Assembly: GCA_038231135.1 (NCBI GenBank)
Contig: JBBRLX010000014.1
Location: 28,604-92,603, forward strand
DNA: 64,000 bases
Origin: Candidatus Eiseniibacteriota bacterium
Lineage (GTDB): Bacteria; Eisenbacteria; RBG-16-71-46
Reading direction: 5' to 3'
Shown: positions 1-64,000 of the stretch, one piece after another
Numbering within the stretch: position 1 is the stretch's first letter
Layout: each line of letters starts with the position of its first letter
Position numbers and translations under genes: made by a program
Notes under the pieces: model-generated
Database searches by the model: none
The model's input: only the letters and a program-made list of their open reading frames with translations
What the model was told of the DNA's origin: nothing

Positions 1-1088
1 TCGAGATGCAGCCGCACCGGTACCCGCTGCACGACCTTCGTGAAGTTGCCGGTCGCGTTATCGGGCGGCAGCAGCGAGAACCGGGCGCCCGTGGCCGGAC
101 TCAGCGATTCCAGCCGCGCCGGGAACGTGCGGCCGGGATACGAATCCACCTTCACCTCCGCGTGGTCGCCGGGCTTCACGCCCGCGATCTCGGTCTCTTT
201 GAGATTCGCGACGATCCACACGTCCTCGAGCGGCACCACGTCCATCAGCGGCTGTCCCACCTGCACGAGCTGACCGACCTCGACCGACTTGCGGCTCACG
301 ATGCCATCGGCCGGCGCCGGGAGCCGCGTCCAGCTGAGCGCGAGCGCCGCCTGGTCGCGTGCGGCCCGCAACGCCTGGACGCGCGCGTTTGCCCCGCCCA
401 GTCCGGCCTCGGCCACGGTTACCTGGCGGCGCGCGAGATCGAGCTTCGCGTCGCCGTCCTTGGCCGCTGCCTCGGCGGCGTCGAGCTGCAACGGGCTCAC
501 GTAGCCGCCCGGGGCCAGCGACCGATAGCGCTGCGCATCGGCGTGGGCGCGCTGGGCGTCGGCTTCCGCCTCCGCCACCAGGGCGCGGGCGGATGCGATC
601 TGCGCCTGCGCCTGTCCCGGCTGACCGTTGCCGCCGGTGTTCGCGAGTGCCGCGGCCAGGTCGCCCTCGGCCTGCGCGAGCTTCGCCTTCGCCTCGCGGT
701 CGTCGAGCTGAACCAGCAGGTCGCCGGTGTGCACCCGCTGGTTCTCGACCACGTTCACCGCCTCGACGAATCCCGACAGCTTGGGCAGCACGGGGATGAT
801 GTGGCCTTCGACCTGCGCGTCGTCGGTCGCAATGTGTGTGCGGCCCCACAGGTACTGGCGCGTGCCGAACACCGCCGCGAGCACGACCAGCACGCCTACC
901 GCCATGAGCACGAAGTGATTCCGGCGCGGCGGCGATCCCGGGGTTACCGGCACGGATGCGCTCGCCGGAGCGGATCCCACGGCCGGCGCGGGGACGGCCG
1001 CGGGCGCCGGCGCCGGCAGCCCGGACGGCGCTGCGTCAGACGGACGGCGATCGCCCGTTTGGGTTCCAGGTCCGACTCCAAGAGTCAT
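1..1088 (-). CDS. emrA: EmrA/HlyD-family membrane fusion protein (3' end runs off the window)
   Basis: Not in the ORF track. My translation from ATG 1088 gives a Pro/Ala linker, a TM helix, then THIATDDAQVEGHIIPVLPKLSGFV and ATGARFSLLPPDNATGNFTKVVQRVPV, which are EmrA signatures. It lies downstream of the TolC gene. Confidence 0.93.
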   Translation of the reverse strand, partial: MTLGVGPGTQTGDRRPSDAAPSGLPAPAPAAVPAPAVGSAPASASVPVTPGSPPRRNHFVLMAVGVLVVLAAVFGTRQYLWGRTHIATDDAQVEGHIIPVLPKLSGFVEAVNVVENQRVHTGDLLVQLDDREAKAKLAQAEGDLAAALANTGGNGQPGQAQAQIASARALVAEAEADAQRAHADAQRYRSLAPGGYVSPLQLDAAEAAAKDGDAKLDLARRQVTVAEAGLGGANARVQALRAARDQAALALSWTRLPAPADGIVSRKSVEVGQLVQVGQPLMDVVPLEDVWIVANLKETEIAGVKPGDHAEVKVDSYPGRTFPARLESLSPATGARFSLLPPDNATGNFTKVVQRVPVRLHL

Positions 1089-1107
1089 GGCTGCCAGGGC
1101 CTTTCGA

Positions 1108-2454
1108 TCAGTGGAGGTTGGAGGCGACACCGGAGGCGCGGGCCATGGCCACGTGCGCGGAGGCGATCGCGAACCGGGCATCGATGTCGGCGTCGCGGGC
1201 GCGCACCAGCGATGACTCGGCGTTGACGAGCTCGAGGCTGCCGGCGAGGCCGCCACGGAACCGGGCGCGCGCCTGGTCGAGCTCCTGGGCGGCGAGCTCC
1301 AGCCGCTCGGCGGCCACGACCTGCTGGCCGCGGCCGGACGCGAGGTCGAGCAGGGCACCGTTCACGTCGGCCGACACCTGCTGCTCCAGGTCCTCCGCCC
1401 GCACTTCCGACTCACGCAGCACCAGATCCTGCTCGGCGAGGCGCTGTTCCCGCCGCAGGCCATCGAGGATCGGCACGTTCCACGCCACGCTCATCTCACG
1501 GGTGGCGATGGAATTCGAAACGTCGGTGCCGCTCGCACCGTAATCGGCCGCGGCGTCGATATGACCGGCGCGCTCCCAGCGGATCGCGCTGCGATCGGCG
1601 CGCGCGCGCGCCAGCCGCGTGCGCTCCACCGCCAGATCGGGCCGGTGCGACATCGCAAACGCCACGGCGCTGGTGGCCGCGCCGGGCGCGTCGCTCGCGC
1701 CGAGTTCCGCCGACAGCGTGTCCGCGAGTTCGAGCGGCTCCTGGGGCGGCAGGGCGAGCGTGCGCGCCAGGTCGATGATCGCGCGGTCGAACTGGTTGCG
1801 TGCGACGAGCAGTGCGCCCTCCGCCGCGACGAGTTGGGTGCGTGCCCGCGTGGCCTCGATCTTCGGCGTGGTGCCGGCGCGCTCCTGGGCGTCGGCCAGC
1901 TCGACCAGCTGGCCGGCCACGGTGGAGTCGGCGGCGCGGGCGCCGACGACCGCGCGCGCACGCACGGCCCTTAGATAGGCGTTCGCCGCGTTTTGGGCCG
2001 ACAGCTCGGACGCCGACGTCCGCTCGGCGTGCGCCTGGTCGACCGCACGGCGCGCGGCGCCCAGCCGCGCCCAGCTCGCGGGGTCGAACACCGTCTGGGT
2101 CAGGCGCAGGCGCGCGTCGAACAGGTCCACCGGTCCCTGCAGATCCGCGAGCCCCGGCGCGCCCGGCGCCGTGGGAAAGCGGATGCCGAACGACTTCAGG
2201 TTGAACGTGCGATTCGAGAACATCGTCGAACCGGACAGTGTCGGCAGCAGCGAGCCGAACGACTGGCTCGACCGGCTGCGCGCCTCGCGCTCGTGCAGGT
2301 CCGCCAGCGTGACGGACGCGGTGCCGCCGGTCGCGCGCGCCACGGCTTCGGCCAGCGTCAGCCGGAGCACGGTGTCCGGTCCGGCGTGAGCGGCCCCCGC
2401 GACCCATCCGCACAGCAGCACGGCGCCTCCGATGCGGAGCAGCGCATCACGCAT
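1108..2454 (-). CDS. TolC-family outer membrane efflux protein
   Basis: Signal peptide, LTLAEAVARA start, two OEP-like helical repeats; located between the TetR and EmrA genes. Confidence 0.9.
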   Translation of the reverse strand: MRDALLRIGGAVLLCGWVAGAAHAGPDTVLRLTLAEAVARATGGTASVTLADLHEREARSRSSQSFGSLLPTLSGSTMFSNRTFNLKSFGIRFPTAPGAPGLADLQGPVDLFDARLRLTQTVFDPASWARLGAARRAVDQAHAERTSASELSAQNAANAYLRAVRARAVVGARAADSTVAGQLVELADAQERAGTTPKIEATRARTQLVAAEGALLVARNQFDRAIIDLARTLALPPQEPLELADTLSAELGASDAPGAATSAVAFAMSHRPDLAVERTRLARARADRSAIRWERAGHIDAAADYGASGTDVSNSIATREMSVAWNVPILDGLRREQRLAEQDLVLRESEVRAEDLEQQVSADVNGALLDLASGRGQQVVAAERLELAAQELDQARARFRGGLAGSLELVNAESSLVRARDADIDARFAIASAHVAMARASGVASNLH

Positions 2455-3151
2455 GCTCGGCCCCCACGGGTTGGGCGGCGATTCCGCGCAGAAACGTGTC
2501 GATCCAGTTTTCGACGTAATCCGCCGGACTGAACGCGAGCTGCACGGATTTCATGAACGAGTGCTTCCACAGCGACGCCATCAGCATCGGCGCGATCGCG
2601 ATGTAGACGGTCTGAGGCACGTCGACGGGCCGGAACTCGCCCGAATCGACGCCGCGCTGGATGGCGACCTCCAGTGTGGCGTTCGACCGGGTGATGATCT
2701 CGTCGTGATACCAGCGCGCGAGATCGGGGAAGTTGCCGGCCTCGGAGATCAGCAGCTTGGAGATGCCGCTCGTCGTCGAATTGAAGAACCGGTCCCAGCG
2801 CAATCGCAGCAGCTCTTTCACCAGTTCCGTCGCCGAACCCGCATGCCGGCGAAGCAGCTCCTCGGCCGCCGTCATGGTCGGAACCAGATGATGACGGGTC
2901 ATCGCCTTGAACAACGCTTCCTTGTTCTCGAAGTATAGGTACAGCGTCGCCTTGCTCACGCCCGCGCGCCGGCCGATGTCGTCGAGCCGGGCCGAGGCAT
3001 AGCCGCGCTCCACGAATTCCATCAATGCAGCGTCGAGGATCTCAGATGGTCGGGCATCCTTGCGGCGTCGCCAGCGGGGGGCAGCCGAGCCACCGCCGGA
3101 CTCACCCCGGGGGGCGACGACATGTACCGGAATCAGATTGGGCTTTCTCAT
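2447..3151 (-). CDS. TetR/AcrR-family transcriptional regulator
   Basis: EILDAALMEFVERGYASARLDDIGRRAGVSKATLYLYFENKEALF HTH; RBS AAGGAG; overlaps the TolC start. Confidence 0.95.
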   Translation of the reverse strand: MRKPNLIPVHVVAPRGESGGGSAAPRWRRRKDARPSEILDAALMEFVERGYASARLDDIGRRAGVSKATLYLYFENKEALFKAMTRHHLVPTMTAAEELLRRHAGSATELVKELLRLRWDRFFNSTTSGISKLLISEAGNFPDLARWYHDEIITRSNATLEVAIQRGVDSGEFRPVDVPQTVYIAIAPMLMASLWKHSFMKSVQLAFSPADYVENWIDTFLRGIAAQPVGAEHA

Positions 3152-3164
3152 GAACTCCTTCAGA

Positions 3165-3205
3165 TAACTTACCCGCAGGTTAGATGCAAATAACTTTCAA
3201 GTCAA
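3165..3205 (-). promoter_or_regulatory. sigma70 promoter (TTGACT-17-TAACCT) with overlapping putative TetR operator
   Basis: Minus strand -35 TTGACT at 3205-3200 and -10 TAACCT at 3182-3177; imperfect palindrome TAAC-N10-GTTA at 3165-3182; AT-rich patch. Confidence 0.7.
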
Positions 3206-3251
3206 TTAAATCAGCGCATGAAAGGGCGTCGAGGCGAAGGGGGCGGGGGAG

Positions 3252-3776
3252 CTAGTTGCGGGCGGGGAGCATGCGGACGTGGGTGTCGCGCACCCGCGCC
3301 TTGTTCACGAACAGCACGCCGATGCGAGTGCGCAGCGGGAAGAAGTCCTGCGGTCCGTTCAGAAAATCCGACGCCCGGTGGATGCCGTTCGGTGGCTCGA
3401 GCTGGATCAGGCCGTCGATCTGCCGGCCGTCGTTGAACGTCACATGCACCGATTCCTCACGCGTCAACCCGATCACGGGCGGGCTGATCAGCGGCGGTTC
3501 CACTCCCAGGCCCGCCATCGCCCAGTCGATGTTCACGCGCGTGATCAGCAGCACGTCCATCGCCTCATCGAGGATGAACGGAATCGTCCGCAACGGCCCG
3601 TTGAGCAGGTCGAGAATCGTTTCGGGGCCGGGCCTCAGCGGCGTGGACCGGGACAGCGAGAAGATGCCGTCGATCGGATCCTGTCCCGGCAGGCAGACAC
3701 GGACCGCGGCCCGCAGCTTGTCCACGTATTCCGGGCTGGTTGCCAGCCGGCTCGCACGCTGTGGTTCGGAGCTCAC
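3252..3776 (-). CDS. Hypothetical protein, tandem DUF6812-like domains
   Basis: Two similar halves: V.V...DPIDG...ILDLLNG..RTIPF and VHVTFNDGRQIDG...RASDFLNG..DFFPL...VNK. Confidence 0.65.
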   Translation of the reverse strand: MSSEPQRASRLATSPEYVDKLRAAVRVCLPGQDPIDGIFSLSRSTPLRPGPETILDLLNGPLRTIPFILDEAMDVLLITRVNIDWAMAGLGVEPPLISPPVIGLTREESVHVTFNDGRQIDGLIQLEPPNGIHRASDFLNGPQDFFPLRTRIGVLFVNKARVRDTHVRMLPARN

Positions 3777-4005
3777 GTAACGCCTCGTCTCGAGAACAGG
3801 GGTCTTCGCGTTCCGAGGCCTCGCCTGGGGACGCGTCCACCGGACCGTTCATGGTCCGCCGAGCGAAGGAACGACTCCGTGGAGTGCAGGCCCCCGGTCC
3901 CATCGCTCTCCGCTGGCGGACCACGAATAATCCGGCAGACGGGCGAGTGGGCGTCCGACATGCTCGAAGGATGCGTGCAGCAGAGGAGTACGAGGGATCT
4001 ACAAG

Positions 4006-4020
4006 GCCAGAATCATGCCA
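4006..4020 (-). promoter_or_regulatory. Putative sigma54 (-24/-12) promoter
   Basis: TGGCATGATTCTGGC (GG-N10-GC) in a lower-GC intergenic region, pointing toward 3776. Confidence 0.45.
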
Positions 4021-4213
4021 TCCGGCCGACACATACGTCAGGAATCGTAAGCTCGCCGGGTGCATGCGATTCGACGGAAGCATGCTTTCCGGCGTTCGCG
4101 CCTGTTCTTCGTTGAAACGCGCGAGCCCGAATATGAATTCCGGTCCAACCCGCAGTCACAACGGAGAGTACGAACCGCACGCCGAATTCGACGTGTTGGC
4201 GGATCCAGCCACC

Positions 4214-5134
4214 TCAGCGCAATGCTCGATGCAAGAAAACCACCGTCCGCGGCCAGGCCTGGCGAGTAGCGGTCAGATTTGCGCCGTTACGGTCGTCCTG
4301 CGCCCGCAGGAATCCGTGCCCGGCGCCGGCGAATACGTGCGACTCGAAGCTCTGGCCATGCCCGGACAGCGCGGCCCGGGCCGGCTCGAGGGTCGATGTC
4401 ACACGCGCGTCGTCGCCGCCGTAGAACGCGAGCACCGGCACCCGGATCTCGGCGAGCGTCGCGCTATCGGGCGCGACGCCGTAGTACACCACGGCGGCGG
4501 CGAGCGGCGGAGCCGACGTCGCGTAGGAGAAGCTCTGGCCGCCTCCCCAGCAGAACCCCAGCGTGGCCACGCGACCGTTCGTGGCCGGCAGGCGGGCCGC
4601 GAAGTCTCGCACGGCATCCAGCCGCGCACGGGCTTCGTCCGGTGTGAGCTTGCGCACCAGCGCCACCACGTCGTCGCGGCCCGGCACCGACTCGGTGCCG
4701 CCGCCATTGGGGCCGAGCCCCGAGATCAGATTGGGCACCACCGCGATCATGCCCTCGGCCGCGAGCTGGTCGGCGACGCCGCGGACCCAGTCGCTGAGCC
4801 CGTAGACCTCGTGGATCACGAGCACGACGCCGGCCTTGCCGGGACGTTCGGGATACATCACCCAGGTGCGGATGGGCGTGCCGCCGGAGGCGAGCGGGAT
4901 GTCGACATACTCGCCGTGGCGCGGCGAGTGGTCGAGCGCGTCCTTGGCCGTGACTTCGGACGCCGGCAGCCGCCGGCTGCCCGCCGAGGGCGCCGGCGTG
5001 CTGGCGCACGCGCAGCACAGCGCGACGAGTGCGATCGCGAGCGGGGCGAACGCCCGCGGCACGAGACGTCGTGAGGGCGCCGGGGGCGACGGGAGGTTCG
5101 AAGTGGACGGGTGGAATTCATTCCAGAGGCTCAT
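4214..5134 (-). CDS. Dienelactone hydrolase family protein, probably exported
   Basis: IHEVYGL, GFCWGG nucleophile motif, GAGHGF; lipobox-like hydrophobic N-terminus; RBS AGGAG before ATG 5134. Confidence 0.92.
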   Translation of the reverse strand: MSLWNEFHPSTSNLPSPPAPSRRLVPRAFAPLAIALVALCCACASTPAPSAGSRRLPASEVTAKDALDHSPRHGEYVDIPLASGGTPIRTWVMYPERPGKAGVVLVIHEVYGLSDWVRGVADQLAAEGMIAVVPNLISGLGPNGGGTESVPGRDDVVALVRKLTPDEARARLDAVRDFAARLPATNGRVATLGFCWGGGQSFSYATSAPPLAAAVVYYGVAPDSATLAEIRVPVLAFYGGDDARVTSTLEPARAALSGHGQSFESHVFAGAGHGFLRAQDDRNGANLTATRQAWPRTVVFLHRALR

Positions 5135-5271
5135 GAACAACTCCTGTTCTGGGGTCGCGTTGGGGCGCGTTCGTACGAACCCGTGTTTCGCCGAATGGCG
5201 GATGCGCTATGCTCCGCCGTCTCATCGACCGGTCCAAACACCCCAGCCGGCGCCGCCGGATCGGAGCTTCC

Positions 5272-8004
5272 ATGAGTCTGCCACGCCGCACGGTTGCCGC
5301 GCTCGCAATCGCCGGTGTCGTCGCCTGGGTGGCGGTCGCCGCCTCGACATCGGCCGCCGCCCCGCTCGCCGCAGCCACCACCGGCGCCGCGACCACCGCC
5401 GCTACTGCCCCCGTCTCCGCCTCGCCCGACGTCTCGCCGCCGCGGCTCTCGCACGACGTAGTGCCGACCTCGCAGGCCGTGGAACTCACGCTCGACCCCG
5501 AGCAGGACCACTACGACGGGCGCGTGCGGATCGCGCTGTCCGTGATGGTGCCCACGACCGAGCTGCGGTTCCACGCGCGCGCCATGACGCTCGACACCGT
5601 CACCATGCGCGGCCCGGCGGGTCCGGTTCCGGTGGCCGGCGTCGAGCGCATCGCGCCCGATCAGGCCCGCGTGCGATTCGCGGCAGCGCTCGCTCCGGGC
5701 GACTATCACCTGACGATCGTGTTCCACAACGCCTACAACACTCGCGCGGTCGCGCTCTATCGCGTCGTTACCGGCGGCCACGGCTACCTGTTCACACAGT
5801 TCGAAGACACCGAAGCCCGCGAGGCATTTCCGTGCTGGGATGAACCTGAATTCAAGATCCCGTGGACGGTGTCGCTCGCGGTGCCGGCGGCCGACCTGGC
5901 CGTGGGGAACACGACGATCGCGCGCGAGACGCGGCTCGGCGACCGGAAACGCGTGGAGTTCAAGGGCACGAAGCCGCTGCCGTCCTATCTGATCGCGATC
6001 GCGGTCGGCCCGTTCGAGACCGTGCCAATCCCGGGGATGGGCGTGCCGGGCCGCGTGATCACCGTGGAGGGCGCGAGCGCCATGGCGCACGAGGCGGCGA
6101 TGGCGGCGGGACCGATCATCCGGTCGCTCGAGCGCTACTTCGGCCGTCCGTATCCCTACGAGAAGCTCGACCTGATCGCGGCGCCCGAGTTCCAGTACGG
6201 AGCGATGGAGAACGCCGGCGCCATCGTGTTCGCCGACCGCCGGCTGCTCATCGACCCGCGCTCCGTGGATCCCGACCTGCGGCGGTCGATCACCAGCGTC
6301 ATCGCGCACGAGATGGCGCACCAGTGGTTCGGCGATCTCGTGACCATGAAGTGGTGGGACGACCTGTGGCTCAACGAGTCGTTCGCGAGCTGGATGGCGA
6401 CCAAGGTGATGGACGACGTGTACCCCGACACGCACGGCGGCGTCACCGCGTTGTTCTCGGTGAATCGCGCGCTGGCGATCGATTCGCGGTCCTCGACGCG
6501 CGCGATGCGCGAGAAGATCACGGGCTCGACGACCCTCGGGCAGACCGCGAACGAACTGACCTACGACAAGGGCCAGGCCGTGCTCACGATGTTCGAGGGC
6601 TGGCTCGGCTATTCGAAGTTCCGCGCTGGCGTGCTCGACTATCTCGCCGCGCACGAGTGGAGGAACGCCGAAGGCAGCGACCTGTGGCGGGCGATGGGCC
6701 GGGTGTCGGGCGACGACATCGACGCCGCGATGTCGAGCTTCCTCGATCAGCCCGGCGTGCCGCTCGTCACCATCGAGCCGCTGCCCGCGGGGCGGCTCAA
6801 GATCGCGCAGCGGCGGTTTTTCACCTCGGGCGATGCCGCGGGCCACGCGCTGTGGCGGATTCCCGTGATTCTGCGCACGCCCGGCCGCGACAGCGTTCTC
6901 ACGCACCGCCTGTGGCTCACCGGTCCCGACACCACGATCGACCTCGGCACGGGCGCGGCGCCGGCCTGGGTCGAGCCGAATGCGGACGCGCGTGGCTACT
7001 ACCGGTGGCAGGTGCCCGACGCGATGCTGGACGCGCTGGCCGCCGCGAAGCGCTCGCTGACCGTGCGGGAGCGCATCGAGTTGATCGCGAATCTCACCGC
7101 CCTGCTGCGCGCGGGCCAGTTGCATGGCGACCGTTACCTGGCACTGGTGACGCCGCTCGCCGACGATCCGTCGCCCGAGGTGGTGCGATCCGCAATCGAA
7201 TCGTTGAACGGCGTGCGCCTCGCGCTCGAGACCCCGCGGGCGCGCACGCAGCTCGCGACGTACCTTCGCGGCGTGTTCGAGCCCGCGCTGCAGCGGTTCG
7301 GCATGCGCCCGCAGCCGCGCGAGGCGTTGGGTGTCACGCTCGTACGCCCGGTGCTGCTGCGGCTGCTCGCCGACGGCGCGGGTGACACGCGGGTGGTCGC
7401 CTACGCGGATTCGCTGGGCCGTGCCTACCGCCGCGATCCCGCCTCGATCCCGGCGTCGCTGGCGGAGACGGCGATTCTGGTCGGCGCGGAGGACGGTGAC
7501 CGCGCGGAGTTCGACGACTATCGCCACCGCTTCGAGACCACCCAGGTGCCGAACGAGCGCGTGACGTACCTCGCGGGGCTCGGGCGGTTCCAGGCGCCCG
7601 ACCTGCGCAGCGCCGCGCTGGCGTATGCATTGACCGGCCCGATGCGGCCACAGGAGGCGCTCGTCATTCCGGGTTCGATGGCATTGAGCAACCTCGGATC
7701 CGAAGGCCGCGGCGGCGGCGACTATCCCGACGCGGTCGTGGACTGGGTATTCCAGAACTTCGACGCGCTGCGCGGACGCCTGCCGCCGAACTTCGGCAGC
7801 CGCATCATATTTCTGGGCGGCGGGTGCTCCGAGGAGCGGATCGCCACGCTGCGGAAGTTTTTCGACGATCCGGCGCACAAGGTGCAGGGCGGCGACAGCA
7901 CGCTGCGCCGGCTGTCGGCCGCGATCGAGGAATGTTCGAAGCTGAACGCGCGCGAGAGTGCCCGCGTCGAACACTGGCTGCTCGAGCGTTCCAGCCATTT
8001 CTGA
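5272..8004 (+). CDS. pepN: M1-family aminopeptidase N with ERAP1-like C-terminal domain, secreted
   Basis: TQFE..AREAFPCWDEP, GAMEN, HEMAHQWFG..WLNE; signal peptide. Start moved to ATG 5272, which follows GGAG. Confidence 0.93.
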   Translation: MSLPRRTVAALAIAGVVAWVAVAASTSAAAPLAAATTGAATTAATAPVSASPDVSPPRLSHDVVPTSQAVELTLDPEQDHYDGRVRIALSVMVPTTELRFHARAMTLDTVTMRGPAGPVPVAGVERIAPDQARVRFAAALAPGDYHLTIVFHNAYNTRAVALYRVVTGGHGYLFTQFEDTEAREAFPCWDEPEFKIPWTVSLAVPAADLAVGNTTIARETRLGDRKRVEFKGTKPLPSYLIAIAVGPFETVPIPGMGVPGRVITVEGASAMAHEAAMAAGPIIRSLERYFGRPYPYEKLDLIAAPEFQYGAMENAGAIVFADRRLLIDPRSVDPDLRRSITSVIAHEMAHQWFGDLVTMKWWDDLWLNESFASWMATKVMDDVYPDTHGGVTALFSVNRALAIDSRSSTRAMREKITGSTTLGQTANELTYDKGQAVLTMFEGWLGYSKFRAGVLDYLAAHEWRNAEGSDLWRAMGRVSGDDIDAAMSSFLDQPGVPLVTIEPLPAGRLKIAQRRFFTSGDAAGHALWRIPVILRTPGRDSVLTHRLWLTGPDTTIDLGTGAAPAWVEPNADARGYYRWQVPDAMLDALAAAKRSLTVRERIELIANLTALLRAGQLHGDRYLALVTPLADDPSPEVVRSAIESLNGVRLALETPRARTQLATYLRGVFEPALQRFGMRPQPREALGVTLVRPVLLRLLADGAGDTRVVAYADSLGRAYRRDPASIPASLAETAILVGAEDGDRAEFDDYRHRFETTQVPNERVTYLAGLGRFQAPDLRSAALAYALTGPMRPQEALVIPGSMALSNLGSEGRGGGDYPDAVVDWVFQNFDALRGRLPPNFGSRIIFLGGGCSEERIATLRKFFDDPAHKVQGGDSTLRRLSAAIEECSKLNARESARVEHWLLERSSHF

Positions 8005-8126
8005 CACGGGCGGTTCGCTGTACGTCACTCGCCCGGGAAAGCCGGGCGCGCTTGCGACGGCGGCCCGGGCCGCTGGTATTCTGAACGTTCGCACCCAGTT
8101 CAACCCTCTCCAGACGGAGCGTCGCC

Positions 8127-9380
8127 ATGCCGCCCACGACCGCACTCCAGACCTCGGTGCTCGAGCGCTTCCTGCGCTACGTCACCGTCGACACCCAGTC
8201 CGCCGAAGGCTCGAGCACCTATCCCAGCACGCTCAAGCAGCTCGTGCTGCTCGACCAGCTCGTCGCCGAGTTGAAGCAGATCGGCCTCGCGGACGCGGTT
8301 CGCGACGAGCACGGCTACGTCATGGCGACGATCCCCGCGACAACGAAGAAGCCGAACGTGCCCGTGATCGGGCTGCTCGCGCACGTCGACACGTCGCCCG
8401 AGATGAGCGGCGCCAACGTGAAGCCGATCGTGCATCGCAACTGGCAGGGTGGCGACGTCGTGCTGCCCGACGACCCGAGCGCCGTGATCCGCCGCGCCGA
8501 TTCGCCGGAGTTGGAGCACCAGATCGGCAACGACATCGTGACCGCCTCCGGCACCACGCTGCTCGGCGCCGACAACAAGGCCGGCGTCGCCGAGATCGTC
8601 GCCGCGGCCGAATACCTGATCCAGCATCCCGAGATCAAGCACGGCGCGATCCGCATTGGCTTCACGCCCGACGAGGAGGTCGGCGGCGGCACCACGCATT
8701 TCGACGTGAAGAAGTTCGGCGCGTTCTGCGGCTATACGATGGACGGCAGCGGCCGCGGCGAGCTGGAGATCGAGACGTTCTCGGCCGACGCGATGACGTT
8801 CACGTTCCAGGGCGTGAATACGCACCCCGGGTTCGCCAGGGACCGCATGGTGAACTCGATCAAGGTCGCCGCGGAGTTCATCAGCCGGCTGCCGAAGGAC
8901 CAGGCGCCCGAGTCGACCTCGGGTCGCGAGGGGTTCGTGCATCCCTACGTGGTGAACGCGTCCGTCGATCAAACCTCGGTGCGGTTCCTGATCCGCGACT
9001 TCGACACGGCGAAGCTGAAGCAAAAGGAAGCGCTGCTCGAGACGCTGGCGCGCGACGCGGCCGCCACGTGGCCGGGTGTGAAGCTGTCGTTCAAGGTCGA
9101 GGAGTCGTACCGCAACATGAAGGAAGTGCTCGATCAGCATCCGCAGATCGCGGAGCACGCGCGCGAGGCGATTCGCCGTGCCGGCATCGAGCCGCGGGAG
9201 TCCGCGATCCGCGGTGGCACCGACGGCTCGCGGCTGAGCTTCATGGGCCTGCCCACGCCGAACATCTTCGCCGGCGAGCAGAACTTCCATTCGCGCTTCG
9301 AATGGGTGTCGGCGCAGGACATGGAGAAGGCGGTCGAGGTGATCGTGCTCCTCGCGCAGGTGTGGGAGGAGAAGGCCTGA
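8127..9380 (+). CDS. pepT: Peptidase T (M20B tripeptide aminopeptidase)
   Basis: ERFLRYV, AHVDTS, LLGADNKAG, TPDEEVG, IRGGTDG, NFHSRFEW. Confidence 0.97.
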   Translation: MPPTTALQTSVLERFLRYVTVDTQSAEGSSTYPSTLKQLVLLDQLVAELKQIGLADAVRDEHGYVMATIPATTKKPNVPVIGLLAHVDTSPEMSGANVKPIVHRNWQGGDVVLPDDPSAVIRRADSPELEHQIGNDIVTASGTTLLGADNKAGVAEIVAAAEYLIQHPEIKHGAIRIGFTPDEEVGGGTTHFDVKKFGAFCGYTMDGSGRGELEIETFSADAMTFTFQGVNTHPGFARDRMVNSIKVAAEFISRLPKDQAPESTSGREGFVHPYVVNASVDQTSVRFLIRDFDTAKLKQKEALLETLARDAAATWPGVKLSFKVEESYRNMKEVLDQHPQIAEHAREAIRRAGIEPRESAIRGGTDGSRLSFMGLPTPNIFAGEQNFHSRFEWVSAQDMEKAVEVIVLLAQVWEEKA

Positions 9381-9532
9381 GCGGGCTGGCGCTTCGTCTT
9401 CGGCACGACCTCCGGTCGCTTGAGGCGTGCGGGCGCAGATGGTGCCGGGTGTTCACCGGAACGGGTAGTCCGGCGATGAAGGCTCGGGGGCGAAAGCTAC
9501 TGACGAAGCTGAATCAGCCGTGAGGCGGCGCT

Positions 9533-12500
9533 CTACACCGCCTCGACCGCCATCCGCGCTTCGACCCCCTCGACGTCGATCGCCTTGCCGTCCTCGCTCC
9601 CCGCGCGGTAGTCGAACGATTCCACGAGGCACTCGGTCGCGATCGTCTGCTCCCAGCGGCGCACGACGCCTAGTAGCGATTCCGGGCCCGCAAGCCGCAG
9701 CGCGATGCGGGCCTCGTATGGCAGGTCCTGATCCTTGCGCTCGGCCTGCACGTGGTGGATCAACTCGCGAATCTGGCCCTCCTCGAGCAGTTCGGGCGTG
9801 AGCTCCGTCGACACCACGACCACGCCACTGCGCCCCGGGCCGGCGGACCAGCCGGGTTTCGCCTCGAGGCGCACGAACACTTCGCTCTGGGCGAGCGTGA
9901 CGGCTTCTCCGTCGACCACGACCTCGATCGACCCGTCGGCGGCGAGTTTGCGCCGCACCTCGGCGGGGTCGAGCGCGGCGAGCGCGGCGCCGAGCTTCGG
10001 CAGCCGTTTGCCGAGTTTGGGGCCGAGCAGTTTGAGGTCGGGCTTCACCGAATAGCTCACGTACTTGTCGCCTTCGGTGGTGAACTCGACGCGCTTGAGA
10101 TTCAGCTCTTCCATGATCAGCCCGACATGCGTCTGCAGGCGCTCGGCCTGCTCGGCGCGCGACACGATGATCTCGGCGAGCGCGAGCGGCTGGCGCACCT
10201 TGAGCTTCGCGGCGGTGCGCGCGTTGCGCCCCGCGGACACCAGGTCGCGCACCTGCTCCATGAGCTCCGCGAGCGGCTCGTCGATCAGCGCGCCGTCGGC
10301 GACGGGGAAGTCCGCGAGGTGCACGCTCGCCGGCAGCGCCCCGCGAGTCTCACCGCGGAACCCGGTCCCCGCCAGCGTCTGCCACAGCGTCTCCGCGAAG
10401 AACGGAGTGAACGGCGCGAGCAGCTTGCTCAGCGTGAGCAGGCATTCGTATAGCGTCCCGTACGCGTCCCACTTGTCCTGGGCCTTCTCGGCGCTCCAGA
10501 ACCGCGGCCGCGAGCGGCGCACGTACCAGTTGCTGAGCGCGTCGACGAAATCGTTGAGCCGGCGCGCGGCGGGGAAGTTCTCGAACCGGTCGAGGCTGTC
10601 GCGCACGCCACGCACGGTGCGATGCAGCTCGGACACGATCCAGCGGTCCAGTTCCGCGCGCTCGGCCACGGGCCGCGCGTGCGCGCCGGGCTCGAAGCCG
10701 TCGATGTTCCCGTAGATCACGAGGAAGCTGAACACGTTGTACAGCCGCACCAGGAACTCGCGGTGCGCGTCGCGGATGTTCTGCTCCTGGAACCGCACGG
10801 TGGTCCACGGCACCTGCGCGCTGAAGAAATACCAGCGCATCGCGTCGGCGCCGTATAGATCGAAGATCTGCGACGGCTCGCGATAGTTGCGCAGCCGCTT
10901 AGACATCTTGGCGCCGTCCTCGCCCAGCATGAACCCGAGCACGATGCAGGTGCGGAACGGAATGGGGTAGGCGTGCGGCTGGAGGCCGCCGGGCAGGGCG
11001 GCGGCGCGATGCGCAACGGCCCCCGTCCCGGTCTTCGAATCGGGATCACTGTCGCTGCTCGACGCGGCCTCGCCAGCAGCCGTCTCCGCCGCCGGCCCGA
11101 ACAGCAGCGTATGGATCGCGAGCAGCGCATAAAACCAGCCGCGCGTCTGGTCGATGGCCTCGCTGATGAAGTCCGCCGGAAATCGCGACTTGAACAACCC
11201 GGCGCTGCCCGACACATGCGGATAGCCCCACTGCGCGAACGGCATGCTGCCGGCGTCCCACCACACGTCGATCACGTCGCGAACGCGGCGCATGCGCGCG
11301 CCGGGGGCGAACGGGCTGTCGTAGGTCCACTCGTCGATGTACGGCTTGTGCACACGCAGGTGCTCGGGGAGAGTGGCGTCTGCCGCGAGCTTCCCGTCCC
11401 AGAATCCACCGTCGGTCGCGCCGGGCCTGGACGTCAGTTCCATGAACGAGCCCATCGCCTCCATGCGGTGGGTGCGCTCGCACACCCAGATCGGCAGCGG
11501 CGTGCCCCAGAACCGCTCGCGCGACAACGCCCAGTCGACGTTGTTGCGCAGGAAGTCGCCGAACCGGCCCTCCTTGATGTGCTCGGGCAGCCAGTGCATC
11601 AGCGCGTTGTTCTTGAGGAACTCGCCCTTGAACTGTGACGTGCGCACGAACCAGCTCATGCGGGCGTACTGGATCAACGGATCGTTCTCGGCACGCGGCG
11701 AGAATGGGTACTCGTGGCGGATCTGTTCCTGGTGATAGAGCAGGTTCCGCTCCTTCAAGTCGCGCGAGATCTCCTTGTCGCACTCCTTGATGAACCGCCC
11801 GCGCCATGCGGCGGGCGCGTCGTCCGAGAACGTGCCGTCGGGCTTCACCGCGCACAGCAGCGGGATCGCGTTGGGGTCCGTAAACCGCTTGCGTTCGGCC
11901 TGCAGCAGCTCGAAGTCGACTTCGCCGAACGCCGGCGCCTCGTGGACGAGGCCGGTGCCGGAATCGAGCGTGACGAATTCGGCCGCAAGCACCCGCCAGC
12001 CGATCGTCGCCTCGCCGCCGGCCGCGAGCTTCGCCTTGCGCTGCGCGAGCGGCGCGCCCTCGGGCAGCGCCGGCAGTAGCGACGTGCGCGCGGCGTAGAT
12101 GTCGAACGGCGGCGCGTAGCGCAGCCCCAGCAGCTCCGAACCCTTCAGCGTGCACAGCACCGCCAGCTCGCGCTTCACCTTCTTCGCCACCGAGTCGACG
12201 AGGCTCGCCGCGATCACGAGCCGCTCGCCGTCCACCGGGTCCTGCACCAGCGCGTAGTCCAGTTCGGGATGCACCACGGCGAAGTGATTGCTGACGAGCG
12301 TCCACGGCGTCGTGGTCCACACGAGCAGGCTGGTGCGCGCGGCGTCGGGCATGCCGGGCGCCGCGGACAGCGTATCGAGCAGCGGAAACTTCACGAACAC
12401 GCTCGGGTCGTCGACGGTGCGATAGCCTTCACCCACCTCGCCCGCCGACAGCGCAGTGCCGCCCTGCGGCCACCACCACACGACCTTGTGGCCCTGGTAC

Positions 12501-13027
12501 AGGAGCCCGCGCTCGAACAGCGTCTTGAGCGACCACCACACGCTCTCGACGTAGCTCTGATGGTAGGTGACGTACGCCTCGTCGAGGTTCACCCAGAATC
12601 CCATCCGGCGCGTCAGCTCCTCCCATTCGCGCGTGTAGCGGAACACGCTGTCGATGCACTTGCGGACGAACCGCTCGACGCCGTAGGCCTCGATGTCCTC
12701 CTTGGAGTGGATGCCGAGCTCCTTGCACACCTCGACCTCGACCGGCAGGCCGTGCGTGTCCCAGCCCGCCTTCCGCTCCACCAGCTCGCCGCGCATGGTG
12801 CGGTAGCGCGGGAACAGGTCCTTCATCGCGCGGGTCAGCGCGTGGCCCGGGTGCGGCATGCCGTTCGCGGTCGGCGGCCCTTCGTAGAACACGAACCGCG
12901 GGGCGTCCTTGCGATTCTCGAGCGAGCGGCCGAACACGTCGAACCGGTCCCAGAACTCGCGGACGCGTTTCTCGGCGGCGGGGAAGTCGAAGTTGGGCGG
13001 CAGCGGTTCGAACACGGGCAACTCCAT
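9533..13027 (-). CDS. ileS: Isoleucyl-tRNA synthetase (type 2-like)
   Basis: FYEGPPTANGMPHPGH, GWDTHGLPVE, WTTTPWT editing motif, DWALSRERFWGTPLP, KMSKR, LSNWYVRRSR. Confidence 0.97.
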   Translation of the reverse strand: MELPVFEPLPPNFDFPAAEKRVREFWDRFDVFGRSLENRKDAPRFVFYEGPPTANGMPHPGHALTRAMKDLFPRYRTMRGELVERKAGWDTHGLPVEVEVCKELGIHSKEDIEAYGVERFVRKCIDSVFRYTREWEELTRRMGFWVNLDEAYVTYHQSYVESVWWSLKTLFERGLLYQGHKVVWWWPQGGTALSAGEVGEGYRTVDDPSVFVKFPLLDTLSAAPGMPDAARTSLLVWTTTPWTLVSNHFAVVHPELDYALVQDPVDGERLVIAASLVDSVAKKVKRELAVLCTLKGSELLGLRYAPPFDIYAARTSLLPALPEGAPLAQRKAKLAAGGEATIGWRVLAAEFVTLDSGTGLVHEAPAFGEVDFELLQAERKRFTDPNAIPLLCAVKPDGTFSDDAPAAWRGRFIKECDKEISRDLKERNLLYHQEQIRHEYPFSPRAENDPLIQYARMSWFVRTSQFKGEFLKNNALMHWLPEHIKEGRFGDFLRNNVDWALSRERFWGTPLPIWVCERTHRMEAMGSFMELTSRPGATDGGFWDGKLAADATLPEHLRVHKPYIDEWTYDSPFAPGARMRRVRDVIDVWWDAGSMPFAQWGYPHVSGSAGLFKSRFPADFISEAIDQTRGWFYALLAIHTLLFGPAAETAAGEAASSSDSDPDSKTGTGAVAHRAAALPGGLQPHAYPIPFRTCIVLGFMLGEDGAKMSKRLRNYREPSQIFDLYGADAMRWYFFSAQVPWTTVRFQEQNIRDAHREFLVRLYNVFSFLVIYGNIDGFEPGAHARPVAERAELDRWIVSELHRTVRGVRDSLDRFENFPAARRLNDFVDALSNWYVRRSRPRFWSAEKAQDKWDAYGTLYECLLTLSKLLAPFTPFFAETLWQTLAGTGFRGETRGALPASVHLADFPVADGALIDEPLAELMEQVRDLVSAGRNARTAAKLKVRQPLALAEIIVSRAEQAERLQTHVGLIMEELNLKRVEFTTEGDKYVSYSVKPDLKLLGPKLGKRLPKLGAALAALDPAEVRRKLAADGSIEVVVDGEAVTLAQSEVFVRLEAKPGWSAGPGRSGVVVVSTELTPELLEEGQIRELIHHVQAERKDQDLPYEARIALRLAGPESLLGVVRRWEQTIATECLVESFDYRAGSEDGKAIDVEGVEARMAVEAV

Positions 13028-13139
13028 GAGGCCGGGCAGGGCTGAGGATGGAAGGGCTGGGTCCGGGGGAATCTAGACGACTTCCGCGCGAATCGTGAAC
13101 TGCCCCGCAGGGATGGCTTCAGAGTCGGCGTGCGGGTGA

Positions 13140-13416
13140 CGTATCTTCCCCGAATCGCACATCCGGACGTTCTCCCCCTATTACAACGTCCGTAAGGACG
13201 CCGTGTACCCGCCCACGCTGTTCACGAGCTCCACGCGTGACGATCGCGTGCAACCCCGGCCATGCCCGCAAGACGGTGGCGAAGTTGGAGGCCCAGGGTC
13301 ACGACGTGCTGTACTACGAGAACGTGGAAGGCGGCCACGCCGGCGCCTCGGACAACAAGCAGCAGGCGTTCATGAGCGCGCTGATCTATGGATTTCTGTG
13401 GGGGCGGTTGAGGTAA
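13140..13416 (+). pseudogene. C-terminal remnant of an S9 prolyl oligopeptidase with a +1 frameshift
   Basis: Reads SPYYNVRKDAVYPPTLFTSSTRDDRV, then one extra base at ~13252, then PGHARKTVAKLEAQGHDVLYYENVEGGHAGA...stop 13416. An in-frame TGA sits at 13137 and the N-terminal part is absent. Confidence 0.85.
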
Positions 13417-13472
13417 GGGGGTTCGTTCCGGCGCATCGCCCAACCCCCACACCTTCGCTTACACTCCGTCCC

Positions 13473-16163
13473 ATGGCCTTCTGCACCCAATGCGGCACGA
13501 CCGTCCCCGGCTCCGCGCGCTTCTGCCCGGCTTGCGGCGCCGAGCAGAGCTCGATGTCGCAGATGGCGACCGCCGTCTCGCCGGCCGGGAGCGCGGCGCC
13601 CGTCACGCCGTCGATTCCGATCGGGCGCCTCGACAGCTCGTCGTCGAGCGCCGGCGCGTTCGCCCCGGGCGCCGTGCTCGGCGGGCGCTACCGGATCATC
13701 GGGTTGCTCGGCCGCGGCGGCATGGGCGAGGTGTACCGCGCCGACGACCTCAGGCTCGGCCAGCCGGTGTCGCTCAAGTTCCTGCCGCGATCGCTGGCGT
13801 CCAAGCCGGCGTTGCTCGAGCGGTTCAACGCCGAGGTGCGGCACGCGCGCCAGGTGTCGCACCCCAACGTGTGCCGGGTGTACGACATCGGCGAGATCGA
13901 CGGCCAGTCGTTCCTGACGATGGAGTACGTGGACGGCGAGGACCTCGCGACGCTGCTGCGCCGCATCGGGCGGCTGCCGGCCGCCAAGGCGAACGAGGTC
14001 GCCCGGCAGTTGTGCGCCGGGCTGTACGCCGCGCACGAACAGGGCGTACTGCACCGCGACTTGAAGCCGTCGAACGTGATGATCGACAACGAAGGCCGCG
14101 CGCGGATCACCGACTTCGGACTCGCAGTGCGCAGCGACGAGACCGTGGCGGGCGACACCTCGGGCACGCCGGCCTACATGGCGCCCGAGCAGTTCGAGGG
14201 CGGTGCGGCGACGGAGCGCAGCGACCTCTATTCGCTCGGGCTGATCCTGTACGAGATGTACACCGGGCAGCGGCCGTTCGAGGCGGCGAGCGCCGCGGAG
14301 TGGCGCACGCGCCACACGCGCGCCGAGCCCACGCTACCGTCGGCGGTGGACGCAGGCATCGACGACGCGGTCGAGCGCGCGATTCTGCGATGCCTCGAGA
14401 AGGATCCATCGCGGCGTCCGTCCTCGGCGCTGCAACTCGCGTCCGCTCTGCCGGGCGGCAATCCGCTGGCGGAGGCGCTCGCCGCGGGCGAGACGCCGTC
14501 GCCCGAGATGGTCGCGGCGGCCGGGGGAGAGGGCGGCTCCGCGCCGCGCGCGGCGTGGGTCAAGCTGCTGGGCGTGGTCGTGACGATCGTGGCGATCCTC
14601 ATGCTGTCGCCGTATTCGAGCGATCTCGGCCTCGCGCCCTACACCAACAGCGCCGATGTGCTGCGGGATCGCGCCCGCGACGTGCTGGCCACGGCCGGCC
14701 TGACGGCCCGCCCCCAGGATTCCGATAGCTGGCTGCAACGCGACTACGTCCCGATTCACTACCTGTCGGTGCTCACTCCGTCCACCTGGTGGCGCAGGCA
14801 CATGGCCGCCCAGGGACCGCCGATCTCGTTCACGTATCGGCAGAGCCCGCGCTGGATGGAGAACGACTGGACGGCGCGTGTCGCGTACGACGATCCGGCC
14901 TACGAGGTGTCGGGCATGGGAACCGTGACGCTCGACGGCAAGGCGCGGCTGCGATTGCTGAGGATCGTCCCGCCGCAGCTCGATTCCACCGCGACCGCCG
15001 CCTCCCCGCCGGACTGGGCGCCGCTGTTCCGTGACGCCGGCCTCGATGCGGGCCGGTTCCATGCCGTCGTTCCTATATGGCTGTCTCCCGAGGCGTTCGA
15101 CACACGGTCGGAGTGGACCGGGCCGGCGCCGTGGGATTCGTCGACGGCGCTGCGGGTGTCCGCCGCGGGGTTCCATGGCAAACCGGTGTACTTCGAGGTG
15201 TTCGGCCCCTGGTCGCGGCCGCAGCGCATGCTCGAAACGAAAGGGACCACGTCGGCATCGATCGCCGGGGCCATGATCCCGATCGCGATCACGTTGATGC
15301 TGGTGGTGGGCGTGTTCTTCGCCCGCCGCAACCTGGCGCTCGGTCGCGGGGACCGCCGGGGAGCGCTGCGGCTCGCGTGGTTCCTGTTCGTGATGGCGAT
15401 GCTGTCGTTCTTCCTCCGCGGTCATCACCTGGGCGACTTCAGCCTCGAGTTCGGCACGCTCATCGCCAGTATCGCCCGCGCGCTGCTGGCCTCGAGCATC
15501 ATCTCGATGCTGTACCTCGCGCTCGAACCCTACGTGCGCCGCCGCATGCCCGAGCTGCTGATCGGCTGGGCGCGGCTGCTCGAGGGTCGCACGCGCGATC
15601 CGCGCATCGGGCGCGACGTAATGATCGGCGCATGGATCGGCAGCCTCGTCGCGCTGGTGGTCCACGTGACGAACGCGCTCCCGACGTGGATCCCGTTCCT
15701 GGGGCAGACGCCGTTGTCCCCCAATGTGGACGCGATGTACGGCGGCCGACGGTTCCTGGCGGTGCTGTTCTCGCTGCCGATCAACACGCTGGTGACGGCA
15801 ACCCTGCTGTTCAGCGTGCTGTTCGTGCTGCGGGTCGTGCTCCGCCAGCCGCGGCTGGCCGTGGCGGGACTGATGGTGTTCATCACGCTGTCGGCGCTGG
15901 GCGGGGAGAACTTCGCGCTCGAGACGCCCGGCGCCGTGGTGATGGGTGCCTTGATGACGCTCGCGCTCGCGCGTTTCGGGCTGCTCACCGCCGTGACCGC
16001 GACGCTGTTCCAGACCGCGCTCACGTTCATCCCGCTGCCGCTGGACTTCACGGCGCCGTACGCCACGTCCACGATCGTGACGCTCGTGGTGCTGCTCGCA
16101 CTCACGCTGTATGCGTTCCGCATTTCGCTGGGATCGCAGAAGCTGTTCACGCTCGAGGATTGA
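13473..16163 (+). CDS. Zinc-ribbon Ser/Thr protein kinase with extracytoplasmic domain and multi-pass membrane C-terminus
   Basis: FCTQCG..FCPACG; LGRGGMGEVY, HRDLKPSN, DFG, GTPAYMAPE; many hydrophobic helices. The true start is probably 13473 because the track's 13203 start reads through the S9 remnant. Confidence 0.92.
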   Translation: MAFCTQCGTTVPGSARFCPACGAEQSSMSQMATAVSPAGSAAPVTPSIPIGRLDSSSSSAGAFAPGAVLGGRYRIIGLLGRGGMGEVYRADDLRLGQPVSLKFLPRSLASKPALLERFNAEVRHARQVSHPNVCRVYDIGEIDGQSFLTMEYVDGEDLATLLRRIGRLPAAKANEVARQLCAGLYAAHEQGVLHRDLKPSNVMIDNEGRARITDFGLAVRSDETVAGDTSGTPAYMAPEQFEGGAATERSDLYSLGLILYEMYTGQRPFEAASAAEWRTRHTRAEPTLPSAVDAGIDDAVERAILRCLEKDPSRRPSSALQLASALPGGNPLAEALAAGETPSPEMVAAAGGEGGSAPRAAWVKLLGVVVTIVAILMLSPYSSDLGLAPYTNSADVLRDRARDVLATAGLTARPQDSDSWLQRDYVPIHYLSVLTPSTWWRRHMAAQGPPISFTYRQSPRWMENDWTARVAYDDPAYEVSGMGTVTLDGKARLRLLRIVPPQLDSTATAASPPDWAPLFRDAGLDAGRFHAVVPIWLSPEAFDTRSEWTGPAPWDSSTALRVSAAGFHGKPVYFEVFGPWSRPQRMLETKGTTSASIAGAMIPIAITLMLVVGVFFARRNLALGRGDRRGALRLAWFLFVMAMLSFFLRGHHLGDFSLEFGTLIASIARALLASSIISMLYLALEPYVRRRMPELLIGWARLLEGRTRDPRIGRDVMIGAWIGSLVALVVHVTNALPTWIPFLGQTPLSPNVDAMYGGRRFLAVLFSLPINTLVTATLLFSVLFVLRVVLRQPRLAVAGLMVFITLSALGGENFALETPGAVVMGALMTLALARFGLLTAVTATLFQTALTFIPLPLDFTAPYATSTIVTLVVLLALTLYAFRISLGSQKLFTLED

Positions 16164-16239
16164 GGCGGCGGCGGGGCGCGCGGCGCTCCCCGGCTCGTCG
16201 AGGGGACGGGATGTGCCGGTGGGATCGCCAACGTGCCGC

Positions 16240-17196
16240 CTATTTCGCGCCGCCCCCGTAGTGTTCCCGCGCCCATGCCACGGTCTCCCGCGCGCCGGCA
16301 TCGAGCGGCGTGGCGGACGCGCCGAACCGCTCGCGGAACCGCCGGTCGTCGCAGATGAACGGTACCTCCCATTGATACGCCATCTCCGACAACTCGCGCA
16401 TCATCGGCGCGAACAGGCTCATCGCCTGCAACACAATCCGCGGGACGCGCTGCGTGCGGATGTCGCGGCCGAGGGCCGTCCCCAGCCGCCGCACCATGCC
16501 GTTCGTGGTGTCGGCAGGGGCGCACGGCAGCATCCACCAGCCGCCACAGGCGTCGTCGGGAGCCTCCCCGAGCGTGGCGAGTCCGTCCGCGACGTCGCGC
16601 GTGAAGTGATAGGTGTGGGGCACGTCCGGGTTCACGACGAGTTGCGCGGGCTTGCCCTCGAGTACGCGCGGCCAGAAAAAGTCGCCAAAGTAGCTCTGCG
16701 TGCCGCCGGGACCGTAGAAGTCGGCGGCACGTCCAGCGACCGCGCGCACGGCGCCGCGCCGGTGCGCGTCGAATAGCAGGTCGGCGACGCGCGCCCGCAC
16801 CTCGCCCTTGCGGCTCGCCGGCTGCGGTGGTGTCGCCTCGTTCATCGGGCCCGCCGGCCGCCCCAGCATGTAGAGATTGTCGAGCACCACGAGTCGCGCG
16901 CCGGTTCCGCCGGCGGCCGCGATCAGGCTCGTCATGATGCGCGGCAATTCCACGGCCCAGACGGGCAGGCTGTACGCCGGGTTCATACAGTGGTAGACGG
17001 CCGCCGCCCCGCGCGAGACACCCGCCGCGAACGCCATGTCGCCGGCGTCGCCGGCCACGACCTCAATGCCGTCGACCGGCCGGCCCGCCGTGCGGCGGAC
17101 GATGCGGACGTCGTGACCCCGGGCGGCGAGCGACCGCGCCAGGTGAGGGCCGATCTGGCCGGCGCCGAAGATCACGTGGAGCGAACGGGGGCCCAT
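16240..17196 (-). CDS. NAD-dependent epimerase/dehydratase (atypical SDR)
   Basis: IFGAGQIG Rossmann motif, DNLYMLG, RAADFYGPG. Confidence 0.9.
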   Translation of the reverse strand: MGPRSLHVIFGAGQIGPHLARSLAARGHDVRIVRRTAGRPVDGIEVVAGDAGDMAFAAGVSRGAAAVYHCMNPAYSLPVWAVELPRIMTSLIAAAGGTGARLVVLDNLYMLGRPAGPMNEATPPQPASRKGEVRARVADLLFDAHRRGAVRAVAGRAADFYGPGGTQSYFGDFFWPRVLEGKPAQLVVNPDVPHTYHFTRDVADGLATLGEAPDDACGGWWMLPCAPADTTNGMVRRLGTALGRDIRTQRVPRIVLQAMSLFAPMMRELSEMAYQWEVPFICDDRRFRERFGASATPLDAGARETVAWAREHYGGGAK

Positions 17197-17263
17197 GGTC
17201 GGGCAGAGTACACGGGATGAGCGTCAAGCACAGGTTCGGACGGGCCGATGCTACTATTCCATC

Positions 17264-18850
17264 ATGTCCCGAGCCCCGTCCCGCATGGATCTGCACGCCG
17301 GTCCCTACCTGGCCGAGCCGCGGGTCCGCGGCGAGTGGCGGCTGCGCGCGCATCCCCGGGTGTGGGCCATCAGTGCCGGGCTCCGCTCGCTCCACGTCGC
17401 GCTGGATTTCGCGATGGTATTCGCGAGCTGGTACGCCACGCTCTGGATCATCTCGGGAGTGATGCACGTGCAGCTCGTCGTGCCGTGGGTCGTGAGCCCG
17501 GCGGTGCCGCTGTGCCTGTCGGTGTTCGTGCTGTTCTTCATGCAGTCGATGAACGCCTACCGCGACCGGAGGTTCATCACCGATCCCGGCGACTGGCTGA
17601 ACGTGCTGATCGCCGCCGGGCTCAGCGTGGCGACCGCCCTGGTGTTCGCGATCCTGCTGCACGTGGTCGACGTCACCCAGATCTCGCGGCGGCTGGTGAT
17701 TGGCCATGCCGTGCTGCTCGGCATCGGGCTCCTGCTCGACCGGCAGGTGATGCGCGCGATCCGCAACCGGCTGCGCCGCCGTGGCCACGACGTGCGGCGC
17801 GTGCTGCTGGTCGGCTCGGGCTCCGGTGCGCGCCGCGTGCGCGATCACATGCGCAAGCATCCTTCGAACGGCATGCACTACGTGGGCACGCTCGGCGTGC
17901 GGCGCAAACGCGATCGCGGCCGCCCGGCGCCGGTCGTGGCCGCGCCGCCTTTGACTGTGGCGGCGCCGGTCGACGCGAACGCCGCCGACAGCGGAGCGTC
18001 CGAGCCCGAGTTCGACCTCGAACGGCTGGCCCGCGTCGCGCGCCGGCTCGAGGTGGACGAGGTGATCGTGGCGTGGCCGGAGGCGCCGCTCGAGCGCACG
18101 ATCCCGCTGATCGTCAAGCTCGACCGCCTGCACGTGCGTGTGCGCATCCTGCACCCGTCGTTCCACATGCTGTCGGAGCGCCTGCCGATGCACTTCGAGA
18201 CAGTGCACGGCGAGCCCATGGTGGAGATCAGCCCGTATCACGGTGGCGCGCTGCGCTCCGGGCTCAAGCGGACGTTCGACTTCCTGTTCGGAACGCTCGC
18301 GCTGGTCGCGAGCCTGCCCCTGTGGCTCGTGATCGGCCTGGTGATCCGGCTGCAGGACGGCGGGCCGGTGTTCTACCGGCAGCCGCGCGTGACGCGGGGC
18401 GGCCGCACGTTCCGGCTGCTCAAGTTCCGCACGATGATCCCCGACGCCGATCAGCGGCTCGACGAGATCGCGCACCTCAACATGCGCGAAGGCCCGATGT
18501 TCAAGGTGCCCGACGACCCGCGCTGCACACCCGCCGGGCGCTGGCTGCGGCGCTACCGGCTCGACGAGTTGCCGCAGTTCATCAACGTTTTGCGCGGCGA
18601 AATCGGGGTGGTGGGCACCCGCCCGCCGCTGGTGCGCGAGGTGGAGCAGTACTGGCCGTGGCAGACGGTGCGGCTGCGCCGCTGGATCGGCATCACGGGC
18701 CTGTGGCAGATCTGCGGCCGCGACGACGTCACGTTCGACGAGGTCGTGCTGTTCGACCTGTTCTACGACCGCAATACCAATTTCTTCCTCGATGTCGCGA
18801 TCATCTGGAAGACGATCGGCGTCGTGCTGAGCGGCCGCGGCGGCTACTGA
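17264..18850 (+). CDS. Polyprenyl-phosphate sugar phosphotransferase (WcaJ/WbaP-like)
   Basis: N-terminal TM helices, VLLVGSG CoA-binding-like domain, LKRTFD, KFRTM, DDPR.T..G.WLRRYRLDELPQFINVLRGE. Start uncertain (17195/17264). Confidence 0.92.
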   Translation: MSRAPSRMDLHAGPYLAEPRVRGEWRLRAHPRVWAISAGLRSLHVALDFAMVFASWYATLWIISGVMHVQLVVPWVVSPAVPLCLSVFVLFFMQSMNAYRDRRFITDPGDWLNVLIAAGLSVATALVFAILLHVVDVTQISRRLVIGHAVLLGIGLLLDRQVMRAIRNRLRRRGHDVRRVLLVGSGSGARRVRDHMRKHPSNGMHYVGTLGVRRKRDRGRPAPVVAAPPLTVAAPVDANAADSGASEPEFDLERLARVARRLEVDEVIVAWPEAPLERTIPLIVKLDRLHVRVRILHPSFHMLSERLPMHFETVHGEPMVEISPYHGGALRSGLKRTFDFLFGTLALVASLPLWLVIGLVIRLQDGGPVFYRQPRVTRGGRTFRLLKFRTMIPDADQRLDEIAHLNMREGPMFKVPDDPRCTPAGRWLRRYRLDELPQFINVLRGEIGVVGTRPPLVREVEQYWPWQTVRLRRWIGITGLWQICGRDDVTFDEVVLFDLFYDRNTNFFLDVAIIWKTIGVVLSGRGGY

Positions 18851-19653
18851 AGCGCCGGTGTCGCCGGTCGCTTCGGCAATCCCCGCCACTTCGCCACGAA
18901 TTTGAGGAACGATCCCGCGTGCGCCGCCGCGGCCGCCGAGCCCAGGCGCCGGCTCGCGCGCACGTGCGCGTGTCGGGCCGTCAGCGACGGGTCGTAGCGC
19001 ACGCGCCAGCCGCGCCGCCACAGGTCCATGCACAGGTCCACGTCCTCGAAGTACAGGAAGTAGCGCGGATCGAACACCGGCTCCGGGCCTTCGGGATCGC
19101 GGAGCGCCGCGCGTCTCAAGAACAGCGCCGCCCCCAGCAGCCAGTCGACGTCCGCGGGGACTCCCGGCGTGTCATCCATCATCAGGTGCTCGCGCCAGAA
19201 CCCCGGTGCGTCGCGGCGGTCGCGGCCCGGAATCCGCGCGTACAGCGCCGCGGCCCAGGTGTAGAACCGGCGCGCGGTGCGCTGCGGCGCGCCATCGAAG
19301 CCGGTCAGCCGCGGGCCGAGCGCGCCCAGCGTGGGATCCGACTCGAGCCGCGCGAGGCCGGCATCGAGCATCGGGCCGTCGAACTCGAGATCGGGGTTCG
19401 CGAGGAACAGCACCGGCGACCGCGCCATGCGGGCGGCGGCGTTCACGCCGCGGCCGAACCCGAGATTGGGCTGCTCGATCACCCGCGTACGCGATTCCAG
19501 CGCGGGGATCGGCGCCACGCGCTGGGACGGAGAATGGTTCACCACGATCCATTCGTAGTCGGCGGCGGGGGGTTTCGCCGCCAGCACGCGCTGCGCCTCG
19601 GCCAGCGCGGAAGCATTGTGATACGAGACGGTGAGGATCGAGACCGCCGTCAT
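18844..19653 (-). CDS. GT2 glycosyltransferase (WbbL-like)
   Basis: SILTVSY, NLGFGRGVN, LFLANPD, VDWLLGAA, FDPRYFLYFEDVDLC; ATGA coupling to the upstream gene at 19653-19650. Confidence 0.92.
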   Translation of the reverse strand: MTAVSILTVSYHNASALAEAQRVLAAKPPAADYEWIVVNHSPSQRVAPIPALESRTRVIEQPNLGFGRGVNAAARMARSPVLFLANPDLEFDGPMLDAGLARLESDPTLGALGPRLTGFDGAPQRTARRFYTWAAALYARIPGRDRRDAPGFWREHLMMDDTPGVPADVDWLLGAALFLRRAALRDPEGPEPVFDPRYFLYFEDVDLCMDLWRRGWRVRYDPSLTARHAHVRASRRLGSAAAAAHAGSFLKFVAKWRGLPKRPATPALQ

Positions 19654-20504
19654 GCCGCCGGCCACACTTGCACCAGCGTGACGATCAGCGCCGCCGCGAG
19701 CCCGGCATAGCCGAGGCCAATCGCGAGACGCTGGCCAGCCGGAATGTCGTGGTAGCCGGGAACCGGATGGCGCCAGCGCTGCACCAGCGTCCAGGCGCCG
19801 AGCAGCAACGCGAGGAACAGGATCGGCGACGGCCACACGATCAGCGTCGCGATGCCGAGCGCGTAGCCCACGATCCAGTAGCGGCGCGTGAACGCCCCCG
19901 CGATGCGGCCGCCGTCGAGCGGCGGCACCGGGAGCAGGTTGAACAGGTTGAGCACGACGCCCGCGTGCGCGATGCCGAGCAGCATCGGGCGGTGCAGCAG
20001 CATGCCGGCGGCGAGCACGGCCCAGGCGCCGAGCGAGCCCAGCACTGGGCCGCCGATCGCGACGCGCGCCTCCATGGCCGCATCGCGCGGCATGCGGTGC
20101 ATCGTCACGAGCGCACCCACGAACGGTATGAACACCGGCGCCCCGAACGGAATGCCTTCGTGCTTCAGCACGATCGCGTGGCCCAGCTCGTGGACGAAGA
20201 TCAGCAGCACGAACCCCAGTGCGAATGGGAATCCCCACTGGGTGGCATAGAGCCCGATCGACAGCGCCATCGTGACCAGCGTCTTGAGCTTGAGCACGCC
20301 GGCGAGCACGCCGAGGAACTTGAGCTTGGAGGCGAGCATCGCGAGCGCCCCGCCGATGCCGCCGATCGTGGTGTTGCGCACCTTGTGGTGCGGGGCGTCC
20401 GGCACGGGCTCGGGCGGGCCCTGCGGCGGCGGCGGAGTGCGCAGGTTGCGATAAACCGCCTGGAGGTTCTCCACGTGCCGCTGCCGGGGGTCGACACCAC
20501 TCAT
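19650..20504 (-). CDS. Site-2 protease (M50) family membrane metalloprotease
   Basis: HELGH and NLLPVPPLDGG motifs within TM segments; ATGA-coupled start at 20504. Confidence 0.93.
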   Translation of the reverse strand: MSGVDPRQRHVENLQAVYRNLRTPPPPQGPPEPVPDAPHHKVRNTTIGGIGGALAMLASKLKFLGVLAGVLKLKTLVTMALSIGLYATQWGFPFALGFVLLIFVHELGHAIVLKHEGIPFGAPVFIPFVGALVTMHRMPRDAAMEARVAIGGPVLGSLGAWAVLAAGMLLHRPMLLGIAHAGVVLNLFNLLPVPPLDGGRIAGAFTRRYWIVGYALGIATLIVWPSPILFLALLLGAWTLVQRWRHPVPGYHDIPAGQRLAIGLGYAGLAAALIVTLVQVWPAA

Positions 20505-21127
20505 GCCGTGCCGGCGCTCCGGGCGGGGAGCACGAGCGGCCGCGGGATCTTCCAGGCCTCGTAGACGAGGATCGCCCCGAACACCAGGTCCATCAAGCCG
20601 AAATTCGTCGACACGACTCTGAAGAACAGTGCTGCGCTCTGCGGCACCACCGCGACCCGGAACGCGTCGCCCTGGCGGGCGAGCGCCGCGTTGATGAACG
20701 TGCGGTTCACGAGGTAGGTGGCGACGGCGAAGCTCGCGAGCGACACACCGATCGCGAGCGCCTGCAGCCCGGCCGAGCGCTTGCCGCCGGCGAACCGCAC
20801 CGCGCCCTGTCCGACCAGGAACCCGATCGCCACCGCGATGAGCCCGAAGCTGATGTGAGTGAGCACCGTGAAGCCCCACCACAGCAGCGTGCCCGCGACG
20901 CCGCCCAGCACCGCGCCCAGCGTGGCGCGCGGATAGTCGACGTCGGCCGACAGCTCGGCGACCGCATGCTCGACCTCGGCGCGCAACGTGTCGTAGCAGG
21001 CCCGGCAGAACGACCGGTCGCCGGTGTCGACGCGGTCGCCAACCGTGAGCGCACGGTCACAGCGGGCGCACAGCGCGGGCGCGGCGGGTGGGCCCGCCGG
21101 AGCGACGAGCCCGGCGCCCGGAGTCAC
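20501..21127 (-). CDS. Membrane protein with N-terminal CxxC...CxxC zinc finger
   Basis: CARC-x15-CRAC followed by about 4 TM helices; overlaps both neighbours by 4 bp. Confidence 0.8.
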   Translation of the reverse strand: MTPGAGLVAPAGPPAAPALCARCDRALTVGDRVDTGDRSFCRACYDTLRAEVEHAVAELSADVDYPRATLGAVLGGVAGTLLWWGFTVLTHISFGLIAVAIGFLVGQGAVRFAGGKRSAGLQALAIGVSLASFAVATYLVNRTFINAALARQGDAFRVAVVPQSAALFFRVVSTNFGLMDLVFGAILVYEAWKIPRPLVLPARSAGTA

Positions 21128-22095
21128 TTCGTGTCCTTCGCGCCGAGAATGCCCTTGAGGTCCATGATCGTGTTCTGATCGGAGATGATCACCGACACCT
21201 TGTCCGACAGCTTGTCGACGTACAGATACTTGATATAGTTCGGATTCTTCGCCAGCGCCTTGTTGATCACCTCGATCGAGTTCGCGCGGCCCGTGGCCTC
21301 GATCACCTTGCGCTCAGCTTCCTTCTGCTCCTTCTCGAGCGTGTACTTCATCTGCTCGGCGCCCTGCTGGGCGATCTGCTTGGCTTCGATCGCGTTGGCG
21401 AACTGCGGCGTGAACCGCACGTCGCGCAGCACGATCTCGTCGACCATGAACCCGTCCTTCTCGATCAGCGCCTTGATCTTGGTGTTGATCTCGTCCTGGA
21501 TCTGCGCGCGGCGCGACGAGTACACGTCCATGACGGCGTATTCCGAGATCACGAGCCGGATCACCGAGCGCACCGACGGCCGGATGATCTTCTCCTCGTA
21601 GTCGGGGCCGATCTTCTGATGGATCTCGGCGACCCGCAGCGGGTCGACGTGATGCCACACCGTGAGGTCGATGCCCACCTGCAGCCCTTCGCGGGTCGGC
21701 GACCAGATCGAATCGTCGACGTCGGCCTTGCGGCCCTCCCCCGTGACGCCCGACATCGTGTACTCGAGGCGGCGCAGGTCGTAGAGCTGGGTCGAGCAGA
21801 TGAACGGCGGGACGAACGTCACGCCCTGGCGTGCGGTGCGGAATCCGCGCGTGACGGTGTTGAAGATCACGAGAGCGTGCCCGACCGGCACGACGCGCAC
21901 CGACGCGAGCAGCCCCAGGCTGAGCACCAGCAGCGGGACGACGAACATCGCGGTGCGCGCCGCGTGGTTGCCGAAGTCCGCCGTCAGGATCCGGCCCTCG
22001 GCATCGTGAACGCGCGCGCCCTGGCGCCGCCCGATTGCGCGCCAGACCGAATAGCCACCGATCAACAGCACGACGAGCAGCAGCAAACCAGGCAT
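21124..22095 (-). CDS. SPFH/prohibitin (band 7) family protein
   Basis: TM anchors, VVPVGH, IIRPSVRSVIR, IVLRDVRF, AIEAKQIAQQ coiled coil; RBS GAGGAGG. Confidence 0.93.
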   Translation of the reverse strand: MPGLLLLVVLLIGGYSVWRAIGRRQGARVHDAEGRILTADFGNHAARTAMFVVPLLVLSLGLLASVRVVPVGHALVIFNTVTRGFRTARQGVTFVPPFICSTQLYDLRRLEYTMSGVTGEGRKADVDDSIWSPTREGLQVGIDLTVWHHVDPLRVAEIHQKIGPDYEEKIIRPSVRSVIRLVISEYAVMDVYSSRRAQIQDEINTKIKALIEKDGFMVDEIVLRDVRFTPQFANAIEAKQIAQQGAEQMKYTLEKEQKEAERKVIEATGRANSIEVINKALAKNPNYIKYLYVDKLSDKVSVIISDQNTIMDLKGILGAKDTK

Positions 22096-22184
22096 GGAAT
22101 GCCTCCTCGAAGACCGACTCTAGCACAGCGGCGGAGGGCGTTTGGGATCCGGCCGCCGGACACGTTCGCCGGCGATGGCACCCC

Positions 22185-22733
22185 TCAGCGCGTATCCCGG
22201 CGCTCCGCCAGCGCTTTTTCGAATCGCACCAACCGATCTTCCGCACCCCCGGCGATGCTCCAGTCCCGTACGCGGGCGATGGAGACCCGGTGACGGGATG
22301 CGATCTCCACGGCGGCTCGCAGACTCTGCAAATCGCTCCAGTGATAGTAGGCCGCCAGGCGGTCGCGACAGGAGTCGGTTGCGGACAACATGGTCACGGT
22401 GGCTTCGCCCTTCCGCCGCACGACGGGTCGAATGTCCAGATCTTCCCCGATCGCGAGCGGTCCCCGCGGGAATTCGACGAAGAACGGTGCCGACGGGTGA
22501 ACGTAGCGGTCCCGATCCCGGGCGAATTCGATGTCGCTCAGCGCCTGGTCGAGGAGGGCCTGCGTGGTCTGTGCGGACAGGATGAAATCGAGGTCCATCG
22601 ATGCATACGCGCCATCGGAATAAATACTGGCGCATGCGCCACCCGTCAGGACAGCATGAATCCGCCGGTCTCTGAGCGCGCCACCGACGGCGAACGCCAC
22701 GTCGCTCAGCCCCGATTTGCGGCCCAGTCTCAC
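22185..22733 (-). CDS. Pol-beta-superfamily nucleotidyltransferase (AbiEii/DUF6036-like)
   Basis: AVLTGGACASIYS..Y.SMDLDF, i.e. a GG...DxD motif; coupled to the HTH gene. Confidence 0.75.
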   Translation of the reverse strand: MRLGRKSGLSDVAFAVGGALRDRRIHAVLTGGACASIYSDGAYASMDLDFILSAQTTQALLDQALSDIEFARDRDRYVHPSAPFFVEFPRGPLAIGEDLDIRPVVRRKGEATVTMLSATDSCRDRLAAYYHWSDLQSLRAAVEIASRHRVSIARVRDWSIAGGAEDRLVRFEKALAERRDTR

Positions 22734-23068
22734 AGGGGTTTGCCGCTCCGCCGCGGACGCCGCCGCAGAGACTCAACCCTGTCGGTCAGCCAGCTCTCCG
22801 CCTCGGCAAGCCGCGTCACGAATGGCAACAGCTCCCGGCGGGCGAAGTAACCGGGGTTGATCTCGAATACCCGCGTTCGTCCCCGGCTGCGCGCGGTCAC
22901 GAGTCCATCGCGTTCCAGGCTCTTGAGCGCGGACTGAATCGAAGACAGTGGCGCATCGAGGACGCGGGCGAGTTCGCGTGCATGGCTCTGCCCTAGAAGA
23001 CTCAGAGCGAGAATGGAGCGTGTCCGCGCGGAACTGCCGAACGGACTGGAATTACCAATGACCGTCAT
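22730..23068 (-). CDS. Winged-HTH protein (putative antitoxin/autoregulator)
   Basis: SHARELARVLDAPLSSIQSALKSLERDGLV..RSRGRTRVFEIN. Confidence 0.8.
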   Translation of the reverse strand: MTVIGNSSPFGSSARTRSILALSLLGQSHARELARVLDAPLSSIQSALKSLERDGLVTARSRGRTRVFEINPGYFARRELLPFVTRLAEAESWLTDRVESLRRRPRRSGKPL

Positions 23069-23099
23069 ATCGAATCATATGACCATATATTGCGGTCAT
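23058..23099. promoter_or_regulatory. Putative autoregulatory operator of the HTH-NTase operon
   Basis: ATGACCGTCAT palindrome (23058-23068, covering the start codon) and ATGACC-N9-GGTCAT (23079-23099) in an AT-rich patch. Confidence 0.6.
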
Positions 23100-23144
23100 C
23101 CGCAAGCGCCGAATCCGCCGGGCCGCCCCCGACTTCGCTCGCCG

Positions 23145-23951
23145 TCACCGCGTCAGCAGCCCCGCGTCGATCACGAACTGCGAACCCGTCACGAACCGGG
23201 CGCGCGGCGACACCAGCCACAGCACCGCCTCGGCGACGTCCTCGGGCTCGATCCACGGCACCGGCAGCAGGTTCCCGGCCGAGCGCTCGGCGATCTCGCG
23301 CGGCGTCGACCCCTCCATGGCGGCGAGGCCGTCGTTCATCGGTGTGTTCACGCCGGTCGGGTGGATCGACACCACGCGGATGCCGTGCGGGGCGAGCTCG
23401 ATCGCCCACGACTTGGTGAGGCCGACCAGTCCCCACTTGCTCGCGGCGTAGTGGCTCAGGCGGTTCATGCCGCGCAGGCCCGCGACCGAGGAATTGTTCA
23501 CGATCACGCCCGCGCTGCGCCGCATCATGTGCGGGATCACGTGGCGCCCGACGTTCCACGCCCCCTTGAGATTGATGTCGATCATGGCGTCCCATTCGTC
23601 CTCGGTCATCTCGTGGGCGTTGGCGTAGGCGCAGATGCCGGCGTTGTTGAACAGCACGTCGATGCGCCCGAACCGCCCGGCGGCGTCGGCGACGGCCGCC
23701 GCGACTGCGGCGCTGTCGCGCACGTCGGCGGCGTAGGTGCGCGCCTCGACGCCCAGCGCGCGGGCTTCGGCGGCGAGCGACTCGAGCTCGGCACCGGTGC
23801 CCATGCCGTAGGCGGGGTAGGGGAGCGGCTTCGCGATGTCGAGTGCTGCGACGTGCATGCCGGCGCGCGCGAACGCCAGCGCGGTGGCGCGGCCCTGTCC
23901 ATGCGCGGCACCGGTGACGAACGCGACCTGGCCCTGCAGCTCCTGCGGCAT
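23145..23951 (-). CDS. SDR oxidoreductase, mycofactocin-dependent-like subfamily
   Basis: TGAAHGQG, DIAKPLPYPAYGMGTGAEL insertion, NNAGI, YAASK, IHPTGVNTPM, WIEPEDVAEAV. Confidence 0.88.
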   Translation of the reverse strand: MPQELQGQVAFVTGAAHGQGRATALAFARAGMHVAALDIAKPLPYPAYGMGTGAELESLAAEARALGVEARTYAADVRDSAAVAAAVADAAGRFGRIDVLFNNAGICAYANAHEMTEDEWDAMIDINLKGAWNVGRHVIPHMMRRSAGVIVNNSSVAGLRGMNRLSHYAASKWGLVGLTKSWAIELAPHGIRVVSIHPTGVNTPMNDGLAAMEGSTPREIAERSAGNLLPVPWIEPEDVAEAVLWLVSPRARFVTGSQFVIDAGLLTR

Positions 23952-23962
23952 CGTGGCTCCGA

Positions 23963-24496
23963 TCACTGGACGGCGCCGGGGCGCCGGTAGGGTTCGAGGT
24001 AGTCGTCGAGATCGACGCGCAGCGCGTTGTTGACGACATTGGTCGCGATCATCATCCCGCCGAACGCGGTGAGCGCCACCATCTGTGCGGGCGTGAGGTG
24101 GCGGGCTGCGGCATCGTACACGGGCTGCGGCACGTGACTGTGATCCCGGGTGAGCGCCACGCCGTAGTCGATGATCGCCTGGTCCCGGTCGTCGAGACGC
24201 AGCGCTTCCAGGTCCTCGCCGGCGTCGATGAGGATCCGGCGGAAGAACGTGGAGCAGATCAGGCAGCCGGTCTCGGACGACACGGCGTGGGCGTACAGGG
24301 TGGTGAGCCGGTCGCCGAGGAACGTCGTGACTTCGTCGCGCAGCGGGTACCAGGTCATGAGCGCCACGAGCCCGGCCGGCGAATGCGCGAGCGTGCGCTT
24401 CATCTGGGTCACGCGTCCGTGCGCCAGGAGCTGCCGGTCGAGTTCCTGCTGCGCCGCGGGTGCCAAGGGCGGCTCGGCGGGGGGGACGCGTGCCAT
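23963..24496 (-). CDS. AhpD/carboxymuconolactone decarboxylase-like protein
   Basis: TLAHSPAG, AVS..TGCLIC (CxxC), all-helical pattern. Confidence 0.75.
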   Translation of the reverse strand: MARVPPAEPPLAPAAQQELDRQLLAHGRVTQMKRTLAHSPAGLVALMTWYPLRDEVTTFLGDRLTTLYAHAVSSETGCLICSTFFRRILIDAGEDLEALRLDDRDQAIIDYGVALTRDHSHVPQPVYDAAARHLTPAQMVALTAFGGMMIATNVVNNALRVDLDDYLEPYRRPGAVQ

Positions 24497-24643
24497 GTCG
24501 TTGCCTTTCGAATCGGATGCGGTGGTCCGGCCGGCGGAACGATTCCGGGCGGCCGAATGACCGATGGTAGCCCGCAGCGTGTCGCGCCGGAAATGGGCTA
24601 GACTGGCGCCCGCTCGAACCCGTCGTCACTCCGGAGGACCGCC

Positions 24644-26599
24644 GTGCCCGATCTCTATCCCGTTCTGCCGCACATCCGCGAGCGCGCGTACATCTCGTCC
24701 ATGGAGCAGTATCAGCGGCTGTATCAGCGGTCGCTCGAGGATCCCGCCGGGTTCTGGGCCGAGCAGGCGGAGACGATCAGCTGGTTCCATCCGTGGACCA
24801 CGGTGCTCGATGCGGACTACGAGGAGGTGGACTTCGCCTGGTACTCGGGCGGCCGGCTGAACGCCTGCTACAACTGCGTGGACCGGCACCTGGAATCGCA
24901 CGGCGATCGGACCGCGATCATCTGGGCGGCGGACGAGCCCGGCACCTACGTGCGCATCAGCTACCGCGACCTCAAACATCACGTGTGCCGGGTCGCGAAC
25001 GTGCTGCTGTCGCGCGGGGTGAAGAAGGGCGACCGCGTGTGCATCTACATGCCGATGATCCCCGAGACCGTGTACGCGATGCTGGCGTGTGCGCGCATCG
25101 GCGCGGTGCACTCGGTGGTGTTCGGCGGATTCAGCGCGGAGTCACTGCGCGACCGTATCCTCGACGCCGGCTGCAAGCTGGTGTTCACCGCCAACGAGGG
25201 CATGCGCGGCGGCAAGCGCATCCCGCTCAAGGCGATCACGGACCACGCGATCGAGGGACTGTCGATGGTCGAGACCGTGCTCGTGGCGCGCCGCACCGAC
25301 ACCGAGGTGCCGATGCGCCAGGGGCGCGACCTGTGGCTCGACGACGAGATGCGGCGCCAGCGCTCGACCTGCACGGTGGAATGGATGGGCGCCGAGGACC
25401 CACTGTACATCCTCTACACCTCGGGCAGCACCGGCAAGCCCAAGGGCCTGCTGCACACCACCGGCGGCTACATGGTGTACGCGGCGATGACGCACAAGCT
25501 GGTGTTCGACTATCACCCGGGCGACGTCTACTGCTGCGCCGCGGACGTGGGCTGGGTGACGGGGCACAGCTATATCGTCTACGGCCCGCTCGCGAACGGC
25601 GCGACGACGGTGATGTTCGAATCGATCCCGACCTACCCCGATCCCGGGCGGTACTGGCAGCTGGTCGACGATCTCGGCATCAACATCTTCTATACCGCGC
25701 CCACCGCACTGCGCGCGATTGCCCAGGCCGGCGACGGCTTCGTGACGAAACACTCGCGCAAGACGCTGCGCATCCTGGGTTCGGTCGGCGAGCCGATCAA
25801 TCCCGAGATCTGGCGCTGGTATCACGACGTCGTCGGGGGCGGGCGGTGCGCCGTGGTCGACACCTGGTGGCAGACGGAGACCGGCGGCATCCTGATCACG
25901 CCGCTGCCGGGCGCGACCCCGACCAAGCCGGGCTCGGCGACGCTGCCGTTCTTCGGCGTGAAGCCGGTGGTGGTCGACGCCGAGAAGGGCACCGAGCTCG
26001 AGGGCAACGGCGTGTCGGGCGCACTGTGCCTCACGACGCCGTGGCCGGGACAGGCGCGCACGGTGTGGGGTGACCACCAGCGCTTCAAGGACACGTATTT
26101 CGCGCAGTACCACGGCCGCTACTTCACCGGCGACGGCTGCACGCGCGACGCCGACGGCTACTACTGGATCACCGGGCGCATCGACGACGTGCTGAACGTG
26201 TCGGGCCACCGGCTCGGCACCGCCGAGGTCGAGAGCGCGCTGGTGGCGCACGAGATCGTCGCGGAGGCCGCGGTCGTGGGATTCCCGCACGACATCAAGG
26301 GCACGGGCATCTACGCCTACGTCGTGCTCGGCAGCGAGCACGCGAACGCCGAGCCGCGCGATGTCGAGGGCGCGCTGAAGGAGCAGGTGCGGCAGGCGAT
26401 CGGCGGGTTCGCGGCGCCCGACGTGATCCACGTCGCGATCGGCCTGCCGAAGACCCGGAGCGGCAAGATCATGCGGCGCATCCTGCGCAAGATCGCGGCC
26501 GGCGAGTACACGGGGCTCGGCGACGTGACCACGCTCGCGGACCCCGACGTGGTCGAACGGCTGGTCGCGGAGCATCGCGAGCGCACGGAGCGTCGCTGA
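24644..26599 (+). CDS. acs: Acetyl-CoA synthetase
   Basis: [60 protein letters not shown]. Confidence 0.97.
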
Positions 26600-26660
26600 C
26601 GCAGAAGCCGGTGACGCCGAACGTGAACGCGCTGCTGCGTGACGGCACGCCGTCGCCGCG

Positions 26661-26693
26661 GTGATCGGGGACTCGCTGGGAGTCCTCGATCAC
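26661..26693. terminator. Stem-loop between convergent genes
   Basis: GTGATCGGGGACTC-gctgg-GAGTCCTCGATCAC, a 14-bp stem with one G-U pair. Confidence 0.55.
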
Positions 26694-26701
26694 GCTCCGA
26701 T

Positions 26702-26731
26702 GCCAACGCAGTAATCGGGTCGTTTCAGCAG
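26702..26731 (-). repeat. Degenerate partial copy of the 37990-38112 element
   Basis: 26/30 nt identical to the reverse complement of 37996-38025; lies just after the TAG stop of the beta-helix gene. Confidence 0.65.
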
Positions 26732-26738
26732 CCTGCGG

Positions 26739-29700
26739 CTATAGCTTCACGAAGCGCCGGGTGAAGCGGGCATCGCCGACCCGCACCTGCACCACGTAGA
26801 GCCCGGGCGCCAACGCGCCGCGCGGCGACCGCGGCTGCCAGGTCTGGCGGATGCGCCCTGCCGCACGCCACTCGTCGAGGCTCCATACCCGCCGGCCGTC
26901 GACGCCGAAGACTTCCCACGTCACGCGGGCTGCGCGCGGCAGGGCGAGGGCGAACGTCACGCCGGCCCGCATCGGATCGGGATAGGGGTTCGAGAGCGCG
27001 AGCACGCCGGGAATCGGGTCCCCGGGCGTGGCCGTCGTCGCGGCCGCCGACCCGCCCGCGACGACGGCGAGCGCGCGTGTCGCCAGCGCCGCCGGCCGCA
27101 CCCGCACCGCGGTGGCGGCCGGCGCCGACAGCGCATTCCATGCCGTGAACGCCACCCGGTAGACGCTGTCGCGCACGGCACTGCTGTCGGGAGTCCAGAA
27201 CCACGTGGCGCTGGTGTGGTCGGGACTCACCACGAACCGGATCGTGGTGTCGGGCGGCACGCTGGACGCGTCGACCGTCAGCGAGTCGATGGCGTCGCCA
27301 TCGGGGTCGGTCACGCTCACCGCCACCTGAACCGTCTGACCGGCGTTCACGGTCACTGAGTCGGGCACGGACACCACCGGCGGGAGATCGGTATTCGCCA
27401 CCGTGATCGTCGTCGAAGTCGACGACTGGAGCGCGTTGCTGGCGGTGAACGTGACGACGTAGGAGCGGGGACCATCGTGGAACCCCGGCGTCCATTCGAA
27501 TGTGTAGATCAGGGGCGGCTGCTCGCCGGAATCGGGTCCGGGAGCATCGCCGGGCCCTTCCTGCCGCGGGCCGGTGGCGCTGGAGCCCGCCGCCGGCGTG
27601 CCGTGCGCGACCACGTGGCCGCCCGCCGGCGCGGACAGGGTTGCGTTGCCTGAGGTTTCGGCACCGCGGGCGGGAATGGCAACCCGGGCCGTGGCGCCGC
27701 CATGCACCGGCGTCGCCACCGTGCCGCCCGGGCCGGACCCGTCGCCGGGAGTGAATCGCGCGTTGTTCGACGGCGGCAGCGCGGAGAAATCGGCGACCAG
27801 CGATGGGATCGCGTCCCCGTCCGGATCGGTCGCGGTGACGTGGATGCGCGCGAGGGAGCCTTCGCTGCCGGCGACGACCTGCGGCGCGCTCACCACCGGC
27901 GGCCGATCGACGTTCGCGACCTGGATCTCGGCCCTCCCCTGACCGGTCGCGGCGTTCGACGCCTGGAACACGACGGTGTACGGCATGCCGCGCGCATCGT
28001 CCCAGCCGGGCGTCCACGTGAACGTGCCGGCCGTGTGGTCCGCGTTCACGACGAATGTGGCGTCGTTGCCCGCCGGCAGCCCGGACGGACCGGTGGTGAG
28101 CGCGTCGATCGGGTCGCCGTCGGGGTCCACGGCGGTGACGTTCACCGTCACCGTGCCGCGTTCGTTCGCCTGCACGGTCGCGGGCACCGTCACCCGCGGG
28201 GCGCGGTCGGTGTTCGCGATCGTGACCGCGCACGGGGCCGAGCCGCTGAGTGCGTTCACGGCCCGGAACACGATCACGTAGGGAGCGGGGCGCGCGTCCG
28301 TGTACGACGGCGTCCAGGTCAGCGTGCCCGCGGTATGGCCGGCATTCACCGTGAACCGCGCGCCGCTGCCCGCGGGCAGCGCGGACACGTCCGCGGTCAA
28401 GGAATCGATGGGATCGCTGTCGGGGTCCATGGCCGCAACCTGGACCATGACCACGCGGCCTTCGGCGCCCGCGACCGCGGGCGCGACCGTGACGCGCGGC
28501 GGCCGCCCCACGTGGATCGTCCGGTTGATCGAAGCCGTGAGCGCGTTCGAGGCCGTCAACGACACCTCGAACGGTCCCGCATCATCGCCCAGCCCGGGCG
28601 TCCAGGTCAGCGTTCCCGACGTGCCGGATGGGTTGCTCGTGAACACGGCTCCATCCGCGGGCGGGAGGTCCGACAGATCGGCGGTCAGCGAGTCGATGGC
28701 ATCGCCGTCCGGGTCGGAAGCCGTGACGGTGAGCACGAACGCCTGGCCGGAGGTCGCGAACAGATTCGTCGCTGCCGACAGGAGCGGGGCGCGGTCCGGC
28801 GCCGCCACGGCCACCGGCGCCGTCGCGGTGGACGTGAGGCCGCCGGAATCGGCCACGGTCACCTGGGCCGTCCAATTGCCCGCGGCGTAGGAGTGGTTTG
28901 CGAGCGGCGAGGCCTGCGGGCCGATCACGGTGCCGTCGCCGAAGTCGAACCGGTAGGTCGCGATCGCATGTTCGGGATCGGTCGAAGCGGACGCGTTCGC
29001 GGTCACCGCGAGCGGCGCCGCTCCCGAGGCGGGCGTGATCGTCAGTGCGGCCACCGGCGGCAGGTTCGGCACGATGTACTCCAGCGCGCCGCGGTCCGCA
29101 AACGGCACCGGACCCGAGCCGGTGTTGGGGGTGCCGGGGTCGTCGGCCCGCGCCTGGCCCTCGGCGTCCGTCGCCGGCCAGTTGGCGACCGACGTGATCG
29201 CGGCGTCGATGGCGGGCGATCCCGCCAGCAGGTGGAGATCCCCCGCGGCGGGATTCACGAACCGTGGATTGGACTGCACGCTATGGGCATCCTGCCCGCT
29301 GACCACCGAATAGGCCGCCACGGTTGGGTAGAGCGTAGCGATGTACTTCACAGGCGCCTGCGCTGTGGAATTCCAGAACATGTTGTAGTCCGACACGAAT
29401 CCCGGCGTCGAGCTGGCGTCGACCCACAGGTCGAATTCGTTGGTGGTGAGCCCGTTGTCAGAGGCGATGCAGTCGTAGAGCTGGTTGGCGGGAGAGATGC
29501 CCTCGATCGAGAACCCATCCTTGAAGTTGCCCCACGCGACATCGCCGATGTGCACGTTGCCGGTCACCATCAGGTGGTCGTAGCCGTGGTCGCCATTCTT
29601 CCACGAGCGATTCTGGATACAGGTGTTGCTGTCCGAATGCGCGTTGATCTGCAGCCCCGAGTCCTGGTTGTCGTGCAGCAGGTTGCCTTCCACCCAATTG

Positions 29701-30581
29701 TGCGGCGAATGGTCGAACTGGATGCCGTTCGCGGCCCGCACGGTCGGCCGGGCGTTGCGGAGCGACTCGTTGAATCGCACCGTCGAACCCGAGACGCCGC
29801 TCACGAAGTACAGGCCGTGGTCGCCGTTGTCCGACGCCAGGTTGCGCTCGACCAGCAGATTCGGGCTGCCCACGCACTTGATCCCGTGAAACCGTGCGAA
29901 CGTGACGGTGTCGTGGGCGACGACGCAGTGGTTCGTGTTCGTCAGGAAGATGCCCGCGTCGTCGGTGCGCGTGACCGTGAACCCCAGGAGCGTCACCCAC
30001 GCATGCCCGGACAACTCGATGCCGTGCAGCCGGTGTCCAACTTCGACGGCGTGCGTCGCGGGGTTGCCACCGCCCGCGTTCACGTAGAGACCGGTTCCCG
30101 CCACGTAGCGGTAGCTGCGGTTGCCGATGAGGCTCCCCGACGCGGCCGTGGAGTCGATCGCGAGGCGCGCGCCATCCCCGAACACCTGTTGCGGAGCCCA
30201 GTTCACCGCCGCCGCCAGGTAGACGTTGCCCGACACGGGCTGCCAGGCGGAGGCGGCGAGGCTGTCGGCGCCATCGATCACCACCCGCCTCTGCGCCTGG
30301 ACCACGACCGGCGCGCCGGAAGATCCGGCGGGCGGGTCGACCTGCTCGCGGTAGGTGCCGCTCAGGACCGTCACGGCGTTGCCTGCCGACACCCGGAGCA
30401 TCGCGTAGCCGAGCGTGCGGAACGGTTGTGACGGGGTGCCGGGCCCGCCATCGAACGCCGCGGGGTTCGTGTTGTCGACGTAGAACGTGACCGCAGCGGC
30501 GGGCGTCGCGAACCCGAGCGCGATCACGGCAGGCAGGAGCACCGCCGCTCCGAATGCGCGAATCGCAGGGAGACAGGTCAT
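26739..30581 (-). CDS. Secreted right-handed beta-helix protein with PKD domain, five Ig-like repeats and FlgD/T9SS-like CTD
   Basis: Signal peptide from ATG 30581; TFYVD..GT..QPFRT; N/G ladder repeats; LAGSPAIDA; YRFDFGDGT (PKD); five DPDGD.I..L...WTP repeats; PDP..GRRV..GLYVV CTD. Confidence 0.88.
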   Translation of the reverse strand: MTCLPAIRAFGAAVLLPAVIALGFATPAAAVTFYVDNTNPAAFDGGPGTPSQPFRTLGYAMLRVSAGNAVTVLSGTYREQVDPPAGSSGAPVVVQAQRRVVIDGADSLAASAWQPVSGNVYLAAAVNWAPQQVFGDGARLAIDSTAASGSLIGNRSYRYVAGTGLYVNAGGGNPATHAVEVGHRLHGIELSGHAWVTLLGFTVTRTDDAGIFLTNTNHCVVAHDTVTFARFHGIKCVGSPNLLVERNLASDNGDHGLYFVSGVSGSTVRFNESLRNARPTVRAANGIQFDHSPHNWVEGNLLHDNQDSGLQINAHSDSNTCIQNRSWKNGDHGYDHLMVTGNVHIGDVAWGNFKDGFSIEGISPANQLYDCIASDNGLTTNEFDLWVDASSTPGFVSDYNMFWNSTAQAPVKYIATLYPTVAAYSVVSGQDAHSVQSNPRFVNPAAGDLHLLAGSPAIDAAITSVANWPATDAEGQARADDPGTPNTGSGPVPFADRGALEYIVPNLPPVAALTITPASGAAPLAVTANASASTDPEHAIATYRFDFGDGTVIGPQASPLANHSYAAGNWTAQVTVADSGGLTSTATAPVAVAAPDRAPLLSAATNLFATSGQAFVLTVTASDPDGDAIDSLTADLSDLPPADGAVFTSNPSGTSGTLTWTPGLGDDAGPFEVSLTASNALTASINRTIHVGRPPRVTVAPAVAGAEGRVVMVQVAAMDPDSDPIDSLTADVSALPAGSGARFTVNAGHTAGTLTWTPSYTDARPAPYVIVFRAVNALSGSAPCAVTIANTDRAPRVTVPATVQANERGTVTVNVTAVDPDGDPIDALTTGPSGLPAGNDATFVVNADHTAGTFTWTPGWDDARGMPYTVVFQASNAATGQGRAEIQVANVDRPPVVSAPQVVAGSEGSLARIHVTATDPDGDAIPSLVADFSALPPSNNARFTPGDGSGPGGTVATPVHGGATARVAIPARGAETSGNATLSAPAGGHVVAHGTPAAGSSATGPRQEGPGDAPGPDSGEQPPLIYTFEWTPGFHDGPRSYVVTFTASNALQSSTSTTITVANTDLPPVVSVPDSVTVNAGQTVQVAVSVTDPDGDAIDSLTVDASSVPPDTTIRFVVSPDHTSATWFWTPDSSAVRDSVYRVAFTAWNALSAPAATAVRVRPAALATRALAVVAGGSAAATTATPGDPIPGVLALSNPYPDPMRAGVTFALALPRAARVTWEVFGVDGRRVWSLDEWRAAGRIRQTWQPRSPRGALAPGLYVVQVRVGDARFTRRFVKL

Positions 30582-30931
30582 GGCGCAACGGGCGGCGCGC
30601 CGGTGAACCGGTGCGGCCGCGCGGCGAGGTGGGCAGATCAGGTTCACGGGAGGGTTTTTCACGGCGGCCCGATGTTGATGGAATGCCGTTACTTCCAAGG
30701 GTTGTCCGGAAGCCGCGAGATCCGCGGCGAGGCCGGAGTATAGCGGAGTCGAACGTTCATTCCAGTGGATTCCGGATTCAAAAAACATGCGTTCGGTAGT
30801 CGTCCGCATTCCGATAGACTTGAGCCTGCTCAGTGTGGCGTTTCGCCACAGTTCGGACGTGAGACACGCCTCCCAACGTCAGTTCTCCGAAGCTCGACAC
30901 CCGGCCGGATTCGCGGCCGTCACAGATTTTA

Positions 30932-32617
30932 TTGGAGTTCCTCGTGCACCTCGATGGTTTCCGCCGGATTCTGCTGCTGGCGATCCTCGCCGCGTCGTGC
31001 GTGGCGGCGCCGGTTCGAGCCGCGAGCATCGCGTGGACGAATCCGGCCGGCGGATTGTGGAGCGAACCGACGAACTGGTCGTCCGCCACGGTTCCGGGGC
31101 CGGATGACGATGTGCTCATCACGCTCGACGGCCAGTACGCGGTGACAGTGGACCCGGGTGCCGTCAGCATCCGGTCCTTGACGCTCGGCGGCACCATCGA
31201 CACGCAGCAGTTGCTCGCCACCGGCAAGATGCTGTCGCTCGCAACCGGCGCCGGAATCGGCGCCCACGGCTCGGTGGAGTTCCATGACTGCACCGTTACG
31301 AGCGCCACGGCGATCGTGAACCACGGTGAGCTGCTGTTCGATGCGACGTCGCTGGCGGGGGATCTGGTGAACTACGGGGTCGCCACCCGTAACCCGTCGG
31401 CAATCCTGAACGGGACGGTGGATAACTACGGCAAGCTCGTCATGGAGGGCGTCACGACGGCATCTCCGGCGCTGGTGCAGCATCCGGGCAGCACGCTGCG
31501 GATCGAGGGCACGCCCACGACTCCCGCCGAGTTCGATTTCACGGGCACCTACACGAATGTCGGCACGCTCGACCTCGCGTGCGCGCTGGGATTCGGCAAC
31601 GTCACGGTGAAGGCCACTTCGCCGGACGGCGTCCTCGTCAACGCACCGGGCGCCGTGATGCATTCCTATGCCGCGGGCGCCCGCGTCGTCGATGCCGATC
31701 TCGAGAACGACGGGATGCTCGAGGTGCTGCAACTGCTCACACTGCCGCGGGCGGGTGCGCGGCACGTGAACCGCGGCGCCCTCGAGCTGTCCGAGGCCGG
31801 CGTCACGGTGTCCGGCGCCGGAGTGGTGTTCACGAATCAGGGCACGCTCACGATCGGCGCCGGTCACACGTTCAGCCAGGGAGTCGGAACGTTCGCCAAC
31901 GATTCCTGCGGCGTGATCCGCGGCGCCGGCACCTGCAACGTCGCGGCGGCCACGACGCTCGAGCGTGGCCGCATCGTCCCGGGGGATCCCGCGGGCCAGC
32001 TCACGTTCCCCGGCAACGTCACCGTGGATCCGGGTGGTGCGGTCGACATCGTGATCGGCGGGCCCACGGCGGCCGACTGGGGCGTGCTGCGCCTGACGGG
32101 GTTCATGATCCCGAACGGCACCCTGGCGGTGTCGCTCGCCAACGGGTTCGTGCCGGCGCCCGGCGACCGGTTCGACGTCATCGGCTGGGGCGATCACTCG
32201 GGAGTGTTCTCGCGCATCGACGGGCTGGACCTGGGGGGCAATCTCGCGCTGCGTCCGGAGTACGCCACATCGGGGCTGACGCTGGTGTGCTTCGCGGGCC
32301 ACGTGGCCGGTGTCGAGCCGGATCCCGCCCGCGCGCCCGCGCTCGAATTCAGCCGTGCGCCCGCGCCCAATCCCACCGCCGGCGGAACCAGCTTCGTAGT
32401 GCGGGTGCCACGGGCGGCGGCGCTCACGGTGACGGTCACGGATGCCGCCGGGCGTGAGCTGGCCACGGTGTGGCGCGGGCGGCTCGCGGCGGGCGAGCAC
32501 GCGTTCCACTGGGATGGCGCGACCGCCGCGGGGACGCGGGCGCCGGCCGGAGTCTATTTCGTCGCCGTGCGCGGCGCGGGGGCCGGGCTCGTGGGCCGGC
32601 TGGCGATCGTGCGGTGA
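30932..32617 (+). CDS. Secreted beta-solenoid (autotransporter-passenger-like) protein with FlgD/T9SS-like CTD
   Basis: Signal peptide; GLWSEPTNWS..VPG..DDV.I; N.G.L repeats; GTLAVSL.NGF.PAPGDRFDVI; PNP..GRELA..WDG..GVYFV. Start uncertain. Confidence 0.82.
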   Translation: MEFLVHLDGFRRILLLAILAASCVAAPVRAASIAWTNPAGGLWSEPTNWSSATVPGPDDDVLITLDGQYAVTVDPGAVSIRSLTLGGTIDTQQLLATGKMLSLATGAGIGAHGSVEFHDCTVTSATAIVNHGELLFDATSLAGDLVNYGVATRNPSAILNGTVDNYGKLVMEGVTTASPALVQHPGSTLRIEGTPTTPAEFDFTGTYTNVGTLDLACALGFGNVTVKATSPDGVLVNAPGAVMHSYAAGARVVDADLENDGMLEVLQLLTLPRAGARHVNRGALELSEAGVTVSGAGVVFTNQGTLTIGAGHTFSQGVGTFANDSCGVIRGAGTCNVAAATTLERGRIVPGDPAGQLTFPGNVTVDPGGAVDIVIGGPTAADWGVLRLTGFMIPNGTLAVSLANGFVPAPGDRFDVIGWGDHSGVFSRIDGLDLGGNLALRPEYATSGLTLVCFAGHVAGVEPDPARAPALEFSRAPAPNPTAGGTSFVVRVPRAAALTVTVTDAAGRELATVWRGRLAAGEHAFHWDGATAAGTRAPAGVYFVAVRGAGAGLVGRLAIVR

Positions 32618-32647
32618 CCCCGACCTGCGTGAGATGATCCGGCCCAC

Positions 32648-33841
32648 GTGACCGGATCTCCGTTGCCATCAGCGCAGTCCGACCGGACACGCGACGTCCT
32701 CGACCTGCTGGCCACGGCGCTGCTCGCGCTCTACGTGGCGACGTTCGCGGTGAGGAACGTCGCGCTGCAATGGGACTTTCGCGCCTACCTCGCGGCCGCC
32801 CGGGCCGCGGCCGCCGGACTCGATCCCTACGTCCACGGGAATCTCGTCGCCGCGTCGGGCCGCCTGTCGCCACTGCCGTTCCTCTACCCGCCGGTCGCGC
32901 TGCTGCCGTTCCTGGTACTCGCGGCGTTGCCCGTGGGCGCCGCCGCGGCCTGCTGGATCGGGCTCAAGGTGGTGCTGCTCGTCGCGCTCGTGGCGCTGTG
33001 GTGGCGGGTGTTCCTGCCGGGCACGGCGGTGTTGCCGCTGGCGCTGGCCGCGGTGCTCGGCTGGAATGCCGCGGCGCTGTACGACCTGCGCACCGGCAAC
33101 GTGGCGCTACTGGAGTGTGCCCTGGTGTGGGCGGGCTTCGCGTGCTTCGTCGCCGGGCGGCGCGGATGGTTCGCAACGTTCGTGGTGATCGCGGCGTGCT
33201 TCAAACTCGTGCCGGCGGCGTGGCTGCTGCTGCTGCTCGTGCCCGCGGGCCGGCTGCGCCCCGAGCCGCGCGTGTTCGCGCTCGCGGTGCTCGCGCTGGT
33301 CGTGCTGGTGTGCGGCCCGCTGGTCCTGGGGCCGGCCGCTCACTGGAACGGCTTCCTGCGCGGGATTCCGCCGGCCGACGATCTCGGCGACTCGAACCCC
33401 AGCGCGCTCGGCCTGGCAGGCGTGATCACCCGCACGGCCCATCTGCCGGCGCCGGCCGCGCACGTCGTGTGGATCGGGTTCGTGATCGCGCTCGCGCTGG
33501 CGAGCCTGCGGTTCCTGCGCGACGCCTGGCGCCGGGCGGATCCGGCCCGGTGGGTGATGGCTTCGGTGTTCCTGGTCGTGCTCATGGAGCCGCGCCCGAT
33601 GGCCTATGGCTACGCCTGCCTGGCGCCGGCGCCATTGTGGTTTGCGCCGCGCCCGTTCGGCAGCCGGATCGGGCGGTTGGGCCTCGCGTTGCTGCTGTCC
33701 GTACAGGGCATCGCCCGCGCGTTCGACCAGCAGCCGGCGGGTACCGTGGTCGCCTACGCGCCGTTCCTGCTCACGCTTGGCGTCTGGCTGCTGGTGATCA
33801 CGCAGGACCGATCGCCCCTTGGGCCGCGGGCTGTGAGATGA
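32648..33841 (+). CDS. GT87 (DUF2029) membrane glycosyltransferase, GT-C type
   Basis: DFRAYLAAA..GLDPY..PFLYPP, GN motif, FKL.P; about 10 TM helices. Confidence 0.85.
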   Translation: MTGSPLPSAQSDRTRDVLDLLATALLALYVATFAVRNVALQWDFRAYLAAARAAAAGLDPYVHGNLVAASGRLSPLPFLYPPVALLPFLVLAALPVGAAAACWIGLKVVLLVALVALWWRVFLPGTAVLPLALAAVLGWNAAALYDLRTGNVALLECALVWAGFACFVAGRRGWFATFVVIAACFKLVPAAWLLLLLVPAGRLRPEPRVFALAVLALVVLVCGPLVLGPAAHWNGFLRGIPPADDLGDSNPSALGLAGVITRTAHLPAPAAHVVWIGFVIALALASLRFLRDAWRRADPARWVMASVFLVVLMEPRPMAYGYACLAPAPLWFAPRPFGSRIGRLGLALLLSVQGIARAFDQQPAGTVVAYAPFLLTLGVWLLVITQDRSPLGPRAVR

Positions 33842-35943
33842 TTTCCCGGATGCGATCCAGATCCTTCCCAATTTCGCCGCCCGGCTCCCGGCAGGCACCA
33901 CACGCTCCCGTGCGGCCGGGGTGGTGGTTCGCGACGGCCGCGGGTCTCGCGCTGGCCGCCTGCCTCGCGGCCACGGCGCTTCACGCGGCCCCCGCGCCGC
34001 GCCGGCTGCCCGCCGATGCCCCCGTCCTCGCGCCCGACGCGCTGGATGCCGCGCCCTATCTGTCGTACTACAAGTCGCTGGCGTACGCGTGGTCAAACGC
34101 GCGCGCGCTGGCCCCCACTGCGAACCAGCAGCAGTACGACATCCGGACCTACGACCTCGACCTGCACCCGGACCCCGTGACGCAGGTGCTGACGGGCACG
34201 GTGCGCGTGCGCGCCACCGTGGTCACCGGTCCCCTCGCGACGTTCGAACTCGATCTCACGAGCGCCACGATGACCGTGGACGCCGTGACCGGTCCCGGCG
34301 GGGCGCTCGCGTATACGCACGCGTCCGATGTGCTTGCGATCGGTCTCGATCATGCGTTCGCCGCCGGCGAGCTGGTGGACGTGACGATCCAGTACCACGG
34401 CTCGCCGAACGCCAGCGGCTTCGGCGCGTTCACGTTCGAGTCCCACGCCGGGCTGCCGCTGGTGTGGAGCCTGAGCGAGCCGTTCGGCGCCCACGAATGG
34501 TGGCCGTGCAAGGACCAACCGGACGACAAGGCCGACTCGGTGGACGTGCGGGTCACGGTGCCGTCCGGCATGATCACGTCGAGCAACGGCACGCGGGTCG
34601 AGAGCGTCGACAACGGCACCACGGCGTTCACGCACTGGCACGAGAGCTACCCGATCGCGTCCTACCTGGTGTCGATCGCAAGCTACGCCTATGCGCGCCA
34701 GACGCTGTGGTACCACCCGGCGGTGGGCGACTCGATGCCGATCGAGTTGTTCCAGTTTCCGGACCAGGTATCGGGCGCGCGGGATGTCATCAACGCGAAG
34801 ATCCCGGCGATGATCGCGGCCTATGTCTCGCGGTTCGGCGAGTATCCGTTCACGCGCGAGAAGTACGGCGAGGCCGACTTCACGTTCGGCGGGGGCATGG
34901 AGCACCAGACATGCACCAGCCTCGGAACGTTCTTGAACGAAACCGTGGTCGCGCACGAGCTGGGTCATCAGTGGTTCGGCGACGGCGTCACCTGCCGCGA
35001 CTTCCATCACATCTGGCTGAACGAAGGCTTCGCCACCTACTGCGAGGCGCTGTGGAAGGAGTCCACCGGCGGGTTCACCGCCTACAAGAGCGTGCTGACC
35101 CCGAAGAAGTATTTCGGCGCGGGCACCGTGTGGGTGCCCGACCTCAGCAACGAGAACCGGATCTTCAGCTCCGCGCTGTCGTACAACAAGGCGGGCTGGG
35201 TGCTGCACATGCTGCGGCACGTGCTCGGCGACTCGGTGTTCTTCGCCGGCCTGAGTGCCTACCGCGCGCAATGGCCCTACATGAGCGCCGTGACCGAGGA
35301 CTTCCAGCATGCGATGGAGGGCGTGTCCGGCCGGGATCTGACGCGATTCTTCCAGGAGTGGATCTACGGCGAGTACTACCCGAGCTACCGGGTCACGTCC
35401 TACAGCGAGCCCGGGCAGGCTGGCGGCTCGGACGTCCACGTGCAGGTCCAGCAGACCCAGAGCTGGCAGAAGTTCTGGATGCCGGTGGACGTGTTCATCC
35501 ACAGCGCGTCCGGCGATTCGACGTTCGTCGTGACCGATTCGCTCGCGTACCAGACGTTCACGCTCCACATGCCCGCGCCCGCGCTGTCGGTGTCGCTCGA
35601 CAGGAACGAATGGATCCTGAGGATGATCGTGACGCCGGTGGCGGTGGACGGTGCGGTCGTGGATGCCGGGGTCGAGCTACTGGCCCCGAGCCCGAACCCG
35701 GCCCGTGGCGCGAGCGACATCGCGTTCTCGCTGCCCCGCGCGGGCGCCACGCGGCTGTCGATCATGGATGCCGCCGGGCGGCGCGTGGCGGATCTGGAAC
35801 GCGGCTGGCTGCAACCCGGTGCCCACCACGCGAGCTGGGACGGTCGTGATCTGCGGGGCGCCCCGGTGGCCGGCGGGATGTACTGGGTGAGCCTGGAGTT
35901 CGAGGGCGAACGGCGGGTCGAGAAACTGGTGCGAATGCGCTGA
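33838..35943 (+). CDS. Secreted M1-family aminopeptidase with FlgD/T9SS-like CTD
   Basis: SEPFGAHEWWPCKD, GGMEH, HELGHQWFGD..WLNEGFATY, YNKAGWVLHMLR; PNP..WDG CTD; ATGA coupling with the GT87 gene. Confidence 0.92.
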   Translation: MISRMRSRSFPISPPGSRQAPHAPVRPGWWFATAAGLALAACLAATALHAAPAPRRLPADAPVLAPDALDAAPYLSYYKSLAYAWSNARALAPTANQQQYDIRTYDLDLHPDPVTQVLTGTVRVRATVVTGPLATFELDLTSATMTVDAVTGPGGALAYTHASDVLAIGLDHAFAAGELVDVTIQYHGSPNASGFGAFTFESHAGLPLVWSLSEPFGAHEWWPCKDQPDDKADSVDVRVTVPSGMITSSNGTRVESVDNGTTAFTHWHESYPIASYLVSIASYAYARQTLWYHPAVGDSMPIELFQFPDQVSGARDVINAKIPAMIAAYVSRFGEYPFTREKYGEADFTFGGGMEHQTCTSLGTFLNETVVAHELGHQWFGDGVTCRDFHHIWLNEGFATYCEALWKESTGGFTAYKSVLTPKKYFGAGTVWVPDLSNENRIFSSALSYNKAGWVLHMLRHVLGDSVFFAGLSAYRAQWPYMSAVTEDFQHAMEGVSGRDLTRFFQEWIYGEYYPSYRVTSYSEPGQAGGSDVHVQVQQTQSWQKFWMPVDVFIHSASGDSTFVVTDSLAYQTFTLHMPAPALSVSLDRNEWILRMIVTPVAVDGAVVDAGVELLAPSPNPARGASDIAFSLPRAGATRLSIMDAAGRRVADLERGWLQPGAHHASWDGRDLRGAPVAGGMYWVSLEFEGERRVEKLVRMR

Positions 35944-36014
35944 GGCGCGGGCCTCGGCGGGCGTCCGGCAGATGCTCGTCGTATCCGTAGTCGCGCTTCC
36001 AGCCTCGCGTGTCG

Positions 36015-37121
36015 TCAGTCCCCGAAGCAGATCCCCAGGTCGCGCGCCGTGATCATGGTGTCGCAATCCGGCGCCACCACCTTCATGCGCTGGATCGCGT
36101 CCTTGAGCGGCTCGAAGCGCACGGTCGGCGGCTGCAGCGCGACCATCACGGACGAGTGGCCCTCCTCGAGCGCGCGCACCGCGGCGGCGCCGAAGCGCAG
36201 CGCCACCAGCCGGTCGAAGCTGGTCGGCGAGCCGCCGCGCAGCAGGTGGCCGAGCACCACGGTGCGTGATTCGCGCCCGGTCAGCTCCTCGAGCTGGTTC
36301 GCGACCTTCACGCCGATGCCGCCGAGCCGCCCGCTGCGGCCTGCCTCGCCGGGGAGCATGGACACCGTGCCACCGACGGGATGGGCGCCCTCCGCCACCA
36401 CCACGACGGTGTAGAGGCGGCCGGCGCGCTCGCGCTCGCGCACCTCGGCCGCGACCTTGCCGATCTCGAAGGGGATCTCGGGGATCAGGATGACGTCGGC
36501 ATTGCCGGCGATGCCGGCGTGCAGCGCGATCCACCCCGCGTAGCGGCCCATCACCTCGACCACCATGATGCGGCGGTGCGAGCTGGCGGTGGTGTGGAGC
36601 CGGTCGAGGCACTCGGTCGCGAACGACACGGCGGTGTCGAAGCCGAACGTCATGAACGTGCGCTCGAGATCGTTGTCGATCGTCTTGGGCACGCCGATCA
36701 CGCGCAGGCCGCGGTTCGCGAGCGCGTAGCCGATCGCCAGCGTGCCATCGCCGCCCACGATGACGAGCGCGTCGAACCCGCCGGCACGGAACTTCTCGAC
36801 CAGCTCATCGCCGCGATCCACGTCGTGCAGCGTGCCGTCGGCCTGCCGGGCTGGATAGCACAGCGGATTCCCACGGTTCGTGGTCCCGAGCATCGTGCCA
36901 CCCAGGTGGGTGATGCCGGCGACCGACTTGCGGCCGAGCGGCACCACGCCGCCGTCGGGATAGTCGCCGGGTTCGAGCAGGCCGTTGAAGCCGTCGCGGA
37001 TACCGTGGCATTCCCAGCCGCGATGCAAGGCGGCGAGCACCACCGCGCGGATCACGGCGTTGAGCCCGGGCGCGTCGCCGCCTCCGGTGCTGAGCGCGAT
37101 GCTGCGAATCGGCTGCGTCAC
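36015..37121 (-). CDS. pfkA: 6-phosphofructokinase (group III-like)
   Basis: TGGGDAPGLNAVIR, GGDGT, PKTIDND, EVMGR, VLGHLLRGG; GTG start 37121. Confidence 0.95.
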   Translation of the reverse strand: MTQPIRSIALSTGGGDAPGLNAVIRAVVLAALHRGWECHGIRDGFNGLLEPGDYPDGGVVPLGRKSVAGITHLGGTMLGTTNRGNPLCYPARQADGTLHDVDRGDELVEKFRAGGFDALVIVGGDGTLAIGYALANRGLRVIGVPKTIDNDLERTFMTFGFDTAVSFATECLDRLHTTASSHRRIMVVEVMGRYAGWIALHAGIAGNADVILIPEIPFEIGKVAAEVRERERAGRLYTVVVVAEGAHPVGGTVSMLPGEAGRSGRLGGIGVKVANQLEELTGRESRTVVLGHLLRGGSPTSFDRLVALRFGAAAVRALEEGHSSVMVALQPPTVRFEPLKDAIQRMKVVAPDCDTMITARDLGICFGD

Positions 37122-37217
37122 GAATCCCGTCCCTTCATTCCTGTATGATCGACTTCCGCGGCCGGTTCCTGAACTCACCCACTTCGCAGGTTCACGAAAA
37201 CATGCCGCACTCGTCAA

Positions 37218-37990
37218 TGCCTCCCGTGCAATTCCTGCGTTCCGGAGCCACGACGTTCCGGGTGGCCATATGGCTGTCGGGCCTGTTCGCGCTCGCCGTG
37301 GTGCAGTCCTGCATGCCGCTGCCGCCGGAGGGCGGCGGCATCGACGTGGGCACCACCAGCGACCAGTGGACGGTCCGGTTCGACCCGGCGCTCGGCACTC
37401 CCGCGTCGATGGTGAACCGGGCACTCCGGAACGAGACCGGCTCGACCGGCGCCAAACCGGTGGACAGCGCCGTGGCGGAAGCGGCGGTTCAGCAGGTGTT
37501 CCACAGCCGCACCCAATGGTTCCGGCTGCGCTCCGGAGTCGACGCGTTCCGGCTGGTGCGGGACGAGACGCGCGGCTGGCTGCGATATCAGCGGTTCGAA
37601 CAAACCTATCGGGGGCTGTCGGTGGCGGGCGCGGGCTACGAGGCGCACGTGCTGCCGAACGGCCGCGTGGGGTCGCTCGAAGGCAGCTACTTCCCGGATC
37701 TCAACGTGGACATCCGGCCGACGTTCGGCGAATCGCAGGCGCGAGACCGCGCGCGCAACCTGTTCCAGCTCGGCGCGCCATCGGAGCCGCTGCCGCAGCT
37801 CCAGTACGAGATCGAAAACGGATTTCGCGAGGCGAGCGTGCTCACGATCGTGCCGCAGGGCGGCAATTTCCTGCTGGCGTGGGGCATCGTGGTGGCGGTC
37901 GGGTCGCGCGACCATGCGCGCGTCTACATCGACGCGCGCACCGGGTCCGCTTTGGGGCGCCAGATGATCGGGTGGTCCGACACGCGCTAG
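37218..37990 (+). CDS. Exported FTP + PepSY propeptide-like protein without catalytic domain
   Basis: Lipobox-like LAVVQSC; YQRFEQTYRGLSV..VLPNGRVGSLEGSY (FTP); LAWGIV..VYIDARTG (PepSY); no HExxH. Start uncertain (37145-37218). Confidence 0.7.
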
Positions 37991-38112
37991 CGAGACTGCT
38001 GAAAACGCCCGATTGCTGCGTTGGCTCGTCGCTCCTCCCTGCGACGTATCGGACGAACGTCTCGGTCGTCGCTCCTCGCCGCCTTGCAATCGGGCGTTTT
38101 CAGCAGTCTCGC
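37990..38112. mobile_element. MITE/REP-like element with 27-bp perfect terminal inverted repeats
   Basis: GCGAGACTGCTGAAAACGCCCGATTGC (37990-38016) is the exact reverse complement of 38086-38112; an internal TCGTCGCTCCTC occurs twice. Confidence 0.75.
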
Positions 38113-38720
38113 GGTTCAAGCCGGGGCGGCCGGCGGCCGGTGCGGATCGCGCCGGCGACGGGGACGTAGGCGAGCTCCGAGTTCCCGAGCACGCAGCGCA
38201 GCATCAACCCGCCGCGGCTCAAGTCCCCGCGTCCCACGAAGTCCGCGGGGAATCGCAGCCTGCCCGCCAGGCACCGCTCGAGCACGTCCACGTACTTGCC
38301 GGTCGCGATGCTGCCGAGCAGCACAGCCTGGTCGTCGCCGGCGAGCGTGCCCGCGAGTGCGCGGGCATCGCGGTCGAGCGGCTCGCAATACCGCGGCTGG
38401 TCGGGGGACACGCCGACCGTGGCGATGTCGGCGAGTTGTTCGGCCGTCACGATGCGATCGGCGGCGGCGAGTCCCAGGCCGGGGACGATGACGAGCACCC
38501 CCGCGGGCGTGCGGATCGTGCGCGCGAAGGCTCGCGCGTAGGCCAGTTTGCCGCGAAAGTACAGCCCCGACACGAAGCTGAAGATCTCGCCGAGCGGCGC
38601 GCCCGACTGCCGCAATCGGACGGCGAGTGGAAACGTGGCCGCGGGGTTCATCAGCAGCGCGGCGCGTCGGCCGCCGCAATGTGCCGGTGACAACATGAAC
38701 ACGGTCTGCATGCCGGCCAA
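38100..38720 (-). CDS. Hypothetical protein (possible YaaA/DUF6884-like fold)
   Basis: Globular composition; FMLSPAHC, FSFVSGLYFRGKLAYA, LLGSIATGKY, GRGDLSRGGLML. Its stop codon lies inside the inverted repeat. Confidence 0.7.
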   Translation of the reverse strand: MAGMQTVFMLSPAHCGGRRAALLMNPAATFPLAVRLRQSGAPLGEIFSFVSGLYFRGKLAYARAFARTIRTPAGVLVIVPGLGLAAADRIVTAEQLADIATVGVSPDQPRYCEPLDRDARALAGTLAGDDQAVLLGSIATGKYVDVLERCLAGRLRFPADFVGRGDLSRGGLMLRCVLGNSELAYVPVAGAIRTGRRPPRLEPRDC

Positions 38721-38795
38721 GATAGCGGACGCGCCGGGGGCCGCCTCACGACTACGAAAGCCCGCGCGACCGCGCGCGTCGCGGCGCCGTCCGGT

Positions 38796-39041
38796 TCAAG
38801 CCTCGTATTCCTCGGTGAGCAGCGCACCCACGCGGGCAGGCGTGTCGGCGATCGCGATCACCGATGACCCTTCCACCGCGTTCTCCCGCAGCCAGTCCCG
38901 CAGGGCTTCGAGCCCCATGCGATCCATGTCGCGCCGGCACAGGACGACCGTGCCATCCGGGAGCACATCACCGGTCCGATGGGTCTTCAATCGAGGCTGT
39001 TCACGCACGCTGAGTTCCCGTACGTAGCGAGGCTCTTCCAT
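38796..39041 (-). CDS. Small hypothetical protein (81 aa)
   Basis: Strong RBS AGGAG before ATG 39041; sigma54-like promoter upstream. Confidence 0.65.
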   Translation of the reverse strand: MEEPRYVRELSVREQPRLKTHRTGDVLPDGTVVLCRRDMDRMGLEALRDWLRENAVEGSSVIAIADTPARVGALLTEEYEA

Positions 39042-39126
39042 GGTGAAACTCCTGCGAGGAGGATGCGAGGGACAACTTCCGTACATGGGTTTCGTGCAAG
39101 CCGGCAGGGCCGCGGACGGGTGTATG

Positions 39127-39142
39127 GCAGCTTCCGTACCAG
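39127..39142 (-). promoter_or_regulatory. Putative sigma54 promoter
   Basis: CTGGTACGGAAGCTGC (GG-N10-GC), about 85 bp upstream of ATG 39041 and divergent from the activator gene. Confidence 0.6.
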
Positions 39143-39705
39143 CCTCGAACCCCCGGGCAGATTGCAACGTCGGGTTTTGTCGCCATTGCGGCAGCGAGAC
39201 TTGTGCGCCAGCGCACCTCCGAACGCCGGACCCCGTCCCGAAGCGGTCTGGTAAGTCTCACATTCGATCACCCCTTTGGAACAAACCCGGGGAATCCTCA
39301 CGCAGATTGGAATGACTCGTACAACCATAAGCCCTGCAAAGCGATCCGCGCTTCGGCGTCGTATTCGGCGATCCAAGCGCATGATTCGTCCAAAACTCAA
39401 TATTTTGCAGTTGGTTACGCTAGTTCGTTGATTACGGCGATAATCGTCGGAAATCGGGTTAGGACAAATCATGTATCTTGCTTACCCACAATGGTTTCCA
39501 TCGCCACATCCACACGAAAAATACTCTTGATTTGCTCCGATTTCGTGTGTAGCTTCATGAACTGCAGCGTGCCTCACGACGATTCGCCCCCCGCGGGTAC
39601 TGCCGTGTTTCTCCGGAACTGAACGCTGCGACAGCACACGTCAGACCGGTTCTCAGCACGGCCGGAACCAAAGGAGACGACCGCGTCCCCTCGCGCGTCC
39701 GACGG

Positions 39706-42700
39706 ATGGAACGTTTCGCAGGGCGCTACCGGCTGCTTCGCCGCCTCGGCCATGGCGGTATGGGTGAGGTGTTTCTCGCGCGCGACCTCGCGTCCGGCGC
39801 CGAGTGCGCGGTCAAGCGGTTGCACGCTCACCAGGCCGCACACGCCGAATCCCTGAAGCGCGAATTCGAAGCGCTCACCCGGCTCCGCCATCCCACCATC
39901 GTCGCGGTGCACGACTTCGCCACCACGGCGGCGGGCATTCCGTACCTGGTGATGGAGTACGTCGCGGGCCTGCCGGCGGATCAGGCGCTGACGCGGGGCG
40001 ACTGGGCATCGCTCTACGCCGTGGCCGCGCGCATGACCGAGGGCCTCGAGGCGTTGCACGCGGCGGGTGTCGTGCACGGCGATCTCAAGCCGTCGAACGT
40101 GCTCGTGATCCCCGGTCCGGCCGGGGCGCCGGTGCACGACGTGAAGCTCGTGGACTTCGGACTCGCCGGCCTGCGCTCGAATGAGGGTTCCGGCAGCCGC
40201 GGCACTCCCGGGTTCGCCGCCCCCGAGGTCGTCGCGGGCGCGGCGCCGACGGCGGCCTCGGATCTGTACGGCCTCGGGGCCACGCTATATGCGCTGATCG
40301 CCGGGCGCCGCCCCTTCGAGGGCGAGCATCGCTCGAGCATCCTGGAGCAGCAGCGGCAGGGACCTCCGCGCGCCCACGAGCTCGAGCAGTCCGGGGCGCC
40401 GCAGCCGCTGATCGAAATGGTGCTGGCGCTACTGGCGCCCGAGCCCGCCGAACGTCCGCGGGACGCGCGTGAAGTGCGCCGCGAGATCGAGCGCATCCAT
40501 CGCGGCGTGCGGCGGCCGCTCGCCGATCATCTGCAGGCGGCGACGCTCGTCGGCCGCGAGCGTGAGCTGGCCCGGCTGGAGCAATGGATCGGGCAGACAC
40601 CGGTCCGGCCGCCGATCACGTTCGTGACCGGCGAGACCGGCATCGGCACCACGGCACTGCTGCGGGAGCTCGCGACGCGATCGGCGCTCGAGGGCCGGCC
40701 GGTACTCTCGCTGTCGTGCGCGGCGCTGCCCGAGCCGGGCGCCACGGCTCGCAGCCTCGTCGAGCTGCTGGTCACACACGACGAGGGCGGCGCAACGAGT
40801 CCGCTGCCGGCGGTCTCGCCGGCGGACGACACGGCGCCGTGGGTCGAGGCGGCGGCGGCCGCGGCCGACCGGCTGGCCGCCCGGCCGTTTCTCGTGCTGC
40901 TCGACGACGGCGATCATCTCGATTCCGTCTCGGCCGCGTTCCTGCGCCGGCTGGCGCTGCGCGAACCGGCGGTTCCGCTCATCTGGATCATCGCGCGATC
41001 CCGGGCTGCCGAGGCAGAACACGATCGCCTGCTCATCGAGTCGCGTCTCGCGCAGCGGGTTGTGCTGGGACCGCTGCCCGAGCCGGACGTGCGCCGGCTG
41101 GCCGCGGCTCGGCTCGGCGGCGAGGTCCCGGAGCAGATCGCCGGCTTCCTGTGGCGCAACGGCGAAGGACATCCCGGGCTCACCCTCGACCTGCTTCGCG
41201 GCCTGGTCGACCGCGGGGCGCTCACCGACAGCGATCTCGGCCTGCTGGTGAATGAGGACCGGCTCGCGGACATGCCCAGCGCGGGGGACTACGTCCGCGC
41301 ACGGCTCGCGCGACTCGAGTCGACGACGCCGGCGCGACGCGCGCTGGTGGCGTCGCTCGCCGTGTGCGGTCCCGCGCTCCCGGTCGACGAGCTCCACCGT
41401 CTCGTGCCGGGCGTCGGCGATAATGACGTCAAATGGGCGATCGCCGAGGGCATGGCGGTGCGCGACCCGCTGGGCCGGTTGCTGCTGCATCCGCCCTCGT
41501 TTGGCCCGCACGTGGAGGCGGCGCTCGACGAGGCCGCGCGCACGGCCCTGCATCGCGCCGGGCTCGCGTTGCCGGGCCGGACGCCGCGCCAGCGGTTCGC
41601 GCACCTGCGGGCGACTGGCGATACCGCGCGCGCGCTCGCCGAGGCCGCGGCGGCGTTCGCGCAGCGTCCGGACGTCGAGCTCGCGATCGTCGCGGCGTCG
41701 ATGGCCGACGCCGCGGACCCCGCCGCATCGGGGACGTGGCACGCGCGCGCCGCCGAACTGCTGCGTTCCCGCGGCCGCTACGCGGCGGCGATTCCGCACC
41801 TGCGCAGCGCACTCGCCGCGACCGCGTCCGGGCAGTCGCCCGTGGCTCGCGACGAACTCTGGCTCACGCTCAGTACGGCGACGCTGCGCACCGGCGACCC
41901 GCGGGGCACCGTGGCCGTCGTCGCCGAAGCCCAGCAGGCGGGGCCGGCGCCGGCGCTGCACGCCCGGCTGCTCGGCAACCGCGCGGCAGCCCACGCCATG
42001 CTGGGCGACGATGCCGCAGCGGCCGAGGACGCCGCCGAAGCGCTGGCGCGGGCGATGGCGGTCGACGATCCGCTGGCGGAGGGCATGGCGGCCGACATCG
42101 AGGTCAATCTGGCGCGGGCGCGAGGCCGCCTGGACGTGGCGCTGCAGTGGGCGCAGCGGGCCGCCGCCGCGTACGGTCGCGCCGGCAGTGCGCTCGGCGT
42201 GATCCGCTCGATGGGTCACCGGGCCTCGATTACCCGCGAACTCGGAGATCTGGACGGAGCCGAGCAACTCTCGCGCGCGGCGGTCGAAGTGGCTCGCGGC
42301 GGCGAGAATCGCCTGCCGCTCACCGAGCAACTCCTCAGGCTCGCGGCGGTGCTGGTGGAATCGGGCCGCTGGTCCGAGGCGCGCACGGCCTGCGCCGAGG
42401 CGCTGCGGCTCGCGATGGAGGACGGGCGCTCGATCGAAGTGTCGGTGGCCATGACGCATCTCGGGCAGATCGAGGGCCTGCTGGGCCGCCCGGCAGCGGC
42501 CCGGCGGCATTCACGCGCCGCCGTCCGGCTCACGGCGCGCCATCAGCCGTCCTTGAGTTCCTATGCCTGGCGCTCGCTCGCCCAGGCCGAACGGATCGGC
42601 GGCCGCCTCGGGCTCGCGGCGGTCGCCGCGCGTCGCGCGCGCGAGCGGCTGCGCGAGGACTCGATCGTCGAGTCCCGGTGGTGCAGCATCGAATACGGCC

Positions 42701-44740
42701 GCGCGCTCGCGCAGCGCGAGCTGTGGACCGAGGCGGGTGCGGTGTGGGACGCGGCGCTGGACCAGGTCAGCGTGTCCTCGAGTCCCGAGACCGCGCTGCT
42801 CATGGTGCTGGCTGGCCGCGCTGCGCTGCGCCGCAATGCCATCGACGAGGCCGAGACCCGCCGCGCCGGCGCCGAGGAATGGGTGTCACGCCACCGGCTG
42901 CCGTGGATCTCGTCCCATCTCCGCCTGCTCGACGCCGAGCTGGAGTTCGCGCGCGGGCTGCTGCGGGAGGGACTCGAGCACGCGAAGGCGGCGCTCGCCG
43001 GGTTCGCCGCGCTGTCGGCTCCGGCCGAGCGCGCCGCCGCGATCCTCGCGATCGCGCATCGCGCTCCGGCGCTCCCCGACGCGCGCGAGATGGTGGTCGC
43101 CTGGCTGGACGACGCCGTGCGCATCTTCGAGCGCATCGGCGATCGCAACGGCCGCGAACGCGCGCTCACGATCTCGGTCGAATGGCTGCGGCGCTCCGCG
43201 ACCGCGAGCACGGTGATCCGCGATCAGGGGCTGATCGAGCGGGTGTGCTGGCTGCTCAATTCCCTCACCGACCTCGACGAGCTGATGCGCCGCGCGATGC
43301 GCTCCGCCGTGGAGCAACTCGACGCCGAGCGCGGCGTGCTGCTGCTCGCCGACCCCGAGACCGGTCAGCTCGTTCCCACCGCCGAATACGGGCCCATCGA
43401 GCCGAGCACCCGGGCCGAGGCGCTCGGCTACAGCCGGCGGGTCGTGCAGCACGTGACCCGCGGCGGGGACAGCCTGCTGGTCGTCGACGCGGATTCCGAC
43501 CCGCGCGCCGCGAGCGAGAGCGTGGCGGACATGCGGCTGCGCTCGATCCTGTGCGTGCCGTTGTTCATGAACGAGCGCCCGATGGGCGCCGTGTATCTCG
43601 ACGATTCCCGGCGCACCCACGCCTTCGCCGAGGCCGACCGCGGCATGATCGAGGGGTTCGCCCACCTGATAGCGGTGGCGATCGAGAAGAGCCGCCACCA
43701 CGACGAGATCCGCCAGGAGAACGAGCGGCTGGGGGGCGAGAACCTGTCGCTGCGGACGGAGGCTGTGACGCGCGTGCGCGCGCAGGGCGTGATCGGGTCC
43801 AGCAGCCCGATGCAACGCGTGCTGGGCATGGTCGAGCACGCGGCCCGCACCGACACCACGGTGCTCGTCACCGGCGAGAATGGCACCGGCAAGGAGGCTG
43901 ATCGCGCGCACGCTGCACCACAGCGGGCGGCGCGCGATGGGCCCGTTCGTCGCGGTCAACTGCGGGGCGCTGCCGGACACGCTCATCGAGAGCGAGTTGT
44001 TCGGCATCCTCGGCAACGTGGCCACCGGCGTTCGCGCCCGACAGGGCAAGTTCACGGCGGCGAACGGCGGGACGTTGTTCCTGGACGAGGTCGGCGACAT
44101 GCCGCTGACGCAGCAGGTGGTGCTGCTGTCGGCGATCGCGAGCAAGGAGGTCACACCGCTCGGCGGCAACAAGCCGCTGCCGCTCGACGTCCGCATCATC
44201 GCGGCGACGAACCGCGACCTGCGGCGCCAGGTCGAGCTGGGCCAGTTCCGCGAGGATCTGTACTACCGGCTGAGCGTGATCGAGGTGGAGGTGCCGGCGC
44301 TCCGCGAGCGCAAGGCCGACATCCCGGCACTCGCGCGGCAGTTCCTCGACCAGTTCGCCCGCCAGCAGGAACGCCAGGCGCCGCGGTTGTCACCGGATTT
44401 CTTCGCGGTGCTGATGCGCAGCGACTGGCCGGGCAACGTGCGCGAACTGCAGAACTACATCGAGCGGCTGCTGGCGATGACCCCCGGCCACTACCTGCGC
44501 CCCGATCCCCCGCCGCGTGATCTCGAGTCGGTGCATACGCGGCGCACGTCGCAGCATCGCGTGCTGCTCGATGCGGTGGGTGACGTCGAGCGCAAGATGC
44601 TGATCGACGCGCTCGAGCGTTCGGGCGGCAACCAGAGCAAGGCCGCCCGTGAATTGGGACTCACAGAGCAATCAGTGCGCTATCGACTCCGCAAGTACAA
44701 CCTCACGCCTCGCCGAAAGAAGCCGTTTCGCCGAAATTAG
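39706..44740 (+). CDS. Ser/Thr kinase - STAND-like NTPase - TPR - GAF - sigma54 AAA+ - Fis HTH fusion (frameshift at ~43897)
   Basis: LGHGGMGEV, HGDLKPSN, DFG; LVGRERELARL..GETGIGTT; TPR region; GAF (SILCVPL..GAVYLD); GENGTGKE, extra G, then LIAR..VNCGALP..ESELFG, LFLDEVG, AATNR, FREDLYYRL, WPGNVREL, NQSKAARELG. Joins ORFs 39706-44520 and 43880-44740. Confidence 0.9.
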
Positions 44741-44910
44741 CGGCATCATGCAACTATTTGATGTCATTTGCGTTCCGCAATATGAATGCCGGCTTCGCGG
44801 TTTTTAGCGAGATGAATCCCGCCCGTAGCCCCGTCCGGCCGCGAGTTCCCAGTGACACAACCCTATGCACTCGTGATACCTAGCGACTTTCGACTGCGAC
44901 CACGCAACGA

Positions 44911-44925
44911 GGGCACGGCATTGGC
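44911..44925 (+). promoter_or_regulatory. Putative sigma54 promoter
   Basis: GGGCACGGCATTGGC (GG-N10-GC, GGCAC core), 50 bp upstream of ATG 44976. Confidence 0.6.
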
Positions 44926-44975
44926 CTTATGCGATAGCGGCGGCGAATTCCCGCCGCTCCTCATGGAGGTCGCAT

Positions 44976-45257
44976 ATGAACCGCATCCCAATGGCCCTGT
45001 TGGCAGTGTGCTGCTCTGCTGCCCTCGTATCGATCGCCCACGCCCAGTCTACCGATCCGAGCGGCGCCGGCGGGGGTCGGTGCACCCTCGCCGGGAGCGA
45101 CACGGGCGGGCCGGCGCAGTCGTGGTCACCGTGGCGCTCGTCATTCCTGACACTGCCGAGCCGCCTGTGGTCGTTCACGCCCCTGGTGTCCTTCCGGATC
45201 CCCTGGACCGCGCGTCCGGGTGTCACGACCGCGATGCGGAGTGTAGTGCGGCGGTAG
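44976..45257 (+). CDS. Small secreted protein (93 aa)
   Basis: RBS GGAGG; signal peptide ending AHA-Q; Trp/Arg/Ser-rich mature part. Confidence 0.65.
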   Translation: MNRIPMALLAVCCSAALVSIAHAQSTDPSGAGGGRCTLAGSDTGGPAQSWSPWRSSFLTLPSRLWSFTPLVSFRIPWTARPGVTTAMRSVVRR

Positions 45258-45430
45258 CACCGCGGGATCGGGGCGCTGGCGCGGTGCCCGCGGGGCAACT
45301 CCTCGGGTCTCTCGGGTCACCATGTGGGCATTCCGTGTCACTCGCGAGCGGGCAGTCAGTTGGTTTGAGCATGAAGTGGTTCCGGCATGGGATGCGCGAG
45401 GTGTCACCTCGCCGAATCGAACGAGGAGCG

Positions 45431-45703
45431 ATGGCGAATACGGGACGGAGGTATTCACGGCAGCAAATGACCACGATCCTCAAGGAGGCGGGCGCCGACA
45501 GCGTGAGAGTCGGCGACGTGTTGCGCCGCCATGGGGTCGCCCCCAAGACCTATTACCGGTGGAAGGCCCGGCTGGGGGCCGTGGTGGTGAGTGATGTGCC
45601 GAGGATTCGCGACCTCGAGGCGGAGAACATCCGGCTCAAGCGCATCGTCGCGGACCAGTCATTGAACATCGAGATTCTCAAGGAGATGCTGGGGAGGGTC
45701 TGA
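45431..45703 (+). CDS. Solo IS3-family OrfA-like HTH/leucine-zipper protein
   Basis: RYSRQQMTTILKEA..VGDVLRRHGV..KTYYRWK..RIRDLEAENIRLKRIVADQSL..LKE; RBS GAGGAG; no OrfB follows. Confidence 0.85.
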   Translation: MANTGRRYSRQQMTTILKEAGADSVRVGDVLRRHGVAPKTYYRWKARLGAVVVSDVPRIRDLEAENIRLKRIVADQSLNIEILKEMLGRV

Positions 45704-45807
45704 CGGTTGGGGCGGCACGCCGCGGGCGTGCCGCTGCCCGCCGCCGGTCCGGGCCAACGTCGCATTCACTTGACCGCCCGCGCCGGTGCCGCGCACGATC
45801 GCCGGCC

Positions 45808-48807
45808 ATGGGAATCATGTGCCGGCCCGCGCGGCCGTTGCGAGGCATGATGGGCGGCGCGGCATTCGTACTGGCCGCGTTCGCGGCCGCCGTGCGGCCC
45901 GCCCCTGCCGCGGCCCAGTCGTACGCGCGCTACGCGGTCCCCGATACCGGACTGGTACGCGTGCTGGCCGCGTCACGGGCCGAATTCGAGGGCGCCTGGA
46001 ACGCGCTGCTGGTGGCGGAAATCCGCTCGACGCTCGTCCGCGCCGATTCCGCGCGCGGCCTCGCGGAGCTCGAACGCCGGATCGCCCGCGCCGAGCCTCA
46101 TGCGCTCGGCACCCGGATCGCGCCCGACGCGCTCGCGTTGCGGCACGGCTGGCAGCGCCGCGGGCTCGGGACGCGGGTGGCGGCGGCGGCCGCGGAGTCG
46201 CTCGCCGCGATCGCCCGCAGCGGTCGCGCCTTCGGTCGCGCGGACTCGCTGCTGCGGGGGGCGCTCGCGGGCTATCGTTCGCTGGGCGAGCGGCGCCGCA
46301 CGGCGTGGGTGCTCGGCAGCCTCGGCGCGAACGCACTGGTCGCGCGCCGTAACACCGAGGCCGCCGCGTGGTACGACACGGCACTCGTGGCGCGGCGCGC
46401 GCTCGGCGACTCGATCCTGATCGGCAACACCCTCAACGATCTCGGGCAGACGTGGCTCCAGCTCGGGCGTCCCGACGCCGCGGCGCGAGTGCTGTCCGAG
46501 GCGGCGGTGCTGCGGGCCGCGCAGGGCCGCCAGGTGCAGCTCGGCGCCACGCTCAATTACATGGGCCTGGCGCTCGCGTCGCTCGGCTTGCCCGATTCGG
46601 CGATCGCGTGCTACCGCCGCTCGCTGGTACTCACCGCGTCGCGCGGCGACAGTCTGAATACGCTGGTGGTGCTCAGCAACTATGCGCTGGTGCTCACCGA
46701 CAACGGACACGCCGGCGAGGCGATCGCCGTGAACGAACGCGCGCTCCACCTCGCGGGCGAGCTCGGCAACACCGGAGCCGCCGCGATCGTCGAGAACAAC
46801 CTGGGCCAGCTCTATCGCAAGGTCGGGCGGTTTTCGGACGCCCTCGCGCACACCGACCGTTCGATCGCGGCGTATGCGGAGCAGGGTGACCTGTCCGAGC
46901 TCGCGCAGGGACTGAGCCGCAAGGGCAACATCCTGATCGCCATCGGGGACCCCACGGCGGCGCGGACCGTGCTCGCCCGCGCGCAATCGGTCGCGGACTC
47001 GCTCGACGATCCCCAGGTGCAGGCGGTCGTGCTCGCGACTTTGGCGATCGCGGCGGAGCAGTTGGGCGACGTGAGCGGCGCCGGGCGGCTGGGCGCTCGT
47101 GCGTTCACGGCCGCGGTGGCGTCGGGAGATTCGGGTACGGTCCACGGCACCGCGGCGACGCTCGGCTTCCTCGCCACCACGCGCCGCGATCCGGCCGAGG
47201 CCGAACGCTGGCTGGAGCGGGCGGTCGCGGCGGGCGCAGACGCCGGCCTGACACCCGAGCAGCGCGCGAACGATCTCACCGGGCTCGCGAACGCCCGCCA
47301 GCTGCAGGGCCGCTACGACGAAGCCGGGCGCGGGCACCAGGAGGCGCTGGAGCTCGCGCGCTCGCACGGGCTCACGAACCAGATGCTGTGGTCGCTGTGT
47401 TCGCTCGGTGACCTCGAGGAGCGGCGTGGCAATCCCGGACTGGCGCTCGCCGAGTACGCGCGGGCAGTCGCGATCGCCGACACGCTGCGCACGCTGCAGC
47501 ATGCCGAGCGCGCGTCGATCTCGCTGTTCGCGAACCGGCTGTTCATGTTCGAGGCGATGATCCACCTGCTCGGGAAGCTCGACGCCGCGCACCCCGACTC
47601 GGGCTACGGCGAGCAGGCGTTCGCGTGGGCGGAGCGGGCGCGGGCCCGCGCCTACCTCGATCTGGTGGCGGCGAGCGGTGCCGGCGGCCGACGGGCGGCG
47701 ACGCTCACGCTGCCCGCGGCGCAGGGCCTGCTGCGCGGCGATCGCGAAGCGCTGCTGGAATACAGCGTCGGCGATTCCAGCACCACGTTGTGGGTGGTGA
47801 GGCGCGATCGCTGGCACCGCTACGTGCTGCCGCCGCGCGCCGTGCTGCAGCCGCGCATCCAGGCGCTGCGCCGCGGCCTGGCCGATCGCAGCGCCTCCGG
47901 CGCGGCGGCCACGCTGCGCATGGCGCATGCGCTCTATGGCGTGCTCGTGGCACCCGCCGAGTCGCTGCTCGCGGGCGTGGACCACCTGATCGTGGCGCCG
48001 GATGGGGCGCTGTCGCTGATCCCGTTCGAAGCGCTGCTCGTACGCCCGCCGCTGGCGTCCGGCGCCGCGCCCCGCGGCGGATTCCTCGTCGAGCGATTTG
48101 CCGTCTCGTACACGCCGTCGGCCTCCGTGCTCGCGACGCTGCGCGCCGGGTCGGGATCGCGGTCGGTCGTGGCGATCGGCAATCCCGACTTCGGTGATTC
48201 CGCCGCCGCGGGCCACGGCGGGCACCGCCTCGAGGCCCTGCCGAACACCGCGGCAGAGCTCGCGATGCTGGCGGCCACCGCCGGCGCGCGCAACGTGACG
48301 ACGCTCAGCCGGCGGGATGCCTGCCGCTCGCGCGTGCTCGGGCTCAAAGCGCTGCCGCACGCCGGCATCGTCCACTTCGCCACCCACGGCGACGTGAACG
48401 AGCTCGAGCCCGAGCGCTCGGGATTGTGGCTCGCCCCGGATCCCGGTGGCTCGGGTCCCAGCCGGATCGAGGTCGCGGACATCATGAAGCTCGAATTGTC
48501 GGCGGACCTGGTGACGCTGTCGGCGTGCGAGACCGGGCTCGGCCGCCTCGAGAGCGGCGAGGGCGTGCTCGGCCTGTCGCGCGCGTTCCTCGCCGCCGGC
48601 GCGCGCAGCGTGGCCGTGAGCCTGTGGCCCGTGAACGACCGCTCGACAGCGCGGCTGATGGCGGCGTTCTACCGCGGGATGCTCGGCCGCGGGGAGCCGC
48701 GAGCGGAGGCGCTCGCCCGCGCGAAGCGCGAACTGATCGCGGCCGCGGATACCCGCGCGCCGTTCTACTGGGCTCCGTTCGTGCTGATCGGCCGCACCCA
48801 GCCGTGA
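45808..48807 (+). CDS. TPR + CHAT (caspase-like) domain protein with signal-peptide-like N-terminus
   Basis: TPR repeats (TLNDLG, TLNYMG, NNLG); APDGAL..IPFEAL, HFATHG, LSACETG, SLWPVND, PFYWAPFVLIG. Confidence 0.92.
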   Translation: MGIMCRPARPLRGMMGGAAFVLAAFAAAVRPAPAAAQSYARYAVPDTGLVRVLAASRAEFEGAWNALLVAEIRSTLVRADSARGLAELERRIARAEPHALGTRIAPDALALRHGWQRRGLGTRVAAAAAESLAAIARSGRAFGRADSLLRGALAGYRSLGERRRTAWVLGSLGANALVARRNTEAAAWYDTALVARRALGDSILIGNTLNDLGQTWLQLGRPDAAARVLSEAAVLRAAQGRQVQLGATLNYMGLALASLGLPDSAIACYRRSLVLTASRGDSLNTLVVLSNYALVLTDNGHAGEAIAVNERALHLAGELGNTGAAAIVENNLGQLYRKVGRFSDALAHTDRSIAAYAEQGDLSELAQGLSRKGNILIAIGDPTAARTVLARAQSVADSLDDPQVQAVVLATLAIAAEQLGDVSGAGRLGARAFTAAVASGDSGTVHGTAATLGFLATTRRDPAEAERWLERAVAAGADAGLTPEQRANDLTGLANARQLQGRYDEAGRGHQEALELARSHGLTNQMLWSLCSLGDLEERRGNPGLALAEYARAVAIADTLRTLQHAERASISLFANRLFMFEAMIHLLGKLDAAHPDSGYGEQAFAWAERARARAYLDLVAASGAGGRRAATLTLPAAQGLLRGDREALLEYSVGDSSTTLWVVRRDRWHRYVLPPRAVLQPRIQALRRGLADRSASGAAATLRMAHALYGVLVAPAESLLAGVDHLIVAPDGALSLIPFEALLVRPPLASGAAPRGGFLVERFAVSYTPSASVLATLRAGSGSRSVVAIGNPDFGDSAAAGHGGHRLEALPNTAAELAMLAATAGARNVTTLSRRDACRSRVLGLKALPHAGIVHFATHGDVNELEPERSGLWLAPDPGGSGPSRIEVADIMKLELSADLVTLSACETGLGRLESGEGVLGLSRAFLAAGARSVAVSLWPVNDRSTARLMAAFYRGMLGRGEPRAEALARAKRELIAAADTRAPFYWAPFVLIGRTQP

Positions 48808-48823
48808 GTCGGGGCCGCGCCTG

Positions 48824-48867
48824 ACCCAGCGAACGGCCACCCCAAAGAGGTGGCCGTTTCGCTGGGT
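48824..48867. terminator. Long hairpin between convergent genes (putative bidirectional terminator)
   Basis: ACCCAGCGAACGGCCACC-loop-GGTGGCCGTTTCGCTGGGT, an 18-bp stem with one bulge. Confidence 0.7.
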
Positions 48868-48900
48868 GAACTCCCGTCCGGCGCGGGTTCGGCCGCCGTG

Positions 48901-51900
48901 CTACCGCATGTACGCGACCCGGCGCACGAACGCCCGGCCCGCGGCTTCGTAGCGCACGAAGTAGATGCCCGCGGGCGTGTGGCCGCCACCGCTCGAGCCG
49001 GCCCAGCGCGCGTGATAGAGCCCCGGCTTGTGCACCCCGTCGGCCAGCGTCGCCACGCGGCGCCCGGCGACATCGAGGACGCTCAGCCGCACCTGCGTCT
49101 CCTTCGCCACCGCGAAATCGATCCCGACCTCGCCGCGCGCCGGATTCGGAGTGATCGGGTCGAGCGCGAACTCGGTGACCGGCATCGTGACCCCGCCGAT
49201 CGAGCCGAGGACCACGGGGACGCCCGCGGCGTCCGCGACCAGGCGATAGAAGTAGGTGTGGCCCGGCCGGGCGCCGCCGTCGAGCCCCACCGTCCGCTCG
49301 CCGACCGGGTGTGCGCCGGCATCGATCGGCTGCCACGGACCGGCCTCGGCCTCCGCGCGCTCCACGGCCAGCCGCGGGAACCGGGCCGGCTCGGCGAGCT
49401 GCCAGTGCAATTCCATGCCCGCCGCCGCGGGCGCGGCGTCGAACGCCAGCAGCAGCGTGGGCGTCGTCGCGTCGAAGATCGCGAACGGCGCATCGCTGGC
49501 GTCGGTCACGACGGCACCGAACACACTGTGCACGGTGGCCCGGAACAGCGCCGAATACGTCTCGGAGGTGCCGTTCGTGGTCTGCGGGCCCGACACCAGC
49601 CACGCGAACGAGCCGGTGTTCGCGATGCCGGTCGCGATCGGCTCCCAGGTCTGGCCGAGATCGCGCGAGATCGACAGGTCCGCGGTCTGGCCGTTCGGGA
49701 TCACGTCGGTGACCCACATCAGATTCGTGAGATTGCCGGGAATCAGCGTCTCGTGGCCGTTCGGGAACATCACGTGCACCGTGGGGGCGGCGTCCGTCGT
49801 CAGCACCAGCGACAGGTCGTCCGAGCCCTGATTCGCGGTCGCGAAGAACCGGCCGAACGGATCCACGGCGATCGCCGCAGGCGACTGTCCCACCGCCAGC
49901 GTCACGAGCAGCGTCAGCGTCACGGCCGGACCGGGGACCGTGCTGGTGCCGCCGGGGTTGGTGGTGCCGGCGCTCACCACGTAGACCAGCACCGTGTTGC
50001 CGTCCGGGAGCGCGACGTAGATGCGGGTGCCGTCGGGATTGATCGTGATCACGCCGCCGCTCGACGGCAGCGGAATGTTGCGGATCACCCGGAAGTCGCC
50101 GCCCGGGGACAGGTCGATCACCAGCAGGTGGCTGTCATTCGAGGTCACGTACAGCAGGCCGCCGTCGGGGGAGATCGTGATCGTCTGGCCGCCCGAGGGA
50201 ATCGGAATGTTGCGGATCACGAAGCTCTGCAGGTCGATGACCGTGAGGCCGTCGCCGGTGGTGACGTAGGCGCGGGTGCCGTCGGGGTTGATCGCGATCA
50301 CGCCGCCGCTCGACGGCAGCGGGATGTTGCGGATCACGAAATCGAACGTGCTGTTCCCGCGTTGCGCATCGACGACGCTGACCGTCGAGTCGCCCTTGTT
50401 GAGCACCAGCACCTGCGGACCGTTGGGCAGCACGATCACTCCGGTGGGCTGGTGCCCCACCTTGATCGTTCCCACCACCCGGTTGTAGGTGTCGGCGGAG
50501 TCGGGATTGGTGCCGATGATGCTCACGTCGTCGCCGTCGTAGTTCACGACGTACGACCGCGAGCCGTCGGGCAGCATGGCGATCGCGCGCGGATTCGATC
50601 CCACGGGCACGACCGCGATCTCGCTCGCCTTCTTGATGTCGACGACGCCGACCGTGTTGGTGCGCGCGCTCGCCACGTACATGCGCCGTCCGTCCGGCGT
50701 GACCACCAGCGCGATCGGGCTGGGGCGCGTGGGCAGCGTGTCGGCGATCACCCCGCCGATGCCGCCGGCCGGCAGCACCTCGAAGTGCAGATGGTTGCTC
50801 GCGGCCGCCCCCACGTGCACCGCCACGTCGCCACTGGTGGTGAATTCCGGCACCCGCACCACGAGTGTGCGTGGTGACGCGCCGAGGATCGGCGCGAACT
50901 GGCCGTTGATCTGAACGACGTCCAGGGCGCCTACGGGACTGAAGCCCTCGCCGTTGAGCGTGACGATGGTGCCGACGGCCCCGGCCGGCGGTGACACGGT
51001 CGCGACCGACAGCGCCGGCGCGGCCTGGACCGTGAAGTGTGCGGTGCCGCCCTGCGCCAGCGGCTGGCCCTGTGCATCGAGCACCCCGAGGCCGACGACC
51101 ACCGTGCCCTCCGCCAGATAGGGCAGTGGCTGATCGGGCGTGAAGAACGCGGTGTGGCCCTCGTCCGACGACCGCCAGGCGCCGGGGACGACGTCGGGGC
51201 CGACCAGCAGATGGCACTGCTCCGTGATGGTCTCGAGATTCATCTGCTGGCTGAAGCGCGCGAACACCTCGCTGCCGGCGGCGATACCCACCGAGCCGTC
51301 CGCGGGACCGAGGCCGGTGAGCTGCGGCGGCGCGGCATTGGGATCGCCGGCCGCGGTCGCGTGCGCGGCCAGCGGGGCGACCGGCAACCCGGGCGCACGC
51401 ACGTGCAGCGTGACCTGGTCCGGCGCAGCCGGCATCGTCCACGATACCTGCGCCTGGCCGTCGGCGTCGGTGAACCGGTCCTGGCGCAGACTGTCACCGA
51501 TCGAGCCCTGGGTCGCGGCGTCGAGCGCGAACTCGACGATGGCGCCCTGCTGCGGGTGCCCGGCGGCATCGCTCAGGTGCACGACCACCGGCACTGGGAG
51601 CGGCTGGCCCGCGAGCACTTCCTGGTTGCCGCCCGAGACCAGGGCGAGCGTGGTGGCCTCGCTCAGCGACACGAAGCGGAGCGTGTCCGCCGTCTGCAGT
51701 CCGTCATCGGACGACACGACCAGGTGGCGGCCGTCCGGCGTGCGCGCGATCGCGCGCGACGTCCCCGGAATCGGCGCTTCGAGCGGCGCCGGTGGGAGTG
51801 CCGCGGTGTCGATGCGGAACAACGACGCGCGATTGCGGCAGCCCGCGATCACGCCGTGGCCGTTGGGGGCGGGCACCAACTCGCTGAGCACCGTGCCCGC

Positions 51901-54900
51901 CGGGAACGGGTTGCCGTAGTAGAGCTCGGCGCCGATCGAGCCGGCATCGAGGTTCCAGATCGCGATGTTGCCGTCGGGGAACAGCCCGACCGCCCGATGC
52001 CCGTTCGCGGTGGCCGCCAGCGACACCATGCGCGACGGCGCGGCATGCTGCGGCGACGTGGCGACCAGCGCCTTCGTCGCGGCATCGATGAAGAACGCGC
52101 GGCCCACGCCGCCGGCCACCACCACGCGGCCATCCGGCGACACCGCCAGCGCGCCGATCGTATCGGGCATCGCGACGCTGTCACCGGGAGCATAGGAACC
52201 CTTGTAATCCACCCAGTAAACGGCACGGGCGCTGTGGTTGAGCGCGTTGCCGGTCGTCGCGACGATCATCTGGTCGCTCAGCGGATCCGCCGCGACCGCG
52301 GTGCCGTCGCCGAAGGACGACAGCGCGATCGTGGCGCCGCCGGACGGGAAGTACACGGTGGCGCCGCCGTTGTGTCCCGCGGCGACCCAGAACGCGCCGC
52401 CGTCCGGCTGCCACGCGCCGTTGAAGGGACGGTCGTTGTGGCCGAAATTGTTCACAGTCACGCTCGACAGCGTGAGCAGCCGCTCGGGAGCATCCTCGCG
52501 GAGTTGGAACCATTCCACCGGCGGCAGGCATCCGGCGTTGAACGGCACGAGGGCGAGCAGGCTGCCGTCGGGCGACACGGCCATCGTCACCACGTTGCCG
52601 ACGGCGCCGCACAGCTGGGTCGGGGCGAGCAGCGCCGAATCGCCAGTGGCGTGCGGGTGGAAACTCTCGACGCGGTCCATGACGCCGATCGGCACCGACA
52701 GTGTGCGGTCGCCGGCCTTCGCGAGCGACAGATCGACGCTTCGCTGGCTCAGCGCCGGCACTGCAAACGCCAGGCCCTGACCGCGGGAATTCGTGGTCGC
52801 GACGGGCGCGCCGTCCAGCTCCGCGTGGTAGCCGGCGATCGGTCCCGAGGCGAATCGGACCGCGACCTGGTCGCCCGTCATCGCGACGCGGGGCGACACC
52901 GAAGCGATCACGTTGTTTCCGGCGCCGGAGTAGAGCCCAACCGTCTTGTCGCCGAAGTTTGCGGTTGCCGTCACGAGCCCGTCGCTACTGGTGGCGATCG
53001 CCACCGGGCTGCGGCCGGTCGCCACGACGCCGTCGAACACGCCGTTCGGCTCCAGCAGATCGATCTGTCCCGCCACCGAATTCACCACCAGGAACGCGCC
53101 CGACTGAGGCGCGATCACGATGTCCCGCATGCGGCCCACGAAGTCGATGTGGCCCGACGGGCAGGTCAGGCCCAGGAGGCAGCCGAAGCGCACGGAGTTG
53201 TCCGCAGAGCCCAAGCCGGGGGCGAACGCCTGCGAGCCGTCGATGGACACGACGAGCCCGTTCGCGCACGGCGTCGGGTTGATCGACTGGAACTGCCCGT
53301 TGGACAGGGCGATTTCGATCAGACCATGCGACGAGGTCGAGGCGAACAACGACTGGAACGGGCCGTCCTGCACGTGCGGCCGCGGTGGCTTCGAATCGAC
53401 ACCCGCCCGGTGCGGCGATGCCGTGACGGTGAGCGTCGAGACGCCGAGACCGCCCGTCAGCGTGACGCCCGGCAATTCGATCGAGCGGGTCACGCTGCGG
53501 TAGGTGGCGGACGTGGGATCGACGTCGAGGACCCAGACGTGCGAGCCGCCGGATTCCGTGACGAACGCCGTCTGACCGTCGGGTGACGCGTAGATGCCGT
53601 CGGGTGCGCCGGGCATGGGGATGCGGACATGGATGTGCCCGAAGCCGGCGGAGCTGGCGTCGGTGACGAACTCGAGCACGTCCCCCGAGTCGGGCCGCGT
53701 CGCGTAGGCCCGCAATCCGTTCGTCGACAGCGTCACGTGCGAGAGTCCCGGGGTGAGTTCCAGATCCTCGCCGCGATAGTGCGGAGACTGTGGATCCAGG
53801 CTCACGGTCGAGAATCCACCGGAACCGACCGCGAACACCGCCCTGCCGTCGGGACCGACCGCGATGTCCGAGGGCGGGAACGACAGCGTAACGCTGCCGT
53901 TCGGGATCGGAACCCCGGGACTCGTGCGGAGCACCGTGTAATTGAAGTCATTGCTGGCTCCGGCGTCGGTGACGATGCGGATCGGCCCCGACGTCGCGAA
54001 GTCCGGCAACTGGGCGACGACCGAGGTCGAGGTGCCGAACGTCAGCGCGGACGACGAGCCCTTGCCGTCCGGGATCTCGACCGTGACGAACCCGGTGAAG
54101 CCCTGCCCGTTGATCGTGATCAACGCGCCCGGCGGAGCCTGCGGGGGCTGGATGTTGAAGATCGCGACCGCCGGAGTCGCCAGCGTCTGGAAGTGCGTCA
54201 GGTACGTCCCCGCGAGCGGCACCCCCTCGCGATCGGTTAGCTCGGTGCTCAGCTCGATCTCGTAGGACGTGCCGAACGACAGCGGCGAGTCCGGCGTGAA
54301 GATGAACGTGCGGTTGTTGTCGAGGATCTGCGCGGAGCCGCCGAGACGCCCGGTACCGCCCGTCAGCCGCAGCGCGAACGCCGCCGCCAGCGTCTGCGGG
54401 TCGACCGGCTCGCTGAAGTTCACGAGCACGCGCCCGTCGATGCCGACATCGCTCGCGTTGGCCGCCGGCAGCGCGCCCACGATCGTGGGAGGCGTGATGT
54501 CGCGCGGCGTCAGCATCTGGATCGACAGGCTGCCGGCGGCGGTCACGGAAATCGGCGAGATCAGCGCCGGATTCTCGGTGCCGTCCTCCTGTGTGTCCCA
54601 CCATTCGGTCTGGAAATTGGTCTGGGCACTCGCCCGCACGCGGTCGTTGATCGCGGCCGGCACCAGGCCGGGCACGCTACCGTCGAGCGGATCCACGCGC
54701 ACGCCGTAGTTCCCCGGCGGCAGCCGCAGCAGCGAGAACCGGCCGGACTCGTCGGTGTAGTCGGACGCCACGGCGTGAACCGGCGCGTTCGAGCCGTCGA
54801 GCGCCCACGCGGTGACCAGCGCGCCCGGCACCACGGTGTGGTCGCTGCCCCGGCTGAGCGTGCCGTGGATACGGCCGAAATCGACGGCCAGCGCCGGGGC

Positions 54901-57900
54901 CGGATAGGCCGCCGCGATTGCGGCGCGATCGTCGTCCTCGAGGCTCGCGGCGCCGGTGCCATCCTGCAGCACCGGGAACATCGTGGCGTCCTGCACGCCG
55001 CTGTGACTCAGCCCCAGCATGTGGCCGATCTCGTGCGTCGCCACGCTCTGTAGATCCACGCTGCCGGGCAGCGGCCCGGTGGTCGCGGTGCGATAGATCA
55101 CGGTCGGGTTGAAGATCAGATCACTGTCGACGATCTGCCCCGGCAGCACGATGTGGTCGTCGAACGCGGCGCGGCTCGTGAACGACGTGGTCGGCGTCAC
55201 GGCGATCACGTCGGGCGGGAACACCAGCGCGTCCTGGAACGTGATCAGGTTCACGCCGTCGAGCACGTTCGCGGTGTTCCTGGGGCTGCGGGCATCCTCG
55301 ACCAGCGGGACGCTCGCTCCAGGCACCGCCAGCCACGACGCGACGGCCGCGCGGATCGCGGCCACGTCGCTGCCGTCGTGGATCGCGGGATCGCCCGACT
55401 GGGCGATCGTGAAGTGGATCGGCCGCGACGCGTTCAGCCACGTCTCCACGTGGCGCATGGTGGCGGTCGAGTCGGGGCAGCCGTCGCCGTTGGCGTCCTG
55501 TCCAGCGGCGCTCACGAAGGTGCACGGATCCACCGGGTCCGCGATGCCGTCGTGGTCGGCGTCGATGAATTGCTGATAGACGCGGATGTCGTCGAGGTAC
55601 GGCAGCACGCTCGGCCCGCGCGGACTGTCGTTGCCCTCGGTGAACATCAGTTCTTCGCGGTCCTCGACCTGGAGCTGGATCTGAACCGAATCCACCGGAA
55701 AGTAGCCCTCGCTGCCGAGGTCGTCCGGAATCACGATCGTCGATCGCGCACGATGGGGCGCGCTGATGTCGCCGCCCGTGCCGTCCGAGGAATAGGCGAA
55801 CGTCGCGTACGCGTGCTCGTACGGGTGGCGGTCGCCGGCATGCTTGAACAGCGCGGCCACCGCGAGCACCCGGCGCTGGCCGAGCGTTGCGAGCTTGCCC
55901 GAGTAGTCCAGGCTCAGCGGCTGGTTCGGGTCGGCGAGCGCGATCCACGGCGAGGTCAGGCGCGCATCGGTCCCGGGGTCCACGTGGCCGCCGGGCGACA
56001 GGAACGTCCACGCGCACGACGGGTCCGCGAAGTCGAAGCCGGTGCGCAGGCTGACGTTCGTCTGCGGCAGCGGCACGTCGCGGATGAACGTCTGGTTGTC
56101 GATCGTGACGCCATAGGCCCCGTTCAACGCGGACAGCGTCCATGCGCCTGTCGTGCCGTCCTCGAACGTGACCGGCGGCGTGAGGTTGCCACCGTCGTCC
56201 ACGATCTGGACGTTGTCGACGATGATGCCGCCCGGATCGGTCCCCGGCTCCCCGCCGTCCTCGTTCGAGAACTGCCGGTTGCTCTGGCACAGGATCTGGA
56301 TCCGCGTCACGGCGCCGAGCGCCGTGTCGCCGAGGCTGAACGTGAAATTCTGGACGCCCTGGCCGGTGATCTTCGCGGGCCCGCCCGATTGCGACAGTCC
56401 GAGGGTCACCCAGCTGCCGTCCGAGGCGAGGGCCCGCGCTGAAAAGAACCCGAGCTGATCGTCGTTGAAACCGATCGCGTCGTACTCATCCGTGTTCATG
56501 TGGAGATAGGCATCGAAGCTCAGGCGGGGATGGGCGCCCGCGGAGATCGTGATGGGCGGCGACGTGAATCGCTGGCTCCAGCCGCTGCCGTACCCCTGGG
56601 AGGTCACCCAGTTGGCGATCTCGTCGGGCGCCGACGTGGAATCCGCGCCGAACCACAGCGCGCGCGCGCCCATCGACATCGAGGTCACCTTGCCCGCCAG
56701 CGGGCTCAGCGCCCCCGCAGGGTCGAGGCGCAGGATCATCGAGCGCGAGTCGATGAATGCGATGCCGCCGCCCGTTGCGGGAGCCATGCCCGTCAGGCGG
56801 AGGACGTGGTTGTAGTTGCCGAGCGCCGCCGCCGCCGGGGGCCCGAACAGCCGGGTGCTGCCGGCAACGGGTACGAGGCTGCCACTCGTCAGCATGAGGA
56901 CGATCCCGTTCACGAAGCCGCTCTGGACGCCGATGTAGAGCGTGCCGTTCGAGACCGCGACCACCTGCGGGTGACCGAACGGAGCGAACGCCGCCGGATC
57001 CGCGCCCGGCTCGGCGTCGATGGTGCCCACGGCCAGATCGATGGTCCGGACCCGGTCGCCCGCGTCCATCGCCAGGTAGAGCTTCTGATCTCCCGTTCCC
57101 AATGCGATGGACGTCACGTCGTCGAGCGTGGCCAGCGTGGCCGGACCGCCGTCGCCGGAGTTGCCCGCGACACCGGTGCCCGCGATGGTCACGACGCGGC
57201 CATCGGTGCGCAGGATGCGGACCTTGTGGAGCGAATTCTCCATCATGAAGATGTTGCCGGCGTGATCGACCTGCAGCGCCGTGGTGCCGCGCAGCGCCGC
57301 CGCGGTGATCGTCGTGTCCTGGAGCGAGCCCGACGGGTTGCTGGCGATCTGCACGGGGACGCCCCCGCCCCGCGGAATCCGGTACAGGAATCCGTTGTCG
57401 TCCGAGTCCACGCCGGCGATCACGTCCCCCGTGCTCGGGTCGTAGGCGATCAGGAACGACGGGCTGGGGCCGACGTCCGGCAGATCCGCGAATTTGCGCA
57501 TCACGTTCAGGGCCGGGTAGACCTCGATCAGCCGGCCACCCTGGGACGGAAATTCGCAGTACAGGTAGCTGCCCGAATCGGGGACCGCGCACACCGATCC
57601 CGGCTGCTGGATCGCCGTGCCCGCGACCGCGGACGGCAGCGGATTCGGGCTGGCGGTGTAGACGGCGTTGAACACGTCCTGATTCACGACGAACCGGTCC
57701 TGAACATGCGTGAACACCCGGCTCGAACGATCCTCGGCCGTCCAGCCGCGCGGATTGCACGCGCCCGCGATCGTGTCGAAGCTGTGGGACGACAACAGGA
57801 ACGTGTCGCTGGCGCTCGTCGTCGCGGCGCCGATCCGGGCGGCACCCGCGAACGGCGGCCGCACCGGCGGGGCGATGACGCGGTCCGCCGGTGCCGTGCG

Positions 57901-58101
57901 ACGCGTTCGCGGCCCAAAGATGGTGGCCGGCGTCGCGACCCGGGCGGCGGATGCGGCGACAGATGCTGGTGGGGCGCCGGCTCGCGCAGCGGATCGCGAT
58001 GCCGCGCCGACCGGCGCCGCGAGGATCGCGAGCGCCGTGAGCGCGAGGAACGGACGCCGGAGATCGGGCGGCAGGATCGAAGTCGCGGGGATGCAGGCCA
58101 T
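48901..58101 (-). CDS. Giant (~3066 aa) secreted multidomain matrixin-type (M10) metalloprotease with NHL/YVTN propellers, Ig/IPT domains and FlgD/T9SS-like CTD
   Basis: Signal peptide from ATG 58101; NHL (TIAGTGVAGNSGDGGPAT); TSP3-like DADHDGIAD; HEIGHMLGLSH plus Met-turn ATMFP; Big_5 (VNFSEPVD); IPT; YVTN; PNP..GRRVATL..GIYFVR CTD. Confidence 0.9.
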   Translation of the reverse strand: MACIPATSILPPDLRRPFLALTALAILAAPVGAASRSAARAGAPPASVAASAARVATPATIFGPRTRRTAPADRVIAPPVRPPFAGAARIGAATTSASDTFLLSSHSFDTIAGACNPRGWTAEDRSSRVFTHVQDRFVVNQDVFNAVYTASPNPLPSAVAGTAIQQPGSVCAVPDSGSYLYCEFPSQGGRLIEVYPALNVMRKFADLPDVGPSPSFLIAYDPSTGDVIAGVDSDDNGFLYRIPRGGGVPVQIASNPSGSLQDTTITAAALRGTTALQVDHAGNIFMMENSLHKVRILRTDGRVVTIAGTGVAGNSGDGGPATLATLDDVTSIALGTGDQKLYLAMDAGDRVRTIDLAVGTIDAEPGADPAAFAPFGHPQVVAVSNGTLYIGVQSGFVNGIVLMLTSGSLVPVAGSTRLFGPPAAAALGNYNHVLRLTGMAPATGGGIAFIDSRSMILRLDPAGALSPLAGKVTSMSMGARALWFGADSTSAPDEIANWVTSQGYGSGWSQRFTSPPITISAGAHPRLSFDAYLHMNTDEYDAIGFNDDQLGFFSARALASDGSWVTLGLSQSGGPAKITGQGVQNFTFSLGDTALGAVTRIQILCQSNRQFSNEDGGEPGTDPGGIIVDNVQIVDDGGNLTPPVTFEDGTTGAWTLSALNGAYGVTIDNQTFIRDVPLPQTNVSLRTGFDFADPSCAWTFLSPGGHVDPGTDARLTSPWIALADPNQPLSLDYSGKLATLGQRRVLAVAALFKHAGDRHPYEHAYATFAYSSDGTGGDISAPHRARSTIVIPDDLGSEGYFPVDSVQIQLQVEDREELMFTEGNDSPRGPSVLPYLDDIRVYQQFIDADHDGIADPVDPCTFVSAAGQDANGDGCPDSTATMRHVETWLNASRPIHFTIAQSGDPAIHDGSDVAAIRAAVASWLAVPGASVPLVEDARSPRNTANVLDGVNLITFQDALVFPPDVIAVTPTTSFTSRAAFDDHIVLPGQIVDSDLIFNPTVIYRTATTGPLPGSVDLQSVATHEIGHMLGLSHSGVQDATMFPVLQDGTGAASLEDDDRAAIAAAYPAPALAVDFGRIHGTLSRGSDHTVVPGALVTAWALDGSNAPVHAVASDYTDESGRFSLLRLPPGNYGVRVDPLDGSVPGLVPAAINDRVRASAQTNFQTEWWDTQEDGTENPALISPISVTAAGSLSIQMLTPRDITPPTIVGALPAANASDVGIDGRVLVNFSEPVDPQTLAAAFALRLTGGTGRLGGSAQILDNNRTFIFTPDSPLSFGTSYEIELSTELTDREGVPLAGTYLTHFQTLATPAVAIFNIQPPQAPPGALITINGQGFTGFVTVEIPDGKGSSSALTFGTSTSVVAQLPDFATSGPIRIVTDAGASNDFNYTVLRTSPGVPIPNGSVTLSFPPSDIAVGPDGRAVFAVGSGGFSTVSLDPQSPHYRGEDLELTPGLSHVTLSTNGLRAYATRPDSGDVLEFVTDASSAGFGHIHVRIPMPGAPDGIYASPDGQTAFVTESGGSHVWVLDVDPTSATYRSVTRSIELPGVTLTGGLGVSTLTVTASPHRAGVDSKPPRPHVQDGPFQSLFASTSSHGLIEIALSNGQFQSINPTPCANGLVVSIDGSQAFAPGLGSADNSVRFGCLLGLTCPSGHIDFVGRMRDIVIAPQSGAFLVVNSVAGQIDLLEPNGVFDGVVATGRSPVAIATSSDGLVTATANFGDKTVGLYSGAGNNVIASVSPRVAMTGDQVAVRFASGPIAGYHAELDGAPVATTNSRGQGLAFAVPALSQRSVDLSLAKAGDRTLSVPIGVMDRVESFHPHATGDSALLAPTQLCGAVGNVVTMAVSPDGSLLALVPFNAGCLPPVEWFQLREDAPERLLTLSSVTVNNFGHNDRPFNGAWQPDGGAFWVAAGHNGGATVYFPSGGATIALSSFGDGTAVAADPLSDQMIVATTGNALNHSARAVYWVDYKGSYAPGDSVAMPDTIGALAVSPDGRVVVAGGVGRAFFIDAATKALVATSPQHAAPSRMVSLAATANGHRAVGLFPDGNIAIWNLDAGSIGAELYYGNPFPAGTVLSELVPAPNGHGVIAGCRNRASLFRIDTAALPPAPLEAPIPGTSRAIARTPDGRHLVVSSDDGLQTADTLRFVSLSEATTLALVSGGNQEVLAGQPLPVPVVVHLSDAAGHPQQGAIVEFALDAATQGSIGDSLRQDRFTDADGQAQVSWTMPAAPDQVTLHVRAPGLPVAPLAAHATAAGDPNAAPPQLTGLGPADGSVGIAAGSEVFARFSQQMNLETITEQCHLLVGPDVVPGAWRSSDEGHTAFFTPDQPLPYLAEGTVVVGLGVLDAQGQPLAQGGTAHFTVQAAPALSVATVSPPAGAVGTIVTLNGEGFSPVGALDVVQINGQFAPILGASPRTLVVRVPEFTTSGDVAVHVGAAASNHLHFEVLPAGGIGGVIADTLPTRPSPIALVVTPDGRRMYVASARTNTVGVVDIKKASEIAVVPVGSNPRAIAMLPDGSRSYVVNYDGDDVSIIGTNPDSADTYNRVVGTIKVGHQPTGVIVLPNGPQVLVLNKGDSTVSVVDAQRGNSTFDFVIRNIPLPSSGGVIAINPDGTRAYVTTGDGLTVIDLQSFVIRNIPIPSGGQTITISPDGGLLYVTSNDSHLLVIDLSPGGDFRVIRNIPLPSSGGVITINPDGTRIYVALPDGNTVLVYVVSAGTTNPGGTSTVPGPAVTLTLLVTLAVGQSPAAIAVDPFGRFFATANQGSDDLSLVLTTDAAPTVHVMFPNGHETLIPGNLTNLMWVTDVIPNGQTADLSISRDLGQTWEPIATGIANTGSFAWLVSGPQTTNGTSETYSALFRATVHSVFGAVVTDASDAPFAIFDATTPTLLLAFDAAPAAAGMELHWQLAEPARFPRLAVERAEAEAGPWQPIDAGAHPVGERTVGLDGGARPGHTYFYRLVADAAGVPVVLGSIGGVTMPVTEFALDPITPNPARGEVGIDFAVAKETQVRLSVLDVAGRRVATLADGVHKPGLYHARWAGSSGGGHTPAGIYFVRYEAAGRAFVRRVAYMR
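50010..50340 (-). repeat. Three near-identical propeller-blade repeats inside the giant gene
   Basis: VIRNIPLPSSGGVIAINPDGT, VIRNIPIPSGGQTITISPDG, VIRNIPLPSSGGVITINPDGT; DNA ATGTTGCGGATCAC occurs three times. Confidence 0.8.
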
Positions 58102-58118
58102 GGTCGTGTCCGGCCGCG

Positions 58119-58694
58119 TCAGCGGCCGGCCCCCTGTGCCATCGCGCGCTGGATCTCGCGCACCATGTCGTCGAGCGGCATCCCGGGAGCGGCGTTCCCG
58201 GCGGGCGCCGAAGCCAGCCGCCGCACGTCCTTGATCGCGAACCCGGGCGCGGTGCGCTGCACGCTCGCCACCCCGGTGCGCGCATCGCGGACGATGTCGA
58301 ACTTGCCCTGCGCGAGCCCGCTCACCTGGGCCTGGCCCCGCGGATCGCGCCACACGAACACCAGCGCCTCTTCGCCACGCTGGAACAGCGGCCCCCCGGG
58401 CACCGAGACCTTGATGCCGTCGAGTTCGCCGCCGAGCTGGGTGAGCGTGAGGTGATCGCCGCCGCCGCCTTTGATCGAACGGCTCACGTGCACGTCGATG
58501 TCGGTGAAGATCCTCCGGTGGTCGTCGCTCCAGCGCGCATTCGTCGCTTCCACGGTCCCGATGACGATGTCGCTGGATTCCCGCGTGAGGCTGACGGTGT
58601 CGAGATGACGCATCGTGGTGGCAAATGCGGACGGGACGGCCGGCGCGAGGACGGCTGCCAGAGCGACTGCCGTATAAAGGCGACGAGGGCGCAA
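58119..58694 (-). CDS. Secreted TIMP/NTR-like OB-fold protein
   Basis: RBS AAGGAG plus TTG 58694; signal peptide ending AFA; L..ESSDIVIGTV...IFT...V.RSIKG...GG...P.F..GEEALVF; ends 17 bp before the matrixin gene. Confidence 0.75.
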   Translation of the reverse strand: MRPRRLYTAVALAAVLAPAVPSAFATTMRHLDTVSLTRESSDIVIGTVEATNARWSDDHRRIFTDIDVHVSRSIKGGGGDHLTLTQLGGELDGIKVSVPGGPLFQRGEEALVFVWRDPRGQAQVSGLAQGKFDIVRDARTGVASVQRTAPGFAIKDVRRLASAPAGNAAPGMPLDDMVREIQRAMAQGAGR

Positions 58695-59063
58695 GGGAGG
58701 CTCCTTGGTCAGGATGCGGCCGGGCGGCAGCGGAACGTTCGGGCAGCGGCCGACCGTACCGGGCTCGGACCTCGGGATCGGACGATTATCAATTTGCGAC
58801 CGGTCCGCCGCAATGCCCAATACGGTGGATCCACCCCGAAGTACAGGTCGGCTGAGAAATAGTTGCTGGTACACGACGGATCCTGCCGGGGTGATCCGGA
58901 TCCGGCCGGCCGGCCGGTGGGATCCCGCTACGGCCCGGGGCGGGCGCCCGGGTGTCACCGGCGGTCCAGGCGGCTGGAGATTGGGCCTTGCCACGCGGCA
59001 GCCGCGTCACGATATTGGGCCGGTCACGCACGTCGAGCGCCGCGTGATCCGCTCGGAGGATCC

Positions 59064-61490
59064 ATGATCGTAGTGCTGTTGGTGGCCGCGCTGCTCGCCG
59101 CTCCCGCTGCTCCCGACTCTGCGGCCGCCCGCGTGGAACCGGACACGCTCGCCCGCGTATCGCGTCTGGCGCGGGTGCTGCGGCTCCCGGAGCTGGTCGT
59201 GAAGGGCGAGCGGTTCCGCGACGCGTTCTCCTCCGAGTCGGTGCATCCGATTCCCCGCGAGGTCGTGCGCACGCTGCCGATCGACCGGGTCTCCGAATTG
59301 TTCGCGTTGCAGCCCGGCGTGGTGGCGCGCGGCGAAGAGCTCCACGTGCGCGGCGGCCGGACCGGTGAATCGCGGATGACGCTCGCCGGCATCGGGCTCG
59401 ACGATCCGGTGCGCGGGTCCTCGATGGAGCTGCCGTTGCTGGCGCTGAGCGACGCCGACCTCGCGAGCGGCGGCATCGATGCGGATCTGGGCGGCGCGCT
59501 GGCCGGCATCCTCCGGTTGCGCACGCTGGACCCGGGCGAGCGTTGGAACGGCGTGGTCGAGTGGCACACCGATGGCCGCCAGTTCACCCATTACGACCGC
59601 GCCGGCGCGCGGATCGGCGGGCCGCTGGGGTCTACCGGGGCCAGGTTGATGGCCACGTTCGAAGGCACGCTCGACGACACGAACCTGCCGAATCTGCGGA
59701 CCTCCGAGCGCGATCACGTGCTGGGCGGCTCGTTCGGCTGGCGCGCGGACAACCGCATGCTCGGGCATCTGAAGCTCGCGACCGCTCCCGCGGGCTCGCG
59801 CTGGACGCTCGAGCTCGCGGGCAACCGGCGCCTCGAGCGGCCCTATGACCCCGCCTGGTTCCTCAACGGCTTCACCACGCCGTGTCTCGATCCCGACACG
59901 TGCGTGCGGGGGCCGGGATTCAGCCTGATCCCGCAGCCCGGCTTCACGCGCTACGTGGCCGCCGATCACCACGTGGTCACCGACGACCGGCGCGCCATGG
60001 GCGCCCTGATGTGGGAGAGCCTCGGCGAGCGGCGCCGGTTCGTGGTCACCCTCGGCTGGCTCGGCGGGAGGTCGGTGACGTCGATCGACGGCACCGAGAA
60101 CACGGCGTATCTCGACCCCGCGAACTTCCCCGCGTACGGGCTCTACGATTCGGCGGACAACGATCCGTTCCATGTCTACGTCGGCGACGAGCCGTGGTAC
60201 CACAAGACCAGCTCGAACCGCTGGACGCTGCGCGCCGACGATCAGCGCACCACGACGCGGGGCGACGTGATCAAGTTCGGCGCCGGCACGACCTACGACG
60301 AGGTCGCGCTGCGCGACATGGACTACTCGACGCCGGGATTCGGGCTCGACTCGGTGCGGGCCTACCACGCGTTCGCCCCCGGCGGCTGGGCCTATGGCCA
60401 CGTGCGCTGGGTGCTCGGCGGCATGGTGGCGAACGGCGGATTGCGGGCGGAGTACTTCACCGCCGGCCCGCAGGCGCAGTCGCAGAGCTTCCCCGGCGGC
60501 GGTTCGGGCACCTGGTCGCTGTCGCCCCGGCTGGGCGTCGCCTATCCCGTCTCGGTGCGCGACGTGTTCTCGATGTCCTACGTGCGCGTGCAGCAGAATC
60601 CGGATCGCGACTACCTGTACGACAACCGCGTGGACATCAGCAATCGCGAGCCGATCGGCAATCCGTCGCTGGTGCCGGCCACCGAGATCTCCTACCAGGC
60701 GGCGGTGAAACACGTGTTCGACGAGCGCTGGGCGATGCAGGGCGCGGTGTTCTACCGCGACGTATTCGGCCTGATCGGCGCGATCAACCGGCAGCCGCGG
60801 CTCGCCAGCCCGCAGCTCCACTACGAGAACTCGGACGACGCGAACGCCAGCGGTGTCGAGTGGACGCTGCTGTGGTCGGGGCGGCCCGGCAACTTCGCCG
60901 AGGTTCACTACACGTACCTCGATGCGCGCGGCACGCAGTCGCGGGAGGAGGGCGTGCCGTACGGCCCCAAGCTGACCGCTCGGCCCCAGGCGCTCGGCCC
61001 GCATCCGCTCGACTGGGATCGCCGGCACTCGTTCAACGCGGGGCTGCACTTCGAGCGGCCCCGCGTGGGTTCGATCGCGTGGACCACGTCGGTGGGATCG
61101 GGACTGCCGTGGTCGCCGCGGGTGCTCCGGCAACTCGAGGTCGATCTGGACGCCGAGAACTCCCGGCGCTTCGGCTGGAGCGAGAACACCGACGCCGCGC
61201 TGCGCTGGTTCGTGCCGGGCCCGGTGCGGGGTCTCACGCTCGGGCTCGACGTCCGCAACGTGTTCGACTCGCGCACCGATCTCAGCGCGACGACGGACGG
61301 CTATCCCAATCTGACCATCAACACGTTGTACGACGACTATGGCGCGTACCGCACCGAGACCGGCCTGCCGGGTGGCGCCTACTACAACGATCGCAACGGG
61401 GACGGCCAGCCGGGCTGGATCCCCGTCCACGACGCCCGGCTGCTGGGGCCGCCGCGTGCGATGCGCATGAGCCTGGCCATGACCTGGTGA
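59064..61490 (+). CDS. TonB-dependent-receptor-like outer membrane beta-barrel
   Basis: RBS GGAGGA; signal peptide; plug LQPGVV..LHVRGGR.GE; GGIDA..GGALAG; LSPRLGVAYPVS; LDWDRRH; C-terminal Trp. Confidence 0.88.
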   Translation: MIVVLLVAALLAAPAAPDSAAARVEPDTLARVSRLARVLRLPELVVKGERFRDAFSSESVHPIPREVVRTLPIDRVSELFALQPGVVARGEELHVRGGRTGESRMTLAGIGLDDPVRGSSMELPLLALSDADLASGGIDADLGGALAGILRLRTLDPGERWNGVVEWHTDGRQFTHYDRAGARIGGPLGSTGARLMATFEGTLDDTNLPNLRTSERDHVLGGSFGWRADNRMLGHLKLATAPAGSRWTLELAGNRRLERPYDPAWFLNGFTTPCLDPDTCVRGPGFSLIPQPGFTRYVAADHHVVTDDRRAMGALMWESLGERRRFVVTLGWLGGRSVTSIDGTENTAYLDPANFPAYGLYDSADNDPFHVYVGDEPWYHKTSSNRWTLRADDQRTTTRGDVIKFGAGTTYDEVALRDMDYSTPGFGLDSVRAYHAFAPGGWAYGHVRWVLGGMVANGGLRAEYFTAGPQAQSQSFPGGGSGTWSLSPRLGVAYPVSVRDVFSMSYVRVQQNPDRDYLYDNRVDISNREPIGNPSLVPATEISYQAAVKHVFDERWAMQGAVFYRDVFGLIGAINRQPRLASPQLHYENSDDANASGVEWTLLWSGRPGNFAEVHYTYLDARGTQSREEGVPYGPKLTARPQALGPHPLDWDRRHSFNAGLHFERPRVGSIAWTTSVGSGLPWSPRVLRQLEVDLDAENSRRFGWSENTDAALRWFVPGPVRGLTLGLDVRNVFDSRTDLSATTDGYPNLTINTLYDDYGAYRTETGLPGGAYYNDRNGDGQPGWIPVHDARLLGPPRAMRMSLAMTW

Positions 61491-61617
61491 ACCTGCGCAG
61501 TCAGGCCGCACGGCCCGGCATGCACACTGCTGCAATTCGCGGGGCCTGGGACCGTGCAGGCTGCGCGGCGATCGCGCAAGTCGTGGCGGGCCAATGCTCC
61601 AGTCTGCACGCTCCGCG

Positions 61618-61633
61618 TGGCATGGGCGGTGCT
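61618..61633 (+). promoter_or_regulatory. Putative sigma54 promoter
   Basis: TGGCATGGGCGGTGCT (GG-N10-GC), about 50 bp upstream of ATG 61682; a second candidate CGGCATGCACACTGC at 61516-61530. Confidence 0.55.
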
Positions 61634-61681
61634 GGTTCCCTCCTCCGTTCAACGGAGTCGTCCCCATCGCAAGGAGGAATC

Positions 61682-62134
61682 ATGCGCCGATTTGCCGTGT
61701 GCAACGCAGCGCTGGTGCTGCTGACCATGATGCTCGCGCCGCATCCCGCGCACGCCGAGACGTATTTCGGGTTCACCATGGGTGTGTCCAACGCGCCGCC
61801 CGCGCCGATGCTCGTCATGCGCGCGGAGCCACGGCTCGAGGTCGTGCCGAACACACGTGTGTACCGCTGCACCGAGGACGCCGGAGACGCCGACGTGTTC
61901 CGGTTCGCCGGCACCTGGTACGCATACTCCAACGGGTTCTGGTATCGCGCCGCGGAGGCGCGGGGCCCGTATCACGTGACGGACGCCCGCAATGTTCCGC
62001 GCGCGGTGCTGTTCGTTCCGGCGAACCATTGGAGGCACCATCCGCAGGGCATGGCGGCGGCGCGCGCGCGGCGCGGACCGGCCGAGGTCGTGGTGGTGCG
62101 GGAGCGTCGTGGTCACCACTGGTGGCGGCGCTGA
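61682..62134 (+). CDS. Small secreted protein (Pro/Trp/His-rich, YXWGXW-family-like)
   Basis: RBS AAGGAGG; signal peptide ending AHA-E; APPAP, WYAYSNGFWYRA..GPY, HWRHHP. Confidence 0.8.
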   Translation: MRRFAVCNAALVLLTMMLAPHPAHAETYFGFTMGVSNAPPAPMLVMRAEPRLEVVPNTRVYRCTEDAGDADVFRFAGTWYAYSNGFWYRAAEARGPYHVTDARNVPRAVLFVPANHWRHHPQGMAAARARRGPAEVVVVRERRGHHWWRR

Positions 62135-62144
62135 AGTTGGTTCC

Positions 62145-62186
62145 CGCAGCGCGGGCCCGGTCGACCGACCGGGCCCGTTGCGTTTT
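62145..62186 (+). terminator. Intrinsic terminator
   Basis: CGGGCCCGGTC-gacc-GACCGGGCCCG stem followed by TTGCGTTTT. Confidence 0.7.
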
Positions 62187-62216
62187 GGGAAACGCGGGGC
62201 GCATGCTCGCGCCACG

Positions 62217-62843
62217 ATGATCCTCGACCCCGAGTCCCAGGCCGCCGGCGCCGTGTACCGATTCCTGATCAGTGTGGTCGTGCCGCGCCCGATCGCGTTC
62301 GTGTCGACCGTCGGCGGCCACGGCTTCAACGTCGCGCCGTTCTCGTACTTCATGCCTATCACCAGCCGGCCGCCGCTGCTCGGCATCTCGATCGCGTGGC
62401 GCGACGGCGGTCCCAAGGACACGCTGCGCAACGTCCGCGAGACCGGCGACTTCGTGATCAACATCGTGCCCGAATCGCTCGCCGAGCGGATGGTCGCGGC
62501 GTCGGGGGACTGGCCCGCGGAATCGGACGAATTCCAGGTGGCGGGTCTAACGCCGGTGCCCGCCGAGCGCGTGAAGTCGCCGCGCGTGGCGGAGTGCCCC
62601 GTGCATCTCGAGTGCCGGTTGTTCCAGGAGGTCCTGCTCGGCGACTCGACGCTCGTGGTCGGCCAGTTGGTGCTCGCACACGTCGACGACGCGTTGCTCA
62701 CCGACGGCCGGGTGGACCCGCGGCGGCTGCGCGCGCTGGGCCGCCTCGGGAGCAACCAGTACGCGACGCTGGGAGAAGTCCTCGAGATCGACCGCCCGAA
62801 GATCGAGCGGCACGCGGACGGCGCGCCGCCAGCGAAGTCGTGA
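62217..62843 (+). CDS. Flavin reductase-like (DIM6/NTAB) FMN-binding protein
   Basis: VVPRPIAFVST..NVAPFSYF, KDTLRNVRETGDFVINIV, PRVAECPVHLEC, LGRLG..Y. Confidence 0.93.
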   Translation: MILDPESQAAGAVYRFLISVVVPRPIAFVSTVGGHGFNVAPFSYFMPITSRPPLLGISIAWRDGGPKDTLRNVRETGDFVINIVPESLAERMVAASGDWPAESDEFQVAGLTPVPAERVKSPRVAECPVHLECRLFQEVLLGDSTLVVGQLVLAHVDDALLTDGRVDPRRLRALGRLGSNQYATLGEVLEIDRPKIERHADGAPPAKS

Positions 62844-63208
62844 CCGCGCCCGAGCGTCGCGTGATTCCGATCCGCACGCCGGAGGACCTGTGGACGTTCA
62901 CCGAGCGCAATCTGTCGCTGTGGGATGTCCTGGAGTTTTTCCCGTCCGACGCCGTGGGCCCGCGCGGGCCGTCCGACGCGCCGCGGCCGTATGAAGTGCT
63001 GCCGATTACGATCGACACCGATCTCGGGTTCTCGTTCGACACCGACATCCAGTACGGCACGTGGATGTTCCGCCCGCGCTCGCCGAAGCATCCCGGCATG
63101 ATGAAATGGTGCCGCGAGCGCGGCTTCGAGGTGGGCGATGCGATCGTGTTCGAGCGCGTGGAGCCGCGGCGGTATCGGCTGAGTTTGGAGAAGGCGGGCG
63201 GGGCGTAG
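62840..63208 (+). CDS. Hypothetical protein, B3/DNA-binding pseudobarrel-like
   Basis: GTGA-coupled to the flavin reductase gene; C-terminal GMMKWCRERGFEVGDAIVFERVEPRRYRLSL. Confidence 0.65.
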   Translation: MTAPERRVIPIRTPEDLWTFTERNLSLWDVLEFFPSDAVGPRGPSDAPRPYEVLPITIDTDLGFSFDTDIQYGTWMFRPRSPKHPGMMKWCRERGFEVGDAIVFERVEPRRYRLSLEKAGGA

Positions 63209-63489
63209 TGATTGTGGGTAATCGCCTTCGATACCGATCGCTTTGCCCGGTCCGTACCCACGAATTAACTTGACGAGCCAGTGAGGCGAGGTAATCAACA
63301 CCTCCCAGCTCCTGATTCAGGAGCGCACCGACGCGCGCAGGATGCGCGTGAATGAGCTCGATCCGCTGCGATGAAGACAATTGTCGCAGCATGTTGCGTC
63401 ATGCGCCGTGGCGGGCTGCCCGAGCGTCCAATTCGCTCACGCTACAATTGAGTCAGAGCCCCCGCTCATTCGATCCAGTGAGCGACCCC

Positions 63490-64000
63490 ATGACTCGATT
63501 TGCGCTGACCCATCTCACCGATGAAGTGCTGTCCCGGAATCTGCCCGTCGTCGACCTTCGCGAACAGGATGCGTCGGCCGTCGTGCTCGCACACGTTGCC
63601 GAGTTCGATGCGCGCAAGCTCTACCTGCCGCAGGCTTATCCGTCGATGCACGCGTATTGCGTCGACGTGATGCACCGCACGGAAGAGGTGGCGGATAAGC
63701 TGATCCGCGTGGCGCGCACGGCCTACAAGTTCCCGGCCATCTTCCCGGCGCTGGCAGAGGGCCGGCTGCATCATGCGGCCGTCATCATGCTGGCCTCGCG
63801 TCTGACTCCCGCCAACGCGGACGAGTTGATCGCGGCCGCCACGCACCAGTCCAAGTCCAAGATCGCCCGGCTACTCGCGCAGCGGTTCCCGCGGCCGGAC
63901 ATTGCGGCGCAGGTGACGCCGCTGTCGGCGCGCAAACAGCAACCGTCCCCGGGGACGGTTGGGGCGCCCTTCGAGTTGGAGTCCCCTCAGACAGTCCAAC
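63490..64000 (+). CDS. DUF222/HNH endonuclease-type protein, N-terminal part (truncated by window)
   Basis: Not in the ORF track. My translation: MTRFALTHLTDEVL...LAHVAEFDARKLYLPQAYPSMHAYCV...IRVARTAYKFPAIFPALAEGRLH...LLAQRFPRPD. Confidence 0.8.
   Translation, partial: MTRFALTHLTDEVLSRNLPVVDLREQDASAVVLAHVAEFDARKLYLPQAYPSMHAYCVDVMHRTEEVADKLIRVARTAYKFPAIFPALAEGRLHHAAVIMLASRLTPANADELIAAATHQSKSKIARLLAQRFPRPDIAAQVTPLSARKQQPSPGTVGAPFELESPQTVQ

What the first reader, a model, noticed from the sequence alone, without database searches (positions are those of the whole stretch)
38796..61490. Candidate undescribed extracytoplasmic proteolysis/signalling locus: kinase-STAND-bEBP, small target genes, exported CHAT protease, giant matrixin with TIMP-like partner, TonB-like barrel
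Seen: within 23 kb, a one-component kinase/NTPase/TPR/GAF/sigma54-activator fusion sits between two -24/-12 motifs, each upstream of a small gene. It is followed by a solo HTH gene and a TPR-CHAT protease with intact His/Cys and an export-like N-terminus. Convergent to these are a 3-kaa CTD-tagged M10 protease co-transcribed with a small OB-fold protein, and then a divergent OM barrel. Known: CHAT domains are caspase-like proteases gated by TPRs, and STAND-TPR proteins are ligand-sensing switches. Inference: a sensor-regulated two-protease surface system, used either for protein foraging (barrel imports peptides) or for intercellular conflict/signalling, where CHAT may process the giant protein or the small peptide. 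I know of no described system with this gene set, but the co-location could be chance.
Basis: partly seen in the sequence, partly recalled or inferred. Interest (0 to 1): 0.85.

Follow-up and report, generated by a model that had tools for sequence, protein, structure and literature searches.

The report
Caspase-like protease paired with giant matrixin
Only three genes of this block travel together across related bacteria: a caspase-like protease, a giant collagenase-like protease and a small protein predicted to fold like animal TIMP inhibitors, all with export-type signals; they likely form a protein-cutting relay outside the cell that would signal through a membrane kinase encoded elsewhere, while the other neighbours are unlinked.

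Summary
The genes are real, but the 23-kb block is a mosaic, not one system. (1) The TPR-CHAT protease, the giant M10 protease and the TIMP-fold gene form a conserved unit. Of 206 genomes in the phylum, 26 carry the giant and all 26 have the CHAT (25 clear, 1 partial); 4-5 of the other 180 do. In 15 genomes they are neighbours, in four gene orders, and CHATs left without the giant are mostly decayed. Distant relatives add two genes, which this genome keeps on another contig: an MtxA-fold exported protein with an invariant Arg in a disordered linker, and a membrane Ser/Thr kinase. (2) The kinase-STAND-bEBP, its downstream -24/-12 site and the ~95-aa exported peptide are a separate module (15 of 15 orthologues), not found beside the trio elsewhere. 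Its frameshift is absent from one sequencing-run contig. (3) The 'solo HTH' is an IS3 orfA remnant, the barrel is backbone, and the upstream -24/-12 site is unsupported. Best model (0.45): an extracytoplasmic proteolytic relay into the kinase. No cleavage, binding or expression was shown. The organism is probably Ca. Eisenbacteria (inferred from named homologues).

The parts
45808..48807 (+). TPR-CHAT cysteine protease with export-type N-terminus, 999 aa, His860/Cys907. Core member.
   Evidence: PF12770 E 9e-72 and TPR_12; dyad intact in all 24 giant-associated orthologues whose CHAT domain is covered; hydrophobic N-terminal segment in the full-length orthologues printed
48901..58101 (-). Giant matrixin (M10), 3066 aa: signal peptide, variable N-terminal cargo, Asp/Cys-rich repeat, M10 domain (zinc motif at residue 1023), Ig/IPT domains, beta-propellers, FlgD/T9SS-like tail. 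Core member.
   Evidence: the M10 profile's best PDB matches are MMP-8, MMP-1 and karilysin
58119..58694 (-). TIMP/NTR-fold protein with signal peptide, 191 aa, no N-terminal cysteine, 17 nt upstream of the giant. Core member.
   Evidence: model pLDDT 88.7; best structural match N-TIMP-3, Z 11.3, rmsd 2.6, 117 aligned, residue 1 on residue 1; start codon and RBS
48824..48868 (.). Strong hairpin between the convergent stop codons of CHAT and giant; terminator-like (inferred)
   Evidence: RNA fold of 48801-48905
39706..44740 (+). Kinase-STAND-TPR-GAF-sigma54 activator, split in the assembly by one extra base at 43896. Separate module.
   Evidence: GAFTGA loop replaced by an xxAT(G/D)V loop in the window and in 14 of 14 orthologues printed
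44729..44742 (+). Imperfect palindrome (CGC-N8-GCG) at the 3' end of the activator gene; candidate enhancer site (inferred). Separate module.
   Evidence: similar elements recur in the first 330 nt of the 15 orthologous downstream regions; loose pattern, no shuffle control
44909..44928 (+). Conserved -24/-12 (GG-N10-GC) sigma54-type promoter site. Separate module.
   Evidence: 15 of 15 orthologous loci; rank 3 of 1573 in the window under a matrix built from relatives only; rpoN present
44976..45257 (+). 93-aa peptide: signal peptide ending Ala|Gln, then a Pro/Gly/Ser/Thr-rich part and a basic end; probable target of the activator. Separate module.
   Evidence: positional counterparts of 90-112 aa, all with Ala-Gln after the signal peptide, in 15 of 15 loci
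45431..45703 (+). IS3-family transposase orfA remnant with no orfB; not part of either module
   Evidence: HTH_Tnp_1 E 4e-14; 4 of the 7 closest homologues (51-58% identity) are followed by a ~290-aa orfB
59064..61490 (+). TonB-dependent-receptor-like barrel; backbone gene at the edge of the inserted block
   Evidence: homologues at E<=1e-30 in 39 of 41 genomes; same neighbours in the congeneric genome with other genes in place of the block
38796..39041 (-). 81-aa unknown protein; unlinked passenger
   Evidence: homologues in 4 of 205 other genomes, none within 1.5 kb of a kinase-activator gene

Best explanation
The TPR-CHAT, giant matrixin and TIMP-fold genes are a co-inherited unit that likely works as a proteolytic relay outside the cytoplasm: the TIMP-fold protein is predicted to hold the propeptide-less matrixin latent, the giant would act as the surface-exposed input, and the CHAT likely cuts an MtxA-like adaptor at a conserved Arg, which would switch a membrane Ser/Thr kinase. 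Shown: co-inheritance, repeated clustering, intact active-site residues, the two folds (as predicted models), the invariant linker Arg, and the adaptor-kinase gene pair. Inferred: export and localisation, inhibition by the TIMP-fold protein, activation of CHAT through its TPRs by the giant or a fragment of it, Arg specificity, the adaptor as substrate, and the kinase as output. In this genome the trio sits in an inserted block; the adaptor and kinase genes remain on contig C8. The sigma54 activator with its peptide, the IS3 remnant and the barrel are neighbours by rearrangement.
For: Giant in 26 of 206 genomes; CHAT orthologue in 25 of them plus a partial hit in the 26th, and in 4 of the other 180 (5 with the diverged G014 copy). 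The same genomes within patchy genera (4 of 16, 2 of 18). Adjacent in 15 genomes/16 loci in four orders. Of 5 CHATs without a giant, two have lost the His (one also the Cys), one is truncated and long-branched, one lies at a contig end, one is intact. G086 and G089 carry adaptor-CHAT-TIMP-giant-kinase in one strand order. The adaptor model matches MtxA 4z29 (Z 14.6, 162 aligned); its residues 103-118 are disordered and hold an Arg kept in 19 of 19 aligned sequences and 14 of 14 further ones that cover it. MtxA yielded a stable delta1-141 fragment on trypsin treatment (PMC4439547, passages). In two giant-less genomes another CHAT family sits beside the adaptor-kinase pair. TIMP-fold gene beside an M10 gene in 64 of 80 loci from many phyla and fused to M10 proteins in 3 loci.
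Against: No cleavage, binding or expression was tested. In 10 of 26 genomes the CHAT lies apart from the giant, and in this genome the adaptor and kinase lie on another contig. The adaptor occurs in 13 genomes without the giant, and in 9 of 11 fetched giant-less loci no CHAT was seen beside it (several on short contigs), so it does not depend on this CHAT. This genome has a second exported CHAT (C2) of the family found beside the adaptor in G105 and G118, which could be the adaptor's real protease. The two dead CHATs are sisters in the quick tree (support 87), so they may be one event. G023 (84% complete) has an intact CHAT with no giant or TIMP gene found. Arg specificity of CHAT rests on recalled knowledge of separase-like clan CD enzymes. 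In Listeria the TIMP-like protein is a substrate of its metzincin and inhibition was not what the passages read report (PMC8235301). Kin are not independent, so the Fisher values overstate.
Confidence: 0.45

Rival explanations
1. The CHAT is a dedicated maturation or release protease for the giant: it cuts the giant or removes its TIMP-fold inhibitor during export, with no signalling role. The adaptor-kinase pair is only a frequent neighbour.
For: This CHAT family tracks the giant far more tightly (26 of 26) than the adaptor does (22 of 26, plus 13 genomes without giant). In this genome and G001 the trio moved without the adaptor and kinase. A CHAT activating a second protease that has its own inhibitor is published (SAVED-CHAT/PCaspase/PCi; 10.1101/2023.06.23.546230, passages).
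Against: No linker-like conserved site stood out in the giant: 9 Arg positions are kept in at least 80% of aligned orthologues, apparently inside folded domains. Five-gene order in G086/G089, and kinase or adaptor beside the CHAT or giant in most family loci.
Confidence: 0.27
2. The system is a conflict or non-self recognition device: the variable cargo of the giant binds other cells, phages or predators, and the cascade triggers a defensive or dormancy response through the kinase.
For: Cargo varies from none to about 2700 aa (FG-GAP, ASPIC, NHL, fn3, PD40 repeats); patchy distribution and mobility; CHAT-protease-inhibitor-kinase sets act in defence elsewhere.
Against: No toxin or effector domain in 11 giants scanned; no defence genes among 64 neighbours scanned with Pfam; the core is conserved rather than hypervariable.
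Confidence: 0.13
3. One reading: the kinase-STAND-bEBP controls the whole block, and the barrel imports the peptides that the two proteases make.
For: Physical adjacency here is real. Earlier unverified scan notes describe cyanobacterial CHAT/DUF928/kinase clusters that include a STAND NTPase. One genome (G132) has a distant barrel (26%) two genes from the giant.
Against: No linkage in 15 activator loci or 4 closest barrel loci; no co-occurrence (p=0.30); trio present in families where the STAND region was not found; an IS remnant separates the modules; the congeneric genome has other genes at this site.
Confidence: 0.06
4. The two proteases are independent foraging enzymes that are co-selected for the same niche and cluster for co-regulation, without acting on each other.
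For: The genome has 118 proteins with a similar C-terminal tail and many exported peptidases.
Against: Described CHAT enzymes are narrow switches (SAVED-CHAT did not degrade casein); decay of CHAT after loss of the giant; CHAT seen beside 3 of 12 giant-type and 0 of 68 smaller matrixin loci.
Confidence: 0.09

Closest known systems
Mtz-Tim of Listeria monocytogenes (PMC8235301, passages)
   Same: Adjacent secreted metzincin and TIMP-like gene.
   Different: Tim is a lipoprotein downstream of a small protease and is cleaved by it; here the TIMP-fold gene is upstream, has no lipobox Cys at the mature start, pairs with a 3-kaa protease and is tied to a CHAT protease.
Potempin A / karilysin of Tannerella forsythia (PMC9890683, passages)
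   Same: OB-fold inhibitor encoded directly upstream of an MMP-like protease secreted with a C-terminal sorting signal.
   Different: PotA is a lipoprotein with a non-TIMP bilobal mechanism; karilysin has a propeptide; no CHAT or kinase.
Animal TIMP-MMP pairs (MEROPS I35/M10A; PDB 3cki, 1uea)
   Same: Fold and N-terminal register of the inhibitor; MMP-like catalytic domain.
   Different: No Cys1 or disulfides, no C-terminal TIMP domain, 8-10% identity; inhibition untested.
MtxA plus CHASE2-cyclase gene pair (PMC4439547, passages; PDB 4z29)
   Same: Exported beta-domain/linker/Ig/TPR protein encoded beside a transmembrane receptor.
   Different: The receptor here is a Ser/Thr kinase with outer TPRs; CHAT and matrixin partners; MtxA's own function is unknown.
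SAVED-CHAT / PCaspase / PCi / PCk cascade of type III-B CRISPR (10.1101/2023.06.23.546230, passages)
   Same: Gene-set logic: a CHAT protease, a second protease, its inhibitor and a Ser/Thr kinase.
   Different: That system is cytoplasmic and cA3-gated; here TPR-gated, with export signals, a metalloprotease and no SAVED domain.
LapA/LapG/LapD-type regulated periplasmic proteolysis (recalled; only a weak retention-module hit, E 5e-4)
   Same: Giant surface protein, periplasmic cysteine protease and membrane receptor.
   Different: Different protease fold and secretion route; the weak hit is in the separate adaptor, not in the giant.

Membership tests
CHAT proteases (PF12770) | CHAT domain above the Pfam cut-off, preceded by TPRs | tested here: met
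   242 bits vs 24; TPR_12 119 bits
CHAT proteases (PF12770) | His-Cys catalytic dyad | tested here: met
   His860, Cys907
CHAT proteases (PF12770) | Proteolytic activity and P1 specificity | not testable with these tools
   needs an assay
Matrixins (M10A) | HExxHxxGxxH motif and Met-turn | tested here: met
   invariant in 29 of 29 aligned domains; PF00413 49 bits vs 24
Matrixins (M10A) | Cysteine-switch propeptide (motif recalled) | tested here: not met
   motif absent from the window protein and seen in 1 of 121 zinc-motif frames, position not checked
TIMP (I35, PF00965) | N-TIMP/NTR OB fold with the mature N-terminus in register | tested here: met
   Z 11.3 to N-TIMP-3 (1..163 on 1..121), Z 9.0 to TIMP-1; Foldseek top hits NtA and TIMPs
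TIMP (I35, PF00965) | Cys1 with the N-terminal disulfides; Pfam match | tested here: not met
   mature start is mostly Thr-Thr or Thr-Gln, no conserved Cys; no Pfam hit
TIMP (I35, PF00965) | 1:1 inhibition of the metzincin through the alpha-amino group | not testable with these tools
MtxA/DUF928 (gene on contig C8) | Ig-plus-TPR C-terminal fold | tested here: met
   4z29 first in both searches (E 3e-7; Z 14.6, rmsd 2.8, 162 aligned)
MtxA/DUF928 (gene on contig C8) | PF06051 above cut-off | tested here: inconclusive
   13 bits vs 26; nearest Atlas cluster carries DUF928 in 26% of members
MtxA/DUF928 (gene on contig C8) | Adjacent CHASE2 cyclase | tested here: not met
   the neighbour is a TM Ser/Thr kinase with TPRs in 13 of 15 loci, the other 2 end at the contig
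Sigma54 enhancer-binding proteins | AAA+ activator domain, Fis-type HTH, rpoN and a -24/-12 target | tested here: met
Sigma54 enhancer-binding proteins | GAFTGA loop | tested here: not met
   conserved variant loop in window and 14 of 14 orthologues printed, beside a variant -12 element
STAND NTPases | AAA_16 domain with Walker A lysine | tested here: not met
   domain present (52.6 bits) but Lys missing here; kept in 6 of 14 orthologue rows, 5 of which were misaligned
IS3 family elements | orfA followed by orfB | tested here: not met
   orfA only; remnant
Type IX secretion cargo | C-terminal sorting domain above cut-off | tested here: inconclusive
   TIGR04183 21.9 vs 23; FlgD_ig 20.1 vs 27; several orthologues pass FlgD_ig
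Type IX secretion cargo | Secretion machinery in the genome | not tested
   no search made
CRISPR/CBASS-linked CHAT cascades | SAVED sensor or cas genes at the locus | tested here: not met
   none among 30 window proteins and 64 neighbours scanned

The most novel reading that the evidence does not exclude
These bacteria run an extracellular caspase-MMP-TIMP-receptor-kinase cascade: a TIMP-held giant matrixin with exchangeable binding domains gates an exported caspase-like protease, which cleaves an MtxA-like pro-ligand at a fixed Arg to fire a membrane kinase. This would be a bacterial parallel of animal proteolytic ligand activation and would give MtxA/DUF928 proteins their function as cleavable pro-ligands.
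Probability: 0.25. Interest if true: 0.88.

Novelty: new variant of a known kind. Interest (0 to 1): 0.66.

Why it matters
The CHAT proteases with known substrates in the papers read here are cytoplasmic immune switches; exported ones had no described substrate in my searches. This finding names a small, testable set: a CHAT family whose presence and active site track one giant matrixin-TIMP pair, and a candidate cut site in an MtxA-fold protein whose function has been open since its structure was solved. It also gives a cysteine-free TIMP fold in exact N-terminal register beside a propeptide-less MMP-like enzyme, a direct test of whether TIMP-type inhibition exists in bacteria. Separately, it yields a clean sigma54 activator-promoter-peptide module with matching deviations in the GAFTGA loop and the -12 element.

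Tried and rejected
Whole-locus synteny: none of 15 activator loci or 4 barrel loci held CHAT, TIMP-fold gene or giant core. Consensus -24/-12 scan: chance level. A genome-wide scan with the module's matrix gave 189 sites above 12 bits and no clear second peptide target among the top rows printed. A look-alike between the TIMP-fold mature start and the stretch before the M10 domain did not co-vary across orthologues and was dropped. G082 was dropped as a CHAT orthologue: the hit is a kinase-TPR frame without the dyad region. Sequence search of the TIMP-fold profile against PDB found only weak nanobody matches. No RNA holder was listed among sequencing runs. The chance figure for linkage printed assumes independence and is not used. 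The CHAT tree is the quick version only. Paper searches (10): Eisenbacteria+protease (7 papers, none relevant by listing); TIMP+bacterial+matrixin+prokaryotic (2); CHAT domain+TPR+signal peptide+metalloprotease (0); CHAT+caspase-like+bacteria+gene neighborhood (9); TIMP-like+bacteria+OB-fold+inhibitor (1); potempin/mirolysin/inhibitor (40); DUF928+CHAT (0); CHASE2/CHAT/FecR/protease (46); MtxA/TPR/adenylate cyclase (425); DUF928 or CHASE2 (45). None of the listings seen describes this gene set; the library lacks most subscription papers. Passages of PMC8195603 and PMC522809 gave nothing on it. No supplements were read. Earlier-finding look-ups by place, by sequence and by the first word set were empty.

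Full report
Observation. The window is G000:C14:28604-92603. A homologue of the TIMP-fold protein at 63% identity is named Candidatus Eisenbacteria, so the organism is probably of that group (inference). Pfam confirms the domain calls for the kinase-STAND-TPR-GAF-activator, TPR-CHAT, M10 giant and barrel. Four details need correcting. The activator is split by an extra base at 43896; one contig of run X1 lacks that base and X2 contigs break there, and orthologues are single frames, so the gene is probably intact in the population. Both runs may be the source of the assembly. The 'solo HTH' is an IS3 orfA without orfB. The upstream -24/-12 site has no support. The sorting tail is just under the cut-offs. 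One X2 contig spans 44242 to the end of the stretch laid (57499), so the order from the activator's end into the giant is real.

The block is an insertion. In the only congeneric genome (G001) the FTP-propeptide gene, the barrel and the flavin reductase are neighbours, with two other frames where the window has its 20.8-kb block. Backbone genes are 58-69% identical to G001, block genes 32-47%. The usual sites of the activator, of the TIMP-giant pair and of the CHAT in relatives are empty in G000, on contigs C37, C8 and C11.

Module 1, activator and peptide. All 15 orthologous loci fetched carry, within about 330 nt behind the activator, a GG-N10-GC site and then a 90-112-aa gene with a signal peptide ending Ala-Gln. 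A matrix built from relatives ranks the window's site 3 of 1573, and rpoN is present. The GAFTGA loop is replaced by a conserved variant. This supports sigma54-dependent activation of the peptide gene (inferred). The module is not tied to the proteases: STAND region in 56 of 88 family genomes and 0 of 117 outside the family, 15 of 20 with the giant versus 41 of 68 without (p=0.30), and on a shared contig in 0 of 15 (comparison of contig numbers; assemblies are fragmented).

Module 2, the protease trio. Among 206 genomes of the phylum the giant's M10 region scores 177 bits or more in 25, the next hit 97; G153 adds a fragmented copy. The CHAT's N-terminal/TPR region scores 89 bits or more in 30 genomes, unrelated hits 64 or less; G082 was dropped. 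Thus 25 of 26 giant genomes have the orthologue by this query, and G093 has a 223-bit CHAT-domain hit on a short contig. Of the other 180 genomes 4 have it (G007, G013, G023, G092), plus a diverged copy at the usual site in G014. CHAT lies beside the TIMP-giant pair in 15 genomes (16 loci): convergent, divergent, downstream in tandem and upstream in tandem; it lies apart in 10, and one is undetermined. The dyad is intact in all 24 giant-associated copies that cover it. Without the giant, G007 has lost His and Cys, G013 has lost His, G014 is shortened and long-branched, G092 ends at a contig border right after adaptor-CHAT, and G023 (84% complete) is intact. G007 and G013 are sisters, possibly one event. 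The trees of CHAT and giant share several clades, as kinship alone would also give.

The giant keeps a fixed core (M10, Ig/IPT, propellers, tail) and a variable N-terminal cargo of FG-GAP, ASPIC, NHL, fn3 or PD40 repeats, up to about 2700 aa. Its zinc motif and Met-turn are invariant, its profile's best solved relatives are MMP-8, MMP-1 and karilysin, and it lacks a cysteine-switch motif. The small partner folds with pLDDT 88.7; its best match among 48,161 chains is N-TIMP-3 (Z 11.3), with residue 1 on TIMP residue 1. TIMPs bind the zinc through the N-terminal amino group (PMC9890683, passage). Such a gene lies beside an M10 gene in 64 of the best 80 loci of a scan across records titled Acidobacteriota, Planctomycetota, Myxococcota, Latescibacterota and others (best 80 of 191, not a random sample) and is fused to M10 proteins in 3 loci. 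The pair as such is therefore common and has published analogues (PMC8235301, PMC9890683). CHAT appeared beside 3 of 12 giant-type and 0 of 68 smaller loci.

Two further members. G086 and G089 have adaptor-CHAT-TIMP-giant-kinase on one strand; G090 and G092 show part of it. In G000 the adaptor (C8:69843-70751) and the kinase (C8, ending at 72633; kinase domain, one hydrophobic segment, TPRs) are adjacent. The adaptor's model matches MtxA 4z29 first in two searches. Its residues 103-118 have pLDDT under 50 and contain (L/M/V)-Arg-(G/S/T/A), the Arg kept in 19 of 19 and 14 of 14 further sequences down to 27% identity. The adaptor is found in 22 of 26 giant genomes and in 13 without. In two of those a different CHAT family flanks it, and G000 has that family too, on C2.

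How it most likely works. After export (inferred from N-terminal sequences), the TIMP-fold protein would cap the matrixin in place of a propeptide. The giant, with exchangeable binding domains, would be the input; its strict tie to this CHAT suggests that the TPRs recognise the giant or a product of it. The activated CHAT would cut the adaptor's exposed Arg linker, and the Ig-TPR half would then act on the kinase's outer TPRs. I give this 0.45. The main rival (0.27) is that this CHAT only matures or releases the giant, since it follows the giant more tightly than the adaptor and moved with it here. Binding and cleavage remain untested.

Novelty. Each part has known relatives, and earlier unverified scan notes describe cyanobacterial CHAT/DUF928/kinase clusters with a two-partner-secreted filament and many bacterial TIMP-matrixin pairs. 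The union of the two, with co-inheritance and active-site decay as evidence, was not found in 10 paper searches or 6 look-ups of earlier findings. I rate it a new variant of a known kind, interest 0.66. Papers were seen as passages only (PMC9890683, PMC8235301, PMC4439547, 10.1101/2023.06.23.546230, PMC8195603, PMC522809); supplements were not read and may list such loci. G026, marked unpublished, enters only the tallies.

Noticed in passing
window 37990-38112: About 120-bp intergenic element with terminal inverted repeats, with 75-93% identical copies at more than 10 other places in the genome; MITE/REP-like. It marks the left edge of the inserted block, and run contigs break there.
   Followed up: partly
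window 4003-4022 (-): Best-scoring variant -24/-12 site in the whole genome under the activator module's matrix (23-24 bits), in an intergenic stretch upstream of the 3252-3776 (-) gene; a possible second target.
   Followed up: partly
G000 C2:244416-247601: Second exported TPR-CHAT with intact dyad, 46-47% identical over its length to the CHATs beside the adaptor-kinase pair in G105 and G118.
   Followed up: partly
L055-L063 (relatives), behind the peptide gene: In most family genomes the activator-peptide module is followed by a ~180-aa gene weakly similar (27-32%) to the activator's AAA+ domain; not found in G000.
   Followed up: no
window 61682-62135 (+): Exported ~150-aa protein with W/Y-rich repeats; homologues lie convergent to the CHAT at its usual site in several relatives.
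   Followed up: partly
window 37145-37990 (+): Stand-alone fungalysin/thermolysin propeptide (FTP) protein without a catalytic domain; conserved in G001 (58%).
   Followed up: no
window 38100-38720 (-): 206-aa frame with no Pfam or NCBIfam match at the left end of the block.
   Followed up: no
L073 (G159), L041, L087, L090: Giant orthologues up to 4046 aa with N-terminal FG-GAP/ASPIC or InlB-B-repeat cargo; an optional ~300-aa propeller is inserted at one fixed loop in 7 of 16 measured.
   Followed up: partly
L087:16003-16938, L090:17074-18072: A DUF6588 beta-barrel gene follows the kinase in the two five-gene loci.
   Followed up: no
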